The notes under the pieces: model-generated | What the model saw: the letters and a program-made list of their open reading frames with translations, nothing else | Told to the model about the DNA's origin: nothing | Databases searched by the model: none | Made by a program: the position numbers and the translations under genes | Shown: in pieces, positions 1 through 64,000 of the stretch | Numbering within the stretch: the stretch's first letter is position 1 | Layout of the letters: every line of letters begins with the position of its first letter | Origin: an uncultured Bacilli bacterium | GTDB taxonomy: Bacteria > Bacillota_I > Bacilli_A > RF39 > UBA660 | Assembly: GCA_934091055.1 (NCBI GenBank) | Contig: CAKOKN010000001.1 | Span: 118,642 to 182,641 of the forward strand | DNA: 64,000 bases | Direction: 5' to 3'

Positions 1-778
1 AGTAATAGTTATTATGTATTTAGCAGCTTATTATGAAAAGAATAAGAAGAAATTAGATAGTCAGTGGGGTATTATTAAACCTATGCTTCTTGTTATGGTT
101 ATAGTGGGACTTGTTGTAATACAACCAGATCTTGGTACTGCTAGTATTATATTTTTAATTTCATTACTTATATTTTATGCTGTTCCAGTAGAGAAGAAGA
201 GTAGAAGTATTTTTAATAAGATCTTTTTAGGAATATTATTAGTTATTTCATTAGTACTTATTACTACAAAGGGTAGTTTTCTTCAGGATTATCAGTTAGA
301 GAGATTTAACTTTATAGACCCTTGTGAGAGATATCAAGAAGACTCTGGTTATCAGTTATGTAATAGTTTTATTGCTTTTAAGAATGGTGGATTAAATGGT
401 CAAGGAATTGGTAAATCTACACAGAAGTATTTATATTTACCAGAATCTTATACAGACTTTATATTTCCTATAATAGTAGAAGAATGGGGACTTATAGTAG
501 GAGTTATTATTATATGTTTATATTTATTTGTTTTATTTAGAATAATTAAAGTGGCTAGAAGGGCTAGTAATTTACAGAATTCATTAATTTGTTATGGAGT
601 ATTTGCTTATATGCTTACTCATATAGTAGTTAATTTAATGGGTGTTATGGGACTTATTCCTTTAACTGGTGTACCACTTCCATTCTTGTCTTATGGTGGT
701 AGTTATACAATATGTTTATTAGTGGCTTTAGGATTAGTACAAAGATCTTCGATAGAGAGTGCTAAGTTACATAAATAA
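1..778 (+). CDS. ftsW: SEDS family cell-division/elongation protein FtsW/RodA, 5'-partial (runs off window start)
   Basis: Polytopic membrane protein with the FtsW/RodA C-terminal signature (PLTGVPLPFLSYGGS); sits directly upstream of ftsA-ftsZ. Confidence 0.8.
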   Translation, partial: VIVIMYLAAYYEKNKKKLDSQWGIIKPMLLVMVIVGLVVIQPDLGTASIIFLISLLIFYAVPVEKKSRSIFNKIFLGILLVISLVLITTKGSFLQDYQLERFNFIDPCERYQEDSGYQLCNSFIAFKNGGLNGQGIGKSTQKYLYLPESYTDFIFPIIVEEWGLIVGVIIICLYLFVLFRIIKVARRASNLQNSLICYGVFAYMLTHIVVNLMGVMGLIPLTGVPLPFLSYGGSYTICLLVALGLVQRSSIESAKLHK

Positions 779-783
779 AATAT

Positions 784-837
784 CATAAGATAGACTACAG
801 GCTATCTTATGCCTCGGAAGACAAGTGGCTTACGAGG
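784..837. repeat. Paired-hairpin intergenic repeat, copy E1: cataagatag-ACTACAGG-ctatcttatg followed by cctcggaag-ACAAGTGG-cttacgagg
   Basis: Two adjacent perfect hairpins. The loop motifs recur in six other intergenic sites of this window. Confidence 0.6.
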
Positions 838-937
838 AAAAAAAGAAGAAAAAATGTAGAAAAATAGAGAAAGTTATATACATTTTCTTTATTTTTTGTT
901 ATAATTAAACTGTATCATTTTAGGGAGAGTCGATATC

Positions 938-2182
938 GTGAAGAAAATATATACTGCTATTGATATTGGATCTGATACAATTAAGTTTGTTGTAGGAGAG
1001 TATTTTAAGGGTAGAGTTAATATTCTTTCTTCCTACGAAGGTAAATCAAAAGGGATAAGAAAAGGTTTAATTGTGGATCCTAATTTAGCTATTACTGCTA
1101 TTAAAGATGGAATAAAAGAGATTAATAGTTCTCTTGGTATAAATATTAATAAGGCTATTGTTAATGTGCCTGATTATAATTCTAAGTTTATTTATGTTAC
1201 TGGAGAAGTTGATATTACTAGTGAAGATGGGATTATTAGTACTGATGATATTAATAAAGTTATTAAGGCTTCAGTATACTCTAAGTTAGCACAAGAATAT
1301 GAACTTATTACAGTTATTCCTCTTGCTTTTTCAGTTGATGATAAAGTAGAGGCTACTCCTATTGGTAAGAGTGGTAGAAAACTTGGAATAAAGGGTATTA
1401 TGGTATCTGCTCCTAAGAAGAATATTTATTCTGTTTTATCTGTTATGGAAGGGGCTGGTATAGAAGTAGTTGATATTACTGTATCAGGTCTTGGAGATTA
1501 TTATGAAGTTAGAAATGATACTCTAGATAAGAGTTTAGGAGCTATTATTAATTTGGGATATGAGACTACTAATGTATCTATATTTAATAGAGGTAAACTT
1601 ATGAATACAGAGACTATACAATTAGGTGGTATAAATGTAGATAAAGATCTTGCCTATATGTTTAATATTAATATGTTTGATGCTAGAATTATTAAAGAGA
1701 AGTTTGCTTCTTCACATAAGAGATTTATTGCACTTAATGATGTTTATGAAGTTAAGAATACTGCTAATGAGACTGTTAAGTTAAATCAGATTGAAGTTAC
1801 GGAAATAGTTATGGATAGACTAGCAGAGATATTAAAGCTAGCTAGGAAACAAATATTTTTGTTGACAAAACGAGATATTTCTTATATAGTAATAACAGGA
1901 GGATTGACAGAAATAAGGGCTTTTAAGAATTTAGTCTATGAAATTCTAGGAAAAGATGTTATAATATATATTGAGGATACTCTTGGTATAAGAGACAATA
2001 AGTATACTACTGCAGTTGGTATGATTAAGTACTTTGTAGATAAGACAGAGACTAGAGGTAGAGAGTATTCAATGATAGATGAAGAAAGTGAGGATTTACT
2101 TATAAATCCTAATAAAAATAGAAAGGACAAAACTGCAATTACCAAAATATTTGGAAATTTTATTGGCACTAAGGAGGATTAA
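938..2182 (+). CDS. ftsA: Cell division protein FtsA (GTG start)
   Basis: Actin-like ATPase fold, N-terminal [14 protein letters not shown]; immediately precedes ftsZ; GGGAGAG RBS 8 nt upstream. Confidence 0.9.
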
Positions 2183-2184
2183 GG

Positions 2185-3264
2185 ATGAATAATATGTTTG
2201 GTTTGGAAATGGATCAATTAGCTAAAATTAAAGTTATTGGAGTTGGGGGAGGCGGCTGTAATGCTGTCAACAGAATGATTGAGTCAGGTTTAAAGGGCGT
2301 TGAATTTATTGTTGCTAATACTGACCTTCAAGTTTTAAATAATTCTCTTGCTCCAATAAAATTACAAATTGGTAGAGAACTTACTGATGGACTAGGAGCA
2401 GGAGCTAATCCTGAGATAGGTAGAGAGGCAGCACTTGAATCTAAAGCTGAGATAGAAGAGGCTATTAAGGGTGCTGATATGGTATTTATTACTTGTGGTA
2501 TGGGTGGTGGTACTGGTACTGGTGCTGCACCTGTTATGGCAGAGATTAGTCAGGATCTTGGAGCTTTGACTGTTGGTATAGTTACTAAACCATTTAGTTT
2601 TGAAGGAAAGAAGAGAATGACACAAGCGATTGCAGGACTTGATGAGTTAAAGAAACACGTAGATACTTTGATAGTTATACCTAATGATCGTTTGAGAGAA
2701 CTTATTGATAAGTCTACGCCAATGCTTGAGGCATTTAGAGAAGTAGATAATGTATTACATAGAGGTGTACAGTCTATATCTGATTTGATAGCAGTATCTG
2801 GACTAGTTAATCTAGATTTTGCGGATGTTAAGACTGTTATGAAAGATAGAGGTAATGCTTTAATTGGTATTGGTGTTGGATCTGGAGAGAATAGAGCTAC
2901 AGATGCTGCTAAACAGGCTGTATCTTCACCACTTCTTGAGACTTCTATTAATGGAGCTACTGATGCTATTATTAATGTTACTGGTGGAGCTTCACTTACT
3001 TTGTATGAGGTAGAAGAGGCTGCAGAAGTTATTAGAACTGCTGCTAATACTGATATTAATACGATATTTGGAGCAGTTATTAATGAGAACTTGAATGATG
3101 AGGTAATAGTTACTGTTATTGCTACTGGTTTTGAAAATCAGAGTGAACCTTTATATCATAGTTTTAGTTCTACTAATAAGGAAGATTTATTTAGAGAGGG
3201 TACTAATGATATTGATAATGATTTGGATATTCCTCCATTCTTAAGAGATAGAGATACTTTTTAG
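2185..3264 (+). CDS. ftsZ: Cell division GTPase FtsZ
   Basis: Tubulin signature GGGTGTG, N-terminal [17 protein letters not shown]; AAGGAGG RBS. Confidence 0.95.
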
Positions 3265-3293
3265 TTTAAAAGAGTTATAAATAGTTTTAATTA

Positions 3294-3336
3294 GAGAATT
3301 GTAATCTGTAATTTAGAGATGGCAATTCTTTTTTTG
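3294..3336 (+). terminator. Putative intrinsic terminator after ftsZ
   Basis: agaattg...caattct stem followed by T7 run; the loop is long, so strength is uncertain. Confidence 0.35.
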
Positions 3337-3338
3337 TT

Positions 3339-3391
3339 CCTTTCTAACCTGTAGTTTAGAAAGGTTTGATAAAGCCTTGGATCTTTATCAA
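3339..3391. repeat. Paired-hairpin intergenic repeat, copy E2: cctttctaa-CCTGTAGT-ttagaaagg followed by ttgataaag-CCTTGGAT-ctttatcaa
   Basis: The CCTGTAGT loop is the reverse complement of the ACTACAGG loop in E1; same two-hairpin architecture. Confidence 0.5.
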
Positions 3392-3421
3392 AGAAATATT
3401 TTGGGAAATAATTTAGATATT

Positions 3422-3462
3422 TTAGCAATTGGTATTGACAATTGCTAAAATAGTGCTATAAT
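3422..3462 (+). promoter_or_regulatory. htpG promoter (-35 TTGACA 3435-3440, -10 TATAAT 3457-3462) embedded in a CIRCE-like 9-N9-9 inverted repeat TTAGCAATT-N9-AATTGCTAA (3422-3448)
   Basis: Perfect 9-bp inverted repeat with 9-nt spacer, matching the CIRCE geometry (TTAGCACTC-N9-GAGTGCTAA) in 6 of 9 positions per arm. It overlaps the -35 box of a near-consensus sigma-A promoter. Confidence 0.45.
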
Positions 3463-3499
3463 TATATTTGTAATAAAGTTATAGGAGATGGTTATAATA

Positions 3500-5380
3500 A
3501 TGAAGAAGAGAGAATTTAAGACAGAGAGTAAAAGAGTACTTGATTTAATGATAAATTCTATTTATACAAATAAAGAAATATTTTTAAGAGAGCTTATATC
3601 TAATGCTAGTGATGCTTTAGATAAGTTATATTATTTATCACTTACTGATAGTAGTATAAAGATAAATAAGGCTGACTTATTTATTCGTGTTGATTATGAT
3701 AAAGATAAGAGAACTATTACTATTACTGATAATGGTTGTGGTATGACTGAAGAGGAACTTGAAAATAATTTGGGTGTAATAGCAGAGTCTGGATCTCTTC
3801 ACTTTAAAGAAGAAAATAAAGATAGTGAAGATGTTAATGTTATAGGACAGTTTGGAGTAGGCTTTTATTCAGCTTTTATGGTTAGTAAGAAAGTTACTGT
3901 AGAATCTAAGTCTTATAAAGATGGTAAAGCTACATTATGGTCTTCTAGTGGAGTAGATGGATATACATTAAGTTCTAGTACTAAAGAAGAAGTTGGTACT
4001 AAGATTACATTATACTTAAAAGACGATGATGAAGATTATAATTATAGTGAGCTTTTAAGTGAATATAAACTTAGAGGTATTATAAAGAAATATTCTGACT
4101 ATGTTATTTATCCTATTAAGATGGAAGTAGAAAATAATAGGAAGAAAGAAGATAGTGAGGAATATGAAACATATAAAGAAGTAGTTACTATTAATAGTAG
4201 AATTCCTTTATGGAAGAGAGATAAGAAAGATATTACTGAAGAAGAATATAATAATTTTTATACTGATAAGTTCTATGACTATAGTGCTCCGATTAAAGTA
4301 ATGCACTTTAATATTGAAGGTAATGTTAATTATACTGCTTTATTATATATTCCTTCACATGCACCTTATGATTATTATACTAAAGAGTATGAAAAGGGAT
4401 TACAGTTATATACTAATGGAGTACTTATAATGGATAAGTGTAAGGATATGCTTCCTGATTACTTTAGTTTTGTAAAGGGAGTTATAGATACTTCAGATAT
4501 TCCTCTTAATATTTCAAGAGAAACATTACAAGACGATAAAAATATTAAACTTATAGCTAAGAGTATTGAAAGTAAGATAAGAAAAGAATTAGAAGCTCTA
4601 TTAAAAGAAGATAGAGAGAAGTATGAAGAATTTTATAAGGCTTTTGGTACTGGTATTAAGTTTGGTATATATAATGATTATGGTATGAATAAAGATAAAC
4701 TTCAAGATTTACTTATGTTTTATTCTTCAAAAGAAAAGAAGTTAGTTACTTTAAAAGAATATACTGAAAGAATGAAGGACAAAGATAAAAATATATATTA
4801 TGCTTGTGGTGAGACTATTGAAAAGATAGATATGTTACCTCAAGTGGAGAGTGTAAAAGATAAGTATGAAGTGTTATACTTAACTGATTATGTAGATGAG
4901 TTTGCTATTAAGACACTTCATTCATATAATGATAAAGAGTTTGTTAATGTATCTTCAGATAGTACTGATTTATCTTCAGAAAAAGAGAAAAAAGAGATAA
5001 ATAAGATTAATGAAGATAATAAAGATATGCTTAGTGTTATGAAAGAAGCATTAGATTCTTCAGTAGTAGAAGTTAAGTTTACTAATAAACTTAAAAATCA
5101 TCCAGCTTGTTTAACTACTGAAGGAGAAGTATCTACTTCAATGGAGAAGGTAATTAATGCTATGCCTACTGATGAAAAGATTAATGCTAAGATGGTATTA
5201 GAAATTAATAATAATCATAAGATTACTGAGAAGCTTAAAGATCTTTATAATAAAGATAAAGAAGAGATGAAGAAGTATGCTAAGGTTATTTATATGGAAG
5301 CTAGATTAATTGAAGGACTACCTATAGATAATCCAACAGAATTTAGTAATCTTATGTGTGATATAATGGCAAGTAAGTAA
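3500..5380 (+). CDS. htpG: Molecular chaperone HtpG (Hsp90); start taken at MKKREF, not the upstream in-frame ATG
   Basis: N-terminal ATPase motif LISNASDALDK and overall Hsp90 layout. The ATG at 3488 has no spacer after the GGAG and is therefore unlikely. Confidence 0.9.
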   Translation: MKKREFKTESKRVLDLMINSIYTNKEIFLRELISNASDALDKLYYLSLTDSSIKINKADLFIRVDYDKDKRTITITDNGCGMTEEELENNLGVIAESGSLHFKEENKDSEDVNVIGQFGVGFYSAFMVSKKVTVESKSYKDGKATLWSSSGVDGYTLSSSTKEEVGTKITLYLKDDDEDYNYSELLSEYKLRGIIKKYSDYVIYPIKMEVENNRKKEDSEEYETYKEVVTINSRIPLWKRDKKDITEEEYNNFYTDKFYDYSAPIKVMHFNIEGNVNYTALLYIPSHAPYDYYTKEYEKGLQLYTNGVLIMDKCKDMLPDYFSFVKGVIDTSDIPLNISRETLQDDKNIKLIAKSIESKIRKELEALLKEDREKYEEFYKAFGTGIKFGIYNDYGMNKDKLQDLLMFYSSKEKKLVTLKEYTERMKDKDKNIYYACGETIEKIDMLPQVESVKDKYEVLYLTDYVDEFAIKTLHSYNDKEFVNVSSDSTDLSSEKEKKEINKINEDNKDMLSVMKEALDSSVVEVKFTNKLKNHPACLTTEGEVSTSMEKVINAMPTDEKINAKMVLEINNNHKITEKLKDLYNKDKEEMKKYAKVIYMEARLIEGLPIDNPTEFSNLMCDIMASK

Positions 5381-5408
5381 TTATAATTAAGAAAGGAAAG
5401 TGATTTAT

Positions 5409-5786
5409 ATGCTTACTAACAGATTTTTTCTAGATGACAATTTCTTTAAAGGAGAAGAAGGTGTAAGAAGTGATATTTATGAAAAGGATGGTAATATTGT
5501 TGTAGAAATGGAAGCTCCTGGTTATACTAAAGAAGATATTTCTATTTCTATTGATAAGGGTGAGTTATCTGTTACTTTTGAAAAGAAAGAAGAAGATGAG
5601 GAAAATAAAAAGTATCTTCATCGTGAAAGAAAGAGCTATAGTAAACTTACTAGAACCTTTTATCTAGGAGATGTAGATGAAGATAATTTGACTGCTAGTT
5701 TTAAGAATGGTGTTCTTACTGTTAAGACTTCTAAGAATAAAGAAATAGAAACTAAAAAAACTATAGATATAGTAGACTCTGAATAA
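5409..5786 (+). CDS. Hsp20/alpha-crystallin family small heat-shock protein
   Basis: Alpha-crystallin domain pattern (DIYEKDGNIVVEMEAPGYTKEDISISID ... GVLTVK); 28-nt gap after htpG implies co-transcription; AAGGAAAG RBS 8 nt before ATG 5409. Confidence 0.8.
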   Translation: MLTNRFFLDDNFFKGEEGVRSDIYEKDGNIVVEMEAPGYTKEDISISIDKGELSVTFEKKEEDEENKKYLHRERKSYSKLTRTFYLGDVDEDNLTASFKNGVLTVKTSKNKEIETKKTIDIVDSE

Positions 5787-5854
5787 GAGCCTACTTTTTA
5801 TTTGACTTTTAGAGCTATATATGTTAATATAAAGGTGTTTTAAGGGGGAATATA

Positions 5855-6730
5855 ATGATTACTAATAAAGAACTTGGTTATGTAACTTCGTGGGCTAATA
5901 AAGTACCATATCCAGGAATTTCTTATGCTAAGATGGCTGCGGATAATTTATCTAATGCTTTTGAGAACTTTAATAAGTACTATAGTGGTAAAGAATATGA
6001 TGTTGTTTTATCTAATGGAGAAGAATTTCTTTTTGAAATTTTAAATATGAATTTATGTCATATGTTAGGTATTGATTATAAGAATTTAAGTGGTCCTTAT
6101 TTTGATACTTTTAGGAAACAAGTTATACCAGATTTTAATGATACTGGTTCTTATGATTTACTTAAAGCTATTATTAATAATATTGATGATGTACTTAACT
6201 ATGACTTTAATATAGGAGGTAAATTACTTAATTATTATCGTATAGTAATTAAATGTGCTATATTTGATAAATTATCTGATTTTGGTAAGTTTAATTTTGG
6301 TGTTATTAATTTTGATAAGAATACTTATATAAATACTTCTAAAAGAAATATAAATAGTAATAGTGAGAAATATTTATATGTACAAAGTAATGAAGGAGTA
6401 GCTCCGTACTTTATGATGGGTATTATACCACAAAATGGATTTAATGCAGAAGAAAGTACTCCGAAGAAGTATGCAGTAGAAACTTTGATGGCTCCAGTTA
6501 ATGCTGATGACTTTTTTAGAGATCAAGAAGTCGTTATTCCAACACAAATACTTGTTACTACTGATAAAGCTATGTCTAGAAAAGAGGCTTCTTCAGAAGA
6601 TAAGATAGCGCTTCTTAATCAATATCGTTCTATTATTAGTTCTTATGGACTTAATAATAGACTTAATATATATGGTGATTACGAAGCAATGTTAGTAAAT
6701 GATATGAAGATTAAGACTAAGAAATTATAA
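5855..6730 (+). CDS. Hypothetical protein (291 aa), no recognisable family
   Basis: Long ORF with strong GGGGG RBS; forms a tight pair with the next ORF. Confidence 0.6.
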   Translation: MITNKELGYVTSWANKVPYPGISYAKMAADNLSNAFENFNKYYSGKEYDVVLSNGEEFLFEILNMNLCHMLGIDYKNLSGPYFDTFRKQVIPDFNDTGSYDLLKAIINNIDDVLNYDFNIGGKLLNYYRIVIKCAIFDKLSDFGKFNFGVINFDKNTYINTSKRNINSNSEKYLYVQSNEGVAPYFMMGIIPQNGFNAEESTPKKYAVETLMAPVNADDFFRDQEVVIPTQILVTTDKAMSRKEASSEDKIALLNQYRSIISSYGLNNRLNIYGDYEAMLVNDMKIKTKKL

Positions 6731-6745
6731 TATTAGGAGGAATAT

Positions 6746-7438
6746 ATGGCTTATTCTATTATGATTAAAAAGGGTGAAGAGTTAGTTAAATTAGATATTA
6801 GTAATTTACCTACTTTTGAGAGATTATCTAAATATAAAGATAGTAAGACTTATTCTTTAGAAGAGATAGATTTATGTACTTCAAAGTATGAGAATATAAT
6901 GTATTTAAAGAAAGATTTAGTAGATTATTTTATTTTACCATTTGAAGACATATCTAAAGATATATCTATAGGTATGAAGAGTGGAGATAATTATAAGAAA
7001 GTTAAGAAAGGATTAGTATATAAAAAAGATACTAAATACTTAGATTATCTTTCTCTTAAATATATACTTTTATCTAAACAAAATGATAAAGTGTTTTTAG
7101 AGAAATTAGCCGCTTATTATCGTGGGAGTTATATTAATAATATTAATGTTTTAAAGCTTGCTAATATGGTATCTAATAATTATTATTATGGTGTTATTGG
7201 AGTACTTCAGGACTTTTATGACAGAGAAGTTAGCCGTTTTGATAAAAGGGAAGAAAAATATAAACTTAATTATAAAGCTTTTAGAGATCTTGGAATGTTT
7301 ATTTCTAAGTATGATGAGGCTTTAGTTAAGAAATCAACAGATCAAGATTATAAGCATTTATTTAAAAGTACTAAGAGTAAAAAGAAAGTTAAAGAGAAGA
7401 TAGATAAAGAAGTAGAAGGTCAAATGTCATTTTTCTAA
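6746..7438 (+). CDS. Hypothetical protein (230 aa), Lys-rich C-terminus
   Basis: AGGAGG RBS 6 nt upstream; 15-nt gap after the previous ORF. Confidence 0.6.
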   Translation: MAYSIMIKKGEELVKLDISNLPTFERLSKYKDSKTYSLEEIDLCTSKYENIMYLKKDLVDYFILPFEDISKDISIGMKSGDNYKKVKKGLVYKKDTKYLDYLSLKYILLSKQNDKVFLEKLAAYYRGSYINNINVLKLANMVSNNYYYGVIGVLQDFYDREVSRFDKREEKYKLNYKAFRDLGMFISKYDEALVKKSTDQDYKHLFKSTKSKKKVKEKIDKEVEGQMSFF

Positions 7439-7489
7439 AATATATTGACCTTCTTTTTTTTAATATGATATAATGATTATGGTGATAAA

Positions 7490-9493
7490 ATGCGTGATAT
7501 AGAAAAGAGAATAGATGAGATAATTAGTATATTAAATAAGGCTAGTTATGAGTATTATGTTTTAGATACTCCTAGTATAACAGATCAGGAGTATGATGAC
7601 TATTATAGTGAATTACTTAGATTAGAAGATAAATATCCTAATCTTAAGAGAGAAGACTCTCCTACTACAAGAGTAGGGGGGGAGGCTATAAGTAAATTTA
7701 ATAAAGTTACTCATAAAAGTCCAATGCTTTCTTTTGATGATATATTTAATGAAGATGAGATAATTGCTTTCGATGAGAGAATTAAGAAGACAATAGATAA
7801 TCCTATTTATACTGTAGAACCTAAAATGGATGGTTTATCTGGTTCTTTAATATATGAAAAGGGAGTATTAGTTAGAGTGGCTACTAGGGGTAATGGATTA
7901 GTTGGTGAGGACATTACACTTAATGCTAAGACTATTAAATCTATTCCTCTTAGACTTACTCGTAATATTGATATAGAAGTAAGAGGAGAAATCTATATGA
8001 GTAAGGCTTCTTTTGCTAAAGCAAATAAAGAGAGAGAATTAAATAACGAACCATTATTTGCTAATCCTAGAAATGCTGCTGCTGGTAGTGTAAGACAATT
8101 AGATAGTAAAGTGACTGCAAGAAGAGGACTTGATTTTATGGCTTATTTCATTCCTAATCCTAAAGATTATGGAATTAAAACACAAGAAGAATCTCTTAAG
8201 TTTTTAAGATGTCTTGGCTTTGTTACTAATTATAAACTTAATACAGTAGCTAATAATGTTAATGAAATAATTAGTGATATAGAGAAATTAGGTAAGATTA
8301 GAAATGAATTAGATTATGAGATAGATGGCGTTGTATTAAAGGTTAATGATCTTAATGATGAAGATAAGTTGGGAGTTACTGCGAGAGTTCCTAGGTGGGG
8401 TATTGCTTATAAATTTCCTGCTCCAGAAGTTCTTACTACTTTAAAAGATATTAAGTTTACGGTAGGTAGAACTGGCAAGATTACTCCTAATGCTATATTC
8501 TCTCCAGTACACGTAGCAGGTTCTTTAATATCAAAAGCTACTTTACATAATGAAGATTATTGCGCTGCAAAAGATGTTAGAATAGGGGATACAATTTCTA
8601 TTAGAAAAGCAGGAGATGTTATACCAGAAGTTGTTAGAGTTATTAAAGAAAGAAGAAATGGTACAGAAAAGAAGTTTGAAATGATAAGTACTTGTCCTAT
8701 ATGTTCTTCTCTTCTTGAAAGAAAGTTAGGAGAAGCCGACTACTATTGTCCTAATATATATTGTCCTGCGAGAAAGATTGAGAATATTATTCATTTTGCG
8801 GAAAGAGAAGCTATGAATATAGATGGTATGGGAGAAGCTGTTATTGAGGACTTATATAATGAAGGATTTATTAAAGATATTGCAGATATTTATGATATTG
8901 ATAGTTATAAAGAGGAACTTATTAATTTAGAAGGTTATGGTACTAAGAAGATAGATAATTTAAGAGAAGCTATAGTTCGTAGTAAAAGTAATTCTCTAGA
9001 GAGACTTTTATTTGGGCTTGGTATTAGAAATGTTGGAGGTAAGACTGCTAAAATGCTTGCTAGAAAGTATAAGTCTTTAGATAAGTTAATGACTGCTAGT
9101 TATGAAGAACTTACTAATACACCAGATATTGGTAGTGTTATTGCTAGTAGTATTATTTCTTATTTTGCTAATGAAGATAATAAAAGAATTATTGATAAAC
9201 TAAAGAGTATTGGAGTTAATACTTTGTATATAGAAGATACTAACTATAAAGAAAGTGATTTATTTAGTGGTAAGACTTTTGTTCTTACTGGTTCTCTTAC
9301 TAATATTACGAGAGATGAAGCTACTTCTATTATAGAGAGTTTAGGTGGTAAGGTATCTTCTTCAGTTAGTTCAAAGACTAATGCTGTTATAGTAGGAGAT
9401 AATCCTGGTAGTAAGTATGATAAAGCAATTAGTCTTAATATTCCTATTTGGCAGGAAGAAGAGTTTTTAGATAAAATAAAGGAAGAAAAATAA
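7490..9493 (+). CDS. ligA: NAD-dependent DNA ligase LigA
   Basis: Adenylation motif KMDGLS, OB fold, Zn-finger Cys4 (CPICSS...CPNIYC), HhH and C-terminal BRCT. Confidence 0.95.
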   Translation: MRDIEKRIDEIISILNKASYEYYVLDTPSITDQEYDDYYSELLRLEDKYPNLKREDSPTTRVGGEAISKFNKVTHKSPMLSFDDIFNEDEIIAFDERIKKTIDNPIYTVEPKMDGLSGSLIYEKGVLVRVATRGNGLVGEDITLNAKTIKSIPLRLTRNIDIEVRGEIYMSKASFAKANKERELNNEPLFANPRNAAAGSVRQLDSKVTARRGLDFMAYFIPNPKDYGIKTQEESLKFLRCLGFVTNYKLNTVANNVNEIISDIEKLGKIRNELDYEIDGVVLKVNDLNDEDKLGVTARVPRWGIAYKFPAPEVLTTLKDIKFTVGRTGKITPNAIFSPVHVAGSLISKATLHNEDYCAAKDVRIGDTISIRKAGDVIPEVVRVIKERRNGTEKKFEMISTCPICSSLLERKLGEADYYCPNIYCPARKIENIIHFAEREAMNIDGMGEAVIEDLYNEGFIKDIADIYDIDSYKEELINLEGYGTKKIDNLREAIVRSKSNSLERLLFGLGIRNVGGKTAKMLARKYKSLDKLMTASYEELTNTPDIGSVIASSIISYFANEDNKRIIDKLKSIGVNTLYIEDTNYKESDLFSGKTFVLTGSLTNITRDEATSIIESLGGKVSSSVSSKTNAVIVGDNPGSKYDKAISLNIPIWQEEEFLDKIKEEK

Positions 9494-9544
9494 TATTTCT
9501 TCTTTTTTTCACTTTTAAGATAGTTTCTGCATATAATTAGATAG

Positions 9545-9940
9545 GTGATGTATGTGGATGGTATAAATGGTTTTAAGATTTTTGTTAGAAAAAATCCTAA
9601 TTTAATTACTTATGTTAGAGATGGTAGTATGTCGTGGCAGAAGTTTTATGAATTATATGATTTATATGGGGAAGATAATAGTATATGGGATAGTTATATT
9701 AATAAGAAGATAGATAATACTAGTACTAGTAGGACTTCTGATAATAGTAGTAAGAGTAATTTTTCATTAGGTAATATACTTGATATGGCTAAGAATATTG
9801 ATGCTAATAGACTTAGTGATGGAATTTCTTCTCTTCAGAAGGCTATTGGATTATTTGGTGATATAATTAGTAAAGATAGCACTAGTAGTACTAATAGTAG
9901 TTATACTCCTAGACCTATCTATAGGAAGTTTGATGATTAA
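9545..9940 (+). CDS. Hypothetical protein (131 aa), Ser/Thr-rich middle segment
   Basis: ORF only; start codon uncertain (GTG 9545 or ATG 9548). Confidence 0.35.
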   Translation: MMYVDGINGFKIFVRKNPNLITYVRDGSMSWQKFYELYDLYGEDNSIWDSYINKKIDNTSTSRTSDNSSKSNFSLGNILDMAKNIDANRLSDGISSLQKAIGLFGDIISKDSTSSTNSSYTPRPIYRKFDD

Positions 9941-10161
9941 TGACAGTAGAGGTTCAGCTTAAAATAAATAATGATCCAAGACTTAAAGCTTTTATAAGAG
10001 AATATCCTATATGGTATAAAAGACTTAATAGAGATCCTTCTTTATTTCAAGATTTTGTTAATGATATGAAGAATAAATATAAACTTACTACTAGTGATAG
10101 AATTAGTAGAGTTTTAGATAATATTGGAATGTTAGAAGCTTTTATTAATGTATTAAAATAA
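9940..10161 (+). CDS. Hypothetical small protein (73 aa)
   Basis: Start overlaps the stop of the previous ORF (translational coupling); followed by a bidirectional hairpin at 10166-10190. Confidence 0.4.
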   Translation: MTVEVQLKINNDPRLKAFIREYPIWYKRLNRDPSLFQDFVNDMKNKYKLTTSDRISRVLDNIGMLEAFINVLK

Positions 10162-10186
10162 AAAATATTAAGGGTTGTCCTTAATA

Positions 10187-11314
10187 TTAATTTTTAAATC
10201 TTAAGTTTTCATTTGATATATTAAATAGCATTCCTACTAAAATCATATATGATAATAGAGAAGATCCTCCATATGATATGAATGGTAAGGTTATTCCCAT
10301 TATTGGTAATAGTCCTATAGTCATACTGATATTTTGTACCTGCTGGAATAATAATACTGATATTATACCACCAACTAATAGTTTATCATTATCATTAGAA
10401 GATTTATTAGCTAAGCCTATAATGTTTATATCAAAGAATACCATTAATGATATTAGAAGTAATTCTCCTAGTAGTCCAAAGTTAGAGGCAAAGACAGCAA
10501 ATATAAAGTCTGTTTGCATCTCTGGGAAATAGATTGGTATATTATTTAGTCCATTTCCTTTTATTCCTGCTGATCCAATAGCAGTTAATCCTTTTGTTAA
10601 CTGAAGGCCACTAGAATTAGACCAATTTAGTATTCTATCCATTCTATAAAAGAAACTAGTACCAAATAAATTTATAAATAAATCTTGTTTAAAAAAGTAT
10701 ATGGCAAGGAAGGTACCTCCTGCTAGTAAGAGAGTTATTATGGTTATGATAAACCATCTTGATCTTATACCTCCTACAAAGAGCATTACTATTGTTATTA
10801 TAAAATATATTAGGACTGCTCCAGTATCTGGTTCAATAAATGTTAGAACTGATGGTATTCCTACTACTATTAATATTTTTATTAGAAATTTAAATTCTTC
10901 AGTGACATCGCTATAGTTTTTTTCTTCATTAAAGTCATTTATCATTCTGGAGAGGGTTATTATTAAGAATATTTTCATAAACTCTGAGGGCTGAAAACTA
11001 CCTATATAAGGTATTACAAACCAACACTTAGCATTATTAATATCTTCTCCTAGGAATAATACTAATATTAAGAGGACAACTCCTACTATATAGAAGATAT
11101 AGGCATTATTATATAAAAACTTATTACCTACAGTCATCATAATATAAGCTATAGTAAAACCTATTACATACCATAGTATTTGTTTTAAATATAAACTATG
11201 AAATCTTTCTGGTAAGATACTTCTAGTGGTATATATAGTTATAACACTTATTATAGCGAATAATATTATTGGTATTAAGATACTTTTTTCTACTTTAAAT
11301 TTTGATTCTTTCAT
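10187..11314 (-). CDS. SEDS family protein (RodA/FtsW/SpoVE-type peptidoglycan polymerase)
   Basis: 10-TM protein with the C-terminal GITLPFISYGGSSLL signature; second SEDS paralog in the window. Confidence 0.8.
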   Translation of the reverse strand: MKESKFKVEKSILIPIILFAIISVITIYTTRSILPERFHSLYLKQILWYVIGFTIAYIMMTVGNKFLYNNAYIFYIVGVVLLILVLFLGEDINNAKCWFVIPYIGSFQPSEFMKIFLIITLSRMINDFNEEKNYSDVTEEFKFLIKILIVVGIPSVLTFIEPDTGAVLIYFIITIVMLFVGGIRSRWFIITIITLLLAGGTFLAIYFFKQDLFINLFGTSFFYRMDRILNWSNSSGLQLTKGLTAIGSAGIKGNGLNNIPIYFPEMQTDFIFAVFASNFGLLGELLLISLMVFFDINIIGLANKSSNDNDKLLVGGIISVLLFQQVQNISMTIGLLPIMGITLPFISYGGSSLLSYMILVGMLFNISNENLRFKN

Positions 11315-11409
11315 TTTGCATCAACTCTTTCAGTATTTATTCTATCACAAAAAAGAAAAATAATAAATATATATATTTATAATTTCATATATTATATTAG
11401 GAAGGTGAT

Positions 11410-11739
11410 ATGGTGAAAGATTTACCTAAAATGTATCATAGTAGAATAGATAAAGATTTATCTAATAATGAGAGAGTATTTTCTACTATATATAATAATG
11501 ATATAGATATAAGAAGTAACAATAATTATATTGATAATAAAAATAATTATACTGTAGAACAAAAAATATATAATATATTTAATTCTCCTAATTATATTTA
11601 TAAGATAGATGTTATTATTGTTACTGATAAGGGAAAAAGTAAAAAGAGAATAGTAGGCAAGAATAAGACTAATTTAATTACTATGGATCAGGAGTATATT
11701 CCTATTAATACTATTAGAGATATTTATATTGATAAATAA
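11410..11739 (+). CDS. Hypothetical protein (109 aa); C-terminal half weakly resembles a PRC-barrel (YlmC/YmxH-like)
   Basis: GGAAGGTGA RBS; family resemblance is weak and from memory only. Confidence 0.35.
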   Translation: MVKDLPKMYHSRIDKDLSNNERVFSTIYNNDIDIRSNNNYIDNKNNYTVEQKIYNIFNSPNYIYKIDVIIVTDKGKSKKRIVGKNKTNLITMDQEYIPINTIRDIYIDK

Positions 11740-11827
11740 TTGTCATTTTATAAAGAATATTTAAGTGTTAATATTCTTTTATTTTAAACTATTTTATGAT
11801 ATTATTATATATGTAAGGGTGATAATT

Positions 11828-12610
11828 ATGGATAGAGTATTTTTTAGTTTTGGACCTATTACTATATATTGGTATTCTGTACTTATAATAACTGCAATTA
11901 TAATCGGTATATATTTTTCTTCTAGAGTAGCAGATAAGAATGGTATTACTAAAGAATATCTTACTGATTTAATATTTTATTTAATACCAATAGGAATAAT
12001 AGGAGCTAGAATATATTATGTTATATTTAATTTTTCTATATTTAAAAATAATTTACTAGATATATTTAAGTTATGGGAAGGTGGTCTTGCTATATATGGA
12101 GCAGTTATTGCTTCGATTATATTTATAGTAGTTTATTCTAAAAAGAAGAAGAAAGATCTATTACTTACTATAGATACTTTAGTACCATATTTAATATTAG
12201 GACAAGCAATAGGTAGATGGGGTAATTTTATTAATAAAGAAGCTTATGGTACTATTACAACATTTAGTAAACTAAAGAGTTTAAAAGTTCCTAATTTTAT
12301 AATAGAGGGTATGTATATAGATGGACATTATTATATACCAACATTCTATTTTGAATCTATATGGTGTTTAATTGGTTTTATAATACTTCTTATAATTAGA
12401 AGAAAAGATAAATTTAAACATAAGGGACTTTTATTATTTATATATTTTATTTGGTATGGTATAGGTAGATTTTTTATTGAAGGACTTAGAACAGATAGTT
12501 TATACTTAGGTTCTTTTAGAGTAAGTCAGATAGTATCTATTATACTTATATTGATAGGAGTAATAGGAATTATTTATATGAGGAGGAAAAAATGGAAAGA
12601 TATAAAGTAG
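11828..12610 (+). CDS. lgt: Prolipoprotein diacylglyceryl transferase Lgt (start at MDRVFF)
   Basis: N-terminal FSFGPITIYWY and conserved RWGNFINKEAYG motif; AAGGGTGA RBS before ATG 11828. The upstream in-frame extension is hydrophobic junk with no RBS. Confidence 0.85.
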   Translation: MDRVFFSFGPITIYWYSVLIITAIIIGIYFSSRVADKNGITKEYLTDLIFYLIPIGIIGARIYYVIFNFSIFKNNLLDIFKLWEGGLAIYGAVIASIIFIVVYSKKKKKDLLLTIDTLVPYLILGQAIGRWGNFINKEAYGTITTFSKLKSLKVPNFIIEGMYIDGHYYIPTFYFESIWCLIGFIILLIIRRKDKFKHKGLLLFIYFIWYGIGRFFIEGLRTDSLYLGSFRVSQIVSIILILIGVIGIIYMRRKKWKDIK

Positions 12611-13470
12611 TAATAGTAGGATCAGGTATAGCAGGTATGACTGCGGCGATTAACTTAAAAAGAGGAGGAATAGATACTCTTATAATAGAGAATAATACTC
12701 CTGGTGGAGTACTTAATTATATACCTAATATAGAGAATTATCCTGGCTATAGTAATATATCAGGTCCTGATTTAGCTATGAATATATACAATCAAGTAAA
12801 TAATCTTGGTATTAAAATTAAATTTATGAATATTAATAATATAGATTTAGATAAAAAAATAATAGATGATGAAATAGAATTTGATTACTTAATTATAGCT
12901 ACTGGTAGAAAGAGTAGAATGTTAGGTATAGAGAAAGAGAAAGAACTACTAGGAAGAGGAGTTAGTACTTGTGCTTTATGTGATGGGACCTTTTATAGAG
13001 ATAAAGATGTTATTGTAGTAGGAGGAGGTAATTCTTCTTTGTCAGAGAGTTTATATTTAGCTAATATAGTATGTAGTGTTACTATTATAATAAGAAGGGA
13101 TAAATTTACTGGTGATAAATATTTAGTAGATAGAATAAATAATACTAAGAATATTAAAGTTATTAAGAATAGTAATATTATTAAATATAATACTAAGAAT
13201 AATAGTTTAGTATCTGTTACTTTAGATAATAAGAAGAAAGTAAAAACTAGTGGAGTATTCTTAGCACTAGGAGGTACTCCTAATAGTGAATTATTTAATG
13301 TAGATAAAGATAATGGTTATATAGTAGTAAATAATAGGTATGAGACTAATATACCATATGTAACTGCGATAGGGGATGTTATTAGGAAGGATTATTATCA
13401 ACTTACTACAGCAGTATATGATGCTGTAGTAGTAGCTAATAATATAATTAATAAAGAATTAGATAAGTAA
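12592..13470 (+). CDS. trxB: Thioredoxin-disulfide reductase-like flavoprotein
   Basis: FAD motif GSGIAGMTAA, redox CxxC (CALCDG, canonical is CATCDG), NAD(P) motif VVGGGNSS; AGGAGG RBS. Confidence 0.7.
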   Translation: MERYKVVIVGSGIAGMTAAINLKRGGIDTLIIENNTPGGVLNYIPNIENYPGYSNISGPDLAMNIYNQVNNLGIKIKFMNINNIDLDKKIIDDEIEFDYLIIATGRKSRMLGIEKEKELLGRGVSTCALCDGTFYRDKDVIVVGGGNSSLSESLYLANIVCSVTIIIRRDKFTGDKYLVDRINNTKNIKVIKNSNIIKYNTKNNSLVSVTLDNKKKVKTSGVFLALGGTPNSELFNVDKDNGYIVVNNRYETNIPYVTAIGDVIRKDYYQLTTAVYDAVVVANNIINKELDK

Positions 13471-13531
13471 GAAGTATTTACTTTTATATAAAATAATGAT
13501 AAAATTAAAGTATGATAAGAAAGGAGATATT

Positions 13532-14095
13532 ATGGAGTTAGGAACTATTATTATAATTTTAATAGTAGCAGTTATTATACTTATAGTCTTCTATATAATT
13601 GGTATATATAACAAACTAGTTAATGCTAGAAATAAAGTTAATGATCAATTTGCACAAATAGATGTACAATTAAAAAGAAGAAGTGATATGATACCTAATC
13701 TAGTAGAGACGGTAAAAGGTTATACTAAGCACGAAGAGGAAACATTAAAAGAAGTAGTAGAAGCTAGAAATAAGATGAATACTGCTAATGGAATTAATGA
13801 AGAGTTAGAAGCCTCTAATCAGATTACAGGAGCATTAAATAAACTATTTGCTCTATCAGAAGCATATCCTGATTTAAAAGCTAATGAAAACTTTATGTCA
13901 TTACAACAAGATTTAAAAGAAACTGAAGATAAACTTAGTTATGCTAGATCTTTCTATAATGATACTGTTTTAAACTATAATAATTTAAGAGAACAATTCC
14001 CTTCAAATATTATAGCTAAGTTATTTAACTTTGGAAAAATAGAATTCTTTAAAACAGAAGATAAAGAAAAAGAAGTACCAAATGTTAAATTTTAG
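13532..14095 (+). CDS. lemA: LemA family protein (start at MELGT)
   Basis: N-terminal TM then coiled-coil with the typical LemA sequence pattern; AAAGGAG RBS before 13532. Confidence 0.8.
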   Translation: MELGTIIIILIVAVIILIVFYIIGIYNKLVNARNKVNDQFAQIDVQLKRRSDMIPNLVETVKGYTKHEEETLKEVVEARNKMNTANGINEELEASNQITGALNKLFALSEAYPDLKANENFMSLQQDLKETEDKLSYARSFYNDTVLNYNNLREQFPSNIIAKLFNFGKIEFFKTEDKEKEVPNVKF

Positions 14096-14129
14096 GACTA
14101 AAATAGTCCTTTTTTGATAGGAGTTTTTT

Positions 14130-15806
14130 ATGAAAAAAATAATATTTATTTTAACAATGTTTTTAGTACCAAGTATTGTTATGGCTAATGAAATTAAAGA
14201 TATAAATATGAATATTTATATAGATAGTGAAGGCACTGCTTATGTAACAGAAGTATGGGATGTTACTGCTAGTGAAAAGACAGAGTTTTATAAACAATAT
14301 AAGAATTTATTTAATTCTAATATTATTGATTATAGAGTTAGTATGAATGAAGAAGACTTTGAATTAGTAGATTGGGATATTAATAAGAGCTTTAATGAAA
14401 AAGCATATAAATATGGTTATAACTATATTGAAGACGGTACTGAGTTATGTTTTGGTATAAGTAATTATGGTAATAATACTTATACATTACGTTATAATAT
14501 AACTAATTTTATATATAATACGAGTGATGGTTATCAAATGGCTTATTGGAATTTAATACAAAAGTCTAGTGATAGAATAGATCAAGTATATATAAGAATA
14601 TATAGTGATTTTAAATATGAAGATACTTTAGATGTATGGGGTTATGGTAAGTATGGGGCTCCTACTTACGTTAGTGATGGTGTAATAGAAGTATCTTCAG
14701 AAGAAGCATTAACTTCTGATGAATATATAACAATATTAGTTAAGTTTCCTAAAGATACATTTAATGTAAGTGAAACTTTAGATAAAACATTTGATGAATA
14801 TTTAACTATGGCAAATGAAGGAGCAGAGTTATATACAGATGATTATGAAGAAAATAGTCTATCTAATATAATAATAGCTATAATAGGTTTTCTATTTCCA
14901 ACATTAGTAATAGTTTTAACTATTATATATGCTTTTAGAAATGGTTATGGATATATTAATAATAAGAAGATAAATAAAAAAGAAGTATTACCATTTAGAG
15001 ATATACCTTGTAATAAGAATATGTATTATGCTAATACTTTAATTAGTTTAAATAATACTTTATTTGCCCCTTATAAAGAAACTAATATACTAGGAGCTAT
15101 AATATTAAAATGGGTAGATGAAGATAAAATTAGATTTATAAATGAAACTAAGGGAGTATTTGATAAGAATAATAGTAAGATAGATTTAACTATTAAACCT
15201 ACTTTTGATATTAGATTAGAAGAAGAATTGTTTGATATGATGTATGAAGCTAGTAATGATGGTATATTAGAAACTAAAGAATTAGAAAAATGGTGTAGAA
15301 AGAACTATACTAAGTTCTTAGAACTATTTACAAGAATTAAACAAGTAGGTATAGAAAGACTAAAGAGTGAAAATCATATCTATAAAAGAAAAGATAAGAA
15401 AGAATGTAAATGTAAGAATGTTATGGATGATACTTTATATGAAGAGACTATTAAATTATATGGATTAAAGAAGTTTTTAGTAGACTTTTCTAGGATAGGT
15501 ACTAGAGAAGTATTAGAAGTACATTTATGGAATGAATATTTAACTTTTGCCTATCTATTTGGAATAGCAGATAAAGTTACTAAGCAATTAAAGAACTTAT
15601 ATCCAGAAGTAGTACAAGATATGAGTAATAATAATATAGATTATGGTATGCTTTTATATATAAATCATATATCTACTTCTAGTGTAAGTGCTGCGAGTAC
15701 TGCTAAAGCAAAAGCTGAAGGATACTCTGCTGGTGGAGGCGGCTTTGCTTCTGGTGGTGGAGGAGGTGGATCCTTCGGAGGTGGAGGATCTATGGGCTCT
15801 AGATAA
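14130..15806 (+). CDS. DUF2207-type membrane protein with Gly-rich C-terminal tail
   Basis: Signal peptide, large ecto-domain, TM segments and GGGGFASGGGGGGSFGGGGS tail. It is the LemA partner seen in many Firmicutes. Confidence 0.7.
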   Translation: MKKIIFILTMFLVPSIVMANEIKDINMNIYIDSEGTAYVTEVWDVTASEKTEFYKQYKNLFNSNIIDYRVSMNEEDFELVDWDINKSFNEKAYKYGYNYIEDGTELCFGISNYGNNTYTLRYNITNFIYNTSDGYQMAYWNLIQKSSDRIDQVYIRIYSDFKYEDTLDVWGYGKYGAPTYVSDGVIEVSSEEALTSDEYITILVKFPKDTFNVSETLDKTFDEYLTMANEGAELYTDDYEENSLSNIIIAIIGFLFPTLVIVLTIIYAFRNGYGYINNKKINKKEVLPFRDIPCNKNMYYANTLISLNNTLFAPYKETNILGAIILKWVDEDKIRFINETKGVFDKNNSKIDLTIKPTFDIRLEEELFDMMYEASNDGILETKELEKWCRKNYTKFLELFTRIKQVGIERLKSENHIYKRKDKKECKCKNVMDDTLYEETIKLYGLKKFLVDFSRIGTREVLEVHLWNEYLTFAYLFGIADKVTKQLKNLYPEVVQDMSNNNIDYGMLLYINHISTSSVSAASTAKAKAEGYSAGGGGFASGGGGGGSFGGGGSMGSR

Positions 15807-16435
15807 TGAATACATATATATTTAATAATAAGGAATACCAAATAGAAGTAATAAGAAAAAATAATAAAAATACTTATCTTAGAGTAAAGGATAATAAAAT
15901 AGTAGTAACTACTAATTATTTAACTTCAAATAGAACAATATCTAAATTAATAACTTCTAATAAAGAATTTATAGATAGAGCATTAACTAAAAGTATAAGT
16001 AAGAGTGAGGATACTTCATTTAAATTATTTGGTAGAGAATATGATATAATATATGGTTTTAAGGATACAGAAGTAGATAATAACAAGATATATACTAAAG
16101 ATGAAAAGTCTTTGAATAAATATTTATCTTTATATATAACTAATATATATAGTGAAAGATTAGACTACTGGTATAATAAATTTGAAGAAGATATACCAGT
16201 ACCTAATCTAAAGGTTAGAAAAATGACAAGTAGATGGGGTGTGTGTAATATTAAAAATCATAATGTTACATTAAATTCTGAATTATCTAAGTATGATATT
16301 AAAGCATTAGATTATGTAATAGTACACGAATTATCACATTTTATTCATCATAATCATTCTAAGGACTTCTGGCTATTAGTAGGTAAGTATTACCCTAAGT
16401 ATAAAGAAGTAAGAAAGTATTTAAGAAATTCTTAA
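15806..16435 (+). CDS. YgjP/DUF45 (M48-like) zinc-dependent hydrolase
   Basis: HEXXH motif in VHELSHFIHHNHSKDFW; start overlaps the previous stop. Confidence 0.65.
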   Translation: MNTYIFNNKEYQIEVIRKNNKNTYLRVKDNKIVVTTNYLTSNRTISKLITSNKEFIDRALTKSISKSEDTSFKLFGREYDIIYGFKDTEVDNNKIYTKDEKSLNKYLSLYITNIYSERLDYWYNKFEEDIPVPNLKVRKMTSRWGVCNIKNHNVTLNSELSKYDIKALDYVIVHELSHFIHHNHSKDFWLLVGKYYPKYKEVRKYLRNS

Positions 16436-16534
16436 AAAAATACTTGTATAAATCAATGACTTATAAGAAAAGAATGAGATTATTCTTTTCTTTTTTCGTT
16501 AAATATATTATAATAATAAAGAGGAAGTGGTATT

Positions 16535-17266
16535 ATGGTAATTACTTCAGTTAATAATAATAAAATTAAAGATATTAATAAATTAAAAGAAAAAAAATAT
16601 AGAGATAGTAGTAATAGTTTCTTAGTAGAGGGAGAACATCTAGTTATAGAAGCTTATAGAGAAAACTTAATTAAAGAATTAATAGTATTAGATGATAGTG
16701 ATTTTATATTAGATGGAATACCTACTATTAAAGTTAGTAGTGAAGTAATGAAGAAATTATCTAGTATGGATAGTTATCCTAGTGTTATAGGAGTAGCTAA
16801 TAAAATTAGAGAAAAAGAATTAGGAAACTCTATACTTATATTAGACGATATACAAGATCCAGGTAATTTAGGTACTATTATTAGATCTAGTGCAGCTTTT
16901 GGTATAGATACAATAGTAGTTAGTCCTAAGACAGTAGATATATATAATATTAAAGTACTTAGAGCTACTCAAGGTATGCTATTTCATATAAATATAATAG
17001 TTAGAGAACTAGATAGTTTTATTACTAAACTAAAACAAGATAATTATAAAATATATGGTACAAAAGTAGATAAAGGGGTTAATATTAAAGATATTACTAT
17101 TAATAATAAATATGCTCTAGTAATGGGTAATGAAGGAAATGGAATTAGTGATAATGTGAGTAAGTTATGTGATGAGTATTTATATATAAAAATGAATGAT
17201 AACGTAGAAAGTTTAAATGTAGGAGTAGCTACTTCAATACTTCTATATGAGATATATAATAAATAA
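16535..17266 (+). CDS. TrmH/SpoU family RNA 2'-O-methyltransferase (RlmB-like)
   Basis: SPOUT motifs (LVMGNEGNGIS, IPM); AGAGGAAGTGG RBS. Confidence 0.8.
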   Translation: MVITSVNNNKIKDINKLKEKKYRDSSNSFLVEGEHLVIEAYRENLIKELIVLDDSDFILDGIPTIKVSSEVMKKLSSMDSYPSVIGVANKIREKELGNSILILDDIQDPGNLGTIIRSSAAFGIDTIVVSPKTVDIYNIKVLRATQGMLFHINIIVRELDSFITKLKQDNYKIYGTKVDKGVNIKDITINNKYALVMGNEGNGISDNVSKLCDEYLYIKMNDNVESLNVGVATSILLYEIYNK

Positions 17267-17748
17267 TGGAATTAATTAAGATTGGTAAAATAGTAAATAC
17301 TCACGGTATAAAGGGAGAAATTAGATTATTATCTAAGTTTCCATATAAAGATAAAGTCTTTGTAAAAGATAATACTATATACATAGATAAAAAATATAAA
17401 GAAGTAATTAATAGTTATCGAAAACATAAGAATTTTGATATGATTACTCTAGTAGGATATAATAATATCAATGAAGTACTTAAATACAATGGTAAGTATG
17501 TGTATATTAATAAAGAAGATATTATATTAGATAAAGATAATTACTTAGATGAAGAATTAATAGGACTTAGTGTTATATTTAATAATGAAGTAAAAGGGGT
17601 TATTACTAATATAGAAAGATATGATAAAGTAGTATTATTTGTAATTGATAATGGTAAATATCTAGTACCATATAATAATAATTTAATAGATAAAATAGAT
17701 ATTAATAATAAGAGAATATATATTAAAAATATAAGTGGTTTATTTTAA
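17266..17748 (+). CDS. rimM: 16S rRNA processing protein RimM
   Basis: N-terminal IKIGKIVNTHGIKGEIRL, PRC-barrel C-terminus; precedes trmD. Confidence 0.85.
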   Translation: MELIKIGKIVNTHGIKGEIRLLSKFPYKDKVFVKDNTIYIDKKYKEVINSYRKHKNFDMITLVGYNNINEVLKYNGKYVYINKEDIILDKDNYLDEELIGLSVIFNNEVKGVITNIERYDKVVLFVIDNGKYLVPYNNNLIDKIDINNKRIYIKNISGLF

Positions 17749-17802
17749 ATAGTTTACTTTTAATATTTAATATATTATAATTATTATGAGAGAGGTAATA
17801 AT

Positions 17803-18480
17803 ATGAAGATAGATGTACTTACTTTATTTCCTAATATGTATGATAATTTTCTTTCAGAATCTATTATTAAAAGAGCTATAGAAGATGGTAAGGTAGAAGT
17901 TAATGTTCATAATATTAGAGATTATACTGTATATAAGAATAATCAAGTAGATGATTATCCTTATGGTGGTGGTTCTGGTATGGTACTTATGTGTGATCCT
18001 ATATTTAGAGCTATAGATGAGTTATATACTGAAGATTGTTTAGTTATTATGATGACACCTTCAGGTAAGGTATATAAGCAAAGTATTGCCACAGAAATAG
18101 CTTTAAAGAAACATATTATTATACTATGTGGTCATTATGAGGGATTTGATGAGAGAATCAAGTCTATTACTGATTTAGAGTTATCTATAGGAGATTATGT
18201 TCTTACAGGAGGAGAAATACCTTCGATGGTAGTTATGGACTCTGTGATTAGATTAGTAGATGGTGTAATTAGTAGTGGTTCATTAGAGTCAGAAAGCTTT
18301 AATAATAATTTACTTGATTATCCTAATTATACTAAACCATATGAATATAGAGGTATGAAAGTACCTGAAGTACTTATAAGTGGTCATCATAAGAATATAG
18401 ATGAATATAGGAAAAAAGAACAACTTAGATTAACTAAAGAGAATAGACCAGATCTATTAAAGGGGGAAGATGATGAGTAA
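17803..18480 (+). CDS. trmD: tRNA (guanine37-N1)-methyltransferase TrmD
   Basis: N-terminal MKIDVLTLFPNMY and SPOUT knot motifs (GGEIPSMVVMDS). Confidence 0.9.
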   Translation: MKIDVLTLFPNMYDNFLSESIIKRAIEDGKVEVNVHNIRDYTVYKNNQVDDYPYGGGSGMVLMCDPIFRAIDELYTEDCLVIMMTPSGKVYKQSIATEIALKKHIIILCGHYEGFDERIKSITDLELSIGDYVLTGGEIPSMVVMDSVIRLVDGVISSGSLESESFNNNLLDYPNYTKPYEYRGMKVPEVLISGHHKNIDEYRKKEQLRLTKENRPDLLKGEDDE

Positions 18481-18952
18481 TTACTTTGTTAGCAAAGACA
18501 GTAAAACGGGTGAAATTGTTTATTTAGAATATGATAAAAAAGGATATAAGGTAAAACCTAAGACTACTAAAAAAGACGCTATAGAAGTAAATAAAATAGT
18601 ATTTGTGTCTCCTGAACTTACTAAGAAATTATTAAAGAAGAAGATTGATCATAAGATATCTAAGTTATTATTAGAACTTAATACTATAGATGATGGTGAT
18701 GATGGAGATCCTTCTAGAGTAAGAAATATGCTTGTAGAGGCAGAAAGATTAAAACTTATGATAATTAATACTTACCGTAAGTATTTAGGTAATAGTTATA
18801 CTACGCTTACTTTAAAGAAGATGGAGATTATTATTGATGGCTTTAGAAAGAAACTATATACTATTAATACAAAGAAACAACAAGAATTACTTATTAGAAT
18901 GATGGAATTAGAAGCTATGGAAGCTAGTGAAAAGAAAGGAAAAGGAAGATAA
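18470..18952 (+). CDS. Hypothetical protein (160 aa), Lys-rich
   Basis: AGGGGGAAG RBS; start overlaps the trmD stop; occupies the position where rplS usually follows trmD. Confidence 0.5.
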   Translation: MMSNYFVSKDSKTGEIVYLEYDKKGYKVKPKTTKKDAIEVNKIVFVSPELTKKLLKKKIDHKISKLLLELNTIDDGDDGDPSRVRNMLVEAERLKLMIINTYRKYLGNSYTTLTLKKMEIIIDGFRKKLYTINTKKQQELLIRMMELEAMEASEKKGKGR

Positions 18953-18971
18953 TCTATTTTGGGGGTATTTA

Positions 18972-19658
18972 ATGAGATTATATAATGATAAGAGAGAACG
19001 GATTATTTATAATAGTGAGAATAGAATAGGGGAAGGCTACTATGGGTATGTATATTTACTTTCTTCTTCTTTATGTATTAAAGTATTTAAAAAAAGAAAA
19101 CAAGATTATGATAAAGAGACTTTTACTTTGATTAGAGATTTGCATCTTAAGAATTTTTATAATATTGAGTCTCTTTTATATACTTCAAGTGGTAATTTTG
19201 GTGGGTATACTATGGAGTATTGTGAAAAGGATGATATTAATATTCTTACGATGCCTAGTGATTATACTTTATATAATTTATTTAATATATATTCTTCGAT
19301 TGAAGTATTATCTAAACTTGGTATATTTGTAGAGGACTTACATACTGGTAATGTTGTACTTAATTCTAAGGATATTACGGTTATTGATACTGATTTGTAT
19401 CATAAGGTGGATGATGAAAAGTTAGCACTTCATAATAATTTTTTAGTTGAGGGTTTATTTAGAGATTTATATTTAGAAGCTTTAAATAGATATTGTATAG
19501 AAAGTAATGGGAACACTAATAATATTAATAAAGAATATAATTTATATAGAGTAGATGATTTATTTCTTTATAATCGTAATGATGGCTTTAATAAGACTAT
19601 TAAGAGGCTCTGCAAGTATAAGTATCCTATTGATTATATTAGAAAAAGAGGAAAGTGA
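18972..19658 (+). CDS. Small phosphotransferase-fold protein (APH/choline-kinase/CotS-like); start at MRLYND
   Basis: Gly-rich loop IGEGYYGYVY, Lys in IKVFKK, Brenner motif EDLHTGNVVL, downstream IDTDL; GGGGGT RBS before 18972. Confidence 0.55.
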   Translation: MRLYNDKRERIIYNSENRIGEGYYGYVYLLSSSLCIKVFKKRKQDYDKETFTLIRDLHLKNFYNIESLLYTSSGNFGGYTMEYCEKDDINILTMPSDYTLYNLFNIYSSIEVLSKLGIFVEDLHTGNVVLNSKDITVIDTDLYHKVDDEKLALHNNFLVEGLFRDLYLEALNRYCIESNGNTNNINKEYNLYRVDDLFLYNRNDGFNKTIKRLCKYKYPIDYIRKRGK

Positions 19659-19687
19659 TATTCCTCTTTTTATAGTATATGTATTTG

Positions 19688-20671
19688 TTATCTATGTAAT
19701 CCAACAGTATTTTTTAATAACATATATTTTTCTTTAGCTATTTTACTTGTTTTATCTCTTCCTTCATCTAAGATTGTATCTAATTCACTACTATTTAGTA
19801 TTTGATAATATTTTTCTTGAATAGGGAGTAGGGTATCTGCAATTATTTTAGCTAAGTCTTTTTTAAATGTACCATAGTTACTATCTTTATATTTTTCTTC
19901 TACTTCTTCAATAGTTAGGTCTGTAAGTGATGTATATATGTTTATTAAGTTACTTATACCTTTCTTTGTTTCTGGATTATATTTTATTTCCATTTCTGAG
20001 TCTGTAGTTGCAGACATTATTTTTTTAGTTATAGCTTTTTCATCATCAAGTAAATATATTATACCCTTTGGATTATCTCCGGATTTACTCATCTTTTTAG
20101 TAGGGTCTACTAGATCCATTATTTTAGCTCCATCTTCAGGTATTAATGGTTCTGGTAGTTTAAATACTTCTTTATGGTATTTATTATTTACTCTTCCTGC
20201 TATATTTCTTGCTAGTTCAACGTGTTGTTTTTGGTCTCCTCCTACAGGAATATAATCTGGGTCATATAGTAAGATATCACTAGCCATAAGTATAGGGTAG
20301 GTAAGTAGTCCTGCGGAGAAGTTTTTATGTTTTCTACTCTTATCTTTGAACTGAGTCATTCTACCTAATTCTCCATATGGAGTAAGGCACTCTAATATCC
20401 AAGAAGCATTAGCGTGATATAAATTTTCTGATTGAATAAAAATGGTATTCTTTTTAGGATCTACGCCACAAGCTAGATAAAGTGCAATTAGGCTTTTTAT
20501 ATTTTTTGAAAGTACTTCAGGATCTTGAGGTACGGTAATAGCGTGCATATCTGCGACAAAGATAAAAGATTCGTATTCTTCTTGAAACTTTACCATTTGT
20601 TTGATTGCTCCAATATAGTTACCTAAAGTTATACTGCCACTTGGTTGTAATCCTGTTAATATTCTTTTCAT
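19688..20671 (-). CDS. trpS: Tryptophan--tRNA ligase
   Basis: Class I motifs (TGLQPSG...HLGNY-like ITLGNYIG; KMSKS). Confidence 0.9.
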   Translation of the reverse strand: MKRILTGLQPSGSITLGNYIGAIKQMVKFQEEYESFIFVADMHAITVPQDPEVLSKNIKSLIALYLACGVDPKKNTIFIQSENLYHANASWILECLTPYGELGRMTQFKDKSRKHKNFSAGLLTYPILMASDILLYDPDYIPVGGDQKQHVELARNIAGRVNNKYHKEVFKLPEPLIPEDGAKIMDLVDPTKKMSKSGDNPKGIIYLLDDEKAITKKIMSATTDSEMEIKYNPETKKGISNLINIYTSLTDLTIEEVEEKYKDSNYGTFKKDLAKIIADTLLPIQEKYYQILNSSELDTILDEGRDKTSKIAKEKYMLLKNTVGLHR

Positions 20672-20698
20672 ATTTTATCTTCCTTTCTAACTGTTTTA

Positions 20699-20727
20699 AT
20701 TATACTACAATTAGTGGTTATAATCAA
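20699..20727 (-). promoter_or_regulatory. trpS sigma-A promoter (-35 TTGATT, 17 nt, -10 TATAAT on minus strand)
   Basis: Reverse complement reads TTGATT-ataaccactaattgtag-TATAAT about 25 nt upstream of the AAGGAAG RBS. The leader is too short for a T-box. Confidence 0.5.
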
Positions 20728-20750
20728 TAATATTTTTTTGATAATTTATA

Positions 20751-21233
20751 TTATTCTTTTGGCGATTTATCTAGTTCCTTTAATAATATATTTTTAATAT
20801 AATCTATGTCTGTAAAAAATAGATTTAGACCATTAGATTTTAAAGATAATATATACTTAAAATCGTTTATAATTATTTTTTCAACTGCTGATGACACTTT
20901 TATAAATTTACCATCAATTGTATGTTTACTTTGAATATATTTTTCTAATGTTGGAAATGCATTTTGGATTAAAATAGCTTGCTCTTTTCCGGCTATTTTT
21001 TTAATTAATATTGTTTTGCAAGTTCCATATTTCTTTTTCTTTTTTTCAATAATAATTTTATATTTTTCTATTTTAGTACTTAGTGGAATAAACCATAGCA
21101 TATCTTGATCTTTTATCGCTAAATAAGAAGGTCTAGAGTGACCGTTCTCGTGATTTATCATCAACCCTTTATTATTAATTTTATCGAAAAATTCATCTTT
21201 GATATGATATAAATATCCTGTCTGTGCTTCCAT
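20751..21233 (-). CDS. toxN: Type III toxin-antitoxin toxin, ToxN/AbiQ-family endoribonuclease
   Basis: 160 aa. N-terminal YLYHIKDEFFDK and MLWFIPLSTKIEKY resemble the YxxHVKDEFF / FVPLSSKxEKY signatures I recall for ToxN/AbiQ. AGGAG RBS 7 nt before the ATG. Preceded by terminator plus tandem repeats as in toxIN loci. Confidence 0.75.
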   Translation of the reverse strand: MEAQTGYLYHIKDEFFDKINNKGLMINHENGHSRPSYLAIKDQDMLWFIPLSTKIEKYKIIIEKKKKKYGTCKTILIKKIAGKEQAILIQNAFPTLEKYIQSKHTIDGKFIKVSSAVEKIIINDFKYILSLKSNGLNLFFTDIDYIKNILLKELDKSPKE

Positions 21234-21272
21234 CTGATCAACTCCTGTAGATTTTTTTGCTTAAAATAAATG

Positions 21273-21300
21273 AAAACTCTATTATAACTAACAGAGTTTT
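21273..21300 (-). terminator. Intrinsic terminator between antitoxin repeats and toxN
   Basis: Minus-strand reads AAAACTCT-gttagttataat-AGAGTTTT followed by CATTTATTTT. Position is the same as the toxI/toxN attenuating terminator. Confidence 0.6.
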
Positions 21301-21302
21301 CG

Positions 21303-21410
21303 AACATTTACAACCGAGATCATTTATTACTCGCACCACTCGGAAGCGATTAACATTTCACGACTAGGATCATTTATTACTCGCACCACCTAGAAGCGAT
21401 TAACATTTAT
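21303..21410 (-). ncRNA. toxI: Type III antitoxin RNA (ToxI-like): 2.3 tandem direct repeats of 50 nt
   Basis: Unit gatcatttattactcgcaccacNNNgaagcgattaacatttcacgactag at 21318-21367, repeated at 21368-21410 (2-3 substitutions), plus a partial unit at 21303-21317. Lies between a promoter and the terminator/toxN. Confidence 0.7.
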
Positions 21411-21442
21411 ATTATTATTATACTTTCTCCAAATACAACAGT

Positions 21443-21472
21443 AATATACTATATTTTATAAAAAATGTCAAT
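21443..21472 (-). promoter_or_regulatory. Sigma-A promoter of the toxI-toxN transcript (-35 TTGACA 21467-21472, -10 TATATT 21443-21448)
   Basis: Reverse complement reads TTGACA-18 nt-TATATT immediately upstream of the repeat array. Confidence 0.5.
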
Positions 21473-21587
21473 ATTTTGTCATAAAACAGACAAATTTTTA
21501 TTTGCATTAATATTATATGAAGTTTATTATTTTTTAATCAATAATATTTTGCTTATTCTAAGCATATAATTAGATGGTGATATTGAT

Positions 21588-22346
21588 ATGAATAATTATT
21601 CTTTTGCTTTTTTACTTACTATTTTAGCAGGATTATCAACAATGATTGGAACTGTGGTTATTTTTATAAAGAGGTATAATCATAATAAGATAGTATTATC
21701 TTCTTTAGCTTTTGCAGCAGGTGTTATGATATGTGTATCTATTACTGATCTAGTACCAGAAGCTTTGACGCTCTTAAGGGGGAGTGTTAGTGATAGTTCT
21801 TCAATAATATTATGTATTTTAGGCATTATACTAGGAGTAGTTATTTCTATGTTAATAGATTATTATTTACCTGATAAACCAATTAGTAATACACAAGATA
21901 AATCTTTATTTAAAGTAGGTATTATATCTATGATAGCTATTATATTACATAATATACCCGAAGGTATTGCAACTTTTGTGGCTACTAATAGCAGTGTATC
22001 TTTAGGTATTACTCTTGCTCTTGCTATAGCTATGCATAATATACCTGAAGGAATTAGTATATCAGTACCTTTATATTATTCTACTGGTAGTAAAAAAAGA
22101 GCAATAATGTATACTCTTATATCAGCATTATCAGAACCATTTGGAGCCTTACTTGCATACTTATTTTTAAAAGATATAATGAATGATATAATACTAGGAA
22201 TACTATTCTCTATAATAGCAGGTATAATGCTTCAAATATCTTTTTGTGAATTAATTCCTACTACTAAGAAATATAATAATAAAAAAACAGCTATAATATT
22301 CTTTATACTAGGAGTAATTTTTATGTTATTAAAGTTTATTATTTAA
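21588..22346 (+). CDS. zupT: ZIP family zinc transporter ZupT
   Basis: Duplicated HNIPEGIA / HNIPEGISI metal-binding motifs in a multi-TM protein. Confidence 0.85.
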   Translation: MNNYSFAFLLTILAGLSTMIGTVVIFIKRYNHNKIVLSSLAFAAGVMICVSITDLVPEALTLLRGSVSDSSSIILCILGIILGVVISMLIDYYLPDKPISNTQDKSLFKVGIISMIAIILHNIPEGIATFVATNSSVSLGITLALAIAMHNIPEGISISVPLYYSTGSKKRAIMYTLISALSEPFGALLAYLFLKDIMNDIILGILFSIIAGIMLQISFCELIPTTKKYNNKKTAIIFFILGVIFMLLKFII

Positions 22347-22388
22347 TTTTTTATATAATTGTGCTATACTTAATATGGTGATGACATA

Positions 22389-23345
22389 ATGAGTAATAAT
22401 ACAATAAGTAGTACAGTTACATTTCCTAAGGAAATGATTATAAATAGTAATTTAAATAAAGAACAATTAGAATTACTAAAGAGTCAATATCAAAGAATAC
22501 AAAAACTAGCTAAAGAAGAATTAAATGATAATCAATATCAACTATTTTTAAATAAAAATAAAGAAGTATATTTACCTAAAGGATCTTTGGTATGGGGATG
22601 TACTTTAAGTAATTTAAAAAGAATTAAGAATAAAGGTATATTGGCAGATGAATTCTTTGGAGTTTCTTCTATTGGAAGTGCTTATACAGTACATTTTTAT
22701 AAGATAGATAATGATATTTTATTAAAGGAATTTAATGATAATTTTACTAGTCAAGATAATTATCCATTTAATAATTGTAATGGTAGTGTTGCTTTTATAA
22801 TTAATTCTACTAGTAAAATAAGAGGAATATTATATTATGATATACTTGATAGTAAGTTTGACTATAGTAGTGATATAAAAGGATTCATTAATAATAATGA
22901 AGAAGAATTAGATAAGAAAGCCTTAATACTTGGAGGAGTTCCTATTAATGCTATTTCTGGCATTGTATTAGGGGACGATGTTATTTTAAATGATAAGTTA
23001 GTACAAGAGGTGAAGTTTCTTTTTCCTAAAGCTTATATAGTTACTAAAGAGGGAAATATTATTAAAGATAGATCTAATATTATCAAGATAGAAGATTATG
23101 AAAAATTATCCTTTAAGTGCTGCAAGGAAGAAATAAAGAATAGACAATTAGAAAAAGATATTAATTTAGCCAAAAAAGAAGTTAGTACGATATTAACAGC
23201 AGTTATAAATAATGTTCCAGCAGTTACTCAAGCTAAAATACTTTTAACTATAGGACATAAGAAGTTACCTACTAAATTATTAGATAAATTAACTCTTGAA
23301 GAAAAGTATAATTTAAATTTAATCGAGAAAAAAGACAAAAAGTAA
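22389..23345 (+). CDS. Hypothetical protein (318 aa)
   Basis: GGTGA RBS; no recognisable family. Confidence 0.55.
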   Translation: MSNNTISSTVTFPKEMIINSNLNKEQLELLKSQYQRIQKLAKEELNDNQYQLFLNKNKEVYLPKGSLVWGCTLSNLKRIKNKGILADEFFGVSSIGSAYTVHFYKIDNDILLKEFNDNFTSQDNYPFNNCNGSVAFIINSTSKIRGILYYDILDSKFDYSSDIKGFINNNEEELDKKALILGGVPINAISGIVLGDDVILNDKLVQEVKFLFPKAYIVTKEGNIIKDRSNIIKIEDYEKLSFKCCKEEIKNRQLEKDINLAKKEVSTILTAVINNVPAVTQAKILLTIGHKKLPTKLLDKLTLEEKYNLNLIEKKDKK

Positions 23346-23397
23346 TGACAAATTACTTTTTTTTTGCTATACTTGTATAGTAGAGTAGGAGGATAAG

Positions 23398-24144
23398 ATG
23401 AAAGAAACACTAATATGTACTTTAAAAAAACATAATATATACTATTTAAGTGATGCAAATTGTAGTTTTTATATACTTACTCCTTATAAAGATTATAATG
23501 AAACTAATATTTCAATTAGATTAAAGAGTAATTATCAGATGTATGATTTAAGTAAAAATCCATTGGAACAAGTAGTAGATGAATTAGTTAACTACTATAA
23601 AGATATTGATAATTATAATATAACATTAGTATTACCAGTTTTTTATGATGATATTTTATCTAGAATAAGAACTGTTAATGATATGGAAATATATCAAAAG
23701 ATAGATCGTTATTTAGGACATATATTTAATCAAGCTTATATGTTTTTAACAAAGAATAATATTAAAGTAAAGAGTAATATTTATGTTATAAATAATGATT
23801 CCTTTAGGAATTTTACTAATTGGTTTGTATCTAGATATGGTAATAGAATTGAATATAAGACTGCGATAGAACTTGCTAAGGAAGATAAGGATTATACTAC
23901 ATTAGATGTAGTTAAGACCCCTAATATTAATTTTGTAGTGGGAAGAAATGCTGATCCTGATATAGAGGCTACACATCAAATAGAGGTTGAAACATTTGAT
24001 GGTTATGCTAGAAATTCCTTAAAAGAGGAGGAAGTAATACCTCCTAGAAAGGCAAAAGAAAGTGCTGGTTATGTATCATATATATTACTTGGAATTATTA
24101 CATTTGGAGCTTCATTAGCACTATTATTTCTATTAGTAAAATAA
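23398..24144 (+). CDS. Hypothetical protein with C-terminal membrane anchor (248 aa)
   Basis: AGGAGG RBS; single C-terminal TM (YVSYILLGIITFGASLALLFLLV). Confidence 0.55.
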   Translation: MKETLICTLKKHNIYYLSDANCSFYILTPYKDYNETNISIRLKSNYQMYDLSKNPLEQVVDELVNYYKDIDNYNITLVLPVFYDDILSRIRTVNDMEIYQKIDRYLGHIFNQAYMFLTKNNIKVKSNIYVINNDSFRNFTNWFVSRYGNRIEYKTAIELAKEDKDYTTLDVVKTPNINFVVGRNADPDIEATHQIEVETFDGYARNSLKEEEVIPPRKAKESAGYVSYILLGIITFGASLALLFLLVK

Positions 24145-24182
24145 AAATATCACTTCAATAAAGTGGTATTTCTTTTAATATA

Positions 24183-24302
24183 TTATCTTAATGTATAAGC
24201 TATTATTGATGTTAATGCAGAAGCTACTGCTAAGACAAGTAGTACATAACAAACTATCTTTTTACCTAAGTTTTTAACTTTCTTTTTTTTCTTTTTACTC
24301 AT
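24183..24302 (-). CDS. Small membrane peptide (39 aa, MSKKKKKVKNLGKKIVCYVLLVLAVASALTSIIAYTLR), not in the ORF track
   Basis: Hand-translated minus-strand ORF with AGAGGTG RBS 9 nt upstream of ATG; Lys-rich N-terminus plus one TM helix. Confidence 0.35.
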   Translation of the reverse strand: MSKKKKKKVKNLGKKIVCYVLLVLAVASALTSIIAYTLR

Positions 24303-24384
24303 TAATTATACACCTCTTTTTAATTATACTAAATTTTATGCATATTTTCAATTACTTTTTAATATATTTTATTGGTGATAGAAT

Positions 24385-25017
24385 ATGAATAAGAAACTTA
24401 GTAATGGACTTGCTATTATTTTACCTAATAAAAAAACAAATCTATTTGTAATGTTTGTAATAATACTTGGAATAATATCTGGATCTATATTTTTGATGGT
24501 AATTAATGAAAATGATAAGAGTACTGTTATTAATCAAATAACTACTTTTATGAAGAATATTAACGATAATAATATTAACAATTTTAATGCTTTAAAGAGT
24601 GCTATTATAGAGAATTTAATTTTTATTATTCTAGTATGGATACTTGGTATGTCTATAATTGGGGTAATATTTAATATATTTTTTATTTATATGAAAGGAT
24701 TTATGATAGGATTTTCTATATCTTCATTTATTCTAACTTATAAATATAAAGGTATTATAGCTAGTGTTATATATGCTTTTCCTACTTCAGTTATTAATAT
24801 AATTGTAGCTTTAATACTTGGTAGTTATTCAATTATATTTACTATAAATTTATGGAAAGTTATTTTTATGAAAGATAAGAATTATAATACTGGAAGATTT
24901 TTTAAAAAATATTTGTTAATACTTGGAATAACAGCAATTTTAGTTATGTTATCTTCAGTTACAGAAAGTTATTTAGTTCCTTCAATTTTTAAAGTAATAA
25001 TTAAACTATTTATTTAA
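24385..25017 (+). CDS. spoIIM: Stage II sporulation protein M-like (SpoIIM/DUF95 family) membrane protein
   Basis: About 210 aa, 5-TM layout and N-terminal pattern consistent with SpoIIM; GGTGA RBS. Confidence 0.5.
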   Translation: MNKKLSNGLAIILPNKKTNLFVMFVIILGIISGSIFLMVINENDKSTVINQITTFMKNINDNNINNFNALKSAIIENLIFIILVWILGMSIIGVIFNIFFIYMKGFMIGFSISSFILTYKYKGIIASVIYAFPTSVINIIVALILGSYSIIFTINLWKVIFMKDKNYNTGRFFKKYLLILGITAILVMLSSVTESYLVPSIFKVIIKLFI

Positions 25018-25056
25018 ATATTATTTTGTGATATAATACTACAAGAGGTGCGAAGT

Positions 25057-26139
25057 ATGAAAACAGTAGTAATTGGTATGAGTGGGGGAGTAGATAGTTC
25101 AGTGGCTGCTATTCTTTTAAAGAAGCAAGGTTATAATGTTATTGGATTATTTATGAGAAATTGGGACAGTACTATTAATAATGATTATTTAGGTAATCCT
25201 AATTTAAACAATAATATATGTCCTCAGGAACAAGATTATAATGATGCCGTAGCAGTCTGTGAAAAGATTGGTATTCCTCTTCATAGAGTTGATTTTGTGC
25301 GAGAATATTGGGATTTTGTGTTTACTTATTTCTTAGATGAACTTAAGAAAGGAAGAACTCCTAATCCTGATGTTATGTGTAATAAATATATTAAATTTGA
25401 TATGTTTGTTAAGAAAGCTAAGGAATTAGGAGCTGATTATATTGCTACAGGGCATTATGCTAGAATAGTAGATGGTAAGCTTGCTAAAGCATTAGATAAG
25501 AATAAAGATCAATCTTATTTTTTAGCTTATGTTAATAAAGATATGTTTAAGAATGTATTGTTCCCATTAGGAGAAATTGAAAAACCAGAGGTAAGAAAGA
25601 TAGCTAGTGAATATAATTTGATTACAGCGAAGAAAAAAGATTCTACGGGTATTTGTTTTATTGGAGAAAGAAATTTTACACAATTCTTAGAGAATTATTT
25701 ACCTAATATACCAGGTGATATTGTTAATATTGATACTGGTGAAGTACTTGGTAAACATATTGGCCTTATGTATTATACTATTGGGCAAAGAAGAGGTTTA
25801 AATGTTGGTGGTACTAAAGAAAGAATGTTTGTTGTAAAAAAAGATTTAGATAAGAATATTCTTTATATTGCTATTGGTGATGAAAATAAATACTTATATT
25901 CTAGTAGTGCTATTATAGAAGACTTTAATTATTTAACTGATGATAGACCTAGTAAATGTAAGTGTAAATTTAGATATCGTCAGCCCGATATTGACACAGA
26001 AGTTGAGTATCTAGATAATCAAGAACTTAAGTTAAACTATGTCAAGTCTAAAGCAGTAACACCAGGACAATTTTGTGTACTTTACAATGAAGATGGTATC
26101 TGTTTAGGTGGTGGAATTATTAAAGAAGTGGTTAAATAA
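25057..26139 (+). CDS. mnmA: tRNA-specific 2-thiouridylase MnmA (start at MKTVVIG)
   Basis: PP-loop GMSGGVDSS, catalytic Cys residues; AGAGGTG RBS before 25057. Confidence 0.9.
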   Translation: MKTVVIGMSGGVDSSVAAILLKKQGYNVIGLFMRNWDSTINNDYLGNPNLNNNICPQEQDYNDAVAVCEKIGIPLHRVDFVREYWDFVFTYFLDELKKGRTPNPDVMCNKYIKFDMFVKKAKELGADYIATGHYARIVDGKLAKALDKNKDQSYFLAYVNKDMFKNVLFPLGEIEKPEVRKIASEYNLITAKKKDSTGICFIGERNFTQFLENYLPNIPGDIVNIDTGEVLGKHIGLMYYTIGQRRGLNVGGTKERMFVVKKDLDKNILYIAIGDENKYLYSSSAIIEDFNYLTDDRPSKCKCKFRYRQPDIDTEVEYLDNQELKLNYVKSKAVTPGQFCVLYNEDGICLGGGIIKEVVK

Positions 26140-26237
26140 AGTTAACCATTTTTTCTTTTGGTTTTTGCATAAATTAGTTAATTTACTTGACATAATTTTG
26201 CTAATAATGTTACAATATAGATAGGAGGATTAGCATA

Positions 26238-27020
26238 ATGAGTATTGTCGAAAAAATAAATCTAATTTTAAAAAAAGCAAATATTTCTAAAGTAAACTTA
26301 GCTAAATATCTTGGAGTATCTAGACAAATGGTTTACAATTATTTGGATGGTAATGACCTGTCAAAACTTCCTAATGAAAAGTGTCAATTATTATTTGAAT
26401 TATTAGATGTTAATTCTGAAGAAGAGATAATAAAAGTTCAACTTACTAATGAGTATCTTCAGAAGGTTGGAAGTAAAATTTTTGATTCAAAGAAGAGTAC
26501 TCCTAAAAAGGAAGAAATTATTGAATTAAATGGTTTAGGTAAAGAAGAAGCTGCTTTAATTAATGATATTGTTTTGGTACTTAAGAGTATGTTTACAGAA
26601 GGGAAGGGTAGGAGTAGTGATACTTTGGCTACTGTTCGTTACTTATATCAATTTATACAGAACTTATCTACCACTAAAGAATTGAAATATATATTAGGTT
26701 ATTTTTCAAAGAACTTTGGTTATACTGGTCCTAATGAGTTTGTGTTTGATGAAAATGGTCAATATGTTTTAGAGAGTATTATGTATTCAGCAATGACATT
26801 ATATAGCAATGGGGGAGCTTCTAGAACAAGACTTACAGAGTCTCATCATAGATGGGAAGATATGCTTGCTTCTAAAAAAGAAGAAAAATTAAGTCGTACA
26901 CAAGAATTAAATACGGCAAAGATACAGGCACTTCGTGAACTTGGTTATACTAAAATTGATGAGAAGAATGCTAGCGAAGTATTAAATAAAATAGCAGAGA
27001 TTATGTCTCAAAAATTTTAG
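26238..27020 (+). CDS. XRE-type HTH transcriptional regulator with uncharacterised ~190-aa C-terminal domain
   Basis: N-terminal HTH (ISKVNLAKYLGVSRQMVYNYLDG); AGGAGG RBS. Confidence 0.6.
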   Translation: MSIVEKINLILKKANISKVNLAKYLGVSRQMVYNYLDGNDLSKLPNEKCQLLFELLDVNSEEEIIKVQLTNEYLQKVGSKIFDSKKSTPKKEEIIELNGLGKEEAALINDIVLVLKSMFTEGKGRSSDTLATVRYLYQFIQNLSTTKELKYILGYFSKNFGYTGPNEFVFDENGQYVLESIMYSAMTLYSNGGASRTRLTESHHRWEDMLASKKEEKLSRTQELNTAKIQALRELGYTKIDEKNASEVLNKIAEIMSQKF

Positions 27021-27391
27021 TACAAGTCCCCTACTTTAATTTTTTGCAGTGTAGTAGAGGATAAAGTGTTAAATAAAACAATAATATAATTGATTATCTA
27101 TTAATTAAATGTTATTGTTGTGCTACTATAGAATTAATATAAATATAAATAATAAAGTAGACTTTAAATTAATTAAATTAAAATTTAAAATCTATTTTAA
27201 TTTTATTTATTAATTAATGTAATTATAGTTAAATAATTACTAATACTAATAATAAATAACATAGTTAGTTAAATAGTTAAAAATAGTTTGATTTTAAGCT
27301 TAACAACTAACTTACTTTTATTATAAAATGATAGTTCCTATAATTAATATTATGTTAACTTCTATAAAATAGAAGAAGAAGGAGTTTAAAA

Positions 27392-27490
27392 ATGTCATTA
27401 AAAGAATTAAGTACTAATATGTCGATTGAAATATTAAAACATCCCCTATTTTTGTTTTTATTTATTGTAGGAGTAATTGGTTTGGTATAA
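27392..27490 (+). CDS. Possible 32-aa hydrophobic peptide (MSLKELSTNMSIEILKHPLFLFLFIVGVIGLV)
   Basis: GAAGGAG RBS 7 nt before the ATG; not in the ORF track; very AT-rich context, so it may be chance. Confidence 0.2.
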   Translation: MSLKELSTNMSIEILKHPLFLFLFIVGVIGLV

Positions 27491-27613
27491 TTGTTAGTAT
27501 AATTAAAATTAAAAAATAAATTTAAAAAAATTTACAAATACTTCCTTAAGATATTATTTTAATTTTGTATATAAAATTTATTTTAGTAAATAATATAATT
27601 GGAGGTAATTAAA

Positions 27614-27784
27614 ATGAGTAAAAAAGATAATAAAAAAGACAAAACTAATAATAAGTTAGATAAGTCTAATTCTTTTGATTGTAATTGTCAAGAACACGAT
27701 TGTGACGATAGTTGTAACTGTGATTGTCATAAAGATAATAAAACTTCTTGCAAGAAACAAGACGATACAAAAGATATGTTATAA
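27614..27784 (+). CDS. Cys-rich small protein (56 aa, 7 Cys in CNC/DC/SCNCDC arrangement), start at MSKKDNKK
   Basis: GGAGG RBS 8 nt before ATG 27614 (the track's TTG start at 27599 is unlikely). Followed by a strong hairpin terminator at 27806-27833. Confidence 0.45.
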   Translation: MSKKDNKKDKTNNKLDKSNSFDCNCQEHDCDDSCNCDCHKDNKTSCKKQDDTKDML

Positions 27785-27874
27785 TTAGTATATAAGAGGA
27801 TAGGGTATTTTCCTATTCTCTTCTTTTAATACTTATATTAATAATTAAAAAGTAGGGTTTACTCCCCTACTCTT

Positions 27875-29245
27875 TTATACTTCTTCTTTTACTCTATTTA
27901 ATAGGCTATCAAATTCATTACTAATTTCTTGTAGTCTTTCTTCTGTTTTTGCTTCATATCTGGTTGTTATATTAGGAGTGGTATTTGATTTTCTTACTAA
28001 AGCAAAACCATCATCATATATTACTTTAATACCATCTATAGTTAAGTATTTATAATTTTTTTCTTTGCAGTACTCCTCTATTTTAGCCATTACGGCATCT
28101 TTTTTGTCGTCATCGACATGATTTTTTCCTTCTTGCTTATTATAATATACTGATATACCTTCAAGTAATTGACTTGTTTTTTTATTAGTGCGTGATAGTA
28201 TTTCTACTAGTCTTAAACCACCATATATGCCATCATCTGTACCTATAAATCTATCTCTAAAATATAAGTGTCCTGATAGTTCTCCACCAAAAGGATAGTT
28301 ATTTTCTACAGATATTAATTTTGTATAAGAGTTTCCTGTTCTTGTTTCTACTGGTTTTACGCCTAGTTTTATTAATTCTTCTTTTAGAGCGTTAGAGCAT
28401 TTTACGTCGTAGAAGCCAACTTTCTTATCTACTTTATCATAGATATCTCTCCATATAATTATCATATATTTATCTATGTCAATAAATTTACCTTGTTCAT
28501 CTACTACTCCTACTCTATCACCATCACCATCAAAAGCTATACCACAGTCTGCTTTTTCTTCGACTACTTTTGCTTTTAAAGCAGTTAGATTGTCTTCAAC
28601 TGATGGATCTGGGTGATGGTTTGGAAATGTTCCATCAGAGGTGTTAAACATTGGTATATATTCAATATTATCTGTATTTTTAAATATTTCGTTTGCGACA
28701 ATACTTGTGGTACCATTACCACAGTCATATACTACTTTTACTTTATTTTTACCTAGACTTATATGATCTTTTATCATTTTAATATAGTCTTCTTTTATAT
28801 CTACATTTGTTATTGTACCTTTTCCTTCGCTATATATACCATTTAATATGACATAGTATAATTCACTTACTTCACTTCCAAAACAATTGTGTATGCCGTT
28901 ATAACTCATTTTAAAGCCATTATATTCTTTTGGATTATGTGATGCTGTTATCATTATACCACAGTGGATATTTAATTTATCCCAAGCATAATAGTACATT
29001 GGTGTAGTAACTAATCCTAGTCTTACAACATTTACTCCTCCATCAGTTAATCCTTTTACTAAGTTTTCTTCAATTATAGAAGAAGATAATCTATTATCAT
29101 ATCCTACAATAGCAGTATCTTTCTTTTTACTAAGTAGTTTTGTAGCAAATGCTCTTCCTATATGATATGATACTTCTTCGTTTATATCTTCTTGCCATAT
29201 TCCTCTTATATCATACTCTCTAAACATTAATTTATTTAATTTCAT
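27875..29245 (-). CDS. Phosphoglucomutase/phosphomannomutase family protein
   Basis: Active-site TASHNP, metal-binding DGDGDR, sugar-binding GGELSGH. Confidence 0.85.
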   Translation of the reverse strand: MKLNKLMFREYDIRGIWQEDINEEVSYHIGRAFATKLLSKKKDTAIVGYDNRLSSSIIEENLVKGLTDGGVNVVRLGLVTTPMYYYAWDKLNIHCGIMITASHNPKEYNGFKMSYNGIHNCFGSEVSELYYVILNGIYSEGKGTITNVDIKEDYIKMIKDHISLGKNKVKVVYDCGNGTTSIVANEIFKNTDNIEYIPMFNTSDGTFPNHHPDPSVEDNLTALKAKVVEEKADCGIAFDGDGDRVGVVDEQGKFIDIDKYMIIIWRDIYDKVDKKVGFYDVKCSNALKEELIKLGVKPVETRTGNSYTKLISVENNYPFGGELSGHLYFRDRFIGTDDGIYGGLRLVEILSRTNKKTSQLLEGISVYYNKQEGKNHVDDDKKDAVMAKIEEYCKEKNYKYLTIDGIKVIYDDGFALVRKSNTTPNITTRYEAKTEERLQEISNEFDSLLNRVKEEV

Positions 29246-29250
29246 TTTTA

Positions 29251-30171
29251 TCAGTCCCTTCTTTGATATAATTTATAGTTTTCTTTTAATATTTCAGTAC
29301 TTACATTTGTATATATTTGTGTAGTAGTAATATTGGCGTGTCCTAACATTTCTTGGATAGTTCTAAGATCGGCACCATTATTTAGTAAGTGTGTTGCAAA
29401 GGAATGTCTAAGCATATGAGGTGTTATGTTTTTATCAATATTTTTTTCATTAGCTATCTTTTTTATTATTTTAAAGAAACCTTGTCTTGTCATTTCTTTG
29501 CCGTGATTATTTAAAAATATATTTTCGGTATAGTAGCCTTTTTTCATACTGTCTCGATAATCTTGAATATATATTTTTAAGTAATTATTTGCATATTCTC
29601 CAATTGGTACTATTCTTTCTTTACTTCCTTTACCGAAGCATCTAACATAAGAGTTATCTAAATCAATATCTTGTAATTTTAGACTTACTAATTCACTTAC
29701 TCGAAGTCCTGAAGAATACATAAGTTCTAACATAGCTTTATTTCTATAATCAAACGGAGTATCTAATTTAATATCTAATAGATTATCTACTTCTTCGATT
29801 GTTAGAATATTGGGTAGTTTTCTATATTCTTTAAAACTTTTTATTTTACTACTTTCATTATTTATATTATAAGTTTCACTAAGATAATTATGAAATGATT
29901 TAATAGCCACTATTTTTCTAGCTATAGAAGTTTTTGCTAGATTATTATCATCTAGATATTTTAAATATTTAATTATATCATTATATTTTATCTTTAATGG
30001 ATTGTTTATATTATTTTCTTCTTGATATGTTAAATATTTGTATATATCTGTTATATAAGAAGATACTGATGTATTTTTATCCATATGTTTTATTGTTATT
30101 AAATATATTTGATAATCATCTAGTATTTTTTTGTTTTTATTATTTAGTGACAATTTTTCTATTTTTAACAT
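29251..30171 (-). CDS. xerD: Tyrosine recombinase XerC/XerD-like
   Basis: C-terminal catalytic region HMLRHSFATHLLNNGADLRTIQEMLGHANITTTQIYT (R..H..R..Y). Confidence 0.8.
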   Translation of the reverse strand: MLKIEKLSLNNKNKKILDDYQIYLITIKHMDKNTSVSSYITDIYKYLTYQEENNINNPLKIKYNDIIKYLKYLDDNNLAKTSIARKIVAIKSFHNYLSETYNINNESSKIKSFKEYRKLPNILTIEEVDNLLDIKLDTPFDYRNKAMLELMYSSGLRVSELVSLKLQDIDLDNSYVRCFGKGSKERIVPIGEYANNYLKIYIQDYRDSMKKGYYTENIFLNNHGKEMTRQGFFKIIKKIANEKNIDKNITPHMLRHSFATHLLNNGADLRTIQEMLGHANITTTQIYTNVSTEILKENYKLYQRRD

Positions 30172-30220
30172 AATTACCTAACCTTTACTTAATTATAGCA
30201 GACTTTTTCTTCTATTTCAA

Positions 30221-30763
30221 TTAAAATATTTTTGATAAGATACTACTATAAAGGAAATCTATAAAGAATAATGAAAATAATGATAAACTAAGTATTTTTA
30301 ATTCTTGTTTAGATACTTTTGCGGCAAATTTCTTTAGTAATGGAACAATACCATATACTAGGAAACAACCTGATAATCCAAAGAATATTATTGATCTAGC
30401 ACAGACAAAACCTCCGATGTTACCATAGTTTAATATTTCAGTATTGTAGTTCCATAATCTAGTACCACTTATATTAAATAGTAAGTAACCTGTAATATAC
30501 TCTAATAGACCACAGGAGATGGCACTTATTAATAATACTAAAGGCCATTTATCCTTTACTTTATAGGTAGTTAAATATATTAAGAGACTACCAAAAGCAT
30601 ATATTGGTATCCAAGGTCCTATTGTAGTTCCTCTATTTATAAATTTCCCCGTATCTATTTTATAGAAAATTACTTCGTATATATAACCAAAAACACCACC
30701 GATAAACATCATTAGTAGTAATATTAATACTAATGTTTCTTTATCTAATTTATACTTCTTCAT
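30221..30763 (-). CDS. Hypothetical polytopic membrane protein (start at MKKYKL)
   Basis: AGGAG RBS 7 nt before ATG at 30763; the track's upstream extension has no RBS. Confidence 0.5.
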   Translation of the reverse strand: MKKYKLDKETLVLILLLMMFIGGVFGYIYEVIFYKIDTGKFINRGTTIGPWIPIYAFGSLLIYLTTYKVKDKWPLVLLISAISCGLLEYITGYLLFNISGTRLWNYNTEILNYGNIGGFVCARSIIFFGLSGCFLVYGIVPLLKKFAAKVSKQELKILSLSLFSLFFIDFLYSSILSKIF

Positions 30764-30872
30764 AATTCTACTCCTACTATTAGATTGTATCATAATATGA
30801 AATAAAATACAATATTAGGAAGATTTTTGTTTTAGTATATGGTATAATATTAATAGTTTGTAGGTGATTTAG

Positions 30873-32078
30873 ATGGAGGAATTATTATCTATTAAATTAA
30901 GACCTAAGTCTTTAGAGGAAGTTATTGGTCAAGAACATTTGGTTGGTGAAGATAAAATTATTTATAACTTAGTTAAGAGTAAAAAATTGTTTTCAATGAT
31001 CTTGTATGGACATCCTGGTATTGGTAAGACTAGTATTGCGACTGCTATTGCTAATTCTTTAGGTCTTAGATATAGAAGTTTAAATGCTGTTGTTAATAAT
31101 AAGAAGGATTTTGATATTGTTATTGAAGAAGCTAAGTTATATGGTAATATTATTCTTATTGTAGATGAAATTCATAGATTGAATAAAGATAAGCAAGATA
31201 TTTTACTTCCTTATTTAGAGTCTGGAGTTATTATATTGATTGGTATGACTACTTCTAATCCTTATCACGCAATTAATCCCGCTATTAGAAGTAGATGTCA
31301 GCTATTTGAACTTAAGGATCTTACCAGTGATGATATTAAGAAAGGTATTAATAGAGCTATTAATTCAGGTTATTTAGAGGGTATTTCTGTTACTGAAGAA
31401 GCTATTAATTATTTGGCTCTTTTATCTGGGAGCGATCTAAGATATGCTTATAATACGTTAGAAATTGCTTATTATTCAAAGAAGGATAAGAATATTACTG
31501 TAGATGATTTAAATAAGATAAGTAATAGATCTAATAGTTTTTTAGATAAGAATGGTGATGGTTACTATAATGTTATATCGGCTTTTCAGAAGTCTATTAG
31601 AGGTAGTGATGTTAATGCTTCTCTTTATTATTTAGCTAAACTTATTGATGCTGAGGATTTAGATATTATTGTTAGAAGATTATCTGTTATTGTCTATGAA
31701 GATATTGGACTTGCTAATCCTAGTATGGGTCCAAGAGTAGATGCGGCGATTAACAGTGCTTTAAGACTTGGCTTTCCTGAAGCTAGAATTGTTTTAGCAG
31801 AAATTGTTATAGAGCTTGCTTTATCTCCTAAGAGTAATAGTGCAGAAATGGCTATAGATAAAGCTTTAAATGATATTAGAAGTGGTAATAATTTTGATGT
31901 CCCTAAACATTTGAGAAATCCATCTAGTGAATATAAATATCCACATAATTATAAGAATGATTATGTTAAGCAGCAGTATTTGCCTGATAATATAAAAGAT
32001 GTGGTTTATTATACTCCTAAAGATAATAAGCAAGAGAGAATATACAAAGAGATTATTGATAGATTAAGTAAATTATAA
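30873..32078 (+). CDS. rarA: Replication-associated recombination protein A (RarA/MgsA AAA+ ATPase)
   Basis: Walker A GHPGIGKTS, Walker B IVDEIHR, MgsA C-terminal helical domain. Confidence 0.9.
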   Translation: MEELLSIKLRPKSLEEVIGQEHLVGEDKIIYNLVKSKKLFSMILYGHPGIGKTSIATAIANSLGLRYRSLNAVVNNKKDFDIVIEEAKLYGNIILIVDEIHRLNKDKQDILLPYLESGVIILIGMTTSNPYHAINPAIRSRCQLFELKDLTSDDIKKGINRAINSGYLEGISVTEEAINYLALLSGSDLRYAYNTLEIAYYSKKDKNITVDDLNKISNRSNSFLDKNGDGYYNVISAFQKSIRGSDVNASLYYLAKLIDAEDLDIIVRRLSVIVYEDIGLANPSMGPRVDAAINSALRLGFPEARIVLAEIVIELALSPKSNSAEMAIDKALNDIRSGNNFDVPKHLRNPSSEYKYPHNYKNDYVKQQYLPDNIKDVVYYTPKDNKQERIYKEIIDRLSKL

Positions 32079-32091
32079 AAAAAGAATACAT

Positions 32092-33336
32092 TCACTGTAT
32101 TCCTTTTTTGTTTTCTATTTCTTTATATAATTTATCTTTTAATTCTGGATATATTTTGGTAAATGCTGCAACTGCTCTACTATCTTTACTATATCTAGCA
32201 AATTTTGGAATTAAATCGCTATTATCTAATGGTACCATTGCTGGTCTATTGGGATATAAGTATAAATTAATATTTCCTTTTTTTGCTTGTATTAATAGTT
32301 CATTATATATATTATCAATTTTTTCTTCATATAATACTTTTTCGTTATGATTACTTACTATTTCAGCATTCCATCCTGTTTGATTTTCTAAAAAGTTTTT
32401 AGCATCTAATGTATATATAGAGCCGCTAGTATTAAATATATCTTTAAACATTCCTTCTTTTCTCTCTACTAAAGTTACTTTACTATCTCTACCATTTCCA
32501 GATAAGCTATAATATAAGTCACTATGTCTTTCACTTGAGAAAATGAGCGCTATTACTTTAGAATAAGTTGCATAAACCCATTCTTTGTTGTGAGTACTTT
32601 TACTTTTTTTAATTTCTTTTAATCCAGATATGTGACTACCGTGATATACTTGCTGTTTAGTTTCTTTTATAATATTACTTATTACGTAATTAGCTGCATA
32701 GATACCTGCAACTGCGGGTACTGGAGCCATCGAAGCTATAATATCTTTGTTTTCGTTGTTAGGCTTCTCTCTTGAAAATACTACTGGTACTTTGCCACTG
32801 ATTTTTTCGTCTTTAACATATTTTCTAATGCTTTTAGCTAATGGGTCATAAGAAGTATCTTTGATATCGCATACTTCTACTAGATGTGGATTTAGTTTTT
32901 TACCACAACCACATACTGTTATTAGTTTAATATTTTTTTCTTTACATTTTTTAATTAATAGTTTTTTTACTATTACTGTATCACAGGCATCTATTATATA
33001 ATCATAATCATTATTAAATATAGTGTCTATATTGTTTTCGTCTAGTTTTATTGAAAGAGAAGTTACTTCTACTCTACTATTTATTTCTTGTATTCTCTCT
33101 TGCCAAGCTTCTACTTTTAATTTACCGACATTGTTTTCTTTTGCTATTATTTGTCTATTTATATTTGATAAATCTATTGTATCATAGTCTATTAGGGTTA
33201 TATTAGTTATTCCACTTCTTATTAGAGTTTCTATGGCATATCCACCTACTCCACCCACTCCTATAACAAGAACTTTTTTACTTTGAATTTTATTTAAATT
33301 ATCTAATCCTATTAGGGCTATTGTTCTTTCAAACAT
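32092..33336 (-). CDS. ThiF/MoeB-type E1-like enzyme (TcdA-like tRNA t6A dehydratase) with ~170-aa C-terminal extension
   Basis: N-terminal Rossmann VLVIGVGGVGGYAIETL ... DYDTIDLSNINRQ; the C-terminal third has no recognisable family. Confidence 0.65.
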   Translation of the reverse strand: MFERTIALIGLDNLNKIQSKKVLVIGVGGVGGYAIETLIRSGITNITLIDYDTIDLSNINRQIIAKENNVGKLKVEAWQERIQEINSRVEVTSLSIKLDENNIDTIFNNDYDYIIDACDTVIVKKLLIKKCKEKNIKLITVCGCGKKLNPHLVEVCDIKDTSYDPLAKSIRKYVKDEKISGKVPVVFSREKPNNENKDIIASMAPVPAVAGIYAANYVISNIIKETKQQVYHGSHISGLKEIKKSKSTHNKEWVYATYSKVIALIFSSERHSDLYYSLSGNGRDSKVTLVERKEGMFKDIFNTSGSIYTLDAKNFLENQTGWNAEIVSNHNEKVLYEEKIDNIYNELLIQAKKGNINLYLYPNRPAMVPLDNSDLIPKFARYSKDSRAVAAFTKIYPELKDKLYKEIENKKGIQ

Positions 33337-33842
33337 TATTTTATATATTTATAGGTGGATACTTTTTCTTTGAATATATTAGTTAATATTTCTATATCTT
33401 TTGCTTCGAGATTTGTTTTATCTACGATTAAAGCTCTTGTATTATTAATATATAGATAATATGATTCTTCTACTTCAATTACTTTTTTTAGCGTATTATA
33501 ATCTATATATTCTTTTTTATCATTTATTAGTTCGAAATTATTTTTTTTGAAGGTATAAGTTAACTTGGTGTTAAATACGCTATCTTTCTTTTTAAGTAAT
33601 CTTTTATAGTTTACTTTAGGTATAATACCTGTATTTACTTCTAGGATACCTAATACTACAAAGATAAAAGTTATTATATCTATAGTTTTTACTTGATCTT
33701 TAGTAAAGAAGTTAATAATTACTACTAGAATTAGTATATTTAGTATTATTCTTACTGTTTTCATTGATTCAAAGTAATGGACTTCGAGAAATTTTTTTAA
33801 TATATTTTCATTATATATTGTTGTTGTTTTTATTTCTTTCAT
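33336..33842 (-). CDS. YcxB-like small membrane protein
   Basis: Two central TM helices, size and pattern like YcxB-family proteins; GAGGTG RBS. Confidence 0.4.
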   Translation of the reverse strand: MKEIKTTTIYNENILKKFLEVHYFESMKTVRIILNILILVVIINFFTKDQVKTIDIITFIFVVLGILEVNTGIIPKVNYKRLLKKKDSVFNTKLTYTFKKNNFELINDKKEYIDYNTLKKVIEVEESYYLYINNTRALIVDKTNLEAKDIEILTNIFKEKVSTYKYIK

Positions 33843-33879
33843 AGTTACACCTCAGAAATAGTATATCATAAATGAGGAC

Positions 33880-33945
33880 AAAAAAAAAGACCCAGATGGA
33901 CCGATTCTGTAAGATAAAACCCGCGGCGTAAGTCACAGGTGGGTC
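33880..33945 (-). terminator. Intrinsic terminator/attenuator in the 5' leader of the ycxB-like gene
   Basis: Minus-strand GACCCA...(45-nt GC-containing insert)...TGGGTC followed by T9; it sits about 40 nt before the RBS, so it is a leader terminator and not a 3' terminator. Confidence 0.35.
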
Positions 33946-34145
33946 AGCACAACAATCTAATTAGGATCCTTACTTCATAAGCAAGTATTCAACACATAAA
34001 TTGTATTAGCTCCCCTATTTATATCTTTAGTCGGTTTTATACTAAAGATGTCGTATCCTCTAGGCAATTTAATTATATCATAGTCTTAATTTATATTCAA
34101 TATTTTTGATTATATTTGACAATTATTTTACTTAAAGTATTTTTA

Positions 34146-34198
34146 TTTTTGAGACCTCAAGACTCAAAAATACCCCGGAAGACAAAAGGCTTACGGGG
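34146..34198. repeat. Paired-hairpin intergenic repeat, copy E3: tttttgag-ACCTCAAGA-ctcaaaaa TA ccccggaag-ACAAAAGG-cttacgggg
   Basis: Same architecture and flanking TAAT..AAATAAAT tail as copies E5 and E7; lies just 3' of a minus-strand gene. Confidence 0.6.
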
Positions 34199-34217
34199 TA
34201 ATAAAAGATAAATATAA

Positions 34218-35741
34218 TTAATTCGTTTTTCTTCTTACTAAAGTATATTTTTTATTATCTTCGATAGTATCTGGAGTTATAATTAACTTTTCATAGGTAT
34301 TAGGATTAGTGGCTATTTCAAAAGAAGCTTCAGATAGTGCTGTTTCGATTATTTCATCTAGACTACGAGCGCCAAGATTATTATTTGAGGCTTTTAGAGC
34401 AATAGCTTTTTTTGCTGCTTCTTCTACTATAAGATCTATTTCTCTCTTTTTAAAAAACTCTTTTTGAGTATTTAAAACACTATTTTTAGCACGGTTTAAT
34501 ATCTCTAAAAGACTATTATAGTCTAATTCATTCATCTGAACAATAATATTAAATCTACCTACCAATTCAGGAATCATACCATTCTTTATAAAATCTTCTT
34601 TAGTTAAATCTTTATATTGTCTCTTTTTAGATTTCTGTTCAAACCCTACTACTTTTTCTTCTTCTAATTCTATTCTAGACCAACTACCCATTGCTATTAC
34701 CATTAGTCTTCCTGTTTCAAAAGTTGTTTGACTACCTTTATAGGTAACTAAGTAAGAACCGTCTTCGATCATCTTTAGAAGGTTTTCTTGAACATCTCTT
34801 TGGTTTACTGAGGAAGTGTCTTTTGTCTGGGATATTTTATCTATTTCATCTATTATTAGAATGCCTCTTTCAGCTTTATCTAAGTTACCATCAGCTTTTT
34901 CTAGTAGTGCTGTTAACATATCTTCAACACTTCTTCCTATGTAACCAGTGGCTGAGTATTGAGGAGCAGATGCTATTACAGTTGGAATGCCTATTTCTTC
35001 AGCAATTATTCTAAATATTTCAGTCTTACCTACTCCAGTACTTCCATTTATTAAGATATTTCTTGATTTATTGTCAGAGAAATCGTTATACTGTTTCCAT
35101 ATACCTACGAGTATTTTTCTTATTGGTTCATCTTGATTTATAACATTAGAAGTTAATTCTTTATATAGAGCATTTATGTCTATAGATTGATTATCTTTAT
35201 TTTGACTACTAGTACTCTCTATCTCTGCGGTTTTAATATGCTCTTCGATGGCTTCTTTTATTATTTTTTTATCTTCTTGTTGTTTTTCGTTCTCTTCGAT
35301 TTTTAGATAATTTTTTAATAAATCAGGACAATACTCTAAATAGTATGGTAAGAGTGTGGAATCAAATAGTGGTGTTTTTTTGCTAGGATTTTGCTTACTT
35401 GTGATAATTATAACTGGCACTTCATCATCTACTATTTGTGCTAATTGATAATAGTAACCACGACTGTTCTTTAGAAGTAATGCTTTTACTACTGGTAGTG
35501 GTATATGAGGATACTGCTTACGAATATTTTCAATGCTTATGCAATTTGCAAAGCCGTATGTCTCTGGATTATCAATTAGATGATGATATATGGTATTATC
35601 TTTGTCTGTGAAAACTTCATTGTCCTGATCGAATACTCCTTCGATTACTTTTATTGGTATAAACTCTATTGTTTGTTTTCCAATTCCATACGATGGATGT
35701 GTTATTTTAAAAATAACTGCTAGTTCTTGTGCTTTTCTCAT
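34218..35741 (-). CDS. ClpX/HslU-type AAA+ unfoldase paralog lacking the Zn-binding domain, with a novel ~200-aa N-terminal domain
   Basis: The C-terminal 300 aa carry Walker A INGSTGVGKTEIFRIIAE, Walker B ILIIDEIDKIS and a ClpX-like sensor region; no CxxC zinc ribbon. Confidence 0.6.
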   Translation of the reverse strand: MRKAQELAVIFKITHPSYGIGKQTIEFIPIKVIEGVFDQDNEVFTDKDNTIYHHLIDNPETYGFANCISIENIRKQYPHIPLPVVKALLLKNSRGYYYQLAQIVDDEVPVIIITSKQNPSKKTPLFDSTLLPYYLEYCPDLLKNYLKIEENEKQQEDKKIIKEAIEEHIKTAEIESTSSQNKDNQSIDINALYKELTSNVINQDEPIRKILVGIWKQYNDFSDNKSRNILINGSTGVGKTEIFRIIAEEIGIPTVIASAPQYSATGYIGRSVEDMLTALLEKADGNLDKAERGILIIDEIDKISQTKDTSSVNQRDVQENLLKMIEDGSYLVTYKGSQTTFETGRLMVIAMGSWSRIELEEEKVVGFEQKSKKRQYKDLTKEDFIKNGMIPELVGRFNIIVQMNELDYNSLLEILNRAKNSVLNTQKEFFKKREIDLIVEEAAKKAIALKASNNNLGARSLDEIIETALSEASFEIATNPNTYEKLIITPDTIEDNKKYTLVRRKTN

Positions 35742-35763
35742 TATATATCCCCCTTATAGTTAA

Positions 35764-37506
35764 TTAGTCTCTTATTTTAATATGTGTTTCTCTTAGTTGT
35801 TTTTCAAATATTTCATTAGGACAACCCATCATAGCGTCTGCACCATTGGCTCCTAATGGGAAGGCAACCATTTCTCTTATGTTTTCTTCATCTTTTAATA
35901 GCATTAATATTCTATCAATACCAGGAGCCATACCAGCGTGAGGAGGCGCACCATATTGAAAGGCTGTATATAGGCTTTTGAATTTGTTCTCAACATCTTC
36001 TTCAGTATATCCTGCTAATTCAAAGGCTTTCTTCATTATTCTAATATCGTGATTTCTTACTGCTCCAGAAGCCATTTCGTAACCGTTACATACAAAGTCG
36101 AATTGATATGCTAGTACTTTATCAATATTTTCTTCAGTTAGAGTTTCTAGTCCCCCTTGTGGCATACTGAATGGATTATGTCCGAAGTCCCAAGTGTTTT
36201 CTTCTTCATTGTATTCATACATTGGAAAATCGTTAATGATACAAAATTCAAATTTTTCTTTATCTATTAATTCTAATTCTTCTCCTAGTTTTGTTCTAAG
36301 AAGACCTGCTAGTTTATTTATCTTGTTTTTAGTGTCTGCTAATATAAATAGAGCACTATTTGGTTTTAAGTTAGCTACTTCTATTAGTTCTTTTCTTATG
36401 TCATCATCTAAGAATTTATCTATTGATGACTTGAATGATAGATCCTCTCCTACTTTAATATATGCAAGAGCAGGAGCTCCTACACTCTTCATATATTCTT
36501 CCATTTTTTTATACCAAGAATTTGATTTGTCTATTTTTTCTACTGTTATTCCTCTTATTTGTGAAGTTTTAAATGGTTCAAAACTACTTTTTGATAATAC
36601 TTCAGTTAAATCTTTGATAATTAATGGATTTCTTAAGTCAGGTTTATCTGTTCCATAAGTTAACATTGCCTCTCTATAAGGGATTCTTCTAAAAGGTGTA
36701 TTACTTACTTTTTTGTTACCAAAGTGAGTAAAGATATCATAGAAGATTTTTTCTCCTACTTTATAGACATCTTCATCTGTAGCAAAAGACATTTCTAGGT
36801 CTAATTGATAGAATTCACCATATAGTCTATCACTTCTTGGATCTTCATCTCTAAAACAAGGTGCTATTTGGAAATATCTATCAAAACCAGAGCACATTAG
36901 TAATTGTTTGAATATTTGTGGTGCTTGTGGTAGTGCATAGAATTTACCTTTATATTTTCTTGATGGCACTATAAAGTCTCTTGCTCCTTCTGGTGAAGAG
37001 GCTGTTATTATTGGAGTTTGTATTTCAGTAAACTTCATTTCTTTCATTATTTTTCGCATATAATCTAATACTTCGGTTCTAAATAGTATTCTATCATGTA
37101 TTTTAGGATTTCTTAAGTCTAGATATCTATATTTTAGTCTAGTATCTTCGAAAGCTTCAGTACTTCTATTTATTTCAAATGGTAAGACGTTTTTGGCCTC
37201 TCCTAGAACTTCAAAGGAAGTTACTAGTATTTCAACTTCTCCTGTTTTCATATTTGGATTAGTCATTCCTTCAGCACGATGTCTTACTGTTCCTGTTACG
37301 GTAAGAGTACTTTCTCTTGTGATGTCTTTAAATTGTTCCATCTCTTCACTTATTAACTGGATTAGACCTGTTTCATCTCTTAATGTCATAAATACGAGGC
37401 TTCCTAGATTTCTTTTTTGCTCTAACCAGCCTGCTACTCTTACTTCAGTGCCTATCTCTTTAGTGGATACTTCTCCACAATAGATTGTTCTGTATTTGTT
37501 TTTCAT
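35764..37506 (-). CDS. aspS: Aspartate--tRNA ligase
   Basis: 580 aa, N-terminal OB fold, class II motifs (FRDE, GLDR), bacterial-type insertion domain. Confidence 0.9.
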   Translation of the reverse strand: MKNKYRTIYCGEVSTKEIGTEVRVAGWLEQKRNLGSLVFMTLRDETGLIQLISEEMEQFKDITRESTLTVTGTVRHRAEGMTNPNMKTGEVEILVTSFEVLGEAKNVLPFEINRSTEAFEDTRLKYRYLDLRNPKIHDRILFRTEVLDYMRKIMKEMKFTEIQTPIITASSPEGARDFIVPSRKYKGKFYALPQAPQIFKQLLMCSGFDRYFQIAPCFRDEDPRSDRLYGEFYQLDLEMSFATDEDVYKVGEKIFYDIFTHFGNKKVSNTPFRRIPYREAMLTYGTDKPDLRNPLIIKDLTEVLSKSSFEPFKTSQIRGITVEKIDKSNSWYKKMEEYMKSVGAPALAYIKVGEDLSFKSSIDKFLDDDIRKELIEVANLKPNSALFILADTKNKINKLAGLLRTKLGEELELIDKEKFEFCIINDFPMYEYNEEENTWDFGHNPFSMPQGGLETLTEENIDKVLAYQFDFVCNGYEMASGAVRNHDIRIMKKAFELAGYTEEDVENKFKSLYTAFQYGAPPHAGMAPGIDRILMLLKDEENIREMVAFPLGANGADAMMGCPNEIFEKQLRETHIKIRD

Positions 37507-37677
37507 TTTTATCTTCCTTTCTTATAGAAAAAGAGCACATTAATTATTCTATAGGGACGGATTATATCCGCGGTGCCACCCTACTTCACTAATGTGCTCT
37601 TTATAGTTTATATCGGAACTATCCGTTTCTATTTTTTGTTATTATCTGTCACTAATAATAATAGAAAATCTATACTT
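37507..37677 (-). ncRNA. T-box riboswitch leader (putative Asp specifier GAC) controlling aspS
   Basis: Minus strand contains AGGGTGGCACCGCGG (T-box sequence, plus-strand 37568-37584) and a terminator AAAGAGCACATTA...TAATGTGCTCTTTTT. Candidate specifier GTGACAGA in stem I. Confidence 0.7.
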
Positions 37678-37706
37678 ATTATATAATTATTATTGTTAAT
37701 TGTCAA
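37678..37706 (-). promoter_or_regulatory. Consensus sigma-A promoter for the aspS T-box leader (-35 TTGACA, 17 nt, -10 TATAAT)
   Basis: Reverse complement of 37678-37706 is TTGACA-attaacaataataatta-TATAAT. Confidence 0.6.
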
Positions 37707-37715
37707 TTATTATTT

Positions 37716-38429
37716 TTAATTTGTTTTAGAACTATCTCCTGTTTTATAGTCTATGGTTATACCTTCTTGAACGTTATAGACAAAGACATTAAACTTTATT
37801 CCTTCACCTTGGTCTTCTACTGAAAGAGCCTCTATTTGAACTCCATCTGCTAAGAGGTTATCATCTTTGAATATTGGTGTTACTCTATATAGGACGTGAT
37901 TATTTGTTTCTTTTATGTAGTCTGCTACTTTATTTTCAAATTCTAACATTCCTACGGTATTCATATATCTTGTGCAGGTAATTAAGTTCTTTTCATTAGC
38001 GTTTTCTCCAGTTAATTGGTAACCTATTAGATGGCAACGATTATAGAGATATTTACCATCGACATTATCATATTTTATGGTATGCCAACCTGTTGGTTTA
38101 ATAGAACCTATTGAACCTCTTTTTTCTGTTGGCATTAATTCTTTTGATATATTGGCAGAAACAGTGGTACATCTTCCTAGATGGTCTAAATCACCATATT
38201 CTTCATATGCTTTAGTTGTCATCTCCTCTTTAGTAAAATTTGGTTCATTATTATTTATTACTACATAGGGAGAACCGCTATAGGAGGGAATATCAGTAAT
38301 AGTATTTGTTTCTGCAAAAGTATCTTTTATTAAGTATTTATTTATATCTTCTTTATAATAGTCATAAAAGATAATTGGCAGGATTAATAATAGACTTAGG
38401 GCTAATTTCTTTTTACTCTTCTTCTTCAT
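37716..38429 (-). CDS. Secreted DNA/RNA non-specific endonuclease (NucA/EndA-like)
   Basis: Signal peptide/anchor then a region around NRCHLIGYQL resembling the DRGH catalytic motif of this family. Confidence 0.65.
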   Translation of the reverse strand: MKKKSKKKLALSLLLILPIIFYDYYKEDINKYLIKDTFAETNTITDIPSYSGSPYVVINNNEPNFTKEEMTTKAYEEYGDLDHLGRCTTVSANISKELMPTEKRGSIGSIKPTGWHTIKYDNVDGKYLYNRCHLIGYQLTGENANEKNLITCTRYMNTVGMLEFENKVADYIKETNNHVLYRVTPIFKDDNLLADGVQIEALSVEDQGEGIKFNVFVYNVQEGITIDYKTGDSSKTN

Positions 38430-38443
38430 ACTTTTTTACTTCC

Positions 38444-38881
38444 TTACTTTTCTAACATTATAGTAATTGGTCCATCATTTATTAAATTTACTTTCATATC
38501 TGCGCCAAAGATACCTTCTTCGATGGGAATATTTGTATCTTTTAGTTTTTGATTGAATTTATTATATAGTACACTAGCGTAATCTCCTCCTAGAGCTTTA
38601 ATGTAAGATGGTCTTCTTCCTTTTGAGGCATCAGCATATAGTGTAAATTGACTTATTGATAATATACTTCCTTTGACATCTAAAAGAGATTTATTCATAA
38701 CACCATTTTCATCATCAAAGATACGAAGATTTATTACTTTGTCAACCATATAATCTATTTCTTTTTCACTATCTCCTTCAGTAAAGCCGACAAATAGTAA
38801 TAGACCTTTATCGATCTTTCCTACTATTTTATCTTCTACTGTTACACTAGAAGATAGTACTCTTTGTATTAATACTTTCAT
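38444..38881 (-). CDS. dtd: D-aminoacyl-tRNA deacylase
   Basis: N-terminal MKVLIQRV...GLLLFVGF and the C-terminal SQFTLY motif; canonical position downstream of relA. Confidence 0.85.
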   Translation of the reverse strand: MKVLIQRVLSSSVTVEDKIVGKIDKGLLLFVGFTEGDSEKEIDYMVDKVINLRIFDDENGVMNKSLLDVKGSILSISQFTLYADASKGRRPSYIKALGGDYASVLYNKFNQKLKDTNIPIEEGIFGADMKVNLINDGPITIMLEK

Positions 38882-41046
38882 TAGTTAATCAGCCTTTCTA
38901 CTTTTTGAACGAATTTTAAATTTAATAAGTCGTTTAAATATTTTTCTAGTTTTTCTTTGTTTTCTACTAGTACTGTTATGCTATATACTTTGTATTCACT
39001 TTTATTAATAGTTGATATGCTGTCTATGGTTATGTTGTTAGTAGAAGCTTTAGTTATGATGTCTAATAGATTATCATAAGCATTAGTATATATTATTATG
39101 TCAGATGGATATTTTTTAGTTATATTTTCATTCCATTTAACATTTATTAGTCTTTCTTCAGTATCTAGTATATGCCTACAGCTAGTTCTATGAACTGTTA
39201 TTCCTGATCCTCTTGTTATATATCCTATGATATTGTCTCCAGGTAATGGTTTACAGCAGCCACTTAAACTAGCTTTTATTTCTTTCATACCCTCTACTAG
39301 GACGTCATTCTTTAGAGCTTCTTCTTTATAGTAGGTTGTTTCATTTATTTTAGTAGTTATGTCTTTAGTAGGCTCTTCTTTTTTGTTTATTATTTTTATG
39401 ATACTAGATGGTGTATATTTACCAATATTTATGGCTACATATAGATCATCTATATCTTTTAATTTTAGTTCTCCTAGTATGATATCGATGTTTTTATTAG
39501 AAAGAAAATTATTTATTGATATATCTTCTTTTCGTAATTCTTTTTCTAATAATTCTCTTCCTTTTTCAATATTTTCATCTTTTTCTAATTTGCTATAATA
39601 GGCTCTTATTTTATTTTTAGCACCATTTGTTACAACGAAGTTTAACCAATCTTTACTTGGCTTTGAAGCATTATTAGTGTTTACTTTAATAATATCTCCG
39701 GTAGAAAGCTTATAGTCTAATGGTACTATATTATCATTTACTAAGGCTCCTACTATTCTATCTCCTACTTCACTATGAACTTTATAAGCAAAATCAACAG
39801 GAGTAGATTCTTTTGGTAGTTCTATGACATCTCCTTTTGGGGTATATACATAGATAGTATCGTTTGATAGAATATCTTTTTTTACTGAAGAGATAAATTC
39901 TTCAGGAGTTACAGAGTCTTCGTTTAATTCAATAATATTTCTAAATATTTGAAGTTTCTGCTCCATTTTGTCTTTAGCAGCTTTAGCTCCATTGATACCT
40001 GATTTGTAAGACCAGTGTGAAGCTATACCGTACTCTGCTATTTTATTCATTTCATAAGTTCTTATTTGAATTTCAAATAATTCACCATCGATACCAAAGA
40101 CTGTTGTATGCAATGATTGATATAGGTTTGTTTTTGGCATTGCTATATAATCTTTAAATCTTTTTGGTACTGGTTTATATTTGGAGTGGATTAAACCTAG
40201 CGCTAAGTAACAATCTTGTTCTGTATCTACAAATACTCTAAGAGCTAGTATGTCATAAATGTCGTCAAATTTCTTTCCTTTACACATTTTGTTATAGATA
40301 CTATAGATACTCTTACTTCTTCCTTTTATTTCGTGATTGATATTGTGTTCGTGAAGTAGATTAGATACTTCATTTAACATTTTTCCGACTGCTTCATCTC
40401 TTTCAGTCTTCTTTTGATTTAATCTTTCTACTATATCAAAATAGGCTTCTGGTTTTAAATATCTTAGTGATAAGTCTTCTAGTTCACTCTTTATTTTATA
40501 TATACCTAGTCTATGAGCTACTGGCGTTAATATTTCTAGAGTTTCTTTGGCTTTTCTTTTTTGTTTTTCTTCAGATAGAACGTGGAGAGTACGCATATTA
40601 TGAAGACGATCTGCTAATTTAATTATTATTACTCTTACGTCTTCAGATAGACCTACTAGAATTTTTCTTTGATAAGCTGCTGAAGCTTCTGTGTCGGTAG
40701 AAAAGTTTATCTTGTTTATTTTAGTTACGCCATCTACTAGAAGAGCTATTTCACTACCAAATAGTTCTTCTATTTCTTCTTTAGTGGCGTCAGAGTCCTC
40801 AATTGTATCGTGCATTAGAGCGGCTGCCATACAAGGGGCATCTGCGGATATTTCTGTTAATATAAGGGCAACATTTAAAGGATGAAGAATATAATCATCT
40901 CCTGAGATACGCTTTTGTCCAAAGTGTTTCTTCTCAGCATAATCATAGGCTCTTCTTATTAATTCTTCATCTTCTTTGTTGTCATTATATTCTTTAAATT
41001 TATTTATTAAGTCATCAATAGTTAAATTGATTGTTTTTTTACTCAT
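38881..41046 (-). CDS. relA: Bifunctional (p)ppGpp synthetase/hydrolase RelA/SpoT
   Basis: HD hydrolase domain (HD, EDSD), synthetase motifs, TGS and ACT domains; 721 aa. Confidence 0.9.
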   Translation of the reverse strand: MSKKTINLTIDDLINKFKEYNDNKEDEELIRRAYDYAEKKHFGQKRISGDDYILHPLNVALILTEISADAPCMAAALMHDTIEDSDATKEEIEELFGSEIALLVDGVTKINKINFSTDTEASAAYQRKILVGLSEDVRVIIIKLADRLHNMRTLHVLSEEKQKRKAKETLEILTPVAHRLGIYKIKSELEDLSLRYLKPEAYFDIVERLNQKKTERDEAVGKMLNEVSNLLHEHNINHEIKGRSKSIYSIYNKMCKGKKFDDIYDILALRVFVDTEQDCYLALGLIHSKYKPVPKRFKDYIAMPKTNLYQSLHTTVFGIDGELFEIQIRTYEMNKIAEYGIASHWSYKSGINGAKAAKDKMEQKLQIFRNIIELNEDSVTPEEFISSVKKDILSNDTIYVYTPKGDVIELPKESTPVDFAYKVHSEVGDRIVGALVNDNIVPLDYKLSTGDIIKVNTNNASKPSKDWLNFVVTNGAKNKIRAYYSKLEKDENIEKGRELLEKELRKEDISINNFLSNKNIDIILGELKLKDIDDLYVAINIGKYTPSSIIKIINKKEEPTKDITTKINETTYYKEEALKNDVLVEGMKEIKASLSGCCKPLPGDNIIGYITRGSGITVHRTSCRHILDTEERLINVKWNENITKKYPSDIIIYTNAYDNLLDIITKASTNNITIDSISTINKSEYKVYSITVLVENKEKLEKYLNDLLNLKFVQKVERLIN

Positions 41047-41064
41047 AATTTCACCTCCTGGTGA

Positions 41065-43353
41065 TTAACAGTTTATTCCTTTTATTCGCATTTCTTCAAT
41101 GTCATCTTTTTTATTTGTTTTCTTTTCTTTTTTTGGCTTTGTTAGTCTTCTTGTTTCTAACATTAACCATAAGTTATTTGATATATAGATTGATGAGAAT
41201 ACTCCTGCGATAAATCCTACTAATAGAGCTATATTGAAGTTTAATATTTCACTTGAACCAAATATTATTAAGCATATTATTGGTACTATTGTAGTGGCTG
41301 TTGTCATAATGGTTCTAAAGAATGTTAGTCTTACAGAATCGTTTACTAATTCTGGTAGATCTTCTTTAGTTACTTTCTTCCTACTGTTGTAGTTTCTTCT
41401 TACCATATCAAATGTTACTATAGTGTCGTTTATAGAGTATCCTATGATAGTTAGTATAGCAGCGATAAAGACTGAATCTATCTGCAAATGGAATACTCCA
41501 AAGAAGATTATAGTTATTAGTACATCGTGAATTAGAGCTATTATTCCACTTATAGCATAATTAAATCTAAATCTAAAACTTACATAGATTATAATACCTA
41601 TTAGTGATATTATAACTGCTAGTATGGCATTTTTAATTAGTTCTTTCTTTACGAAGTCTGATACTACAAATATATTAGTAGAAGTATTATATTCTTCTTC
41701 TAAATTAGTTGATAGTTCTTTTATTTCTTCTTTAGTTAATTTTTCTGCTACTACGATAGTGGTAGAATCTTTTGTTTTGTCTATTTTTTCAATTGTATAA
41801 TTATCTAATTTTATGTCTTCGGTAGTATTTACAGTGATACTTGTTCCACCAGTAAAGTCTACTGCAAAGTTAAAGTGTGTTACTAATGAATAAGTAAGTC
41901 CTCCTACTATTATTAATAGTATTATTGGTAGTATTATTTTTCTTGATTTAACAAAATCTATTTTCTTAAATGGTATTCTTACTTCTTCACTTGGTATTAT
42001 TTTCTTTTTAGATAAACCTATGAATAGATTTGGTTTATTATCAAAAGCTCCTGAATTAGCAAATAATCTTACTACCCATTTTGATAGGAATACTAATACT
42101 ATTACAGTTAATATTATGTTTATTATTAGCATTGTTGCAAAACCTTTTACACTTGATTGTCCTAATATAAATAATATTATAGCTACTATTATGGTAGTTA
42201 TATTGGCGTCTAGTATACTTGATAGTGACTCTTTATTACCTAACTCGACAGCTTCTTTTAGTGGTTTACCTATTTTTAATTGGTCTTTTATTCTTTCAAA
42301 GCTTATTACAGAAGCATCTACAGCCATACCTATACCTAGAAGCATTGCTGCGATACCTGGCAATGTAAGAGTGCCTTCTATTAGATAGAATACTAGGAAT
42401 GATAATGTAGTATATAGTGTTAGAGCAGTACCTGCAATTAAACCACTAAAATGGTATATTAAAATCATTATTACTAGTACTAAAGCTATTCCTATTATTC
42501 CTGCGAATAGTGTTTTATTTAGGGCAGTCTCTCCATATGTTGCCTCGACTGTTCTTGATGATAATTCTGTTAATTTTGTTGGTAATGCTCCAGAGTTTAT
42601 TAGTTCTACTAGAGACTCTGCTTCTTCTTTAGTGAATGATCCTTGGATTATTACATCAGAACTAAATGCCTCTTCTACTCTAGCAGCAGATAAACATTTA
42701 GAAGTAGATAGTGATCCACAAGAAGCTTTTTCTTTAAAGAATGAATCTGTATTTTCATCATAATCTAACCATATTACAATAACATTGTTATCTAAATCTT
42801 TTACTGATTTAGTTACTTCGTAAAACTTATCTTTATCTTTAATGGAAAGACTTACTGCTGGTTTACCATATTTATCTGTGACTACTTTAGCAGCTCCTCC
42901 TAAGACATCAGCATTCATTAGTAAATTATCGTTATAGTCTCTAAATGAAAGTACTGCAGTTGAAGATATTACTTCTCTTGCTTCATCCTCATTTTTAATT
43001 CCTGCTAGGGCTATTCTTATTTTATTTTCATCTTCTATATTTATTTCTGGTTCATTTACTCCTAGTATATCTACTCTTTTTAATATAGCTTTATATGTAT
43101 TATTAACCATATCAGCATCTAGTTTTTTGCCATCTAATGGTTCTATTTCATAGAGTACTTCAAATCCTCCTTGAAGATCTAAGCCATAATTTATTCCTTT
43201 AAATACTGGGATACATAAATAAGCTGATAGAAATAATACTATTAAAGTCATTAATGTACCTATTATTACTTTACTCTTTTTATTCTTTATTTTGATAATT
43301 AGTATTACACTAAGGAGTAGGACTACTCCTAGTGCTATTAAAATGTATTTCAT
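41065..43353 (-). CDS. secDF: Fused protein-export membrane protein SecDF
   Basis: 762 aa with two 6-TM RND-like modules and periplasmic heads. Confidence 0.9.
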   Translation of the reverse strand: MKYILIALGVVLLLSVILIIKIKNKKSKVIIGTLMTLIVLFLSAYLCIPVFKGINYGLDLQGGFEVLYEIEPLDGKKLDADMVNNTYKAILKRVDILGVNEPEINIEDENKIRIALAGIKNEDEAREVISSTAVLSFRDYNDNLLMNADVLGGAAKVVTDKYGKPAVSLSIKDKDKFYEVTKSVKDLDNNVIVIWLDYDENTDSFFKEKASCGSLSTSKCLSAARVEEAFSSDVIIQGSFTKEEAESLVELINSGALPTKLTELSSRTVEATYGETALNKTLFAGIIGIALVLVIMILIYHFSGLIAGTALTLYTTLSFLVFYLIEGTLTLPGIAAMLLGIGMAVDASVISFERIKDQLKIGKPLKEAVELGNKESLSSILDANITTIIVAIILFILGQSSVKGFATMLIINIILTVIVLVFLSKWVVRLFANSGAFDNKPNLFIGLSKKKIIPSEEVRIPFKKIDFVKSRKIILPIILLIIVGGLTYSLVTHFNFAVDFTGGTSITVNTTEDIKLDNYTIEKIDKTKDSTTIVVAEKLTKEEIKELSTNLEEEYNTSTNIFVVSDFVKKELIKNAILAVIISLIGIIIYVSFRFRFNYAISGIIALIHDVLITIIFFGVFHLQIDSVFIAAILTIIGYSINDTIVTFDMVRRNYNSRKKVTKEDLPELVNDSVRLTFFRTIMTTATTIVPIICLIIFGSSEILNFNIALLVGFIAGVFSSIYISNNLWLMLETRRLTKPKKEKKTNKKDDIEEMRIKGINC

Positions 43354-43604
43354 TATATCTCCCTACTCTCTTTCTTTATTTTTTCTTTTATATATTCATC
43401 TACTTTTTGAATATCAACACTTATTATATCGTTTACCATTTCTGATATTGATAGATTAGTAGCTTTACACCATTTGGTTATTTTTAGATAATTGTATATA
43501 TCTATACTTTTTATATAGTCATAATTATCTTTTATCATTCTTAACTTTACATTAAAGGCTCCTCTTAATCCTCGATATAGTTCTTTTTCTGATTTATACT
43601 CCAT
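43353..43604 (-). CDS. Hypothetical small protein (83 aa), possibly a ComN-like post-transcriptional regulator by position upstream of secDF
   Basis: Synteny argument only. Confidence 0.35.
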   Translation of the reverse strand: MEYKSEKELYRGLRGAFNVKLRMIKDNYDYIKSIDIYNYLKITKWCKATNLSISEMVNDIISVDIQKVDEYIKEKIKKESREI

Positions 43605-43693
43605 TTACATCACCATATTTATTATACTATATTACGGAGAAAAATCAAACAAAATATCAAGAAAAAAATAGCCAAATGACTATTTTCCTCTTT

Positions 43694-43939
43694 TTAAATT
43701 TTGTTTTTTTCAAATAATAACTCAATATCAATATCTAAAGCATCCGCAATATTACTGACAGCATCAATAGAAAAGTTCTTCTTAGTATTAGGAGCTTCTA
43801 TTCTTCTGATGAATTCGTGAGAATATTCTGTCTTTTCCGCAAGTTCTGCTTGGGTCATATGTTTGCTTTTTCTATAATATTTTATATTTTTAGCTACTAA
43901 TTCGTAAACGTCACAACGTTTTTCTTTGATCTTTTTCAC
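43694..43939 (-). CDS. XRE family HTH transcriptional regulator (81 aa)
   Basis: HTH: MTQAELAEKTEYSHEFIRRIE. Confidence 0.6.
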   Translation of the reverse strand: MKKIKEKRCDVYELVAKNIKYYRKSKHMTQAELAEKTEYSHEFIRRIEAPNTKKNFSIDAVSNIADALDIDIELLFEKNKI

Positions 43940-44022
43940 ACCATCACCTTAATGTTATTTTCTCACAAATTTTGAAATTTTTATGTAAACTATTTGGTTA
44001 CATTTTTATCTTTTTTGCTTAT

Positions 44023-44643
44023 TTAAGCCACATTTTCATATTCTTTCTTGATTTTTACTAAGATTTTCTTTTCATTTCTTGATACTTTTACTTGATTAAC
44101 ACCTAAAATATCTGCGACTTCACTTTGTGTTTTATCTTCATAGTATCTTAGATAAATTAGTTTTTTATCTTCCTCTGGCAGCTTATTTAGTTCTTCTTGT
44201 AGTAATAGGTAATCTATATTATAGTAATCTTTATTATCTTTTACTGTATCAAATAAAGTTATATCTTTACCATTATTATATATTGTACTTTCTAAACTTA
44301 CTGTTGGAACCATCGAAGCATATACTGTAGTAATTATATTAGGATCTATTTCAAGAAAAGCTGATAATTCTTTAATACTTGGCTCTTTCATTAGTCTTTG
44401 ACTTAATATTTGTTTTGCTTCATTTATTTTTTTATATAATGAATAATTATCTTTTGCTACTTTTAAAGTCTTGGTATTGTTAATAAAAGCATAGATTTCT
44501 CCATATATGTATTTATAAGCATATGTAGAAAACTTAGCATTTTTATCTTGCTTATAATTATTATAGGCTTTTATAACTCCAAGAACTCCTACTTGATATA
44601 AGTCTTCTACTTCGTAACCTTTAAAGTATTTATTTATTATCAT
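44023..44643 (-). CDS. Compact sigma-70 family sigma factor (SigF/SigB-group-like; regions 2 and 4 only)
   Basis: Region 2.2-2.4 (DLYQVGVLGVIKAYNNY ... YAYKYIYGEI) and region 4 HTH (SEVADILGVNQVKVSRNEKKIL); 206 aa. Confidence 0.65.
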   Translation of the reverse strand: MIINKYFKGYEVEDLYQVGVLGVIKAYNNYKQDKNAKFSTYAYKYIYGEIYAFINNTKTLKVAKDNYSLYKKINEAKQILSQRLMKEPSIKELSAFLEIDPNIITTVYASMVPTVSLESTIYNNGKDITLFDTVKDNKDYYNIDYLLLQEELNKLPEEDKKLIYLRYYEDKTQSEVADILGVNQVKVSRNEKKILVKIKKEYENVA

Positions 44644-44695
44644 ATATATTAACCCTTGACAAGAGTTAATTACTTCTTCATATTTATTTTTGATA

Positions 44696-45010
44696 TTAGA
44701 TCATCCTTTCAAATAATTTAAAAGCCTCTCTTTCATTATCTATTTTTGGTATATCTTTTAGTAGTTTTCTTGAAATATTGAACTTATCACATATTATCAT
44801 TTTGCCATAAGTATTATATTCTTGATATATTTTATTTAGATATTTGATACTGTAGCTATCTATTGAATACATATTATCTATATTTAGAACGATGTACCTA
44901 AAATCCTTTTCTATTATTCCTTTTATTGTATCTTTATTTAGGTCACCCTTCAACCTTATAAATAATATTCCTTTGCTAAACTCCATACTTGTTTTTAACA
45001 CTTCAGTCAC
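44696..45010 (-). CDS. STAS-domain anti-sigma-factor antagonist (SpoIIAA-like)
   Basis: 104 aa with the STAS pattern (ILFIRLKGDL...ID.M..IDSYSI); immediately upstream of the sigma factor. Confidence 0.55.
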   Translation of the reverse strand: MTEVLKTSMEFSKGILFIRLKGDLNKDTIKGIIEKDFRYIVLNIDNMYSIDSYSIKYLNKIYQEYNTYGKMIICDKFNISRKLLKDIPKIDNEREAFKLFERMI

Positions 45011-45074
45011 CTCATTATTAATTTAGCATATTTTGTAATTAAAATATACTTATTCGACAAAGTTAGATATTTTA

Positions 45075-46172
45075 TTACATCGACATTTTTTGACTTAATT
45101 TTCTTTTATATATACTTTTTATTATCAATGGAAGAACTGCTAATGTGATAAATGATATAATTACAATTATTATTTTTATAGTATCTTTAGAGTTTATATT
45201 TTTCTTATAACCAGTATCTACAGGTGTTATATTTTGTTCTTCTATTTTATTATTTAATAGTTTAGTATCAGTATTTTCTATTTGCGATTTTATTTCTTCT
45301 AGATCTTTGGGATCTTCTATAATATATTTATAATATATTTTATAGTCTTCTTCATCCTTTATATAGGATGCATCATCTATATAAGCATAATATTCTTCAC
45401 TATAATAATTCTTTACTATATTGTATCTATAAGTCATTATATCTCTTCTAGTGCACTTTTTAGTCTTATCTAAGGGGTAAATACTATGACTTAACTCAGG
45501 CTTTTCTAGTGAATAATTTATGTCTTTAAAGTTACTTATTGAATAGTTATAATCTTTTACTTTGTATTCTTTATTCTTAGTGTTTATACTACCATTTTTA
45601 ATTAGATAATCATTTTTATCATTGAAGTAGATATAGAAACTTACTTCAGCATTATCTACAGTAGTTAATACTATTTTTAAATCTCCGACTAAGTGTTCTT
45701 CATCAAAGATAAACTTTATATAGCTATTAGCTTTAATGTTTAAACCACTACAGTTACTACATTTATCTATTTCATAACTTATTTTTTCTTCTTTATCATA
45801 TATATCTAATTTAGCTATATTAAGATCTTTATTTGATATTTGAAATGATAGTGACTTGGCTTTTGGTATTACTAAATATGGATATACTTCTTGATATTCT
45901 TCTAAGACACTACTATCATTACTGCAGGCATCTGTATATTCTACTTTATCACTTATCTTGGTATTATTTTCGTCTATGTTGGTATATCGTTTATCTTCCT
46001 CTCCTTTCTTTATGTATTCCCCCTTCTTTTCTTCTTTATAGAATTTATATCTTTTTTCTTCTTCGACTACTTTATAATCTTCTAGTTTTTTATCACTCCA
46101 GATAATTTCTTCTGCTAATACGTTTGGTAGTAATGATAAACTAATAATTATAAATGCAATGATTTTTTTCAT
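45075..46172 (-). CDS. Secreted hypothetical protein with C-terminal TM anchor and KRK tail
   Basis: Signal peptide; C-terminal TPVDTG...TM...KSIYKRK, a possible non-canonical sorting signal; adjacent to the sortase gene. Confidence 0.5.
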   Translation of the reverse strand: MKKIIAFIIISLSLLPNVLAEEIIWSDKKLEDYKVVEEEKRYKFYKEEKKGEYIKKGEEDKRYTNIDENNTKISDKVEYTDACSNDSSVLEEYQEVYPYLVIPKAKSLSFQISNKDLNIAKLDIYDKEEKISYEIDKCSNCSGLNIKANSYIKFIFDEEHLVGDLKIVLTTVDNAEVSFYIYFNDKNDYLIKNGSINTKNKEYKVKDYNYSISNFKDINYSLEKPELSHSIYPLDKTKKCTRRDIMTYRYNIVKNYYSEEYYAYIDDASYIKDEEDYKIYYKYIIEDPKDLEEIKSQIENTDTKLLNNKIEEQNITPVDTGYKKNINSKDTIKIIIVIISFITLAVLPLIIKSIYKRKLSQKMSM

Positions 46173-46322
46173 CTTTTTCCTCCCTTCGCATTTATATACA
46201 ACTTTTCTTTATGAAATTCCCCGCTCTTTTGTAAATTTCTTTTAAATTATTAGTTTATTACCAAATATTCACTTAAACGAGTGTATTATTACCAAAATAG
46301 AACTAATTTTAGGATAATAAAA

Positions 46323-46356
46323 AAGTTATTAACCTATTATTAAGTTAATAACTTCA
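46323..46356 (-). terminator. Hairpin terminator after the sortase gene (AAGTTATTAAC-ctattatt-AAGTTAATAACTT)
   Basis: Near-perfect 11-bp inverted repeat (one mismatch) in the sortase 3' region. Confidence 0.4.
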
Positions 46357-46379
46357 TACATTAATCTTTTAAATTAAAT

Positions 46380-47474
46380 TTACTTACTACTTCTTTTAAT
46401 TAGTTTAGCGTGAACTACAGTTCTTTCAGTATCAGAGTAGCAAGTACTTAAAGTTAGTATCTTGTCAGAAGTATCTAACTTAGTATTAAAGTTATAGATA
46501 CTTCGACTACTTAAAGTATTTAGAAACTTATTATACTCTTCATCGCTACTAAAATTAGTTGTTATATAATAACTTTCTTCTTTTATTTTATAGACAGAGA
46601 ATATCTGCCAAAGAGTGTTTTCTGTTTCAGTAGATAGTCTTATTATATGATTATCTTTATTAGTAAACCAAGAAGGCTTTAATGTTTTACTAAGAGAACC
46701 AAACATTGTTTTATCTAGTCTACTATGGGCGTATAGAATTGTATTTTTATCTGACATTACACTGTTATTACGATAGTCCATAAATACCCAACCAGCTTCA
46801 TTATATTTTTTGTCATAAGAATGATCTAAGTAATAATCATTGTCTTTGTAGTGAACGAATGGATAGTTAATATTAGTATTATTAACATTGATCCAGCCGA
46901 CAGTATCACTATTCTTAGTTTTTAATTTAGTTATATCAACATCTATTAAAGGGAATGTTATGTAATACCAGTAATCACTTGATTTATCTTTATCTTCATT
47001 TACTAATTCTGTGTTTTCGTCGTCTTTCTTTTCTTTTACTTCAGTGTTATTGTTTAGGCTGTCTACTATATTAGAAGTATTTTTATTGTCCTTACTCCAT
47101 AAGAATATTTTTAAGAGAGAGAAGATAATTACTATTATAAAGAATATTAAAAGAATTGTCCAAAGTAATTTATTCTTCTTTCTTTTTCTATTATGTTTTT
47201 TATGTTCTAAATTATTATTAGATGGTGGTTCAATACTAGAGGTTACTCTAGTTTCTTTTATTTTTCTTAGATCACTTGTAGTAAATAATAGTTCTTCAGT
47301 GTTATTACTATTATTGGTATAAATAGTAGTATCTTCAATATCAAGAGAAGAAATATTATCATTGATATTATTATTTGTTATATCAAGAGGTGGATTATCA
47401 CTACTAGAGGCGTGTCTTGGAGTATAAGTGTTATTATCTTCATTATTATAATCGTTATTCATTTTTATTATCAC
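46380..47474 (-). CDS. srtB: Class B sortase with ~100-aa Asn/Ser-rich cytoplasmic N-terminal extension
   Basis: Catalytic TLSTC (TLxTC) and His in ILYAHSRLDKTMFG; TM at residues ~100-125. Confidence 0.7.
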   Translation of the reverse strand: MIIKMNNDYNNEDNNTYTPRHASSSDNPPLDITNNNINDNISSLDIEDTTIYTNNSNNTEELLFTTSDLRKIKETRVTSSIEPPSNNNLEHKKHNRKRKKNKLLWTILLIFFIIVIIFSLLKIFLWSKDNKNTSNIVDSLNNNTEVKEKKDDENTELVNEDKDKSSDYWYYITFPLIDVDITKLKTKNSDTVGWINVNNTNINYPFVHYKDNDYYLDHSYDKKYNEAGWVFMDYRNNSVMSDKNTILYAHSRLDKTMFGSLSKTLKPSWFTNKDNHIIRLSTETENTLWQIFSVYKIKEESYYITTNFSSDEEYNKFLNTLSSRSIYNFNTKLDTSDKILTLSTCYSDTERTVVHAKLIKRSSK

Positions 47475-47573
47475 CTTAATATAATTATACTAATTTTTTT
47501 ATATATTGACAAGTGATAAAAAGAAAAACTCTCTAATGAGAGTATTTATATTTTATTAATAATTTTTTTATAT

Positions 47574-47630
47574 CCTCTTGAGTCTTAGGTCTCAAGAGGT
47601 ATTTTATAGCCTTATTCTAAGTCTATAAAA
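47574..47630. repeat. Paired-hairpin intergenic repeat, copy E4 (inverted orientation): cctcttgag-TCTTAGGT-ctcaagagg TA ttttatag-CCTTATTCTAAGT-ctataaaa
   Basis: The reverse complement of copy E5 is near-identical: the second hairpin is 29/29 identical and the first has compensatory stem changes. Confidence 0.7.
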
Positions 47631-47749
47631 TAATATATCATCCATATATATTAAATCGACATCATTCAATATATTAATTGTCCGCAACGTTAAATCATAA
47701 TAATTTCCATTGCCAACTCCTATAACATATAATTTACTCATAAAATTCA

Positions 47750-48292
47750 CTAAATAAATTTGCCTATTTCTTCAATTAAATTTGTATTTTTTTCTACTTT
47801 TATTGTATTTATTCCTAATTGTTTTGCTCCATTGACATTATCAATGTTATCATCAAGGAATAATAGTTCTTTTGAATTGATGTTGTATTTGTTTAATATA
47901 TATTCGTAAAATTCTGAATTAGGTTTTATTTTATGTATCTCAGCAGAGATAATTAAATCATCCAAGTAATCAACATTAAAAGACTCTCCAATAAAATTTC
48001 TTACAAATGATAAGTGATTAGTTGCTATAATAACCTTTACATTTTTATTTTTTTCTTTTACTTTTTTAAATATTTTTCTATCTTTTACTTTATATAATTT
48101 GTCAATTAATGTTTCTGTAATATTCATAATTATTGAATCTTTTTCAATAATTTTTCTTGCTTCAATTAAATAATCTGCATCATTTAAGTTTGGTCCAAAC
48201 ATTCTTTCTAACTTTTCTTCTATTTCTGATAGTTCTATATCCTTTTCATTAACAAGAACACCAACCAAATCAAATGCAACAACTTTTATCAT
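47750..48292 (-). CDS. HAD superfamily hydrolase
   Basis: Motif I FDLVGVL (DxD variant), motif IV LFLDDNIDNVNGA; GGAGGAATAAAATG RBS. Confidence 0.7.
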   Translation of the reverse strand: MIKVVAFDLVGVLVNEKDIELSEIEEKLERMFGPNLNDADYLIEARKIIEKDSIIMNITETLIDKLYKVKDRKIFKKVKEKNKNVKVIIATNHLSFVRNFIGESFNVDYLDDLIISAEIHKIKPNSEFYEYILNKYNINSKELLFLDDNIDNVNGAKQLGINTIKVEKNTNLIEEIGKFI

Positions 48293-48361
48293 TTTATTCC
48301 TCCATTAATAAATACACAACATAGGGTAAATTTAATTATTTTATTTTTTGATTTTAATAAA

Positions 48362-48547
48362 TTATTTATGTGTGTGGGTTCCACAACCGTCGTAACCCAA
48401 TCCAATTTTATTTCCAAAGGAAATTTTAATTTTTTGGTCTGAAAGTTTTGTTTTTAGATTTTTTACAATATCATTTTTTAATTGCACTTTTTTCACAATA
48501 TACAACTTTTCATCTAATGGGCAAACTTCCCAAAACTTGTAATCCAT
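48362..48547 (-). CDS. Possible small protein (61 aa, CP...CGTH)
   Basis: ORF only; no RBS. Confidence 0.2.
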   Translation of the reverse strand: MDYKFWEVCPLDEKLYIVKKVQLKNDIVKNLKTKLSDQKIKISFGNKIGLGYDGCGTHTHK

Positions 48548-48647
48548 TCTACATTATTTATCATAATAAGTCAATAAATTTCATTAAAAATGCAAGATGA
48601 ATGCATGAGTTTTTTAAACTTGTGTGTTTATCCTGAAAAATATTTTA

Positions 48648-48704
48648 TTTTATAGACTTAGAATAAGGCTATAAAATACCTCTTAAGACCTTAGGCTTAA
48701 GAGG
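48648..48704. repeat. Paired-hairpin intergenic repeat, copy E5: ttttatag-ACTTAGAATAAGG-ctataaaa TA cctcttaag-ACCTTAGG-cttaagagg
   Basis: Immediately 3' of a minus-strand gene, followed by the TAATGAATAATAAATAAAT tail shared with E3 and E7. Confidence 0.7.
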
Positions 48705-48722
48705 TAATGAATAATAAATAAA

Positions 48723-50231
48723 TTATTTACTTACTTTAACAGTTCTTTTTTTAATACTTAAAGCTGCTCCAGCACTAGCAAGAGCTATAGCACTAAGAAT
48801 TAATACTAAGTTGATGTCTGAAGTTTGAGGGTTTTTAGTTTCTGTATTATTACCTTTTGCTTCTACTTTTACGAAGTTCATATATAAAGTAGTATTTTCA
48901 TTGAAAGCTTTAGTAAAGTCAGCTTTTGTTTTAAGTTCTTTATCTAGATAGTAACCTTCTAATTTGTAACCATCTTCTTCTTCACCAATTAGTTTATTTA
49001 GGTCAGCAATAACATCTTCATCAAATGTTGTTTCTTTTGGAACGATTATAGTGTTATATATTGTTGATTCTTTTGTATCGCTTAGTATAGCAGCTAATTT
49101 AATAGATATTGTGTCTTCTGCTAGATATTTATTATCTATTTCATTTGTGAATGAAGCTGTTACTATTGATATTGGTCCAACTCCTTGTTCACTTTCTTGT
49201 AATCCTTTTAATGGCTCTGATATAGATATTGGTGCTATTCCTTCTGGATTAGAGAAATCTCCACCAGTAATTTTAATTACACCAACAGCAGTTTCCTCAT
49301 CACTACCGTATTCTAGGATAGAGTTACCGTTTTTACTTGTGAATATTCCATTTTCGATATACATTTCTACATTTCCATAGTATGACTGTGGATTTGTTTC
49401 AATTTGAATAGTAGAGCCACTTGGATTTATTCCATTTCCATAGTTTTCTGGTCTTGCTACATATGCTCCAGTAGCAGTGAATTCTCCACCTTTAATGTTG
49501 TATGTACCAGATTTTGCTCCGATAGCAGATCCTTCACCAGTTATTTTAGTACCTTCTTCGATGTTCCATACAGCGTTTCCTGCTCCATATAATGCTACAG
49601 CATCTTTTCCTGCAGCGTTAACAGTAGCTCCTGTTTTTACATTAATAACTGGACGATTAGATGTTTCTTTGATATAACCGTTTACTGTTATACCGTTTTC
49701 TGTTGCATTGATTGTTCCTTGGAAGTTTACTACTCCACCGTAACTTTGTGTTGTTGTTCCGTAGAATACTGAAATACCTGTATTTCCGTTTAGAGTTACG
49801 TTTTTACCTACTGTTAATGTAGAATATGGTTCAGTAGTAGAAGTAGTACTAGCCCAAACACTTACAGCAACGTGTCCTTTATGAGTAATAGTACCTGTAC
49901 CAGTAATAGTTAATGATCCATTATCAATTATGATTGATTTGTTTTCTGGTATAGTAAGTTTTCCTTTACTATCTGGTAACATAGTTGGTTCAGTACTAAG
50001 ATTATGACCATTTAAGTCTAATGTTAGTGATTTACCACCTGTTACCATAAGTGAATTACTACCACCTTTATGGTTTTCAATATTGGCAGTTAGTTTGATT
50101 GTGTCTCCACTAGCAGCTGTACTAAATGCATTTATTAATTCAGCATCAGTGCTTGCTGTTAGTTCAGCAGCTTTAACACCTGGAACAAATAGTGCTATAG
50201 CAGCCACAAGAAATAATAATTTCTTTTTCAA
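48723..50231 (-). CDS. Cell-wall-anchored beta-helix-type surface protein with NPQTS sorting signal (sortase B substrate candidate)
   Basis: Signal peptide. Gly/Thr/Asn-rich repeats typical of parallel beta-helix adhesins. C-terminal NPQTS plus hydrophobic segment plus KKRTVKVSK tail. Confidence 0.7.
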   Translation of the reverse strand: MKKKLLFLVAAIALFVPGVKAAELTASTDAELINAFSTAASGDTIKLTANIENHKGGSNSLMVTGGKSLTLDLNGHNLSTEPTMLPDSKGKLTIPENKSIIIDNGSLTITGTGTITHKGHVAVSVWASTTSTTEPYSTLTVGKNVTLNGNTGISVFYGTTTQSYGGVVNFQGTINATENGITVNGYIKETSNRPVINVKTGATVNAAGKDAVALYGAGNAVWNIEEGTKITGEGSAIGAKSGTYNIKGGEFTATGAYVARPENYGNGINPSGSTIQIETNPQSYYGNVEMYIENGIFTSKNGNSILEYGSDEETAVGVIKITGGDFSNPEGIAPISISEPLKGLQESEQGVGPISIVTASFTNEIDNKYLAEDTISIKLAAILSDTKESTIYNTIIVPKETTFDEDVIADLNKLIGEEEDGYKLEGYYLDKELKTKADFTKAFNENTTLYMNFVKVEAKGNNTETKNPQTSDINLVLILSAIALASAGAALSIKKRTVKVSK

Positions 50232-50364
50232 TTTTATTCTCCTCTCTTTCTTAGATAGTCTCCCTATCTTTAATATAATTATATCAAAATAAAAATATTT
50301 TTCAAGTAGATTGTCGATTTTTGTAATAATATTTACACTAAAAAAAAGAACTAAATTCTAGTTC

Positions 50365-51555
50365 TTATTCTTGAGTATTCTGATTAGGATCTACCCTACT
50401 ATAAGAAGTAATATCTTCAATGCAAGTTATAAAGAGAGTTAGAGAGAGTTTTTCTCCTAGATCTTCTTCATTTATAGTTATTACTTTGGTAATGTCTTCT
50501 ATACTACTATATTTATCTTTTAGTTTCTTTTTGGCTAAGTTGATAGCTTTTTCTTTTACTTCGTCATAAGTTAGAATATCATTTATTACTTTTGTTTCGT
50601 ATTGATATTCTTTATTTAGAGATAATGAAGAGATATTATCTTTAAATATTACTTTAGTATCTTTATTGAAACTTTTATATTTTTTAAAGTCAAATAGTGA
50701 TATTCTTTTATTTAGAAAAGTAAAAGTTAATACTTTTTTACTCTTTCCTGTATATGATATTTCATTATAAGAATATGGATATTCTATATTTATGGTATAC
50801 CAGACTTCTCCTAGTACACTACCTTTAGCAGAACTTAATACTTTCTCGTTATTTGGCATAGTAATATAGGGAGATATTATTACTTCTCCTTTAGTTACAT
50901 AATTATTTACTTCTTTTTGTTTTTCACCTTTAGTAGCTTCAATTACTTTTATTATAGCATTTTTACTAGCAGTTATATTATATATAGCAGTATCTTGATT
51001 ATCTTTATTTATTATTCTTTCTTCTACTCTTACTATATATTTAGTACCTTCTCTTATTATTTCTAACCATTCTAAATTATCTTTATTATCTTTTAATATT
51101 TTATTTTCTATTTTTTCTATTTCATTATAACTTTTTACAAAAGAATACTTTTTGATACCATAATAATTTAACTCTTTTTCTAGTAGTTTTACTATACTAC
51201 TATTGGAGTGTATTACTTCAACACTAAATATTACATTAGATAATATATAAATTATTATTAGACCTAGTATTAGAAAAGATATTATAAAGATATTTTTTTT
51301 AATTAGTTTTAATAGTTTTAATTTACCTTGGTATTCTATTACTTCAATATTATAGATAGTTTTGTATTTATTTATCTTTTCTAGATCTTGATAGTTAATT
51401 ATTAGATCTGCTTCTTTATAAGAAATATTTACTACTTTAATAATATTTATATTATTATATATTAATCTTTTTAGGAAGTTATTGATATTTTTCCCAGTTA
51501 CTTTTATTTTAATATTACTAGAAAATATTTTAAGTATTTTAGCTTTCATAATCAC
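50365..51555 (-). CDS. yqfD: Sporulation protein YqfD-like
   Basis: 396 aa, single TM near residue 95, size and pattern of YqfD; preceded by a yqfC-like gene. Confidence 0.55.
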   Translation of the reverse strand: MIMKAKILKIFSSNIKIKVTGKNINNFLKRLIYNNINIIKVVNISYKEADLIINYQDLEKINKYKTIYNIEVIEYQGKLKLLKLIKKNIFIISFLILGLIIIYILSNVIFSVEVIHSNSSIVKLLEKELNYYGIKKYSFVKSYNEIEKIENKILKDNKDNLEWLEIIREGTKYIVRVEERIINKDNQDTAIYNITASKNAIIKVIEATKGEKQKEVNNYVTKGEVIISPYITMPNNEKVLSSAKGSVLGEVWYTINIEYPYSYNEISYTGKSKKVLTFTFLNKRISLFDFKKYKSFNKDTKVIFKDNISSLSLNKEYQYETKVINDILTYDEVKEKAINLAKKKLKDKYSSIEDITKVITINEEDLGEKLSLTLFITCIEDITSYSRVDPNQNTQE

Positions 51556-51564
51556 TCTTCTCTC

Positions 51565-51813
51565 TTAGGAAAAGGTTATTTTAGTTATCTTTCCTGTTAT
51601 TAGTATTTCTTCTTCAAACATCTTTGATATAACTAGATTTTCTCCTTCAATTATATAGAGATTGTTTTGATTACTTATTGATATTAGAGTACTAGAGAAA
51701 TCTACTATTTTGGTATAGTTTATTATATCTAGATTGTTATTTTTATAGATAATACTAAATTTTTTATCGTTTATATAGTTATCTAGTTTACTTATTAGTT
51801 TTATTTTTTTCAT
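51565..51813 (-). CDS. yqfC: Sporulation protein YqfC-like
   Basis: 82 aa, YabP/YqfC-family pattern; adjacent to yqfD. Confidence 0.5.
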   Translation of the reverse strand: MKKIKLISKLDNYINDKKFSIIYKNNNLDIINYTKIVDFSSTLISISNQNNLYIIEGENLVISKMFEEEILITGKITKITFS

Positions 51814-51933
51814 ATTAATATATATGTAATAGGACTAAAATTTATGAAAATATTGGATTATATAGGTATTCGTAGTGCATTTTTATTTACTTTTGTCATA
51901 AGTTATATTGAATACAAAAAAGGGGTGGATTAT

Positions 51934-52353
51934 ATGTGTAATAATGAAAATAATACTTGCGAGAATTGTATCGCAGATATTCTTAAAGTTATCCTTATAC
52001 TTCAGCAAAGTGTATGTCAAAATGACTGCTGCCTAGAGACTTGTGATAGAGGTTTCTTAGGTCAGAATAGTAGTTTCTGCTACAATACTAGACCTATTCA
52101 GCTATATACTTGTTCAGGGGGAAGTACACCACTTGCAATGCCAATTAGTAAAGATCCAAGTGTTACCACTACAAGTACTGTCTTTAGATTAGAGAAGTTA
52201 GATGGCTGCTGTGCTACTTGTAGAGTACTTGCTCCTAATACTGATGAGACTAGTGTATTTCCATATGAAGCTACTAACTCATTCTTTACTATTAACTTAG
52301 GTTGCTGTTGTGTACTTAGATGTCTTGATGATACATTTGTTGAATGTATATAA
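51934..52353 (+). CDS. CotZ/CotY-family Cys-rich spore coat/exosporium protein (start at MCNNENN)
   Basis: TVFRLEKLDGCCATCRVL and GCCCVLRCLD resemble the CotZ RVERVHGSCATL / CFCAINCLN blocks recalled from B. subtilis. GGGGTGG RBS before the internal ATG at 51934; the track's longer N-terminus is hydrophobic and lacks an RBS. Confidence 0.55.
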   Translation: MCNNENNTCENCIADILKVILILQQSVCQNDCCLETCDRGFLGQNSSFCYNTRPIQLYTCSGGSTPLAMPISKDPSVTTTSTVFRLEKLDGCCATCRVLAPNTDETSVFPYEATNSFFTINLGCCCVLRCLDDTFVECI

Positions 52354-52380
52354 AAAGCAGGTAAATATTCCTGCTTTTTT

Positions 52381-52431
52381 CACTACAAGTCTTAGGTCTT
52401 GTAGTGTTATTTTTAGCCTGTAGTCTAAAAA
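52381..52431. repeat. Paired-hairpin intergenic repeat, copy E6: cactacaag-TCTTAGGT-cttgtagtg ... tttttag-CCTGTAGT-ctaaaaa
   Basis: Carries both loop motifs (TCTTAGGT as in E4, CCTGTAGT as in E2); lies between convergent cotZ-like and pheT. Confidence 0.6.
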
Positions 52432-52479
52432 TAATAGATTGGGATTAGTAAAAAAAAATAGAACTTTTAAGGTTCTATT

Positions 52480-54846
52480 TTAATTATTTCTTAACTTAGC
52501 ATTATGTTTTTTTTCTACTTCATCAGTTATTTTAGTAAACACTTCTGTTACTTCTTCTAGAGTAAGAGTTTTATTTGGATCTTCAAAGTATAGAGAGAAA
52601 GCTAATGATTTATTATTATCTCCAAGTGAAGGATCTATATATAAATCAAATACTTCTATCTTAGTAAGTAATCTTCCACCAGACTTTTTGATAGTCTTAA
52701 TTACTTCTTCAGAAGTTATATTTTTATCTAATACGAAAGCCAAGTCTTTAGTTATGCCAGGGAATTTATTTATTTCCTTGTATTTCATTTTTGATGTTTT
52801 AATATCTTTTAATAGTGATAAGTTAACTTCTGCTACAAAGATATTATCTTTAGTAATAGTAGGATGTATTTTACCTATTATACCTACTTTTTTATTATCT
52901 ATATATATACTAGCAGCTACTCCAGGATGTAATTCTTTAGGTAAGTCTTCTTTCTTATAGTAGTACCTATTATTATAACCTAGATAATTTAATACTTTTT
53001 CTAATATTCCTTTTATTATATAATAGTTTACTTCTCTATTTGAACCTAGTTTATTATAATAAGTTCCACTCATTAGAAGAGTTAATTTTTCCTCTTCATA
53101 GTGTTCTTTATCCTTTACATAATAACTTTTTCCTATTTCAAAGAGATTTATATTACTATTATTATGTTTAGTATTGTAGTCATATACTGACAGTAGGCTT
53201 GGTATTAGACTATATCTTAGAGTACTTCTCTCTTCAGTCATTGGATCTTGAAGTTTTATACTATCAAATTCATCATTAGTATATTTATGTACTTCACTCT
53301 CTTTTATTAGGGAGTAAGTAAGAGTTTCTGATAGACCTAAAGTGCTAAGTAGATGTCTAATACTTCTATTTGTTTTATCTATCTTTCCTGTTTTAACTGG
53401 CAAGATCATTTCTCTGCCTTTTATGTTATCTATGCCATATATTCTTCCTACTTCTTCAATTAAATCTTCTTCGATTTCGATATCTATTCTTCTAGAAGGT
53501 ACGGTAACTAGTACTTTATCTTCTTTATCTTCAGTAGTAAAATCTAATTTTCTAAATATATCTAGGATAGTATCTTTACTTAACTCTATTCCTAATACTT
53601 TATTTATTTTATTATATGATATTTCTATTTTTTTATCTTTTATATCAATATTTTTATATTCTAGAGTACCTTCTACTATTTTAGCATCTGCATACTTTTC
53701 TAATAGATGTAAGCTTCTTTCAATAGCCATATATGTTCTTTTTGGATCTAGACCTTTTTCAAATCTATTTGAAGCTTCACTTCTAAGTACTTTTTTACTT
53801 GTCTTTCTAATTAGTACAGGATCAAAGATAGCACTTTCAATAACAATATTTTTAGTATCAGCCTCTACTTCAGTAGATAGTCCTCCCATAATACCAGCAA
53901 GGCCAATAGCACCAGTATTGTTATATATTACTATATCAGAAGTAGTTAGTGTTCTTTTTTGATTATCTAGTGTAATTAGTTCTTCATTAGAGGTTGCTAA
54001 TCGTACTCCTAGAAGGCTTCCTAATCTATCAGCATCATAATAATGAAGTGGCTGACCTGTTTCTAACATTACATAGTTAGAGATATCTACGACATTGTTT
54101 ATTGGTCTGATACCTGAGGCTATTAGTCTATTTTTAATAAAGTTTGGACTTTCTTTGATAGTTACATCTTTTACTTTTCTAGCTAGAAATAATGAACAGT
54201 AAGATGTATCTACGCTTAATTTTAATTCATCACTTATATTACCAGTACCCCTACTATGTGATAAATCTATATCTTTTACTTTTTTGTCATAGATAGCTCC
54301 TAATTCATAAGACATACCTAATATACTTAGTAGATCCCCTCTGTTGGATGTTAGTTCAAAGTCTATTACTTCATCATCTAATTCTAAATATTTTATTGGG
54401 TCTTCTCCTACTTTAGCAGTACTATCTAATTCACAAATACCATTAATGTCTTCGTCTTTTAGGAATTTATGATCTAGACCTAGTTCAGCAATAGAACATA
54501 ACATTCCATTAGATTCTACTCCTCTTATAACGCCTTTTTTAATTGTACCTCCTGGTAGTGTAGCTCCTGCTAGAGCAACAATTACTTTTAAGCCTTTTCT
54601 GACATTTGGTGCACCACATACTATTTGTAGTACTTCATTTCCTATATTTACCTTACATACGTGTAAATGATCAGAGTCTTGATGTATGTTGCATTCTAGT
54701 ACTTCTCCTATTACGAGGTTAGTGCAGTTTATTAACTTACCAGCACTATCATATTCATTACCAACACCAGTCATTTTTTCGGCTATTGTATTTATATCTT
54801 CTTCTAGATCTATGTAATCACTTACGAATTTTCTTGATAACTTCAT
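52480..54846 (-). CDS. pheT: Phenylalanine--tRNA ligase beta subunit
   Basis: 788 aa with tRNA-binding, B3/B4 and B5 domains. Confidence 0.9.
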   Translation of the reverse strand: MKLSRKFVSDYIDLEEDINTIAEKMTGVGNEYDSAGKLINCTNLVIGEVLECNIHQDSDHLHVCKVNIGNEVLQIVCGAPNVRKGLKVIVALAGATLPGGTIKKGVIRGVESNGMLCSIAELGLDHKFLKDEDINGICELDSTAKVGEDPIKYLELDDEVIDFELTSNRGDLLSILGMSYELGAIYDKKVKDIDLSHSRGTGNISDELKLSVDTSYCSLFLARKVKDVTIKESPNFIKNRLIASGIRPINNVVDISNYVMLETGQPLHYYDADRLGSLLGVRLATSNEELITLDNQKRTLTTSDIVIYNNTGAIGLAGIMGGLSTEVEADTKNIVIESAIFDPVLIRKTSKKVLRSEASNRFEKGLDPKRTYMAIERSLHLLEKYADAKIVEGTLEYKNIDIKDKKIEISYNKINKVLGIELSKDTILDIFRKLDFTTEDKEDKVLVTVPSRRIDIEIEEDLIEEVGRIYGIDNIKGREMILPVKTGKIDKTNRSIRHLLSTLGLSETLTYSLIKESEVHKYTNDEFDSIKLQDPMTEERSTLRYSLIPSLLSVYDYNTKHNNSNINLFEIGKSYYVKDKEHYEEEKLTLLMSGTYYNKLGSNREVNYYIIKGILEKVLNYLGYNNRYYYKKEDLPKELHPGVAASIYIDNKKVGIIGKIHPTITKDNIFVAEVNLSLLKDIKTSKMKYKEINKFPGITKDLAFVLDKNITSEEVIKTIKKSGGRLLTKIEVFDLYIDPSLGDNNKSLAFSLYFEDPNKTLTLEEVTEVFTKITDEVEKKHNAKLRNN

Positions 54847-55880
54847 TACTCTTCATCCTTTCTATCGAATTGTCTTAACATTCTGACATCATTAGTATAT
54901 AGATATCTGATATCTGGAATGTTATATTTAAACATTGCTAATCTATCTAAACCTGTACCGAAGGCAAAACCAGTATATTTTTCTGGATCATATCCACCCA
55001 TTCTAAGTACATTAGGATGAACCATACCTGCTCCTAATACTTCAATCCAACCAGTGTTTTTACATAAAGGACAACCTTTTCCACCACATTTAAAACAAGA
55101 TAAATCTACTTCAACACTTGGTTCAGTAAATGGGAAGTAACTTGGTCTAAATCTTACTTTAGTATTATCTCCTAGTATTCTTTTAGCAAATATTTCTAGT
55201 GTTCCTTTTAAATCTGCTAATGAGATATCTTTATCAATAACTAAACCTTCTACTTGACCGAATTGATGGGAATGAGTAGCATCATCGTCTCTTCGATAAA
55301 CTTTACCAGGACAAATTATTCTAATTGGTCCTTTTTCTGTATTTTCCTCCATAGTATGAGCTTGAGCACAAGATGTTTGAGTACGAAGTAAATACTCTGT
55401 ATCTATGTAGAAAGTATCTTGAGCATCTCTTGCGGGATGTCCATCTGGAACATTAAGTCTTTTGAAGCAATATTCATCTGTCTCTACTTCATTTCCTGGT
55501 ACTACATCATAGCCCATACTTACAAAGATGTCTTCTACTTCTTCAATTATTCTATTAAATGGATGAAGAGATCCTGTTATTATTTCTTCGCTAGGTAAAG
55601 TAATATCTATTGCTTCTTTTTCTAGTTTTTTATTTATTTCTTCAGTTTCTATTCTTGTTTTTACTTCTTCGAACAATGTATTAAAGTAAGTTCTAATTTC
55701 ATTTACTTTGATACCATATTCTTTTTTGTCTTCATTTGGTATTTCTTTGATTTTACTTTGAAGTAAAGTAATCACTCCTTCTTTACCTAAATATTTACTT
55801 TTAATATCTAAAAGTTCTTGATTTTTACTTAAACTTTTTAAATCGCCCTCTATTTGTTTTTTTATTTCTTCTGTATTCAT
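54846..55880 (-). CDS. pheS: Phenylalanine--tRNA ligase alpha subunit
   Basis: Class II core motifs (FRPSYFPFTEPS, GAGMVHP). Confidence 0.9.
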   Translation of the reverse strand: MNTEEIKKQIEGDLKSLSKNQELLDIKSKYLGKEGVITLLQSKIKEIPNEDKKEYGIKVNEIRTYFNTLFEEVKTRIETEEINKKLEKEAIDITLPSEEIITGSLHPFNRIIEEVEDIFVSMGYDVVPGNEVETDEYCFKRLNVPDGHPARDAQDTFYIDTEYLLRTQTSCAQAHTMEENTEKGPIRIICPGKVYRRDDDATHSHQFGQVEGLVIDKDISLADLKGTLEIFAKRILGDNTKVRFRPSYFPFTEPSVEVDLSCFKCGGKGCPLCKNTGWIEVLGAGMVHPNVLRMGGYDPEKYTGFAFGTGLDRLAMFKYNIPDIRYLYTNDVRMLRQFDRKDEE

Positions 55881-55889
55881 AATTCCTCC

Positions 55890-56177
55890 CTATACATTAT
55901 CAAGAAGCATTATTACTTCTTCTTTACTTAATTTTTTTTCATATTCTTTTATTTTATTTAAATAGTTATTATGACTAATAGTTAACTCCTCTAATGAATC
56001 ATATACTATTTTATCAATGTTCTTAACACCATACTTTATTAGATATTTTATATTTAAATCAGTGTCTATATAGTTATCTTCAACTAATGATAGAACATAA
56101 GGACTTTTATTTTTAAGTATTTTTTTATATGTTTCATTACTTACATATCTTAATAAATATTCTATATTATAATTCAT
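55890..56177 (-). CDS. Small hypothetical protein (95 aa, start at MNYNIEYLL) between the T-box terminator and pheS
   Basis: AGAGGTG precedes the ATG. The track's longer form would overlap the T-box terminator and is rejected. Confidence 0.35.
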   Translation of the reverse strand: MNYNIEYLLRYVSNETYKKILKNKSPYVLSLVEDNYIDTDLNIKYLIKYGVKNIDKIVYDSLEELTISHNNYLNKIKEYEKKLSKEEVIMLLDNV

Positions 56178-56184
56178 ATGCACC

Positions 56185-56390
56185 TCTTTTAAATAGAAAA
56201 AAGGTGATACCATAAAAGGACGAATTATTATCCGCGGTACCACCTTTCTTTATAACTAATGTTATACTTCTTAAAATCTATAACCTGATTAATGGTATAA
56301 AACTAAAGGGTGAATTCGTATTAAATATCTTATTAGGCTTCCACCATTCCTAACTCTCTATAAAGCATCTTTAATATTACTACTTCCTTA
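56185..56390 (-). ncRNA. T-box riboswitch leader (Phe specifier UUC) controlling the small ORF-pheS-pheT operon
   Basis: Minus strand has stem I with AGAGA and ...CGAATTCACCC (UUC then A), T-box sequence AAAGGTGGTACCGCGG (plus 56232-56248) and terminator GGTGGTACC...GGTATCACC followed by T6. Confidence 0.75.
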
Positions 56391-56398
56391 TCTTGGTT

Positions 56399-57208
56399 TT
56401 ATTTATTTCTTTGTTTAATACATTTTAATAATCTTTTTACTTCTTCTGGCTTATTTGTTAATATGTCTTTACCATAATATTCTGAACCAGCTTCTGTACT
56501 TATTCCGTATCTATTAGCATATGAGTTTACGCCCTCTATTAATAGTGTCTTTGGATTAGGTATACTGCTAGTTGTTTTCTTAAATATCTCATCGCTTCCA
56601 AACTTAATTGCGTAGTATGGTTCTACTTTAGTTATATTACTAATTATGCTACTTCTTGTTTGATCTAACATAATGCAACTTAGTTTTAGATCTCCTCCAA
56701 AAATTTCATTTAATAATTTATTGTTTCTATAGTTAAAACGAAATCTTGGTTCTTTTGGCAATTCTTTACTTAATATTTTTACTGTTTCATCTATTATAAA
56801 TGGAGTATCAATTTCTTGTTCTTCAAATAGGGCTAATCTATTTAGATTGTAGATTATACTACTTGATTCTTGCTTTAGTAGTTCAGTGCATAACTGTACA
56901 TCGTTTTGAGCAAACTCCGAGTATGCTATTTCTTCAGGATACATTCTACATATTGCGTGTGATATTTCTGGATCCTCTTTTAGGTAATTATAAGCAAACT
57001 TAAGTTTTCCTTTCATAGGTTTATTAGTTCCATCTATAGCTATTGATTCAATTGCTTTAGCTAAGATATACTTATAAATATTTGCTCCTTTATCTTGCAT
57101 TTTGTATAATTCTTCTGTTGTAGGCATAAATAATTCTTTGTAATTACTCTCACTTTTGGTAAAATCATAATTATTTTTTAATACATCATTTACTTCTTTT
57201 CTAGTCAT
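56399..57208 (-). CDS. Hypothetical protein (269 aa)
   Basis: Long ORF, no family assigned. Confidence 0.5.
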   Translation of the reverse strand: MTRKEVNDVLKNNYDFTKSESNYKELFMPTTEELYKMQDKGANIYKYILAKAIESIAIDGTNKPMKGKLKFAYNYLKEDPEISHAICRMYPEEIAYSEFAQNDVQLCTELLKQESSSIIYNLNRLALFEEQEIDTPFIIDETVKILSKELPKEPRFRFNYRNNKLLNEIFGGDLKLSCIMLDQTRSSIISNITKVEPYYAIKFGSDEIFKKTTSSIPNPKTLLIEGVNSYANRYGISTEAGSEYYGKDILTNKPEEVKRLLKCIKQRNK

Positions 57209-57231
57209 TTTAATTTCCCCCTTAATTAAAA

Positions 57232-57774
57232 CTATATTGTCATTAAGTCTTTTTCTTTCTCTTTTAATTTTTCATCAATTATTTTATTGTACTCTTGAAT
57301 TAAGTCTTGAACTTTTACTTCAGCATTCTTTTCATCATCTTCGGGTAATTCTAGAGTCTCTAATGATTTATTAGCATCTTGTCTAATATTTCTAAGTGCT
57401 ATTTTAGCTTCTTCTGCTAAAGCTTTTACTTGTTTAACTAATTCTTTTCTTCTATCTTCTGTAAGTGCAGGTATTACTATAAATACTACTTCACCATTGT
57501 TGTTTGGTGTTACTCCTAAGTTAGCTTCAAAGATAGCTTTCTCGATAGCTCCTAGAGCACTTCTATCAAATGGTTTTATTGATAGTTGTCTTGCTTCAGG
57601 AACTGAGATATTTGCTAAACTTTTTATTGGTGTTGGTACTCCATAGTATTCTACTAATACACCATCTAACATTGAAGGATTAGCTCTTCCTGCTCTAACA
57701 TTTAAAAATTTATTTTCTAGTGATTCGATAGTTAACATCATTTTTGATTCTGTGTTATTTAATATTTCTTCCAT
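57232..57774 (-). CDS. frr: Ribosome recycling factor
   Basis: 180 aa, strong RRF signature throughout (LENKFLNVRAGRANPSMLDGV...). Confidence 0.9.
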   Translation of the reverse strand: MEEILNNTESKMMLTIESLENKFLNVRAGRANPSMLDGVLVEYYGVPTPIKSLANISVPEARQLSIKPFDRSALGAIEKAIFEANLGVTPNNNGEVVFIVIPALTEDRRKELVKQVKALAEEAKIALRNIRQDANKSLETLELPEDDEKNAEVKVQDLIQEYNKIIDEKLKEKEKDLMTI

Positions 57775-57881
57775 AATATCTCCTTTTTACATATGCTATT
57801 TTACCATATTTTTGCTTTTATGTAAACATTTATACTTGTTTTTCTTTAATTATTGCTTTTATACAAAACATAAATAGTTTA

Positions 57882-57941
57882 TTTTAGAGACTTAGGAATA
57901 AGGCTCTAAAATACTCGGGGAAGACCTCAAGGCTTCCCGAG
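57882..57941. repeat. Paired-hairpin intergenic repeat, copy E7: ttttagag-ACTTAGGAATAAGG-ctctaaaa TA ctcggggaag-ACCTCAAGG-cttcccgag
   Basis: Same order, spacer (TA) and AAATAATAAATAAAT tail as E5; 3' of a minus-strand gene. Confidence 0.7.
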
Positions 57942-57957
57942 AAATAATAAATAAATA

Positions 57958-59052
57958 TTACTTTAATAATTCTTCTAGTATTTCTTTATTTCTTAGTAAT
58001 CTTTCATCTTTTGGAGACATTTCAAGAGCTTTATTAGTATAATAAAGAGCTTCTATTAATCTATTTTGTTTATACATACAAATAGATAAGAGATCATAGA
58101 CTGTGTTATCCCAACTAAATACTTCATTTATATAAGTCTTTTGATGACTTTTAATATTTAAAGCTTTAAGTAAATATTTAGAAGCTCTTTTATAATCTTC
58201 TTCCTCATACTCTAGTATACCTCTTTCAACATAAGCATCTCTTAAATACGGAGCTTCTTTAATAGCTTTATCTAACCACATTCTAGCTTCTTCTAGTCTA
58301 TTTAAGTGTTTATACGATCTTGCTATAAAACGCATTGAAGCTGCTCTTTCATCTTTCCAAGTAGCGGTTTTTAAGTTTAAATGTTTTATTAGAGTATCTA
58401 TACTTTCTTCCCATCTACCATAATACATATATTCTCTTCCTAGGTAATGAGTATTACGATCATCATTAGGACTTTCTTTAATAGATAACTCTAATAGAGG
58501 TAGATAATTACTACGAGACTTTGTTTGATCAGGATAATGATTTAATGTTATAGTATCAATTGTTATCATATTTTCTTTATCACTACCAGTATAGGTTAAC
58601 ACTTCGTGAACAGGATGTGTCCATTTATAATTCTTTCTTTGATGAATTTTATCTATGTAGAAACTAACTATTGGTTTATCATTATTATCTAAACTCCAGT
58701 TATAATTATATCTTGCCCTAGTAGTAGAAGTACTCCAGTGATCCTCTAGTTCTTTACGCCAGCCTTCTTTAAATACTTCGTCAAAGTCTTGACAAACACA
58801 AATATCAAAATCTTCTGGTACTAAACTAAGAGATTTATTTCTTGCTGTATCAAACCTCCAAGGATCTATTTTGGCGACAGTTACCTCTACTTTGTCTAAT
58901 TTTTTTAGTAATTCTACAGTGTTATCTGTAGATCCTGTATCTAATACATAGATAGCATCTGCTTCTTTTACTGAGTTATACCAAGTATCTATAAACTTCT
59001 CTTCATTCTTACATATTCCATATACACATACTTTATATTTATTTCTTTGCAT
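57958..59052 (-). CDS. Family 2 glycosyltransferase fused to TPR repeats
   Basis: N-terminal GT-A fold (DTGSTDNT, DxD-like CQDFDE), C-terminal TPR-like helical repeats. Confidence 0.65.
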   Translation of the reverse strand: MQRNKYKVCVYGICKNEEKFIDTWYNSVKEADAIYVLDTGSTDNTVELLKKLDKVEVTVAKIDPWRFDTARNKSLSLVPEDFDICVCQDFDEVFKEGWRKELEDHWSTSTTRARYNYNWSLDNNDKPIVSFYIDKIHQRKNYKWTHPVHEVLTYTGSDKENMITIDTITLNHYPDQTKSRSNYLPLLELSIKESPNDDRNTHYLGREYMYYGRWEESIDTLIKHLNLKTATWKDERAASMRFIARSYKHLNRLEEARMWLDKAIKEAPYLRDAYVERGILEYEEEDYKRASKYLLKALNIKSHQKTYINEVFSWDNTVYDLLSICMYKQNRLIEALYYTNKALEMSPKDERLLRNKEILEELLK

Positions 59053-59135
59053 ATATTACTCCCTTCTAAATAATATATGTAAAGAAAAATAAGAGAATAC
59101 TTTTTATTTTATATTCTCTTATTTATTAATATATT

Positions 59136-60674
59136 TTAGTGAGCTACTTGTAGTATTAATGAGAAAATACTTAGTATTAATATGTTTGCTATAGCAATTG
59201 TTACTACTATTTTTAGAGCCCATCTAAACCAAGTTGAGTATTCTACTTTTGCTAGAGCAAGTCCACCCATTATTGCTCCGCAAGTTGGTGTTATTAAGTT
59301 TACTAGTCCGTTTGCTGATACGATAGTCATTACTGCTACTTCTACACTGTATCCTAATTGTGATGCTAATGGCGCTATTATTGGTGTAGATAATGTAGCA
59401 AGTCCAGATGATGATGGTACTAGTATTGATAATACTATATGTAAGATATAGTTAAGTGGGATAAAGGCCATTTGTGGCATCTTTGATAGTATGTTAGCAG
59501 CATTGTAAATGATATAGTTATCTAAGTATGTCTCTTGCATTAGAACACTTGCTCCTCTTGCAATAGCAATAACTAGAATAACTCCAATCATATCGTCTGC
59601 TCCATCTACAAATGTGTCTACAAAGCTCTTTTCACCAAACTTATTAATGATTGCTATGATAATTGACATTATTAAGAACCATAATGCTGCTTCATAGAAC
59701 CACCAATCTCCTAGTGCTTCTCCTGTTAACCATCCTGTAAACTTATAGAAGAATGTTACACCAAATTCTCCCCAAGGGATAAAGCCTATTACCATTACGA
59801 TGAATGTTAAAGCAAATAGGATTAATGTAACTTTTTGTTTACCAGATAATGTTACAACTTCATTTTCTTTCTTACTATTTTTTTCGTGTTCTTCAAAACT
59901 ACCGTATTTCTTTTCTGCAGCTTTTTGTTCTCTTAATGATAGGAATGTTGATCCTTTGTCTTTCTTTACTTTTTTAGCGTATTGTAGAACAAAGAATGTT
60001 GATATAGCGTATGTTGTTAGCCATATGAATACGGCAATTAGTATTACTACTCCGTGATTAGCACTAACTGATGCTGGTAAGGCACTTAGAGCTACTCCTG
60101 TAGCGAATGGGTTTACTGTTGAACCTAGGCATCCTGAACCTGCTCCTAGTAATACTACAGCTGATCCTACTAATGGATCCATACCAGCGGCCATCATTGT
60201 AGCAGCTAGTAATACATAGAAACCTACTGTTTCTTCTAGCATACCATAAGTTGTTCCACATACTGAGAAGATAAACATTAATATTGGTATTAGTAGTAGT
60301 TCTCTTCCCTTTAGTTTGTTTACTAATACTTTTATTCCTGTTTCTAAAGCTTTTGTTTTATTGATTACTGCTAGTAAGCCTCCTAGCATCATAATAAATA
60401 TGCCGACATCAATTGCATTTTCAAACCCCAAGATTGGTGCTTTTAATACTTGTGATAAGCTTGCACCTACTGTTCCACTTCCGTCTACAATCTTTTGTAC
60501 TTCTTCTGTTTCAGCTTCTTCTTTAGTTCCATCTACATATTCTGTAGTAGTAGTTTTTGTACCGTCTACAAATTGTGCTTTAGGAAGTACGTGAGATAAT
60601 ATTCCTAATCCAAATATTAAAATAAGGATTATTGAGAATGACGAAAGTAGTACTTTCTTTCTTTTTTTACTCAT
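59136..60674 (-). CDS. YfcC-family (DUF401) transporter, putative arginine/ornithine exchanger of the ADI operon
   Basis: 512-aa polytopic membrane protein, YfcC-like pattern; immediately downstream of arcC. Confidence 0.65.
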   Translation of the reverse strand: MSKKRKKVLLSSFSIILILIFGLGILSHVLPKAQFVDGTKTTTTEYVDGTKEEAETEEVQKIVDGSGTVGASLSQVLKAPILGFENAIDVGIFIMMLGGLLAVINKTKALETGIKVLVNKLKGRELLLIPILMFIFSVCGTTYGMLEETVGFYVLLAATMMAAGMDPLVGSAVVLLGAGSGCLGSTVNPFATGVALSALPASVSANHGVVILIAVFIWLTTYAISTFFVLQYAKKVKKDKGSTFLSLREQKAAEKKYGSFEEHEKNSKKENEVVTLSGKQKVTLILFALTFIVMVIGFIPWGEFGVTFFYKFTGWLTGEALGDWWFYEAALWFLIMSIIIAIINKFGEKSFVDTFVDGADDMIGVILVIAIARGASVLMQETYLDNYIIYNAANILSKMPQMAFIPLNYILHIVLSILVPSSSGLATLSTPIIAPLASQLGYSVEVAVMTIVSANGLVNLITPTCGAIMGGLALAKVEYSTWFRWALKIVVTIAIANILILSIFSLILQVAH

Positions 60675-60806
60675 TTCTTTTTTACCTCCTTATATATAGT
60701 TTTGAGTATATTACTATATATTTCTTTTTGTTATTATAGATAATTATTTAATGTAATTTTAATGCACTGTTTTAATTATTGGGGGTAGTGCATTTTTAGT
60801 AGTGAT

Positions 60807-61742
60807 TCACCTCCTCTTTATTACTGTACCTGTTAGTCCGTTTAGTGCTTCACTAGCTTTTTCTAAGGAACTTATTATAGCAGTTTTAGTATCGGAATCT
60901 TTTACAAAGTCGATGCAGGCTTCTACTTTTGGAAGCATACTTCCTTTAGCAAAGTGTCCTTTATTGATATAGTCTTCTCCTTCTTCAATAGTTAGTGTAT
61001 CTAGAGCTATTTGATTACTTGTATTATAGTTTAGGTATACTTTATCTATTGATGTTAGGATAAGAAGTTTATCAGCATCGATTAATTTTCCTAAAAGAGC
61101 TGCTGATCTATCTTTATCGATTACAGCTTCTACTCCTTTAAGAGTGTTACCTTCTTTTACTACGGGGATACCTCCTCCTCCGACTGCTATGACGATATTA
61201 CCTTCATCTACTAGTTTTTTTATTAAGTTCTTTTCAATAATATCTATTGGTCTAGGAGATGGTACTACTCTCCTATAACCACGACCAGCGTCTTCAATCA
61301 TTGTATAGCCTTTTTCTTTTACTAATTTATCACTTTCTTCTTTACTATAGAACATTCCTATAGGTTTAGTTGGATTAGTAAAAGCACTATCTTTTTGATC
61401 AACTAAGACCTGTGTTATCAAGGTTCCACAATCTTTAGCTATACCTTCTTTAGTTAATTCTTCTTGAAGACATTGCTGAAGTTGATAACCTATATAACCT
61501 TGACTCATACTGCCACATTCGGCAAATGGCATACTAGGAGTACCTGCTTCTCCATTGGAAGAGTACTCCATAGCTAAAGCTATTTGTCCTACTTGTGGAC
61601 CATTCCCGTGTGTAACTACTATTTGGTTACCCTCTTTTACTAGCTTGATCATTATTTTTGCTACTTGTTTTAATAGAGATAATTGCTCTTCAGGTGTTTT
61701 TCCAAGAGCGTTTCCTCCTAGTGCTACTACTATTTTACTCAT
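60807..61742 (-). CDS. arcC: Carbamate kinase
   Basis: N-terminal [11 protein letters not shown] and amino-acid-kinase fold; 311 aa. Confidence 0.85.
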
Positions 61743-62733
61743 CTATATCACCAAGAGTGGCAAGCATTACAGCTTTAATAGTGTGTAGTCTATTTTCTGC
61801 TTCATCAAATACTTTAGAAGAAGGAGATGTAAATACTTCATCAGTTACTTCCATTTCTTTTAAACCGAATTTTTCATATATGTTCTTACCAATAGTGGTA
61901 TTTAGATCGTGAAATGATGGCAAGCAGTGTAAGAATATAGCATTTGGATTAGCATTATTCATTACATCTTTATTTACTTGATATGGTTTTAATAAAGATA
62001 TTCTTTCTTTCCAAACTTCATCTGGTTCTCCCATTGAAACCCATACATCTGTGTATATAGCATCGGCATTAGCAGTAGCTTCTTGAACATTCTCAGTAGT
62101 ACTGATAGTTCCTCCTGTAGTTAATGCTATCTCTTGGCATTCTTTAATTAATTCTTCTTTTGGCCATAATTCTTTTGGACCACAAGCTATAAAATGAATA
62201 CCCATTTTAGCAGATATTACCATAAGAGAATTAGCTACATTATTTCTAGCGTCTCCCATAAATACTAATTTTATTCCTTTTAGGTGACCGAAGGACTCTT
62301 CTATTGTCATTACATCTGCTAACATTTGTGTTGGATGAAATTCATTAGTAAGTCCGTTCCATACTGGTTTATCTGAGTATTTAGCTAGATTTTCAACTAT
62401 TTCTTGATCAAAACCACGATACTCTATACCATCATACATTCTTGCTAATACTTTAGCAGTATCTTCAATACTTTCTTTTTTACCCATCTGACTACCAGTA
62501 GGTCCTAGATATGTAGTATTCATACCTAAGTCATAACTTGCTACCTCAAAGGCGCATCTTGTTCTAGTGGAATCTTTTTCGAATAGTAAGACTACATTCT
62601 TTCCTTTTAGTTGGTCTTGTCTAATTCCCTCTTGTTTTTCTTTTTTTAGTTTTTTTGATAAGTCTAGAAGATATCTGATTTCTTCAGGTGTATAATCTAG
62701 TAATTTTAAAAAGTCTCTTCCTTTTAAGTTCAT
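61735..62733 (-). CDS. arcB: Ornithine carbamoyltransferase (catabolic, ADI pathway context)
   Basis: STRTR carbamoyl-phosphate motif, HCLP motif; between arcA and arcC. Confidence 0.85.
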
Positions 62734-62737
62734 TTTG

Positions 62738-63982
62738 TTACAAATCCTCCCTAATTAATGGCATACTCATACATCTTGGGCCTCCACGACCTCTAGATAG
62801 TTCTGCACTATGCATTTCAAATACTTTAATACCGTGTTCTCTTAAGATATTATTAGTAATATTATTTCTATTATAGACTACTACTACTCCTGGAGCTATA
62901 CAAAGTGTATTTGTTCCATCGTTCCATTGTTCTCTTTCTGATGATATTTTTTCTCCTCCAGCACAAGGTATTAGTTCTATTTTTCTTCCTAAGTATTTTT
63001 CTAATATTTCTTCTAGTGAACCAGTTACTTCTTTTACATTTAAGTCTTCATCACTATCAGGAATATCTCCTTCAGTTATTTCGAATACTTGAAGTGTTTC
63101 CATTATACCTGGATGGTATGTGAATTTATCAAAATCTATTTGTGTAAATACGGTATCTAAGTGCATAAAGGCTCTTGATACTGGTATATTGAAGGCTAAG
63201 ATTGTATCCATTTCACAATCTGGATTTTTAAATAGATTTTTAGCTAATTCATCTATAGCTCCTGCTTCAGTTCTTTGAGAAATACCTACTGCTAGAATGT
63301 GATTATTTAAGTTTAGAACATCACCACCTTCAATGTGATATGGTAAGTATCTATCATAATACTTTTCTAATTGGCCCTTATAATCTGGATGGTAATTAAA
63401 GATATATTCAGCGTATATTGTTTCTCTATTTCTAGTTACTGAATACATTTTATTTAGAATTACACCATTTCCTGCACTAGCAAATGGATCTCTTGTAAAG
63501 TATAAGTTAGGCATTGGGTCTGCTAGAAAATCAGACTCTTCACTAACTAAGTCAACTAGAGATTTTTCTATTTCTCTTTTGGCTCTTGGTATTTCAATTA
63601 GTTTTATTCCTTCCATTGTTTTTAAAACTAATTCTTTTTTGTTTACGAAGCTTTTTAGATACTCAAATACTAAGTTTTTATATTTAGGAGTTCTAATTCC
63701 TGCCTCATAGATAAATTGTCTGATGAATTTATTTTCTATTTCATCACTTAGTTCTAAGACCTCTGCCATTAAGTCTTCTAGATAGACAACTTCTATTCCA
63801 TTTGCTCTTAGTATGTGAGCAAATTCATCGTGTTCTTCTTGAGCTATTGGTAAAAATGGGATATCATCAAATAGTAATCTACTTAATGAATCTGGTGTTA
63901 AGTTAAGTAATTCTTTACCTGGTCTATGAAGTAACACTTTCTTTAGAGGCGCTATCTCACTTTTTACGTTTATCGCGTACAT
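62738..63982 (-). CDS. arcA: Arginine deiminase
   Basis: 414 aa, amidinotransferase fold with C-terminal catalytic Cys ([10 protein letters not shown]). Confidence 0.9.
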
Positions 63983-64000
63983 TATTTCTCTCCTTCCTTG

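Follow-up and report, generated by a model that had tools for sequence, protein, structure and literature searches.

The window, a 64,000-nucleotide stretch of DNA from an uncultured Bacilli bacterium, contains seven copies (E1–E7) of an element made of two abutting hairpins, the members of a true repeat family rather than a set of independent terminators: their tip motif is confined to the element hairpins. On balance, we favour the view that this family is a new REP/BIME-like dispersed, non-coding, modular hairpin repeat that has spread as a DNA block and has been partly co-opted as terminators. Small dispersed hairpin repeats (REP, REPIN, BIME) are well studied in Proteobacteria and poorly in Firmicutes, and to our knowledge they have not been studied at all in these uncultured low-GC gut Bacilli. 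The family is unusual in that the hairpin tip is fixed while the stems are free and compensate each other's changes, and compensated changes are found even within a species.

Hairpin anatomy and recurrence

The initial annotation had described seven two-hairpin copies, and each of them was recovered in place and far above chance (Table 1). They make up seven doublets (14 hairpins) of about 55 bases in the 83 kb of the window's scaffold that was read, all of them intergenic. The unit is a single hairpin of 26–34 nt, with a lower stem of 9–11 bp that is free in sequence provided that the pairing holds. Units are joined head to tail, with the same polarity and no linker, as singlets, doublets (as in the window) or triplets. 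E2 is a family member solely when read as the minus strand, with the AT-rich hairpin first and the CCT-starting hairpin second.

Table 1. The seven doublets, their tails and adjoining terminators (window positions; scores from the covariance model; loops, or arms and loop, given for each hairpin).
Feature	Position	Strand	Score (bits)	hpA	hpB	Context
E1 doublet	784-837	+	31.2 + 26.0	784-811, CATAAGATAG-ACTACAGG-CTATCTTATG	812-837, CCTCGGAAG-ACAAGTGG-CTTACGAGG, one G·A mismatch	Starts 5 nt past ftsW-like stop codon; non-terminator orientation; A-run 3′ of E1
E2 doublet	3339-3392	-	33.3 + 27.8	3365-3392, loop ATCCAAGG	3339-3364, loop ACTACAGG, closing pairs A-U/A-U in place of A-U/G-C	Adjoins T-run of ftsZ terminator-like hairpin; htpG promoter downstream
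ftsZ terminator-like hairpin	about 3294-3337					Its T-run adjoins E2
E3 doublet	34144-34198	+	29.7 + 30.0	34144-34172, loop ACCTCAAGA	34173-34198, loop ACAAAAGG, G·A mismatch	Terminator orientation relative to ClpX-like gene 34218-35741(-)
E3 A-rich tail	34199-34217	+				TAATAAAAGATAAATATAA, spans hpB to stop codon
Ancestral terminator	47528-47543	-				ACTCTCATTAGAGAGT + T-run; next after E4
E4 doublet	47574-47632	-	30.8 + 33.9	47600-47632, loop ACTTAGAATAAGG folding as mini-stem	47574-47599, loop ACCTAAGA	After HAD gene; non-terminator orientation
E5 doublet	48646-48704	+	30.8 + 38.5	48646-48678, identical to E4 hpA	48679-48704, loop ACCTTAGG; one compensated stem pair sets it apart from E4 hpB	Terminator orientation relative to gene 48723-50231(-)
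E5 A-rich tail	48705-48722	+				TAATGAATAATAAATAAA, extends to stop codon
CotZ-like native terminator	52352-52379					Flanks E6; gene convergent with pheT
E6 doublet	52381-52434	-	35.9 + 30.7	52407-52434, loop ACTACAGG	52381-52406, loop ACCTAAGA	Flanked by native terminators of convergent genes
pheT native terminator	52455-52481					Flanks E6
E7 doublet	57880-57941	+	29.8 + 17.2	57880-57913, loop ACTTAGGAATAAGG	57914-57941, CTCGGGGAAG-ACCTCAAGG-CTTCCCGAG, bulged G	Terminator orientation relative to gene 57958-59052(-); upstream of frr promoter
E7 A-rich tail	57942-57957	+				AAATAATAAATAAATA, extends to stop codon

When 34 hairpins are aligned (13 from the window and 21 from other lineages), the tip has a fixed frame, 5′-AG/A.C-(N3-9)-A-G.G/CT-3′: a G-C pair, an A·G or A·A mismatch and a C-G pair, followed at the apex by an NNNA tetraloop or a short mini-stem. 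The closing A-U and G-C pairs and the A on the 3′ side before the C-G partner are kept across copies and species. The loops had been regarded as conserved; only their edges are fixed, and the loop centre is the quickest-changing part. The stems had been called perfectly paired: pairing is indeed kept by compensatory changes, but the hpB hairpins of E1 and E3 have a common G·A mismatch and that of E7 a bulged G. The tail attributed to E3, E5 and E7 is not common to all three, the sharing being pairwise: E5 and E7 have the 14-mer AATAATAAATAAAT (48710-48723 at E5, where it runs one base into the stop codon and otherwise lies within the tail), while the tails of E3 and E4 have in common TAATAAAA(G/T)ATAAATA, the first 16 bases of the E3 tail (TAATAAAAGATAAATA) agreeing at 15 of 16 positions with the stretch 3′ of E4. 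There is no conserved foot tetranucleotide; stem feet and flanks vary, the 5′ flank being merely T-rich and the 3′ flank A-rich.

It could be argued that such hairpins are ordinary, unrelated intrinsic terminators that look alike through AT-rich composition. The bidirectional terminators of low-GC Firmicutes are indeed AT-rich hairpins between an A-run and a T-run (Petrillo et al., 2006; PMC1590033), and some of the element hairpins were scored as terminator-like. A structure-only scan found 38 perfect hairpins (stem of at least 9 bp) in the window, compared with 10.3 in block shuffles. The strict tip AG/AC..G[GA]/CT is present on nine of these 38 and on none in 30 shuffles, and it is absent from the 27 strong window hairpins outside the elements, clear terminators included. 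The looser pattern AGAC-N4-10-GGCT occurs 13 times in the window (3.7 ± 1.9 expected) and the nine in excess all lie within elements; chance matches to the tip pair elsewhere are without stems. The junction pattern GGCTNTAAAATAC-N6-7-AGAC was found three times, with 0 expected. Moreover, E4 and E5 share 92% identity along 65 bp, other species carry this tip again together with the same master stems, and each of the seven elements, whichever strand is folded, gives two abutting hairpins (z = -3.8 to -7.0).

A covariance-model search, which the initial annotation had suggested, was carried out with a single-hairpin model built from element hairpins and run on the window without filters. Thirteen of the 14 window hairpins score 26–38.5 bits. 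The remaining one, the bulged hpB of E7, was outside the training set and scores 17.2 bits, with the best unrelated window site at 19.9 bits. In the window and 235 kb of related loci, the family hairpins stand cleanly apart from the background. The reading as unrelated terminators is extremely improbable, and we regard it as refuted by the junction and tip-motif excess, the covariance scores and the 0 strict tips in shuffles.

Placement, possible role in termination, and gain or loss

The family occurs in at least eight related lineages of uncultured low-GC gut Bacilli, with MAGs labelled 'Tenericutes' or 'Bacilli' (about 0.3 Mb of clade DNA was searched). It was not found in phage, plasmid and viral collections. 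Copies lie at gene 3′ ends, none between divergent genes, and in both orientations relative to genes in about equal numbers. Similarity between copies ends at the hairpins or at a short A-rich tail. On the hpB side there is always an adjoining A-rich run, which the other strand reads as a T-run and which in many cases belongs to a terminator. Native terminators adjoin E2, E4 and E6; no fixed target word emerges from 16 sites.

The terminating sense is that of the strand opposite the AC..GG polarity, on which the U-rich 5′ arm of hpA (UAUUUUAUAG) comes next after hpB. In this orientation the two would form an intrinsic terminator and, in the tandem build, each U-rich arm is the U-tract for the preceding hairpin. 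In the AC..GG polarity the hairpin has no U-tract after it. The hpB′ hairpin and T-rich tail were scored as terminator-like for E4, E5 and E6, and judged so by eye for E3, E7 and a uvrA-linked triplet from related lineages. Terminator-orientation copies lie 6–19 nt past stop codons, and they are the sole terminator-like structure at the gene ends next to E3, E5, E7, the uvrA triplet and the L157 copy after mscL. Among the seven, only E2, E3, E5 and E7 face the upstream gene in the terminating sense. In keeping with the proposal that E3, E5 and E7 can act as terminators, they do resemble terminators of the genes upstream, E5 by scoring and E3 and E7 by eye. Copies in this orientation would have been exapted as stop signals, whereas those in the opposite orientation would not terminate and would be tolerated elsewhere.

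E6 is present in the species of the window and in L158 (PheT 81% identical) and cleanly absent from the sister species L157 (PheT 87%) and L160, where the site consists of two native terminators only. Comparison of the filled and empty E6 sites shows no duplicated flank, and no terminal inverted repeats were seen beyond each hairpin's own arms. At the strain level no recent insertion polymorphism was seen, every strain compared carrying E1–E7, which counts against our preferred explanation. Assembly contigs break at the elements (for instance, 1.1-kb contigs bounded by E4 and E5), a practical concern, as such repeats break metagenome assemblies. The elements also mark synteny breakpoints.

We may wonder whether the elements are recombination sites. 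Read as duplex DNA, each hairpin resembles a tyrosine-recombinase core site, in which inverted arms of 10 bp enclose an asymmetric spacer of 8 bp, and a segment lying between copies of opposite orientation could be moved or inverted, as with pdif modules. Orientations in the window strictly alternate (+ - + - + - +; about 1/64 by chance, noted post hoc), a HAD gene absent from this locus in relatives lies between the inverted E5 and E4, and XerD-like recombinases are encoded nearby. However, recombinase sites have conserved arms and a free spacer, the reverse of the element hairpins, and the replication terminus accounts for the presence of Xer genes nearby. The HAD orthologues (89–91% identity) are found at other loci in relatives without a hairpin element, and therefore the elements are not the boundaries of a HAD cassette; two neighbouring L157 copies, moreover, have the same orientation. 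Overall, we consider recombination sites very unlikely.

Stem covariation and the level of selection

Across 15 doublets, 96.5% of cells are paired, compared with 72.7% in shuffles and 27–59% in slid controls, and in 16 of the 21 pairs both partners vary. G·U pairs are few in the AC..GG sense. A compensated pair is seen within the species in hpB of E2 (CCTTTCTAA/TTAGAAAGG in the window, CCTCTCTAA/TTAGAGAGG in strain L161) and another in the orthologous E6 (CACTACAAG/CTTGTAGTG in the window, CACTAAAAG/CTTTTAGTG in L158). Strong as the covariation between copies is, the stems are sometimes invariant between orthologues: between L042 and L077, the uvrA-linked triplet has 0 changes in 58 stem bases and six changes, all in loops, next to a uvrA 3′ end that is about 84% identical and downstream DNA that is unalignable. 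The picture of fixed loops on freely evolving stems is not upheld, loop centres changing fastest in all three orthologous comparisons at hand.

These data bear on a possible but doubtful alternative, namely that the repeats are RNA-level cis-elements: host-selected 3′-UTR hairpins whose tip is bound by an RNA-binding protein or nuclease, or sets folding, and which would serve in termination and/or protection from 3′ exonucleases, their copies arising by ordinary duplication and not by transposition. The strong covariation and the few G·U pairs are in line with it, as are the intergenic location of every copy at a gene 3′ end and the match of hpB′ and the U-rich arm, close to stop codons, to a terminator. 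The invariant stems of the uvrA triplet, in particular, argue for a host-level function, at least at that locus. On the other hand, transcription passes through about half of the copies in the opposite sense, which gives a tip of CC..GU without a U-tract after it, and native terminators beside E2, E4 and E6 already do the job. Sister species either have the complete doublet or cleanly lack it, and no family of Rfam 15 was matched at the gathering threshold (the sole match in the window being a T-box elsewhere; the best sub-threshold match over E5 was PyrR, at 22.9 bits compared with a threshold of 54, E = 0.21). Covariation is itself no proof of selection, because in palindromic DNA such changes can also arise mechanically, through template switching within quasi-palindromes. 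Selection on an RNA structure, as first proposed, is not demonstrated; since the copies are transcribed in both orientations about equally, a DNA-level element fits at least as well.

Possible mode of spread and relation to known systems

In the reading as a dispersed DNA block, the repeat would spread or be lost as a discrete unit. It would insert where the DNA at gene 3′ ends is rich in T and A, as a rule beside the T-run of a terminator already in place. The likeliest agent would be a protein that acts in trans and recognises the tip of the hairpin in single-stranded DNA; stems would then need only to pair, and active lineages would keep the pairing. The obvious candidate enzyme would be an HUH Y1 transposase of the RAYT or IS200/IS605 type. 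No Y1 (PF01797) or other transposase was found in the 83 kb of scaffold or beside elements in related loci, a result that counts against our preferred explanation. The more specific proposal that the tip is the recognition site of a dedicated protein copying or excising the hairpin modules as ssDNA, in an apex-reading, REP/RAYT-like domesticated system, strikes us as rather unlikely; if true, such a system would deliver ready-made 'portable terminators' to gene ends. More generally, if the family is mobile, it would show how modules can carry terminators from place to place and would point to an apex-reading protein.

Among known systems, MITEs differ by their terminal inverted repeats and target-site duplication, neither of which is seen on comparing filled and empty E6 sites. 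Low-GC Firmicute terminators are likewise AT-rich hairpins at gene 3′ ends; hpB with the U-rich arm of hpA works as one on paper, and tandem units would equate to tandem terminators. Yet such terminators are no sequence family, whereas the tip motif here is common across loci and species, and the family also occurs in the non-terminating orientation and beside bona fide terminators. Streptococcal BOX, RUP and SPRITE and other small Firmicute repeats share a variable number of hairpin-forming subunits, intergenic location, Firmicute hosts and transcription together with neighbouring genes. Compared by description of the boxA-boxB(n)-boxC order, however, the units here are much shorter (26–34 nt) and have no distinct A and C end modules, so that the likeness to BOX is confined to modularity.

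In IS200/IS605-derived PATEs, also devoid of terminal inverted repeats and target-site duplication, the left and right subterminal palindromes could correspond to the two hairpins, and the clean presence or absence is compatible with precise excision and insertion beside a short T-rich word on one strand. Unlike in PATEs, no fixed target tetra- or pentanucleotide is definable from the 16 sites, the hairpins abut without internal sequence, singlets and triplets exist and no TnpA was seen.

The REP/BIME/REPIN sequences associated with RAYT (Y1 HUH; Enterobacteria, Pseudomonas) differ in their GTAG-type 5′ foot tetranucleotide, not found in this family, and in being GC-rich, whereas the present family is AT-rich in a low-GC Bacilli clade. 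REPIN units are inverted and BIME units alternate, whereas here they run head to tail with the same polarity; the conserved part is the tip and not the whole palindrome, and no RAYT gene was found in the accessible DNA. Copies within a single genome also have much more divergent stems than classical REP families do; this and the absence of a conserved foot tetranucleotide speak against our preferred explanation. The REP/BOX-like reading of the initial annotation is nevertheless reasonable: like REP sequences, the elements are short imperfect palindromes with a conserved mismatch, numerous in intergenic 3′ regions (copies here being counted in 83 kb), clustered as multi-unit arrays, without terminal inverted repeats or target-site duplication, held as hairpins by compensated changes and potentially acting as terminators or mRNA stabilisers.

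Seven doublets and their hairpin tips

All seven two-hairpin elements proposed in the initial annotation were confirmed (see the table of coordinates). Each consists of an AT-rich first hairpin, hpA (master form TATTTTATAG...CTATAAAATA, with the loops oriented AC..GG), which is directly abutted (linker of zero) by a second hairpin, hpB (master form CCTCTTAAG...CTTAAGAGG); E2 fits the family on the minus-strand reading only. On either strand, E1-E7 fold into two adjacent hairpins, with z-scores of -3.8 to -7.0. A structure-only scan of the window found 38 hairpins with perfect stems of at least 9 bp, compared with 10.3 in shuffles. The strict tip, or apex, AG|AC..G[GA]|CT is carried by nine of these 38 and by none in 30 shuffles, and it is absent from the 27 hairpins lying outside the elements. 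In the window the tip word AGAC-N4-10-GGCT is found 13 times (3.7 expected), and its four occurrences outside the elements, equal to the chance level, are without stems. Using a single-hairpin covariance model on the window with filters off, 13 hairpins scored 26-38.5 bits, while the bulged hpB of E7, which was outside the training set, scored 17.2 bits; the best unrelated site reached at most 19.9 bits and the reverse strand of each family hairpin just 13-21 bits. The shuffle counts and the model scores therefore give exactly seven doublets in the window.

We aligned 34 hairpins, drawn both from the window and from other lineages. The closing A-U and G-C pairs, an unpaired A facing a G (sometimes an A), a C-G pair and the A preceding the 3' G are invariant. 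Above this frame stands either an NNNA tetraloop or a short additional stem (for example ACTTAGAATAAGG), and the loop centre is unconstrained (CTT, TAC, TTT, TAT, CTA, AAG, AAA, CCA and longer inserts). In the lower stem seven of nine positions vary, yet 99% of cells are paired, a figure inflated by the fact that the scan itself demanded pairing. In 15 doublets, 96.5% of cells are paired; shuffles give 72.7% and slid partners 27-59%. Of 21 pairs, 16 show changes on both sides. The stems had been described as perfectly paired through compensatory changes: the compensation stands, but the perfection does not, as the hpB of E1 and that of E3 share a G·A mismatch and the hpB of E7 has a bulge. Triplets of units exist too, at the uvrA locus of the GTDB genomes L042 and L077, as do apparent singlets, several of which carry a degraded second hairpin on inspection. 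Loop-loop complementarity, a K-turn, CsrA-type GGA loops, anti-SD mimicry and dif-like core sites were dropped by eye, since none suits all of the loops.

Coordinates of the hairpin elements and of other features, in the window unless another locus is named
Feature	Position	Strand or orientation	Remark
E1	784-837	+
E2	3339-3392	-
E3	34144-34198	+
E4	47574-47632	-
E5	48646-48704	+
E6	52381-52434	-
E7	57880-57941	+
Inverted repeat	3418-3452		TATTTTAGCAATTG-GTATTGA-CAATTGCTAAAATA, perfect, 14 bp
Region around replication terminus	27000-30200
dif-like 28-mer	27333-27360		AGTTCCTATAATTAATATTATGTTAACT
Small ORF	27616-27785	+	about 56 aa
Hairpin and T-run	27798-27822		downstream of small ORF
XerD-like tyrosine recombinase gene	29251-30171	-
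Second Xer-like gene	L163 4982-5866		about 5 kb past right end of window
HAD-family hydrolase gene	47750-48646
HAD-family hydrolase gene	L165 4540-5985
HAD-family hydrolase gene	L169 4828-5765
E5 flank similarity	48710-48745
E7 flank similarity	57943-57975
T-box leader	56213-56403	-	RF00230, 94.5 bits; upstream of pheS-pheT
Three additional genes	L161 15015-17952

Change between orthologous copies, and gain or loss as a block

Three orthologous comparisons were informative. Compared with the window, another strain of its species (L161) has a compensated T-A to C-G change in the hpB of E2, and its hpA loop there has changed twice. E6, which the window shares with the relative L158 in identical place and orientation, shows one compensated pair and three loop changes. 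In the triplet after uvrA, L042 and L077 differ at none of 58 stem bases and at six positions, all in loops, while uvrA itself shows about 84% identity at its 3' end and the DNA past the triplet is unalignable. The loop centres are thus the quickest to change, the tip frame is unchanged and the stems are either invariant or altered by compensated pairs, so that the earlier description of fixed loops on freely evolving stems has to be reversed. The invariant triplet stems favour the main rival to a DNA repeat, namely a purely RNA-level role for the hairpins. Covariation alone is not decisive between the two, because template switching at the DNA level can keep palindromes perfect.

Comparison of PheT groups the window species with L157 as sisters (87% identity) and leaves L158 outside them (81-82%); E6 occurs in the window and L158 and is absent from L157 and L160. 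The empty site contains two native terminators separated by a short spacer, and in the filled site a 54-base doublet lies flush with the cotZ terminator's A-run; no duplication accompanies it. No insertion polymorphism was found among the compared strains, all of which carry E1-E7. Similarity among copies ends at the hairpins and a short A-rich tail, and assembly breaks are frequent at the elements. The flanks of E5 and E7 remain similar beyond a common 14-mer, into the final codons of two unrelated genes (TTACTTTAA..TTCTT), reflecting either flanking DNA copied along with the element or an AT-rich coincidence. L161, a strain of the window species, has three additional genes relative to L162 (guanylate-kinase-like, HhH-GPD glycosylase and Maf), placed between hsp20 and its neighbour; no element lies at their junctions.

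The segment E5-HAD-E4 sits between the stop codon of a 502-aa gene and the ancestral terminator of that gene, still recognizable downstream of E4, and is missing from L157, L158 and L160. We considered the elements as boundaries of a HAD gene cassette and rejected this, since orthologues of the HAD gene in relatives occur elsewhere without hairpins. Counting the window copy, the gene occupies three different chromosomal loci in three related species (89-100% protein identity). The gene behaves like a mobile cassette independent of the hairpins. Its leader is 350-450 nt long and, in the window copy, matches nothing in Rfam at the gathering threshold. A 34-nt direct repeat, AATAATTAATACCATTTATAAAATAACTATTGAT, bounds the gene in L165.

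Gene context and terminator reading

The window is a chromosomal stretch (27% GC) of Firmicute housekeeping and sporulation genes, and is 100% identical to human-gut metagenome scaffold_247 of ENA ERZ28613786; the species was found again in further gut samples, several of them Hadza, and the MAGs of its relatives are labelled 'Tenericutes bacterium' or 'Bacilli bacterium'. Near 28 kb the GC skew passes from about +0.3 to about -0.1 and gene orientation converges, placing the replication terminus inside the window. The dif-like 28-mer found there matches the B. subtilis dif sequence at 23 of 28 positions. The small ORF, in 0.85 kb of the terminus region that is otherwise non-coding, encodes a peptide rich in lysine and cysteine (CNC..CDDSCNCDC). 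The inverted repeat overlaps a TTGACA...TATAAT promoter upstream of htpG; it is likely to be the operator of a heat-shock repressor, and it does not appear to be CIRCE.

All copies are intergenic, between co-directional or convergent gene pairs and never between divergent genes. They show no replication-strand bias (three on the leading strand, four on the lagging strand), and both orientations relative to transcription are about equally frequent. From E1 to E7 (784-57941) the orientations strictly alternate, a pattern with a chance of about 1/64 that was noticed post hoc; neighbouring pairs alternate in three of four cases at other loci, and strict alternation is unproven and fails in L157.

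An A-rich run, that is, a T-run on the opposite strand, always lies at the hpB side, and is often that of a native terminator (E2, E6, L158 and L157b). Antisense to the AC..GG reading, the U-rich arm of hpA (UAUUUUAUAG) comes after hpB, a combination that is terminator-like by scan score in E4, E5 and E6. The 5' arm of a perfect palindrome is the same on either strand, so that every unit of a tandem array provides the U-tract for its predecessor. Copies in terminator orientation lie 6-19 nt past stop codons (E3, E5, E7, the uvrA triplet and the L157 copy after mscL), with no other terminator there; for copies in the opposite orientation the distance to the stop is 5-250 nt, and A-runs follow them. 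The adjacency to stop codons again speaks for a purely RNA-level role, whereas the existence of antisense-oriented copies and the position of copies beside native terminators argue against it. The most economical reading is of a REP/BIME-like dispersed hairpin repeat that would move, or be lost, in one block and has been co-opted as a terminator where its orientation permits.

Distribution, candidate agent and known classes

True family members were found in the GTDB genomes L042, L075/L099, L076 and L077, in the metagenome locus L148 and in the relatives L157, L158 and L160 (PheT 87%, 81% and 75% identical, respectively), the master stems and the tip being the same in different species. The 16-base pattern run on the GTDB contigs lacked specificity, with about 113 of its 118 loci being chance matches, and a 20-base pattern with two gaps gave 20 metagenome loci with L148 as the only true member. 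No repeats were found in L159, L165 and L169. Scans of viral contigs gave zero members; the tip-pair matches in these contigs have no stems and so serve as a useful negative control. BLAST against plasmid and phage collections gave no meaningful match, Rfam gave no matching family at gathering or permissive thresholds, and literature searches gave no description of the family.

A fixed asymmetric tip with a conserved mismatch, on stems that are free but paired, is what would be expected if a protein reads the tip; such a protein would recognize the tip of a folded single strand, leaving the stems free so long as they pair. The candidate agent may be an HUH Y1 enzyme of the RAYT or IS200/IS605 TnpA type. 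These enzymes are compatible with absent TIRs and TSDs and with a clean empty site. No HUH Y1 transposase gene was found in 83 kb of the scaffold or beside the elements at other loci.

As far as these searches show, the hairpin family is real, well defined and new within the databases and literature searched, while its general kind is already known; nothing in it is categorically new. Its unusual features are the confinement of conservation to the tip and the 'portable terminator' layout. Assignment to REP/REPIN is not warranted: the hairpins have no foot tetranucleotide, the units run head to tail and there is no known RAYT. The family is not a MITE either, as it has neither TIR nor TSD. With IS200/IS605-derived elements it shares formal features, except for a defined target word and a transposase. 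In operation it would resemble a REP/BIME array and, when read in one sense, tandem terminators as well.

Follow-up and report, generated by a model that had tools for sequence, protein, structure and literature searches.

A probable CptIN-family type III toxin-antitoxin module with two non-identical pseudoknot units in an uncultured gut Bacilli genome

Type III toxin-antitoxin systems couple a protein toxin to an RNA antitoxin. In the ToxIN systems of P. atrosepticum and B. thuringiensis and in AbiQ/antiQ, repeats are followed by a terminator and by the gene for an RNase toxin, which both cuts its cognate RNA and is blocked by it; these antitoxins fold as pseudoknots, and the toxins have a distant Kid/MazF-like fold (PMC4627078). 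These are features that the locus described here shares, either as observed or as predicted. The repeats of ToxIN and AbiQ are 34-36 nt long and present in 2.9-5.5 copies, and their complex was published as a 3:3 triangle, unlike the 2:2 ring of CptIN. The terminator of ToxIN sets the excess of antitoxin over toxin message (PMC3401426), and abortive infection is proven for ToxIN, in contrast to CptIN (PMC3401426).

Membership in CptIN is defined by toxin sequence similarity (Blower 2012). The closest described system is the CptIN locus of Eubacterium rectale (4RMO; Rao et al. 2015, PMC4627078), which resembles the present locus in having a promoter, about two tandem units, a terminator and a toxin gene. 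The active site of its toxin, CptN-Er, comprises a Ser-Ser/Thr-Arg triad together with Asp81, Ser85, and Tyr104 (PMC4627078). In its antitoxin, CptI-Er, the changes A29U and delta-U30 abolish antitoxicity, identifying A29 and U30 as essential (PMC4627078). Published CptIN loci act as toxin-antitoxin pairs and stabilise plasmids (PMC3401426, PMC4627078). A literature search found no CptIN-specific work after 2015 beyond reviews and a 2025 tenpIN survey.

The window, the whole 64-kb stretch of DNA that was analysed, carries on its minus strand a promoter, a repeat array, a terminator, and a gene for a 160-aa protein, the four elements described in an earlier, sequence-only reading and found again at the same places. 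The features of the locus and its flanks are as follows.

19688-20671: trpS (TIGR00233, 358 bits)
20751-21233, minus strand: cptN open reading frame, 160 aa, ATG start, TAA stop; predicted endoribonuclease of the CptN family
21242-21246, minus strand: Shine-Dalgarno sequence AGGAG, 8 nt 5' of the ATG, read from the sequence
21262-21301, minus strand: intrinsic terminator, 13-bp stem, 4-nt loop, then AUUUAUUUUA
21303-21351: repeat unit 2 in plus-strand register, 49 nt
21308-21356, minus strand: antitoxin unit 2, predicted processed RNA, 49 nt; S1 pairs 21349-21346 with 21334-21331
21343-21339 with 21318-21314, minus strand: S2 of unit 2, CCGAG/CUCGG; loop at 21330-21319
21352-21401: repeat unit 1 in plus-strand register, 50 nt, transcribed first
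21357-21406, minus strand: antitoxin unit 1, predicted processed RNA, 50 nt; S1 UCGC/GCGA pairs 21399-21396 with 21384-21381
21393-21389 with 21368-21364, minus strand: S2 of unit 1, CUAGG/CCUAG
21380-21369, minus strand: A-rich loop of unit 1, GUAAUAAAUGAU
21402-21409, minus strand: junction remnant UAAAUGUU, a partial unit of 8 nt; predicted first cleavage site A^AUG between 21407 and 21406
21419-21437, minus strand: 5' leader hairpin UGUAUUU-GGAGA-AAGUAUA, 7 bp, weak (-2.7 kcal/mol in the window)
21443-21448, minus strand: -10 hexamer TATATT, paired with TTGACA across a 17-nt spacer
21466-21471, minus strand: -35 hexamer TTGACA, 17-nt spacer to the -10; consensus at 11 of 12 positions
21588-22346, plus strand: zupT (NF003243, 257 bits)

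With a probability of roughly 0.87, this locus is an intact CptIN-family type III toxin-antitoxin module that works by the mechanism set out below. It belongs to a known family and is not a new kind of system. The analysis yielded the family and fold of the toxin, the conservation of its catalytic-region residues, the array, a covarying pseudoknot, homology of the RNA to CptI, and a conserved promoter, leader hairpin and terminator. CptIN is preferred to ToxN/AbiQ because the toxin matches an NCBIfam equivalog, because it matches 4RMO in both sequence and fold, and because the RNA aligns with CptI.

Evidence for the toxin family comes from both sequence and structure. The only NCBIfam match of the 160-aa protein is the equivalog NF047359.1 (type III toxin-antitoxin system CptIN family toxin), at 151.3 bits and E 1.6e-44 against a cut-off of 90 bits, and this match spans profile positions 1-150 of 150. 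A phmmer search of the PDB likewise has a single meaningful match, 4rmo_A (CptN of E. rectale; E 4.9e-17, residues 8-143). An AlphaFold2 model built from 43 homologues (pLDDT 85.4, pTM 0.81) agrees with the Kid-like CptN fold, a twisted beta-sheet core with flanking helices, and its best Foldseek match in the PDB is again 4rmo_A (TM 0.83/0.85, rmsd 2.3 A, 157 columns). The next matches are MazF, Kid-like, and CcdB chains with TM below 0.5. Identity to the E. rectale protein is only about 30-35%, in contrast to this likeness in family and fold (E 4.9e-17, TM 0.83).

The sequence-only reading had called the protein ToxN/AbiQ-like and the locus a relative of ToxIN. The size of the protein stands, and the family does not. 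When the protein was compared with ToxN, AbiQ, CptN and TenpN, as that reading had proposed, CptN alone matched by sequence. A ToxIN/AbiQ-family locus would have the same layout and the same class of fold, the Kid/MazF-like one, and ToxN-Bt (4ato_A) does appear in the Foldseek list, at rank 28 with TM 0.42. However, that value compares with 0.83 for CptN, no ToxN or AbiQ chain is found among the PDB sequence matches at E<=10, and the protein has no detectable sequence similarity to these toxins. A Pfam search of the toxin returned no ToxN-type family, its sole line being COBRA1 at 14.9 bits, which is below the cut-off and represents noise. The NCBIfam equivalog is that of CptIN, and the RNA aligns with CptI. 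The PDB sequence search, the equivalog, and Foldseek thus refute a ToxIN/AbiQ assignment at the family level, and this reading is almost certainly wrong. TenpIN (Photorhabdus; PMC12283969) has a different toxin family as well, and no TenpN-type family is found among the NCBIfam matches of the window protein. The locus annotation should read cptIN, a name that the NCBI family model already gives to the toxin.

Individual residues point to an intact enzyme of possibly altered preference. In the alignment, PLS51-S52-R53 of CptN-Er corresponds to PLS52-T53-K54 of the window protein. Residues R34-P35, K57-Y58, Q90, and F93-P94 vary little or not at all across the family, and S52-T53 is also conserved. 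The third residue of the triad, Arg in E. rectale and Lys (K54) in the window, varies across the family. Two residues that specify the base in CptN-Er are changed, Tyr104 to His (H104) and Ser85 to Gln (Q85), and His is the family majority at the Tyr104 column. As judged from these residues, the window protein is probably an intact RNase, with a base specificity that may differ from that of the E. rectale enzyme; because of the changes at Tyr104 and Ser85, both cut site and target specificity may differ.

The order of elements is that of a complete type III locus, promoter, repeats, terminator, and toxin, as originally proposed. Tandem repeats upstream on the same strand with a Rho-independent terminator before the toxin gene are conserved in about 70 loci. 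The promoter claim (TTGACA / TATATT, 11/12 consensus) is upheld by relatives: 71 of 76 related loci have a promoter at a similar position, 34-43 nt upstream of the first S1, that fits the pattern TTGA[C/T]N, 16-18 nt, TANNNT, and TTGAC[A/T]-17-TATATT is the commonest form. The leader hairpin is more stable in relatives than in shuffled sequences (mean MFE -4.6 vs -0.9 kcal/mol, 71 loci), reaching -3 kcal/mol or lower in 50 of the 71. Its stem differs in sequence from locus to locus with pairing maintained, and it presumably stabilises the 5' end of the transcript. A factor-independent terminator between repeats and toxin gene had also been claimed, and is confirmed: the hairpin at 21301-21272 has 13 bp and precedes ATTTATTTTA. 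No other terminator-like site is found in 1.1 kb, where 0.2 would be expected, and an equivalent hairpin, GAAAACUYU...AGAGUUUUC, with a U-tract is present in the related loci inspected.

The array had been described as 2.3 near-identical repeats of 50 nt. An array is indeed present, in about 2.2 copies made up of two complete units and an 8-nt remnant, a copy number inside the 1.9-3.4 published for cptIN (PMC3401426). The units measure 50 and 49 nt and are not near-identical; the repeat search gives 84% ungapped identity at period 50. Units 1 and 2 are separated by three compensatory pair swaps in S2, one substitution, and one indel. Exactly two copies of the conserved core CGC-N7-TGGTGCG-N4-ATAAAT are present in the 64-kb window, where 0.07 would be expected, and the same two-unit array of about 50 nt lies upstream of about 70 homologous genes from gut metagenome-assembled genomes (MAGs), at nearly all loci examined; for both reasons the array is not a product of chance. 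Standard tools would overlook this RNA antitoxin. Tandem Repeats Finder does not report the array at a permissive score of >=30, and an Rfam search of the repeats, at the gathering threshold and at E<=10, found no family, with the RNA-OUT line corresponding to the terminator hairpin.

A length of 50 nt had been called unusual and a possible mark of a distinct sub-family, a view that the published ranges and the relatives contradict. Repeats of type III systems measure 31-62 nt in toxIN, 39-57 nt in tenpIN, and 40-48 nt in cptIN (n=33) (Blower 2012, Table 2; PMC3401426), and tenpIN resembles the window in having repeats of about 50 nt (mean 50.9, range 39-57) in about two copies (PMC3401426). 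Units of 49/50 nt exceed by 1-2 nt the 2012 cptIN range, which comes from 33 loci and describes the family without defining it. Relatives form a continuous range of 44-51 nt with the window units near its upper end. Among 60 two-unit loci parsed in register, unit spacing is 50 nt in 48, 51 in 5, 48 in 4, and 49 in 3; loci on viral contigs and of the E. rectale type have units of 44, 45, 46, 47, 48, and 49 nt. A few loci, such as L003 and L049, have a single unit. The units of about 50 nt are therefore the top of a continuum, well inside the known type III range, and form no separate length class. The window CptI belongs to a sub-clade and not to a distinct sub-family of new architecture. CptI length thus varies continuously from 44 to 51 nt, and the type III toxin-antitoxin concept is unchanged by these results.

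The fold of the unit was deduced from an alignment of 93 distinct units from homologous loci (alignment A1), a large body of natural variation in which covariation of the CptI pseudoknot can be read. The alignment supports an H-type pseudoknot with a 4-bp S1 (columns 12-15/29-32) and a 5-bp S2 (columns 18-22/45-49). Pairing over the 93 units is 98.0%, falling to 27-53% when the partners are slid by 1-3 columns. Six of the nine pairs, all five in S2 and one of the four in S1, show compensatory changes; the outer S1 pair, for example, is U-A in 63 units of A1 and C-G in 29. The observed covariation score is reached by no shuffle, and RNAalifold recovers S2 independently. Both window units keep all nine pairs and every invariant position.

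Several other pairings were considered and rejected. A nested alternative taken from the minimum free energy fold of unit 1, in which the 5' arm of S1 would pair with the 3' tail, reaches only 62% pairing and lacks compensatory changes: where U12 becomes C, column 55 remains A, whereas column 32 changes to G. Extension of S1 (columns 10-11/33-34) or of S2 (17/50), judged by eye, gives pairing that is inconsistent across units. Folding a unit of about 50 nt had been suggested earlier as a check for a pseudoknot, and the pseudoknot is supported by covariation (98%, 93 units) and not by thermodynamic folding. Single-unit folds are no better than those of shuffled sequences (z = -1.4 and -0.8), and the crystallised E. 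rectale unit also folds like its shuffles (z = -0.65). Thermodynamic folds, whether of one unit or of the entire leader, are uninformative because the folding program cannot model pseudoknots. Covariation supports an H-type pseudoknot whose long A-rich loop may form an A-minor twist in three dimensions.

Comparison with the crystallised RNA provides a second line of evidence. An E. rectale-type locus (L087) was recovered from a metagenome contig, with 2.1 copies of a 45-nt unit that are 100% identical, and its unit numbered according to Rao et al. reproduces G13, G22-24, A27-G35, and G44-A45. In an alignment of representatives of 45 to 51 nt that includes this Er-type unit (alignment A4), the window S1 coincides with S1 of the CptI-Er crystal structure (CCAC/GUGG vs CCGC/GCGG or UCGC/GCGA). 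Pairing of S1 is complete (100%) across these representatives, two of the pairs covary, and the window loop motif AUAAAU aligns with A29-U34 of the E. rectale RNA. On this alignment, the predicted antitoxin RNA of the window is a homologue of CptI, because its S1 lies on the crystallographic S1 and its AUAAAU on Er A29-U34. The two RNAs share the H-type topology, with S1 in the same alignment columns, the long A-rich loop with AUAAAU(G), and A-rich junctions between units. They differ in length, 45 nt in E. rectale and 50/49 nt in the window, and a hand annotation places the added length in the A-rich loop (12 vs 9 nt), in the linker between the 5' arm of S2 and the 3' arm of S1 (UGGU vs about UAU), and in the tails. 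The systems differ further in a gene of the RNA-ligase family, present upstream in E. rectale and absent at the window locus.

The A, A, U, and G of the unit junction are the same in all 93 units. The cut site would be A^AUG, which corresponds to A45^A1 of the E. rectale RNA by its spacing from S1; the predicted RNAs would therefore be 21406-21357 and 21356-21308. The predicted junction AA^AUG differs from GA^AAG in E. rectale.

These features bear on two readings in which the locus would not be a working toxin-antitoxin module. If the repeats acted only in cis on the downstream gene, as an attenuating or mRNA-stabilising leader and not as an antitoxin in trans, their place in the 5' untranslated region ahead of a terminator would be the expected one. 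However, the units fold as pseudoknots and not as terminator/antiterminator alternatives, the covarying stems lie within single units, the junction motifs are invariant on either side of every unit, and the units are homologous to a crystallised, CptN-bound RNA that rescues toxicity in trans (PMC4627078). A purely cis-acting role is highly improbable. It is also very unlikely that the locus is an inactive relic in which toxin or RNA has decayed, as might be argued from K54 for Arg and H104 for Tyr relative to CptN-Er, and from a leader hairpin weaker than in relatives. In contrast, the open reading frame is full-length with its family-invariant residues intact, both units retain all invariant positions and nine pairs, and promoter, Shine-Dalgarno sequence, and terminator are intact. 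Moreover, an identical protein (100%) is encoded on six independent metagenome contigs.

An intact CptIN module would operate as follows. A strong constitutive promoter of the sigma-70 type would direct transcription of a short hairpin leader and two pseudoknot units (cptI). The 13-bp terminator would stop most transcripts, leaving antitoxin RNA in excess, and read-through transcripts would carry cptN with a good Shine-Dalgarno sequence. CptN, a small predicted endoribonuclease with a Kid/MazF-like core, would cut the precursor at three invariant junctions, predicted as A^AUG. The released 50-nt and 49-nt RNAs would each bind across two toxin molecules and block their active sites, and the complex would probably be a closed ring of two proteins and two RNAs, as in E. 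rectale CptIN. Were transcription to stop or the RNA to be degraded, the labile RNA would be lost and free CptN would cleave cellular RNA, causing growth arrest. Processing, the exact cut site, stoichiometry, toxicity, neutralisation, and biological role are those that we infer by analogy with the described systems.

In the clade of the window locus, the two units of an array differ from each other. Their S2 stems differ in 68 of 73 loci and their S1 stems in 34 of 73, always with compensation, and for 143 of 146 units the closest match among other loci is a unit that holds the same place in its array. The E. rectale units are 100% identical and those of the window 84%. A recent survey describes tenpIN repeats as non-identical and those of toxIN and cptIN, in contrast, as "nearly identical" (PMC12283969), and tenpIN resembles the window clade both in this respect and in its occasional single-repeat loci (PMC12283969). 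That cptIN arrays can hold two non-identical, positionally conserved units is thus a mildly novel point. The pattern suggests that the two units of an array in this clade have long been conserved apart from each other, like two pseudoknot genes and unlike homogenised repeats.

Two reasons for such divergence can be offered as speculation. Each 2:2 complex may contain one RNA of each kind, giving an asymmetric CptN-CptI ring, or divergence may have been selected against mispairing between units and deletion of repeats. Either, if true, would give type III antitoxins a new rule of assembly or design. The full proposal, in which the array consists of two pseudoknot genes that diverged long ago and are each tied to one position (a 50-nt type for unit 1 and a 49-nt type for unit 2) and whose difference is meaningful through an asymmetric ring or through selection against mispairing, is doubtful.

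The role of the module in its host is a separate question from its mechanism. The earlier description as a small defence island acting by abortive infection finds no support. Its flanking genes, trpS (TIGR00233, 358 bits) and zupT (NF003243, 257 bits), were correctly named, and the module stands alone between its neighbours. PADLOC reports 0 families at the locus, no defence gene is found among the neighbours (trpS, zupT, a weak kinase-like open reading frame, and unannotated ones), and published CptIN loci gave E. coli no resistance to six coliphages (PMC3401426). No CptIN locus is reported to have anti-phage activity (PMC3401426, PMC4627078).

The same toxin-antitoxin mechanism may serve a role other than phage defence, namely selfish addiction, genome stabilisation, or self-maintenance only, and the chances of this are somewhat short of even. 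Such a role would fit the empty PADLOC result, neighbours that are housekeeping or unannotated, and a genomic context that is identical on all six same-species contigs encoding the identical protein. On the other hand, the phage tests used coliphages in E. coli, which are distant from the native hosts, and the sister families ToxIN, TenpIN, and AbiQ abort infection. Context also differs between species, with zupT (zip) upstream in 7 of 80 loci and trpS downstream in 0 of 80, which is compatible with mobility. Furthermore, CptN relatives with 31-44% identity occur on 32 IMG/VR viral contigs.

Beyond its immediate context, the CptIN module of the window is an ordinary member of a large clade that occurs in uncultured gut Bacilli. 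Homologues of the toxin number 2,581 at E<=1e-3 in 90% clusters, and 930 representatives are found among 50% clusters. A scan of one genome per species gave 80 loci with 57-86% identity. By record titles, the only source of taxonomy for the relatives, most of these are MAGs of uncultured Bacilli or Tenericutes, and further titles include Erysipelotrichaceae, Clostridium sp. CAG:628, Candidatus Onthousia, and some Muribaculaceae, Clostridia, and Phocaeicola bins. The CptIN family is thus abundant in uncultured AT-rich gut Bacilli and present on viral contigs. The G+C content of the window, 25-30%, is in keeping with its relatives among gut Bacilli and Tenericutes.

Antitoxin organization varies among the relatives of the window's CptN toxin. 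Two loci from other genomes, L003 and L049, carry one antitoxin unit upstream of cptN, with the predicted cleavage motif at the unit junction present on either side. A single unit may therefore be enough; a single repeat of CptI-Er, the Eubacterium rectale RNA, has been shown by experiment to suffice (PMC4627078). Another locus, L027 (~590-847), encodes a CptN homologue with 64% identity and has no 50-nt repeats upstream of it. In their place, a non-repetitive, G+C-richer stretch of ~120 nt lies behind a consensus promoter, and the antitoxin could have been replaced or be a different one. The sole Rfam match in the scanned L027 upstream region is a weak RsmY-like hit (454-572, 22 bits) that lies further upstream than this stretch.

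A second kind of variation may affect transcription of the toxin. L031, L038, L042, L053 and similar loci have a spacer of ~140 nt between the terminator and cptN, and the promoter-like site that it holds, the second in these loci, suggests that transcription of the toxin need not be tied to that of the antitoxin in this sub-group. The window cptIN locus differs in lacking the spacer.

CptN relatives with 31-44% identity, accompanied by CptI-like repeats of 44-49 nt, are found on 32 viral or prophage contigs from IMG/VR (L089-L120), and ~15 near-identical ones among these loci come from one sample set (3300045988). In the E. rectale-type locus (L087/L088, 399-1328), an RNA-ligase-family gene (PF09414) on the same strand as cptN ends ~30 nt before the cptI array. 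An RNA ligase beside an RNase that leaves 2′,3′-cyclic phosphate ends may deserve a look.

On the trpS side of the window locus, a direct repeat of 21 nt (20720-20761; 2.0 copies, 80% match) covers the cptN stop codon and the beginning of the cptN-trpS spacer. A promoter-like site for trpS lies near it:

20727-20699, TTGATT-17-TATAAT

The gap between the two genes, only 79 nt, accounts for the lack of a T-box ahead of trpS.

Before 27,020, almost every open reading frame (ORF) of 150 aa or more lies on the plus strand; after 27,875, almost every one lies on the minus strand. At ~28 kb, GC skew turns from positive to negative. Together, this orientation flip and skew change suggest a replication terminus within the 850-bp intergenic gap at 27021-27874, which falls in a kilobase (27000-27999) of 20% G+C. 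The left arm contains just three large minus-strand ORFs, and since cptN and trpS are two of them, both are transcribed head-on relative to replication.

Elsewhere in the window, a T-box leader precedes pheS and pheT, which is an ordinary arrangement, and one ORF has weak, sub-threshold similarity to protein kinases:

56213-56403, minus strand, T-box leader (RF00230; 94.5 bits, gathering score 93)
54846-55880, pheS (TIGR00468, 359 bits)
52480-54846, pheT (TIGR00472, 791 bits)
18927-19658, plus strand, 243-aa ORF (Pkinase, 19.9 bits; Kinase-PolyVal, 20.2 bits)

The last part of an unannotated 160-aa ORF (18470-18952) overlaps with the kinase-like ORF, and the two are kept together across contigs of the same species.

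Follow-up and report, generated by a model that had tools for sequence, protein, structure and literature searches.

In a 64,000-nucleotide stretch of DNA from an uncultured Bacilli bacterium (the window), a segment with a HAD-family hydrolase gene lies between two inverted copies, E4 and E5, of a short double-hairpin repeat. The reading that we favour, at a probability of roughly 55%, is that this segment is a horizontally acquired, now decaying fragment, and that E4 and E5 are the recipient's native 3′-end repeats, not transposon ends. An earlier note had taken the segment for a mobile cassette. The insertion, the foreign cargo and flanks made of a multi-copy dispersed repeat have all stood up to comparison with related contigs; movement of the cargo by the repeats has not, and fairly ordinary genome dynamics are the somewhat better account of the locus.

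The segment between the substrate and sortase genes is an insertion

Firstly, we compared the locus with its counterparts in related species. In L012, L014 and L018, a homologue of the substrate gene (506–512 aa) immediately precedes the sortase gene; the spacer of L012/L013 and L018 measures 75–88 bp and contains just a plain terminator and the promoter of the sortase gene. This ancestral terminator and promoter are kept in the window at 47543–47484, downstream of E4, where the terminator T-run and the promoter that follows it align with the substrate–sortase spacers of L012, L018 and L017. Since the E4–E5 interval is absent from the equivalent spacer in related species, the alignments establish the segment as an insertion between the sortase and NPQTS genes, as the earlier note had proposed. 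Its description as having split an operon was too strong, since in the relatives the two genes are already parted by a terminator and a promoter. The gene content had been read correctly: the substrate gene, the 61-aa ORF, the HAD gene and the class B sortase gene are all on the minus strand (Table 1), and the substrate protein carries an NPQTS motif at its C-terminal end, along with a hydrophobic stretch and a basic tail. The sortase identities of the relatives compared are either 93–97% or ~82%, with nothing between; L001–L003, found in a scan of genome contigs with the sortase, are distant and non-syntenic and could not be used to score presence or absence. Among strains of the window's species cluster, the pre-insertion state was not found. 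In other species (L014/L016), an IS3-family element has entered this spacer within the loop of the terminator; its ends are unrelated to the double-hairpin repeat. The 3′ UTR spacer before the sortase accepts insertions repeatedly, a cargo fragment in one lineage and an IS3-family element in another. In one strain, the sortase gene is followed by a second tRNA-synthetase gene.

Table 1. Repeats, genes and signals of the locus (positions in the window)
Feature	Position	Strand	Basis or remark
Class B sortase gene	46380–47474	−	Pfam Sortase; one cluster member NCBI-named 'class B sortase'
Sortase promoter-like site	47484–47512	−	TTGTCA-17-TATAAT, 11/12 match; conserved in relatives
Ancestral spacer terminator	47518–47543	−	ACTCTC-ATTA-GAGAGT then TTTTCTTTTT; flagged terminator-like
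E4	47574–47638	+	Double-hairpin repeat, 65-nt core; covariance-model match 94.5 bits
TP_methylase 5′ remnant, 32 codons	47646–47741	−	Adjoins E4; aligned with L023 and L026 genes
HAD-family hydrolase gene, intact, 180 aa, YihX-like DxxGN/V type	47750–48292	−	Pfam HAD_2/Hydrolase
Deletion junction at the HAD ribosome-binding site	48283–48314	−	Comparison with L023 1175–1201 and 5981–6007
61-aa ORF	48362–48547	−	Translation and alignment with L023
Promoter-like site of the cargo	48546–48574	−	TTGACT-17-TAGAAT; common to L023
E5	48640–48704	−	Double-hairpin repeat, 65-nt core; covariance-model match 93.4 bits
NPQTS sortase B substrate gene, 502 aa	48723–50231	−	Translation

The cargo is foreign and has decayed by microhomology deletions

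Secondly, we traced the inserted genes to a counterpart in another species, represented by L023 and by the same locus in a second assembly (L047). There, an intact row of genes codes for a 44-aa precursor peptide, a radical-SAM/SPASM protein, a 209-aa protein, a HelD-like helicase, a 182-aa peptidase-like protein, the HAD hydrolase and a TP_methylase. The window matches L023 at 774–875, 994–1201 and 5981–6691 with 89–95% identity (BLAST), the homology starting at ~48590 in the window. The two HAD genes differ at 12 of 180 codons although the ftsZ of this species is 72% identical to that of the window, so that the comparison marks the cargo as foreign. With eight of these differences non-synonymous and four synonymous, selection on the HAD gene looks relaxed. 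The HAD ORF also occurs in two other contexts (at 91% and 84% nucleotide identity), both without repeats. A plasmid or phage source was considered and rejected: the sole match was a weak one to helD in Paraclostridium plasmids, and phages gave none. Viral contigs held no copy of the repeat.

The window's version of the cargo bears three deletions, with junctions in 8–10-nt microhomologies. One of 118 nt, with its junction near 48488–48495, produced the N-terminal extension of the 61-aa ORF, which is therefore an artefact; the last 43 residues of this ORF are identical to the 44-aa precursor-like peptide (C-terminus GYDGCGTHTHK) that precedes the radical-SAM/SPASM gene in L023. A second deletion has brought the start of the HAD gene next to sequence from upstream of the radical-SAM gene; ~4.8 kb are missing relative to L023, and with them the radical-SAM/SPASM gene, the 209-aa gene, the HelD-like helicase gene and the 182-aa peptidase-like gene. 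The third has truncated the methylase gene, which is full-length (240–243 aa) in L023 and L026, at a junction that reads from the sequences as an 8-nt microhomology, TAATATAT (47646–47653). The remnant that it left (47741–47646) had been overlooked in the first reading.

Three strains 96–97% identical to the window (L026, L027 and L040) keep the whole methylase gene, followed ~60 nt downstream by E4. Insertion of E4 into the methylase gene was accordingly rejected as the cause of the truncation, which is the TAATATAT microhomology deletion. In L026, a further in-frame deletion (yqfD::HAD) has removed the substrate gene and E5. The locus is a stepwise record of the decay of an acquired operon, in which different strains bear between them three or four microhomology deletions.

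E4 and E5 are members of a dispersed double-hairpin family

Thirdly, we examined the repeats themselves. E4 and E5 had been described as inverted copies and correctly placed: their 65-nt cores are 60/65 identical in an ungapped comparison. In a repeat search, the pair extends to 84 nt at 85% identity (47555–47638 / 48640–48723) and is the longest inverted repeat of the window; the similarity of the additional, AT-rich 19 nt is weak. Hairpin 2 (TTTTATAG-CCTTATTCTAAGT-CTATAAAA) bears out the claim of identity at 29/29 positions and lies inside a 34-nt identical run; its 29-mer occurs in the window at the E4 and E5 sites only, with 0 expected from shuffles. Hairpin 1 reads CCTCTTGAG-TCTTAGGT-CTCAAGAGG in E4 and CCTCTTAAG-CCTAAGGT-CTTAAGAGG in E5; it has the compensatory stem change announced by the earlier note (one pair, G-C to A-T) and two loop changes besides. 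Folding energies of the hairpins are −23 to −24 kcal/mol in both orientations, and the z-scores lie between −5 and −6 (E5: −23.3 kcal/mol, z = −5.2).

A covariance model detects 7 copies of the family in the window and 35 in the window and related contigs together (358 kb), with E-values of ~1e-18 for the pair. This model replaced a single-hairpin descriptor (loop YCT...T), which was uninformative, with 61 matches against ~47 in shuffles. Copies of the subfamily are 55–65/65 identical across 12 metagenome contigs, in at least eight unrelated contexts. The likeness of E4 to E5 could in principle be a chance resemblance of two unrelated terminators, given that both lie in intergenic, AT-rich sequence, in which hairpins abound; set against the identical run, the shuffled sequences, the covariance-model scores and the recurrence of the unit, its probability is practically nil.

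Across subfamilies the stems covary strongly (97.7% of cells paired; 18 of 23 pairs changed on both sides) and keep an AG-Y-CT...AG-T-CT motif with a Y·T mismatch. The two hairpins adjoin, the U-tract of the first being the 5′ arm of the second. Aligned copies start with (C/T)CTCTTAAG and end with CTATAAAATAA; these termini are mismatched and the palindromes are internal hairpins. Nearly all copies sit at gene 3′ ends, about two thirds of them in terminator orientation: at 14/21 loci a forward copy lies 10–131 nt (mostly <30 nt) past a same-strand stop codon, and at 7/21 the copy is reversed, mostly also near a gene 3′ end. The hosts include species with core genes ~75% identical, and the family is lineage-restricted; no copy was found in L019, L021–L023 or L047–L049, which includes ~19 kb of sequence from the donor-like species (L023/L047). 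Rfam 15 returned no match at an E-value of up to 1 within 47480–48760, its sole gathering-level match in the whole window being a T-box at 56213–56403. A literature search gave no account of such a repeat, and the family appears to be undescribed.

Within the locus, E5 is in forward orientation 14 nt past the stop codon of the substrate gene, which its AT-rich 5′ extension (up to 48727) adjoins. E4 is reversed relative to the minus-strand genes; it follows the cargo and precedes the ancestral terminator. Both were flagged as terminator-like, E5 as an 11-bp stem followed by TTTTATAG, and E5 is likely, by prediction, to be the intrinsic terminator of the substrate gene. The core of E5 is 65/65 identical to the copy behind alaS in L043/L046. 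E4 and E5 resemble each other no more than any two members of the subfamily do, and their 5′ extensions differ. Duplication of a single copy at insertion was considered as their origin and rejected, E5 having an identical counterpart at another locus and the extensions being different.

The proposed role of the repeats as ends of a mobile unit

E4 and E5 as terminal inverted repeats of a composite unit resembling a MITE pair, moved with its cargo by a transposase acting in trans, would explain why the boundaries of the insert match the repeats so closely, cargo homology ending ~12–50 nt inside each. Several features speak for such a unit: as expected of MITEs, the family is truly multi-copy and its near-identical members are scattered over many loci in unrelated contexts; L039/L037 and L046 have other intervals of one gene enclosed by copies with the polarity of E4/E5; and mobilisation of genes by MITE pairs is known (PMC10969869). 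We nevertheless consider it quite unlikely. The ends of an individual element do not form terminal inverted repeats, as those of a MITE would. The target-site duplications that the earlier note had suggested looking for outside E4 and E5 are not visible in the AT-rich flanks; likewise, the flanks of 10 copies share no common direct repeat, although in such AT-rich sequence a duplication of 2–3 nt could hide. A Pfam scan of ten further ORFs of the window detected no transposase. The cargo of L023/L047 has no repeat at either boundary, so that it does not travel with the repeats, and the HAD gene of L019 and L021 is equally repeat-free; together with the finding that each of E4 and E5 is no closer to the other than to copies elsewhere, this leaves the proposal of terminal inverted repeats of a transposed unit unsupported. 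No second site of the E5–cargo–E4 unit was seen either: the contigs coding for the identical HAD protein (17) or the identical substrate protein (15) show the same locus wherever they are long enough. The strain variants of the unit are deletions, not empty sites. An inversion of the E4–E5 segment was also looked for; its orientation is the same in all strains.

On the reading that we prefer, of an acquired fragment between native repeats, a gene row like that of L023/L047 would have been the source, and the fragment would have settled in the 3′ untranslated spacer, past the stop codon of the substrate gene and ahead of both the old terminator and the promoter of the sortase. Microhomology-mediated deletions have since left the promoter, the peptide ORF, the HAD gene and 32 methylase codons. 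E5, a GC-containing hairpin followed by UAUUUUAU, would serve as the terminator of the substrate gene. E4, reversed at the 3′ end of the last cargo gene, could form RNA hairpins without a U-tract, and termination after the cargo would fall to the old terminator just behind it. Both repeats would have reached their 3′-end positions by the ordinary behaviour of the family, not by mobilising the cargo, and one of them possibly before the cargo arrived. Several points weigh against treating the repeats as such native passengers. Both subfamily copies in the window flank its one clearly foreign insert, and if ~13% of 3′ ends carry copies, independent arrivals at both junctions would coincide with a chance of just a few percent. 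The uniform inversion of close pairs, mostly with the polarity of E4/E5, and a second interval with strain-variable cargo at the dnaG locus (both below) point the same way. A causal role of the repeats is thus possible.

Close pairs of copies are inverted

Of the independent pairs of copies less than 3 kb apart, five out of five are inverted, an outcome with a probability of ~1/32 under random orientation; the sample is small, and orientation is confounded with gene direction. In four of the five, hairpin 1 faces outward, as in E4/E5. Two bracketed intervals hold variable cargo, namely the E4–E5 interval and one at the dnaG locus, which contains the target gene of a diversity-generating retroelement (DGR), accompanied in some cases by bAvd and a reverse transcriptase. 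L035 was considered as an empty site of this dnaG-locus cassette and rejected, being an internal deletion of a 536-aa gene. Another inverted pair brackets the core genes ftsA–ftsZ, which counts against reading the repeats as ends of a transposed unit. In L015, a facing pair lies 300 nt apart, and in L038, 97% identical to the window, a copy stands exactly at a synteny breakpoint.

These pairs bear on another explanation, in which the repeats are a target or an agent of integration: a hairpin or cruciform-prone break site, or portable homology, would capture foreign DNA, and intervals between inverted copies would be insertion hotspots that start from a pre-existing copy or from a facing pair like that of L015. 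The uniform inversion of the pairs, the strain-variable or foreign cargo of the E4–E5 and dnaG-locus intervals, the L038 breakpoint and the IS3-family element in the terminator loop of the same spacer in other species are consistent with it. We regard it as unlikely all the same. Besides the sample size and the confounding with gene direction, survivorship may also explain the pattern: direct pairs tend to delete the DNA between them, so that the close pairs that survive are inverted. The ftsA–ftsZ pair brackets core genes, and a pre-insertion doublet at the site in the window was not found.

A broader version would make facing pairs 3′ UTR landing pads for gene capture or exchange, that is, a repeat-bounded cassette system of uncultured gut Bacilli, whose driver might be a hairpin-recognising enzyme that reads the AG-Y-CT/AG-T-CT mismatch motif. 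This is quite improbable, and it draws on the 5/5 inverted pairs, the two intervals with variable cargo and the copy at a breakpoint between 97%-identical strains.

Relation to known repeats

By analogy, the closest relative in kind would be the pneumococcal SPRITE repeat (PMC3049150), with REP elements also similar. SPRITE and the double-hairpin repeat are both small, AT-rich, dispersed repeats of Firmicutes, each confined to one lineage; both consist of a stem followed by a U-rich tract, are enriched near gene 3′ ends and are plausibly co-opted as terminators, and no matching IS element or firmly documented target duplication is known for either (PMC3049150). Unlike SPRITE, the double-hairpin repeat has two adjacent hairpins with covarying stems and a conserved Y·T mismatch motif, and ~1/3 of its copies are in non-terminator orientation; the two share no sequence similarity, and the likeness is one of kind. 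With the REP, BIME and REPIN elements of proteobacteria it shares the character of a many-copy extragenic imperfect palindrome at gene 3′ ends, frequent inverted pairs and a conserved stem mismatch, and like them it may stabilise mRNA or aid termination. It differs from them in that the scanned ORFs of the window include no RAYT (Y1 transposase), the 5′ ends of the copies show no conserved GTAG, tight REPIN-like doublets were not seen and the host is a low-GC member of the Bacillota.

Other systems resemble single aspects of the locus. In MITE-flanked gene cassettes, for example Acinetobacter integrons between identical MITEs, two copies of a small repeat bracket acquired genes, as the non-coding E4 and E5 do; those cassettes have terminal inverted repeats, a target-site duplication and several contexts (PMC10969869), none of which was found for the E4–E5 unit. 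Elements of the IS200/IS605 type would fit the apical motif, with its conserved Y·T mismatch, that both hairpins share, but 10 copies showed no constant flanking tetranucleotide and the scanned ORFs of the window no TnpA. Integron attC sites stand in direct orientation, with a GTTRRRY core and intI, whereas E4 and E5 are inverted and without that core, and no integrase lies nearby. With ordinary decaying islets the cargo shares an identity to a distant species far above that of the core genes, microhomology deletions and a truncated pseudogene; unlike them, it sits inside a 75–88-bp 3′ UTR spacer, upstream of the terminator and bracketed by native repeats.

General understanding would change only if the repeats prove causal in gene capture. 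The unusually clear stem covariation and conserved apical motifs of the family could aid terminator annotation in the lineage, and the family could help to explain assembly breaks and genome plasticity there. Several contigs end exactly at copies of the repeat. The host belongs to an uncultured human-gut Bacilli lineage, and its FtsZ shares a 90%-identity cluster with that of 'Clostridium sp. CAG:302'.

Structure of the E4/E5 segment

We confirmed the geometry described in the earlier note: the segment holding the HAD gene (the cargo) is bracketed by two inverted copies, E4 and E5, of a repeat composed of two adjacent hairpins. In an ungapped comparison they agree at 60 of 65 core positions, and a repeat search showed that E4/E5 is the longest inverted repeat of the window (84 nt, 85%, arms 1001 nt apart), whose G+C content is 27%. 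As claimed, hairpin 2 is the same in both copies (its 29-mer had no further match beyond E4/E5, and none in shuffles) and hairpin 1 carries a compensatory stem change, affecting one base pair, besides two altered loop positions. In either orientation, each copy folds into its two hairpins (z-scores -5 to -6). All genes around them lie on the minus strand.

Features of the sortase-substrate locus and further repeat copies in the window
Feature	Position	Strand	Remark
Substrate gene, 502 aa	48723-50231	-	NPQTS, hydrophobic segment, basic tail
E5	48704-48640	-	next after substrate gene
Promoter-like site	48574-48546	-	
61-aa ORF	48362-48547	-	
HAD gene	47750-48292	-	
TP_methylase gene start, 32 codons	47741-47646	-	
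E4	47574-47638	+	after TP_methylase remnant
Plain terminator	47543-47518	-	
Near-consensus promoter (sortase)	47512-47484	-	
Class B sortase gene	46380-47474	-	
Repeat copy	780-842	-	covariance model
Repeat copy	3334-3396	+	covariance model
Repeat copy	34140-34203	-	covariance model
Repeat copy	52376-52436	+	covariance model
Repeat copy	57876-57946	-	covariance model

The segment is a foreign insertion

Exact protein matches identify the source as an uncultured bacterium of the human gut. The window is 100% identical over 10 kb to one compared contig (L004) and ~99% identical to further strains, and its FtsZ shares one 90% cluster with 'Clostridium sp. CAG:302'. In related species (loci L012/L013 and L018; core genes ~74-77% identical), the order is pheT, cotZ, yabP, yqfD, substrate, sortase, and the last two genes are 75-88 bp apart without the segment, with nothing in the spacer beyond a simple terminator, a T-run and the promoter of the sortase gene. 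The E4-E5 segment is therefore a genuine insertion between the sortase and substrate genes, as had been proposed. Since the relatives' T-run and promoter align to window positions 47543-47484, the extra DNA sits after the stop codon of the substrate gene and ahead of the old terminator. To speak of a split operon is too strong, because the sortase has kept its own promoter and the relatives already have a terminator between both genes.

An IS3-family element (HTH_Tnp_1 and rve) sits in the substrate-terminator loop of one related species (L014:5560-6960, L016:1-60, L015:5661-6898), so the spacer has been hit more than once; L018, apparently the same species, lacks it. One of the strains with 99% identity to the window carries 1.2 kb of additional DNA (L006:7926-9151; window ~46351) between the stop codon and the terminator of the sortase gene. 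This DNA has AAGTTA at each of its junctions and contains a second class I tRNA-synthetase gene of the Trp/Tyr type; the window's own tRNA-synt_1b gene is at 19688-20671.

The cargo has a donor-like counterpart in L023 (the same locus in a different assembly is L047). The HAD proteins of L023 and the window are 96% identical, and their genes differ at only 12 codons (4 synonymous, 8 non-synonymous) despite 72% identity between the ftsZ genes, which implies a recent transfer and slight purifying selection since. In L023, HAD belongs to a longer row encoding a 44-aa peptide, a radical-SAM/SPASM enzyme, a 209-aa protein, a helicase (DNA matching plasmid genes annotated helD), a 182-aa protein (papain-like N-terminus by eye, no significant Pfam match), HAD and a 240-aa TP_methylase; ftsA-ftsZ-spoIIGA-sigE come next. 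The window matches L023 positions 774-875 (89%), 994-1201 (95%) and 5981-6691 (93%), and ~4.8 kb, starting with the radical-SAM gene and ending with the 182-aa gene, is deleted, with the junction within two similar ribosome-binding sites. The C-terminal 43 residues encoded by the 61-aa ORF are identical to the 44-aa peptide, and the ORF's N-terminal extension results from a 118-nt deletion. The missing stretch (L023:876-993) separates the promoter from the precursor-peptide gene; it includes the hairpin GGGAACA...TGTTCCC with a T-run behind it and is a possible attenuator or leader.

Three strains (L026, L027, L040; 96-97% identity to the window) retain the complete methylase gene, with E4 ~60 nt beyond it; in the window, this gene was truncated by a deletion at the 8-nt microhomology TAATATAT. 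L026/L027 bear an additional in-frame deletion at GAAATAGAA, which fused yqfD codon 150 to HAD codon 23 and removed the substrate gene and E5. Thus, the cargo decays independently in different strains.

The HAD ORF alone, with ~20-95 nt upstream, recurs in other settings: between sigE and leuS in L019 (91% identical), and behind the genes for a phosphoglucomutase and a CYTH-like protein in L021/L022 (84%), next to core genes only 64-75% identical. The L019 gene is bracketed upstream of leuS by a perfect 34-nt direct repeat, AATAATTAATACCATTTATAAAATAACTATTGAT (5577-5610 and 6699-6732), suggesting a duplicated leuS leader or promoter region around it. Among the plasmids, phages and viral contigs checked, none was linked to the cargo.

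A host family of double-hairpin repeats

Using a covariance model made from 13 copies, we detected exactly seven family copies in the window and 35 in the 358 kb formed by the window and related contigs, including species of ~75% core identity (L012, L014-L016, L018). The model found none in L019, L021-L023 or L047-L049; absence from the donor-like species is weakly established, the search there covering ~19 kb of unique sequence. Stem pairing is kept despite changes (97.7% of cells paired; 18 of 23 pairs changed on both sides), and covariation far exceeds shuffled and slid controls in an alignment that is model-fitted and hence leans towards structure. Both hairpins keep the apical motif AG-Y-CT...AG-T-CT with its Y·T mismatch. 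The motif is not restricted to the paired element, since AAG-CCT...AGT-CTT also occurs in some simple terminators of the clade (window 52448-52478; L014:1644-1674), for example GAAGAATAAG-CCTTAAAAAGT-CTTATTCTT, 3' of pheT in L014.

Forward copies lie 10-131 nt (mostly <30 nt) past a same-strand stop codon at 14 loci; the reverse copies (7 loci) are mostly at gene 3' ends too, in some cases separating the stop codon from a canonical terminator. Orthologous spacers, such as the pheT/cotZ and xseB 3' ends, hold opposite-orientation copies or none in different species, indicating turnover. An exact-match scan with hairpin 2 revealed 12 metagenome contigs with the whole 65-nt unit and the same stems in at least 8 unrelated contexts; several share assemblies with contigs 97% identical to the window and are therefore probably other loci of the same species. 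The ends of L031, L032, L033 and L034, and L017:1, lie within 50-170 nt past the substrate gene or immediately ahead of the promoter of the sortase gene, at repeats or the terminator, suggesting that the family breaks short-read assemblies.

The repeat has no Rfam match and we found no earlier description of it, yet it belongs to a known kind of element: its closest described analogue is SPRITE, a pneumococcal terminator-like repeat (PMC3049150). The REP elements of proteobacteria also come close.

Possible role of the repeats in moving the cargo

The evidence best supports the view that an acquired operon fragment is decaying between two members of the double-hairpin family which the host itself has at gene 3' ends, with E5 predicted to be the terminator of the substrate gene. 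Of the mobile cassette proposed earlier, the insertion bracketed by inverted repeats stands and the repeat-driven movement is not supported. No target-site duplication is visible at the inverted repeats, the contigs compared contain neither a second E5-cargo-E4 unit nor an empty site, and the donor-like locus carries the cargo without repeats, with a plain terminator after the methylase gene. Moreover, cargo homology stops ~12-50 nt inside each repeat. E5 equals the copy behind alaS in L043/L046 at 65/65, with a common 5' extension (20/25), whereas E4 and E5 have unlike extensions and their core identity falls within the 55-65/65 spanned by all subfamily pairs.

A causal role of E4/E5 in moving or capturing the cargo is nevertheless possible, if unproven: the one foreign insert is flanked by both subfamily copies of the window, and further intervals bounded by inverted pairs were found in the window and related contigs. 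All five independent close pairs are inverted (E4/E5, the dnaG locus in L037/L039/L044, alaS/TetR in L046, a pair in L015 and the ftsAZ pair), although one of them brackets the core genes ftsA-ftsZ. The dnaG-locus interval contains the putative target gene of a diversity-generating retroelement (DGR), with bAvd and reverse transcriptase present or absent by strain, and a copy in L038 (1660-1732) coincides exactly with the point where synteny between L038 and the window breaks (window ~16465). Survivorship could also account for inverted-only close pairs, because direct repeats delete the intervening DNA. A gene-capture role for inverted repeat pairs in general is likewise possible but unproven.

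Upstream of the L038 break lies a DGR-target-like 538-aa gene; the window has DUF2207 and YgjP-like genes there. What looks like a DGR occupies L044:302-4021 (also L037:3424-5034, L038:30-1646, L039:140-1588): in L044, a secreted protein of 534 aa, whose C-terminus weakly matches DUF6273, is followed by a bAvd-like gene (114 aa) and a reverse transcriptase (456 aa). All three lie upstream of dnaG, flanked by one forward and one reverse repeat copy. L037 has the target-like gene only, and L035 has lost most of it.

Other observations in the window

About 800 bp (20737-21531), flanked on either side by sequence 97% identical to L038, have no counterpart there. They contain a minus-strand ORF of 160 aa (20751-21233; no Pfam match), a perfect hairpin of 9 bp (21272-21301) and a tandem pair of 50-nt repeats (21307-21406; 84% identity). 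An ordinary T-box leader (94.5 bits; 56213-56403, minus strand) precedes a 117-aa ORF and the pheS/pheT region.
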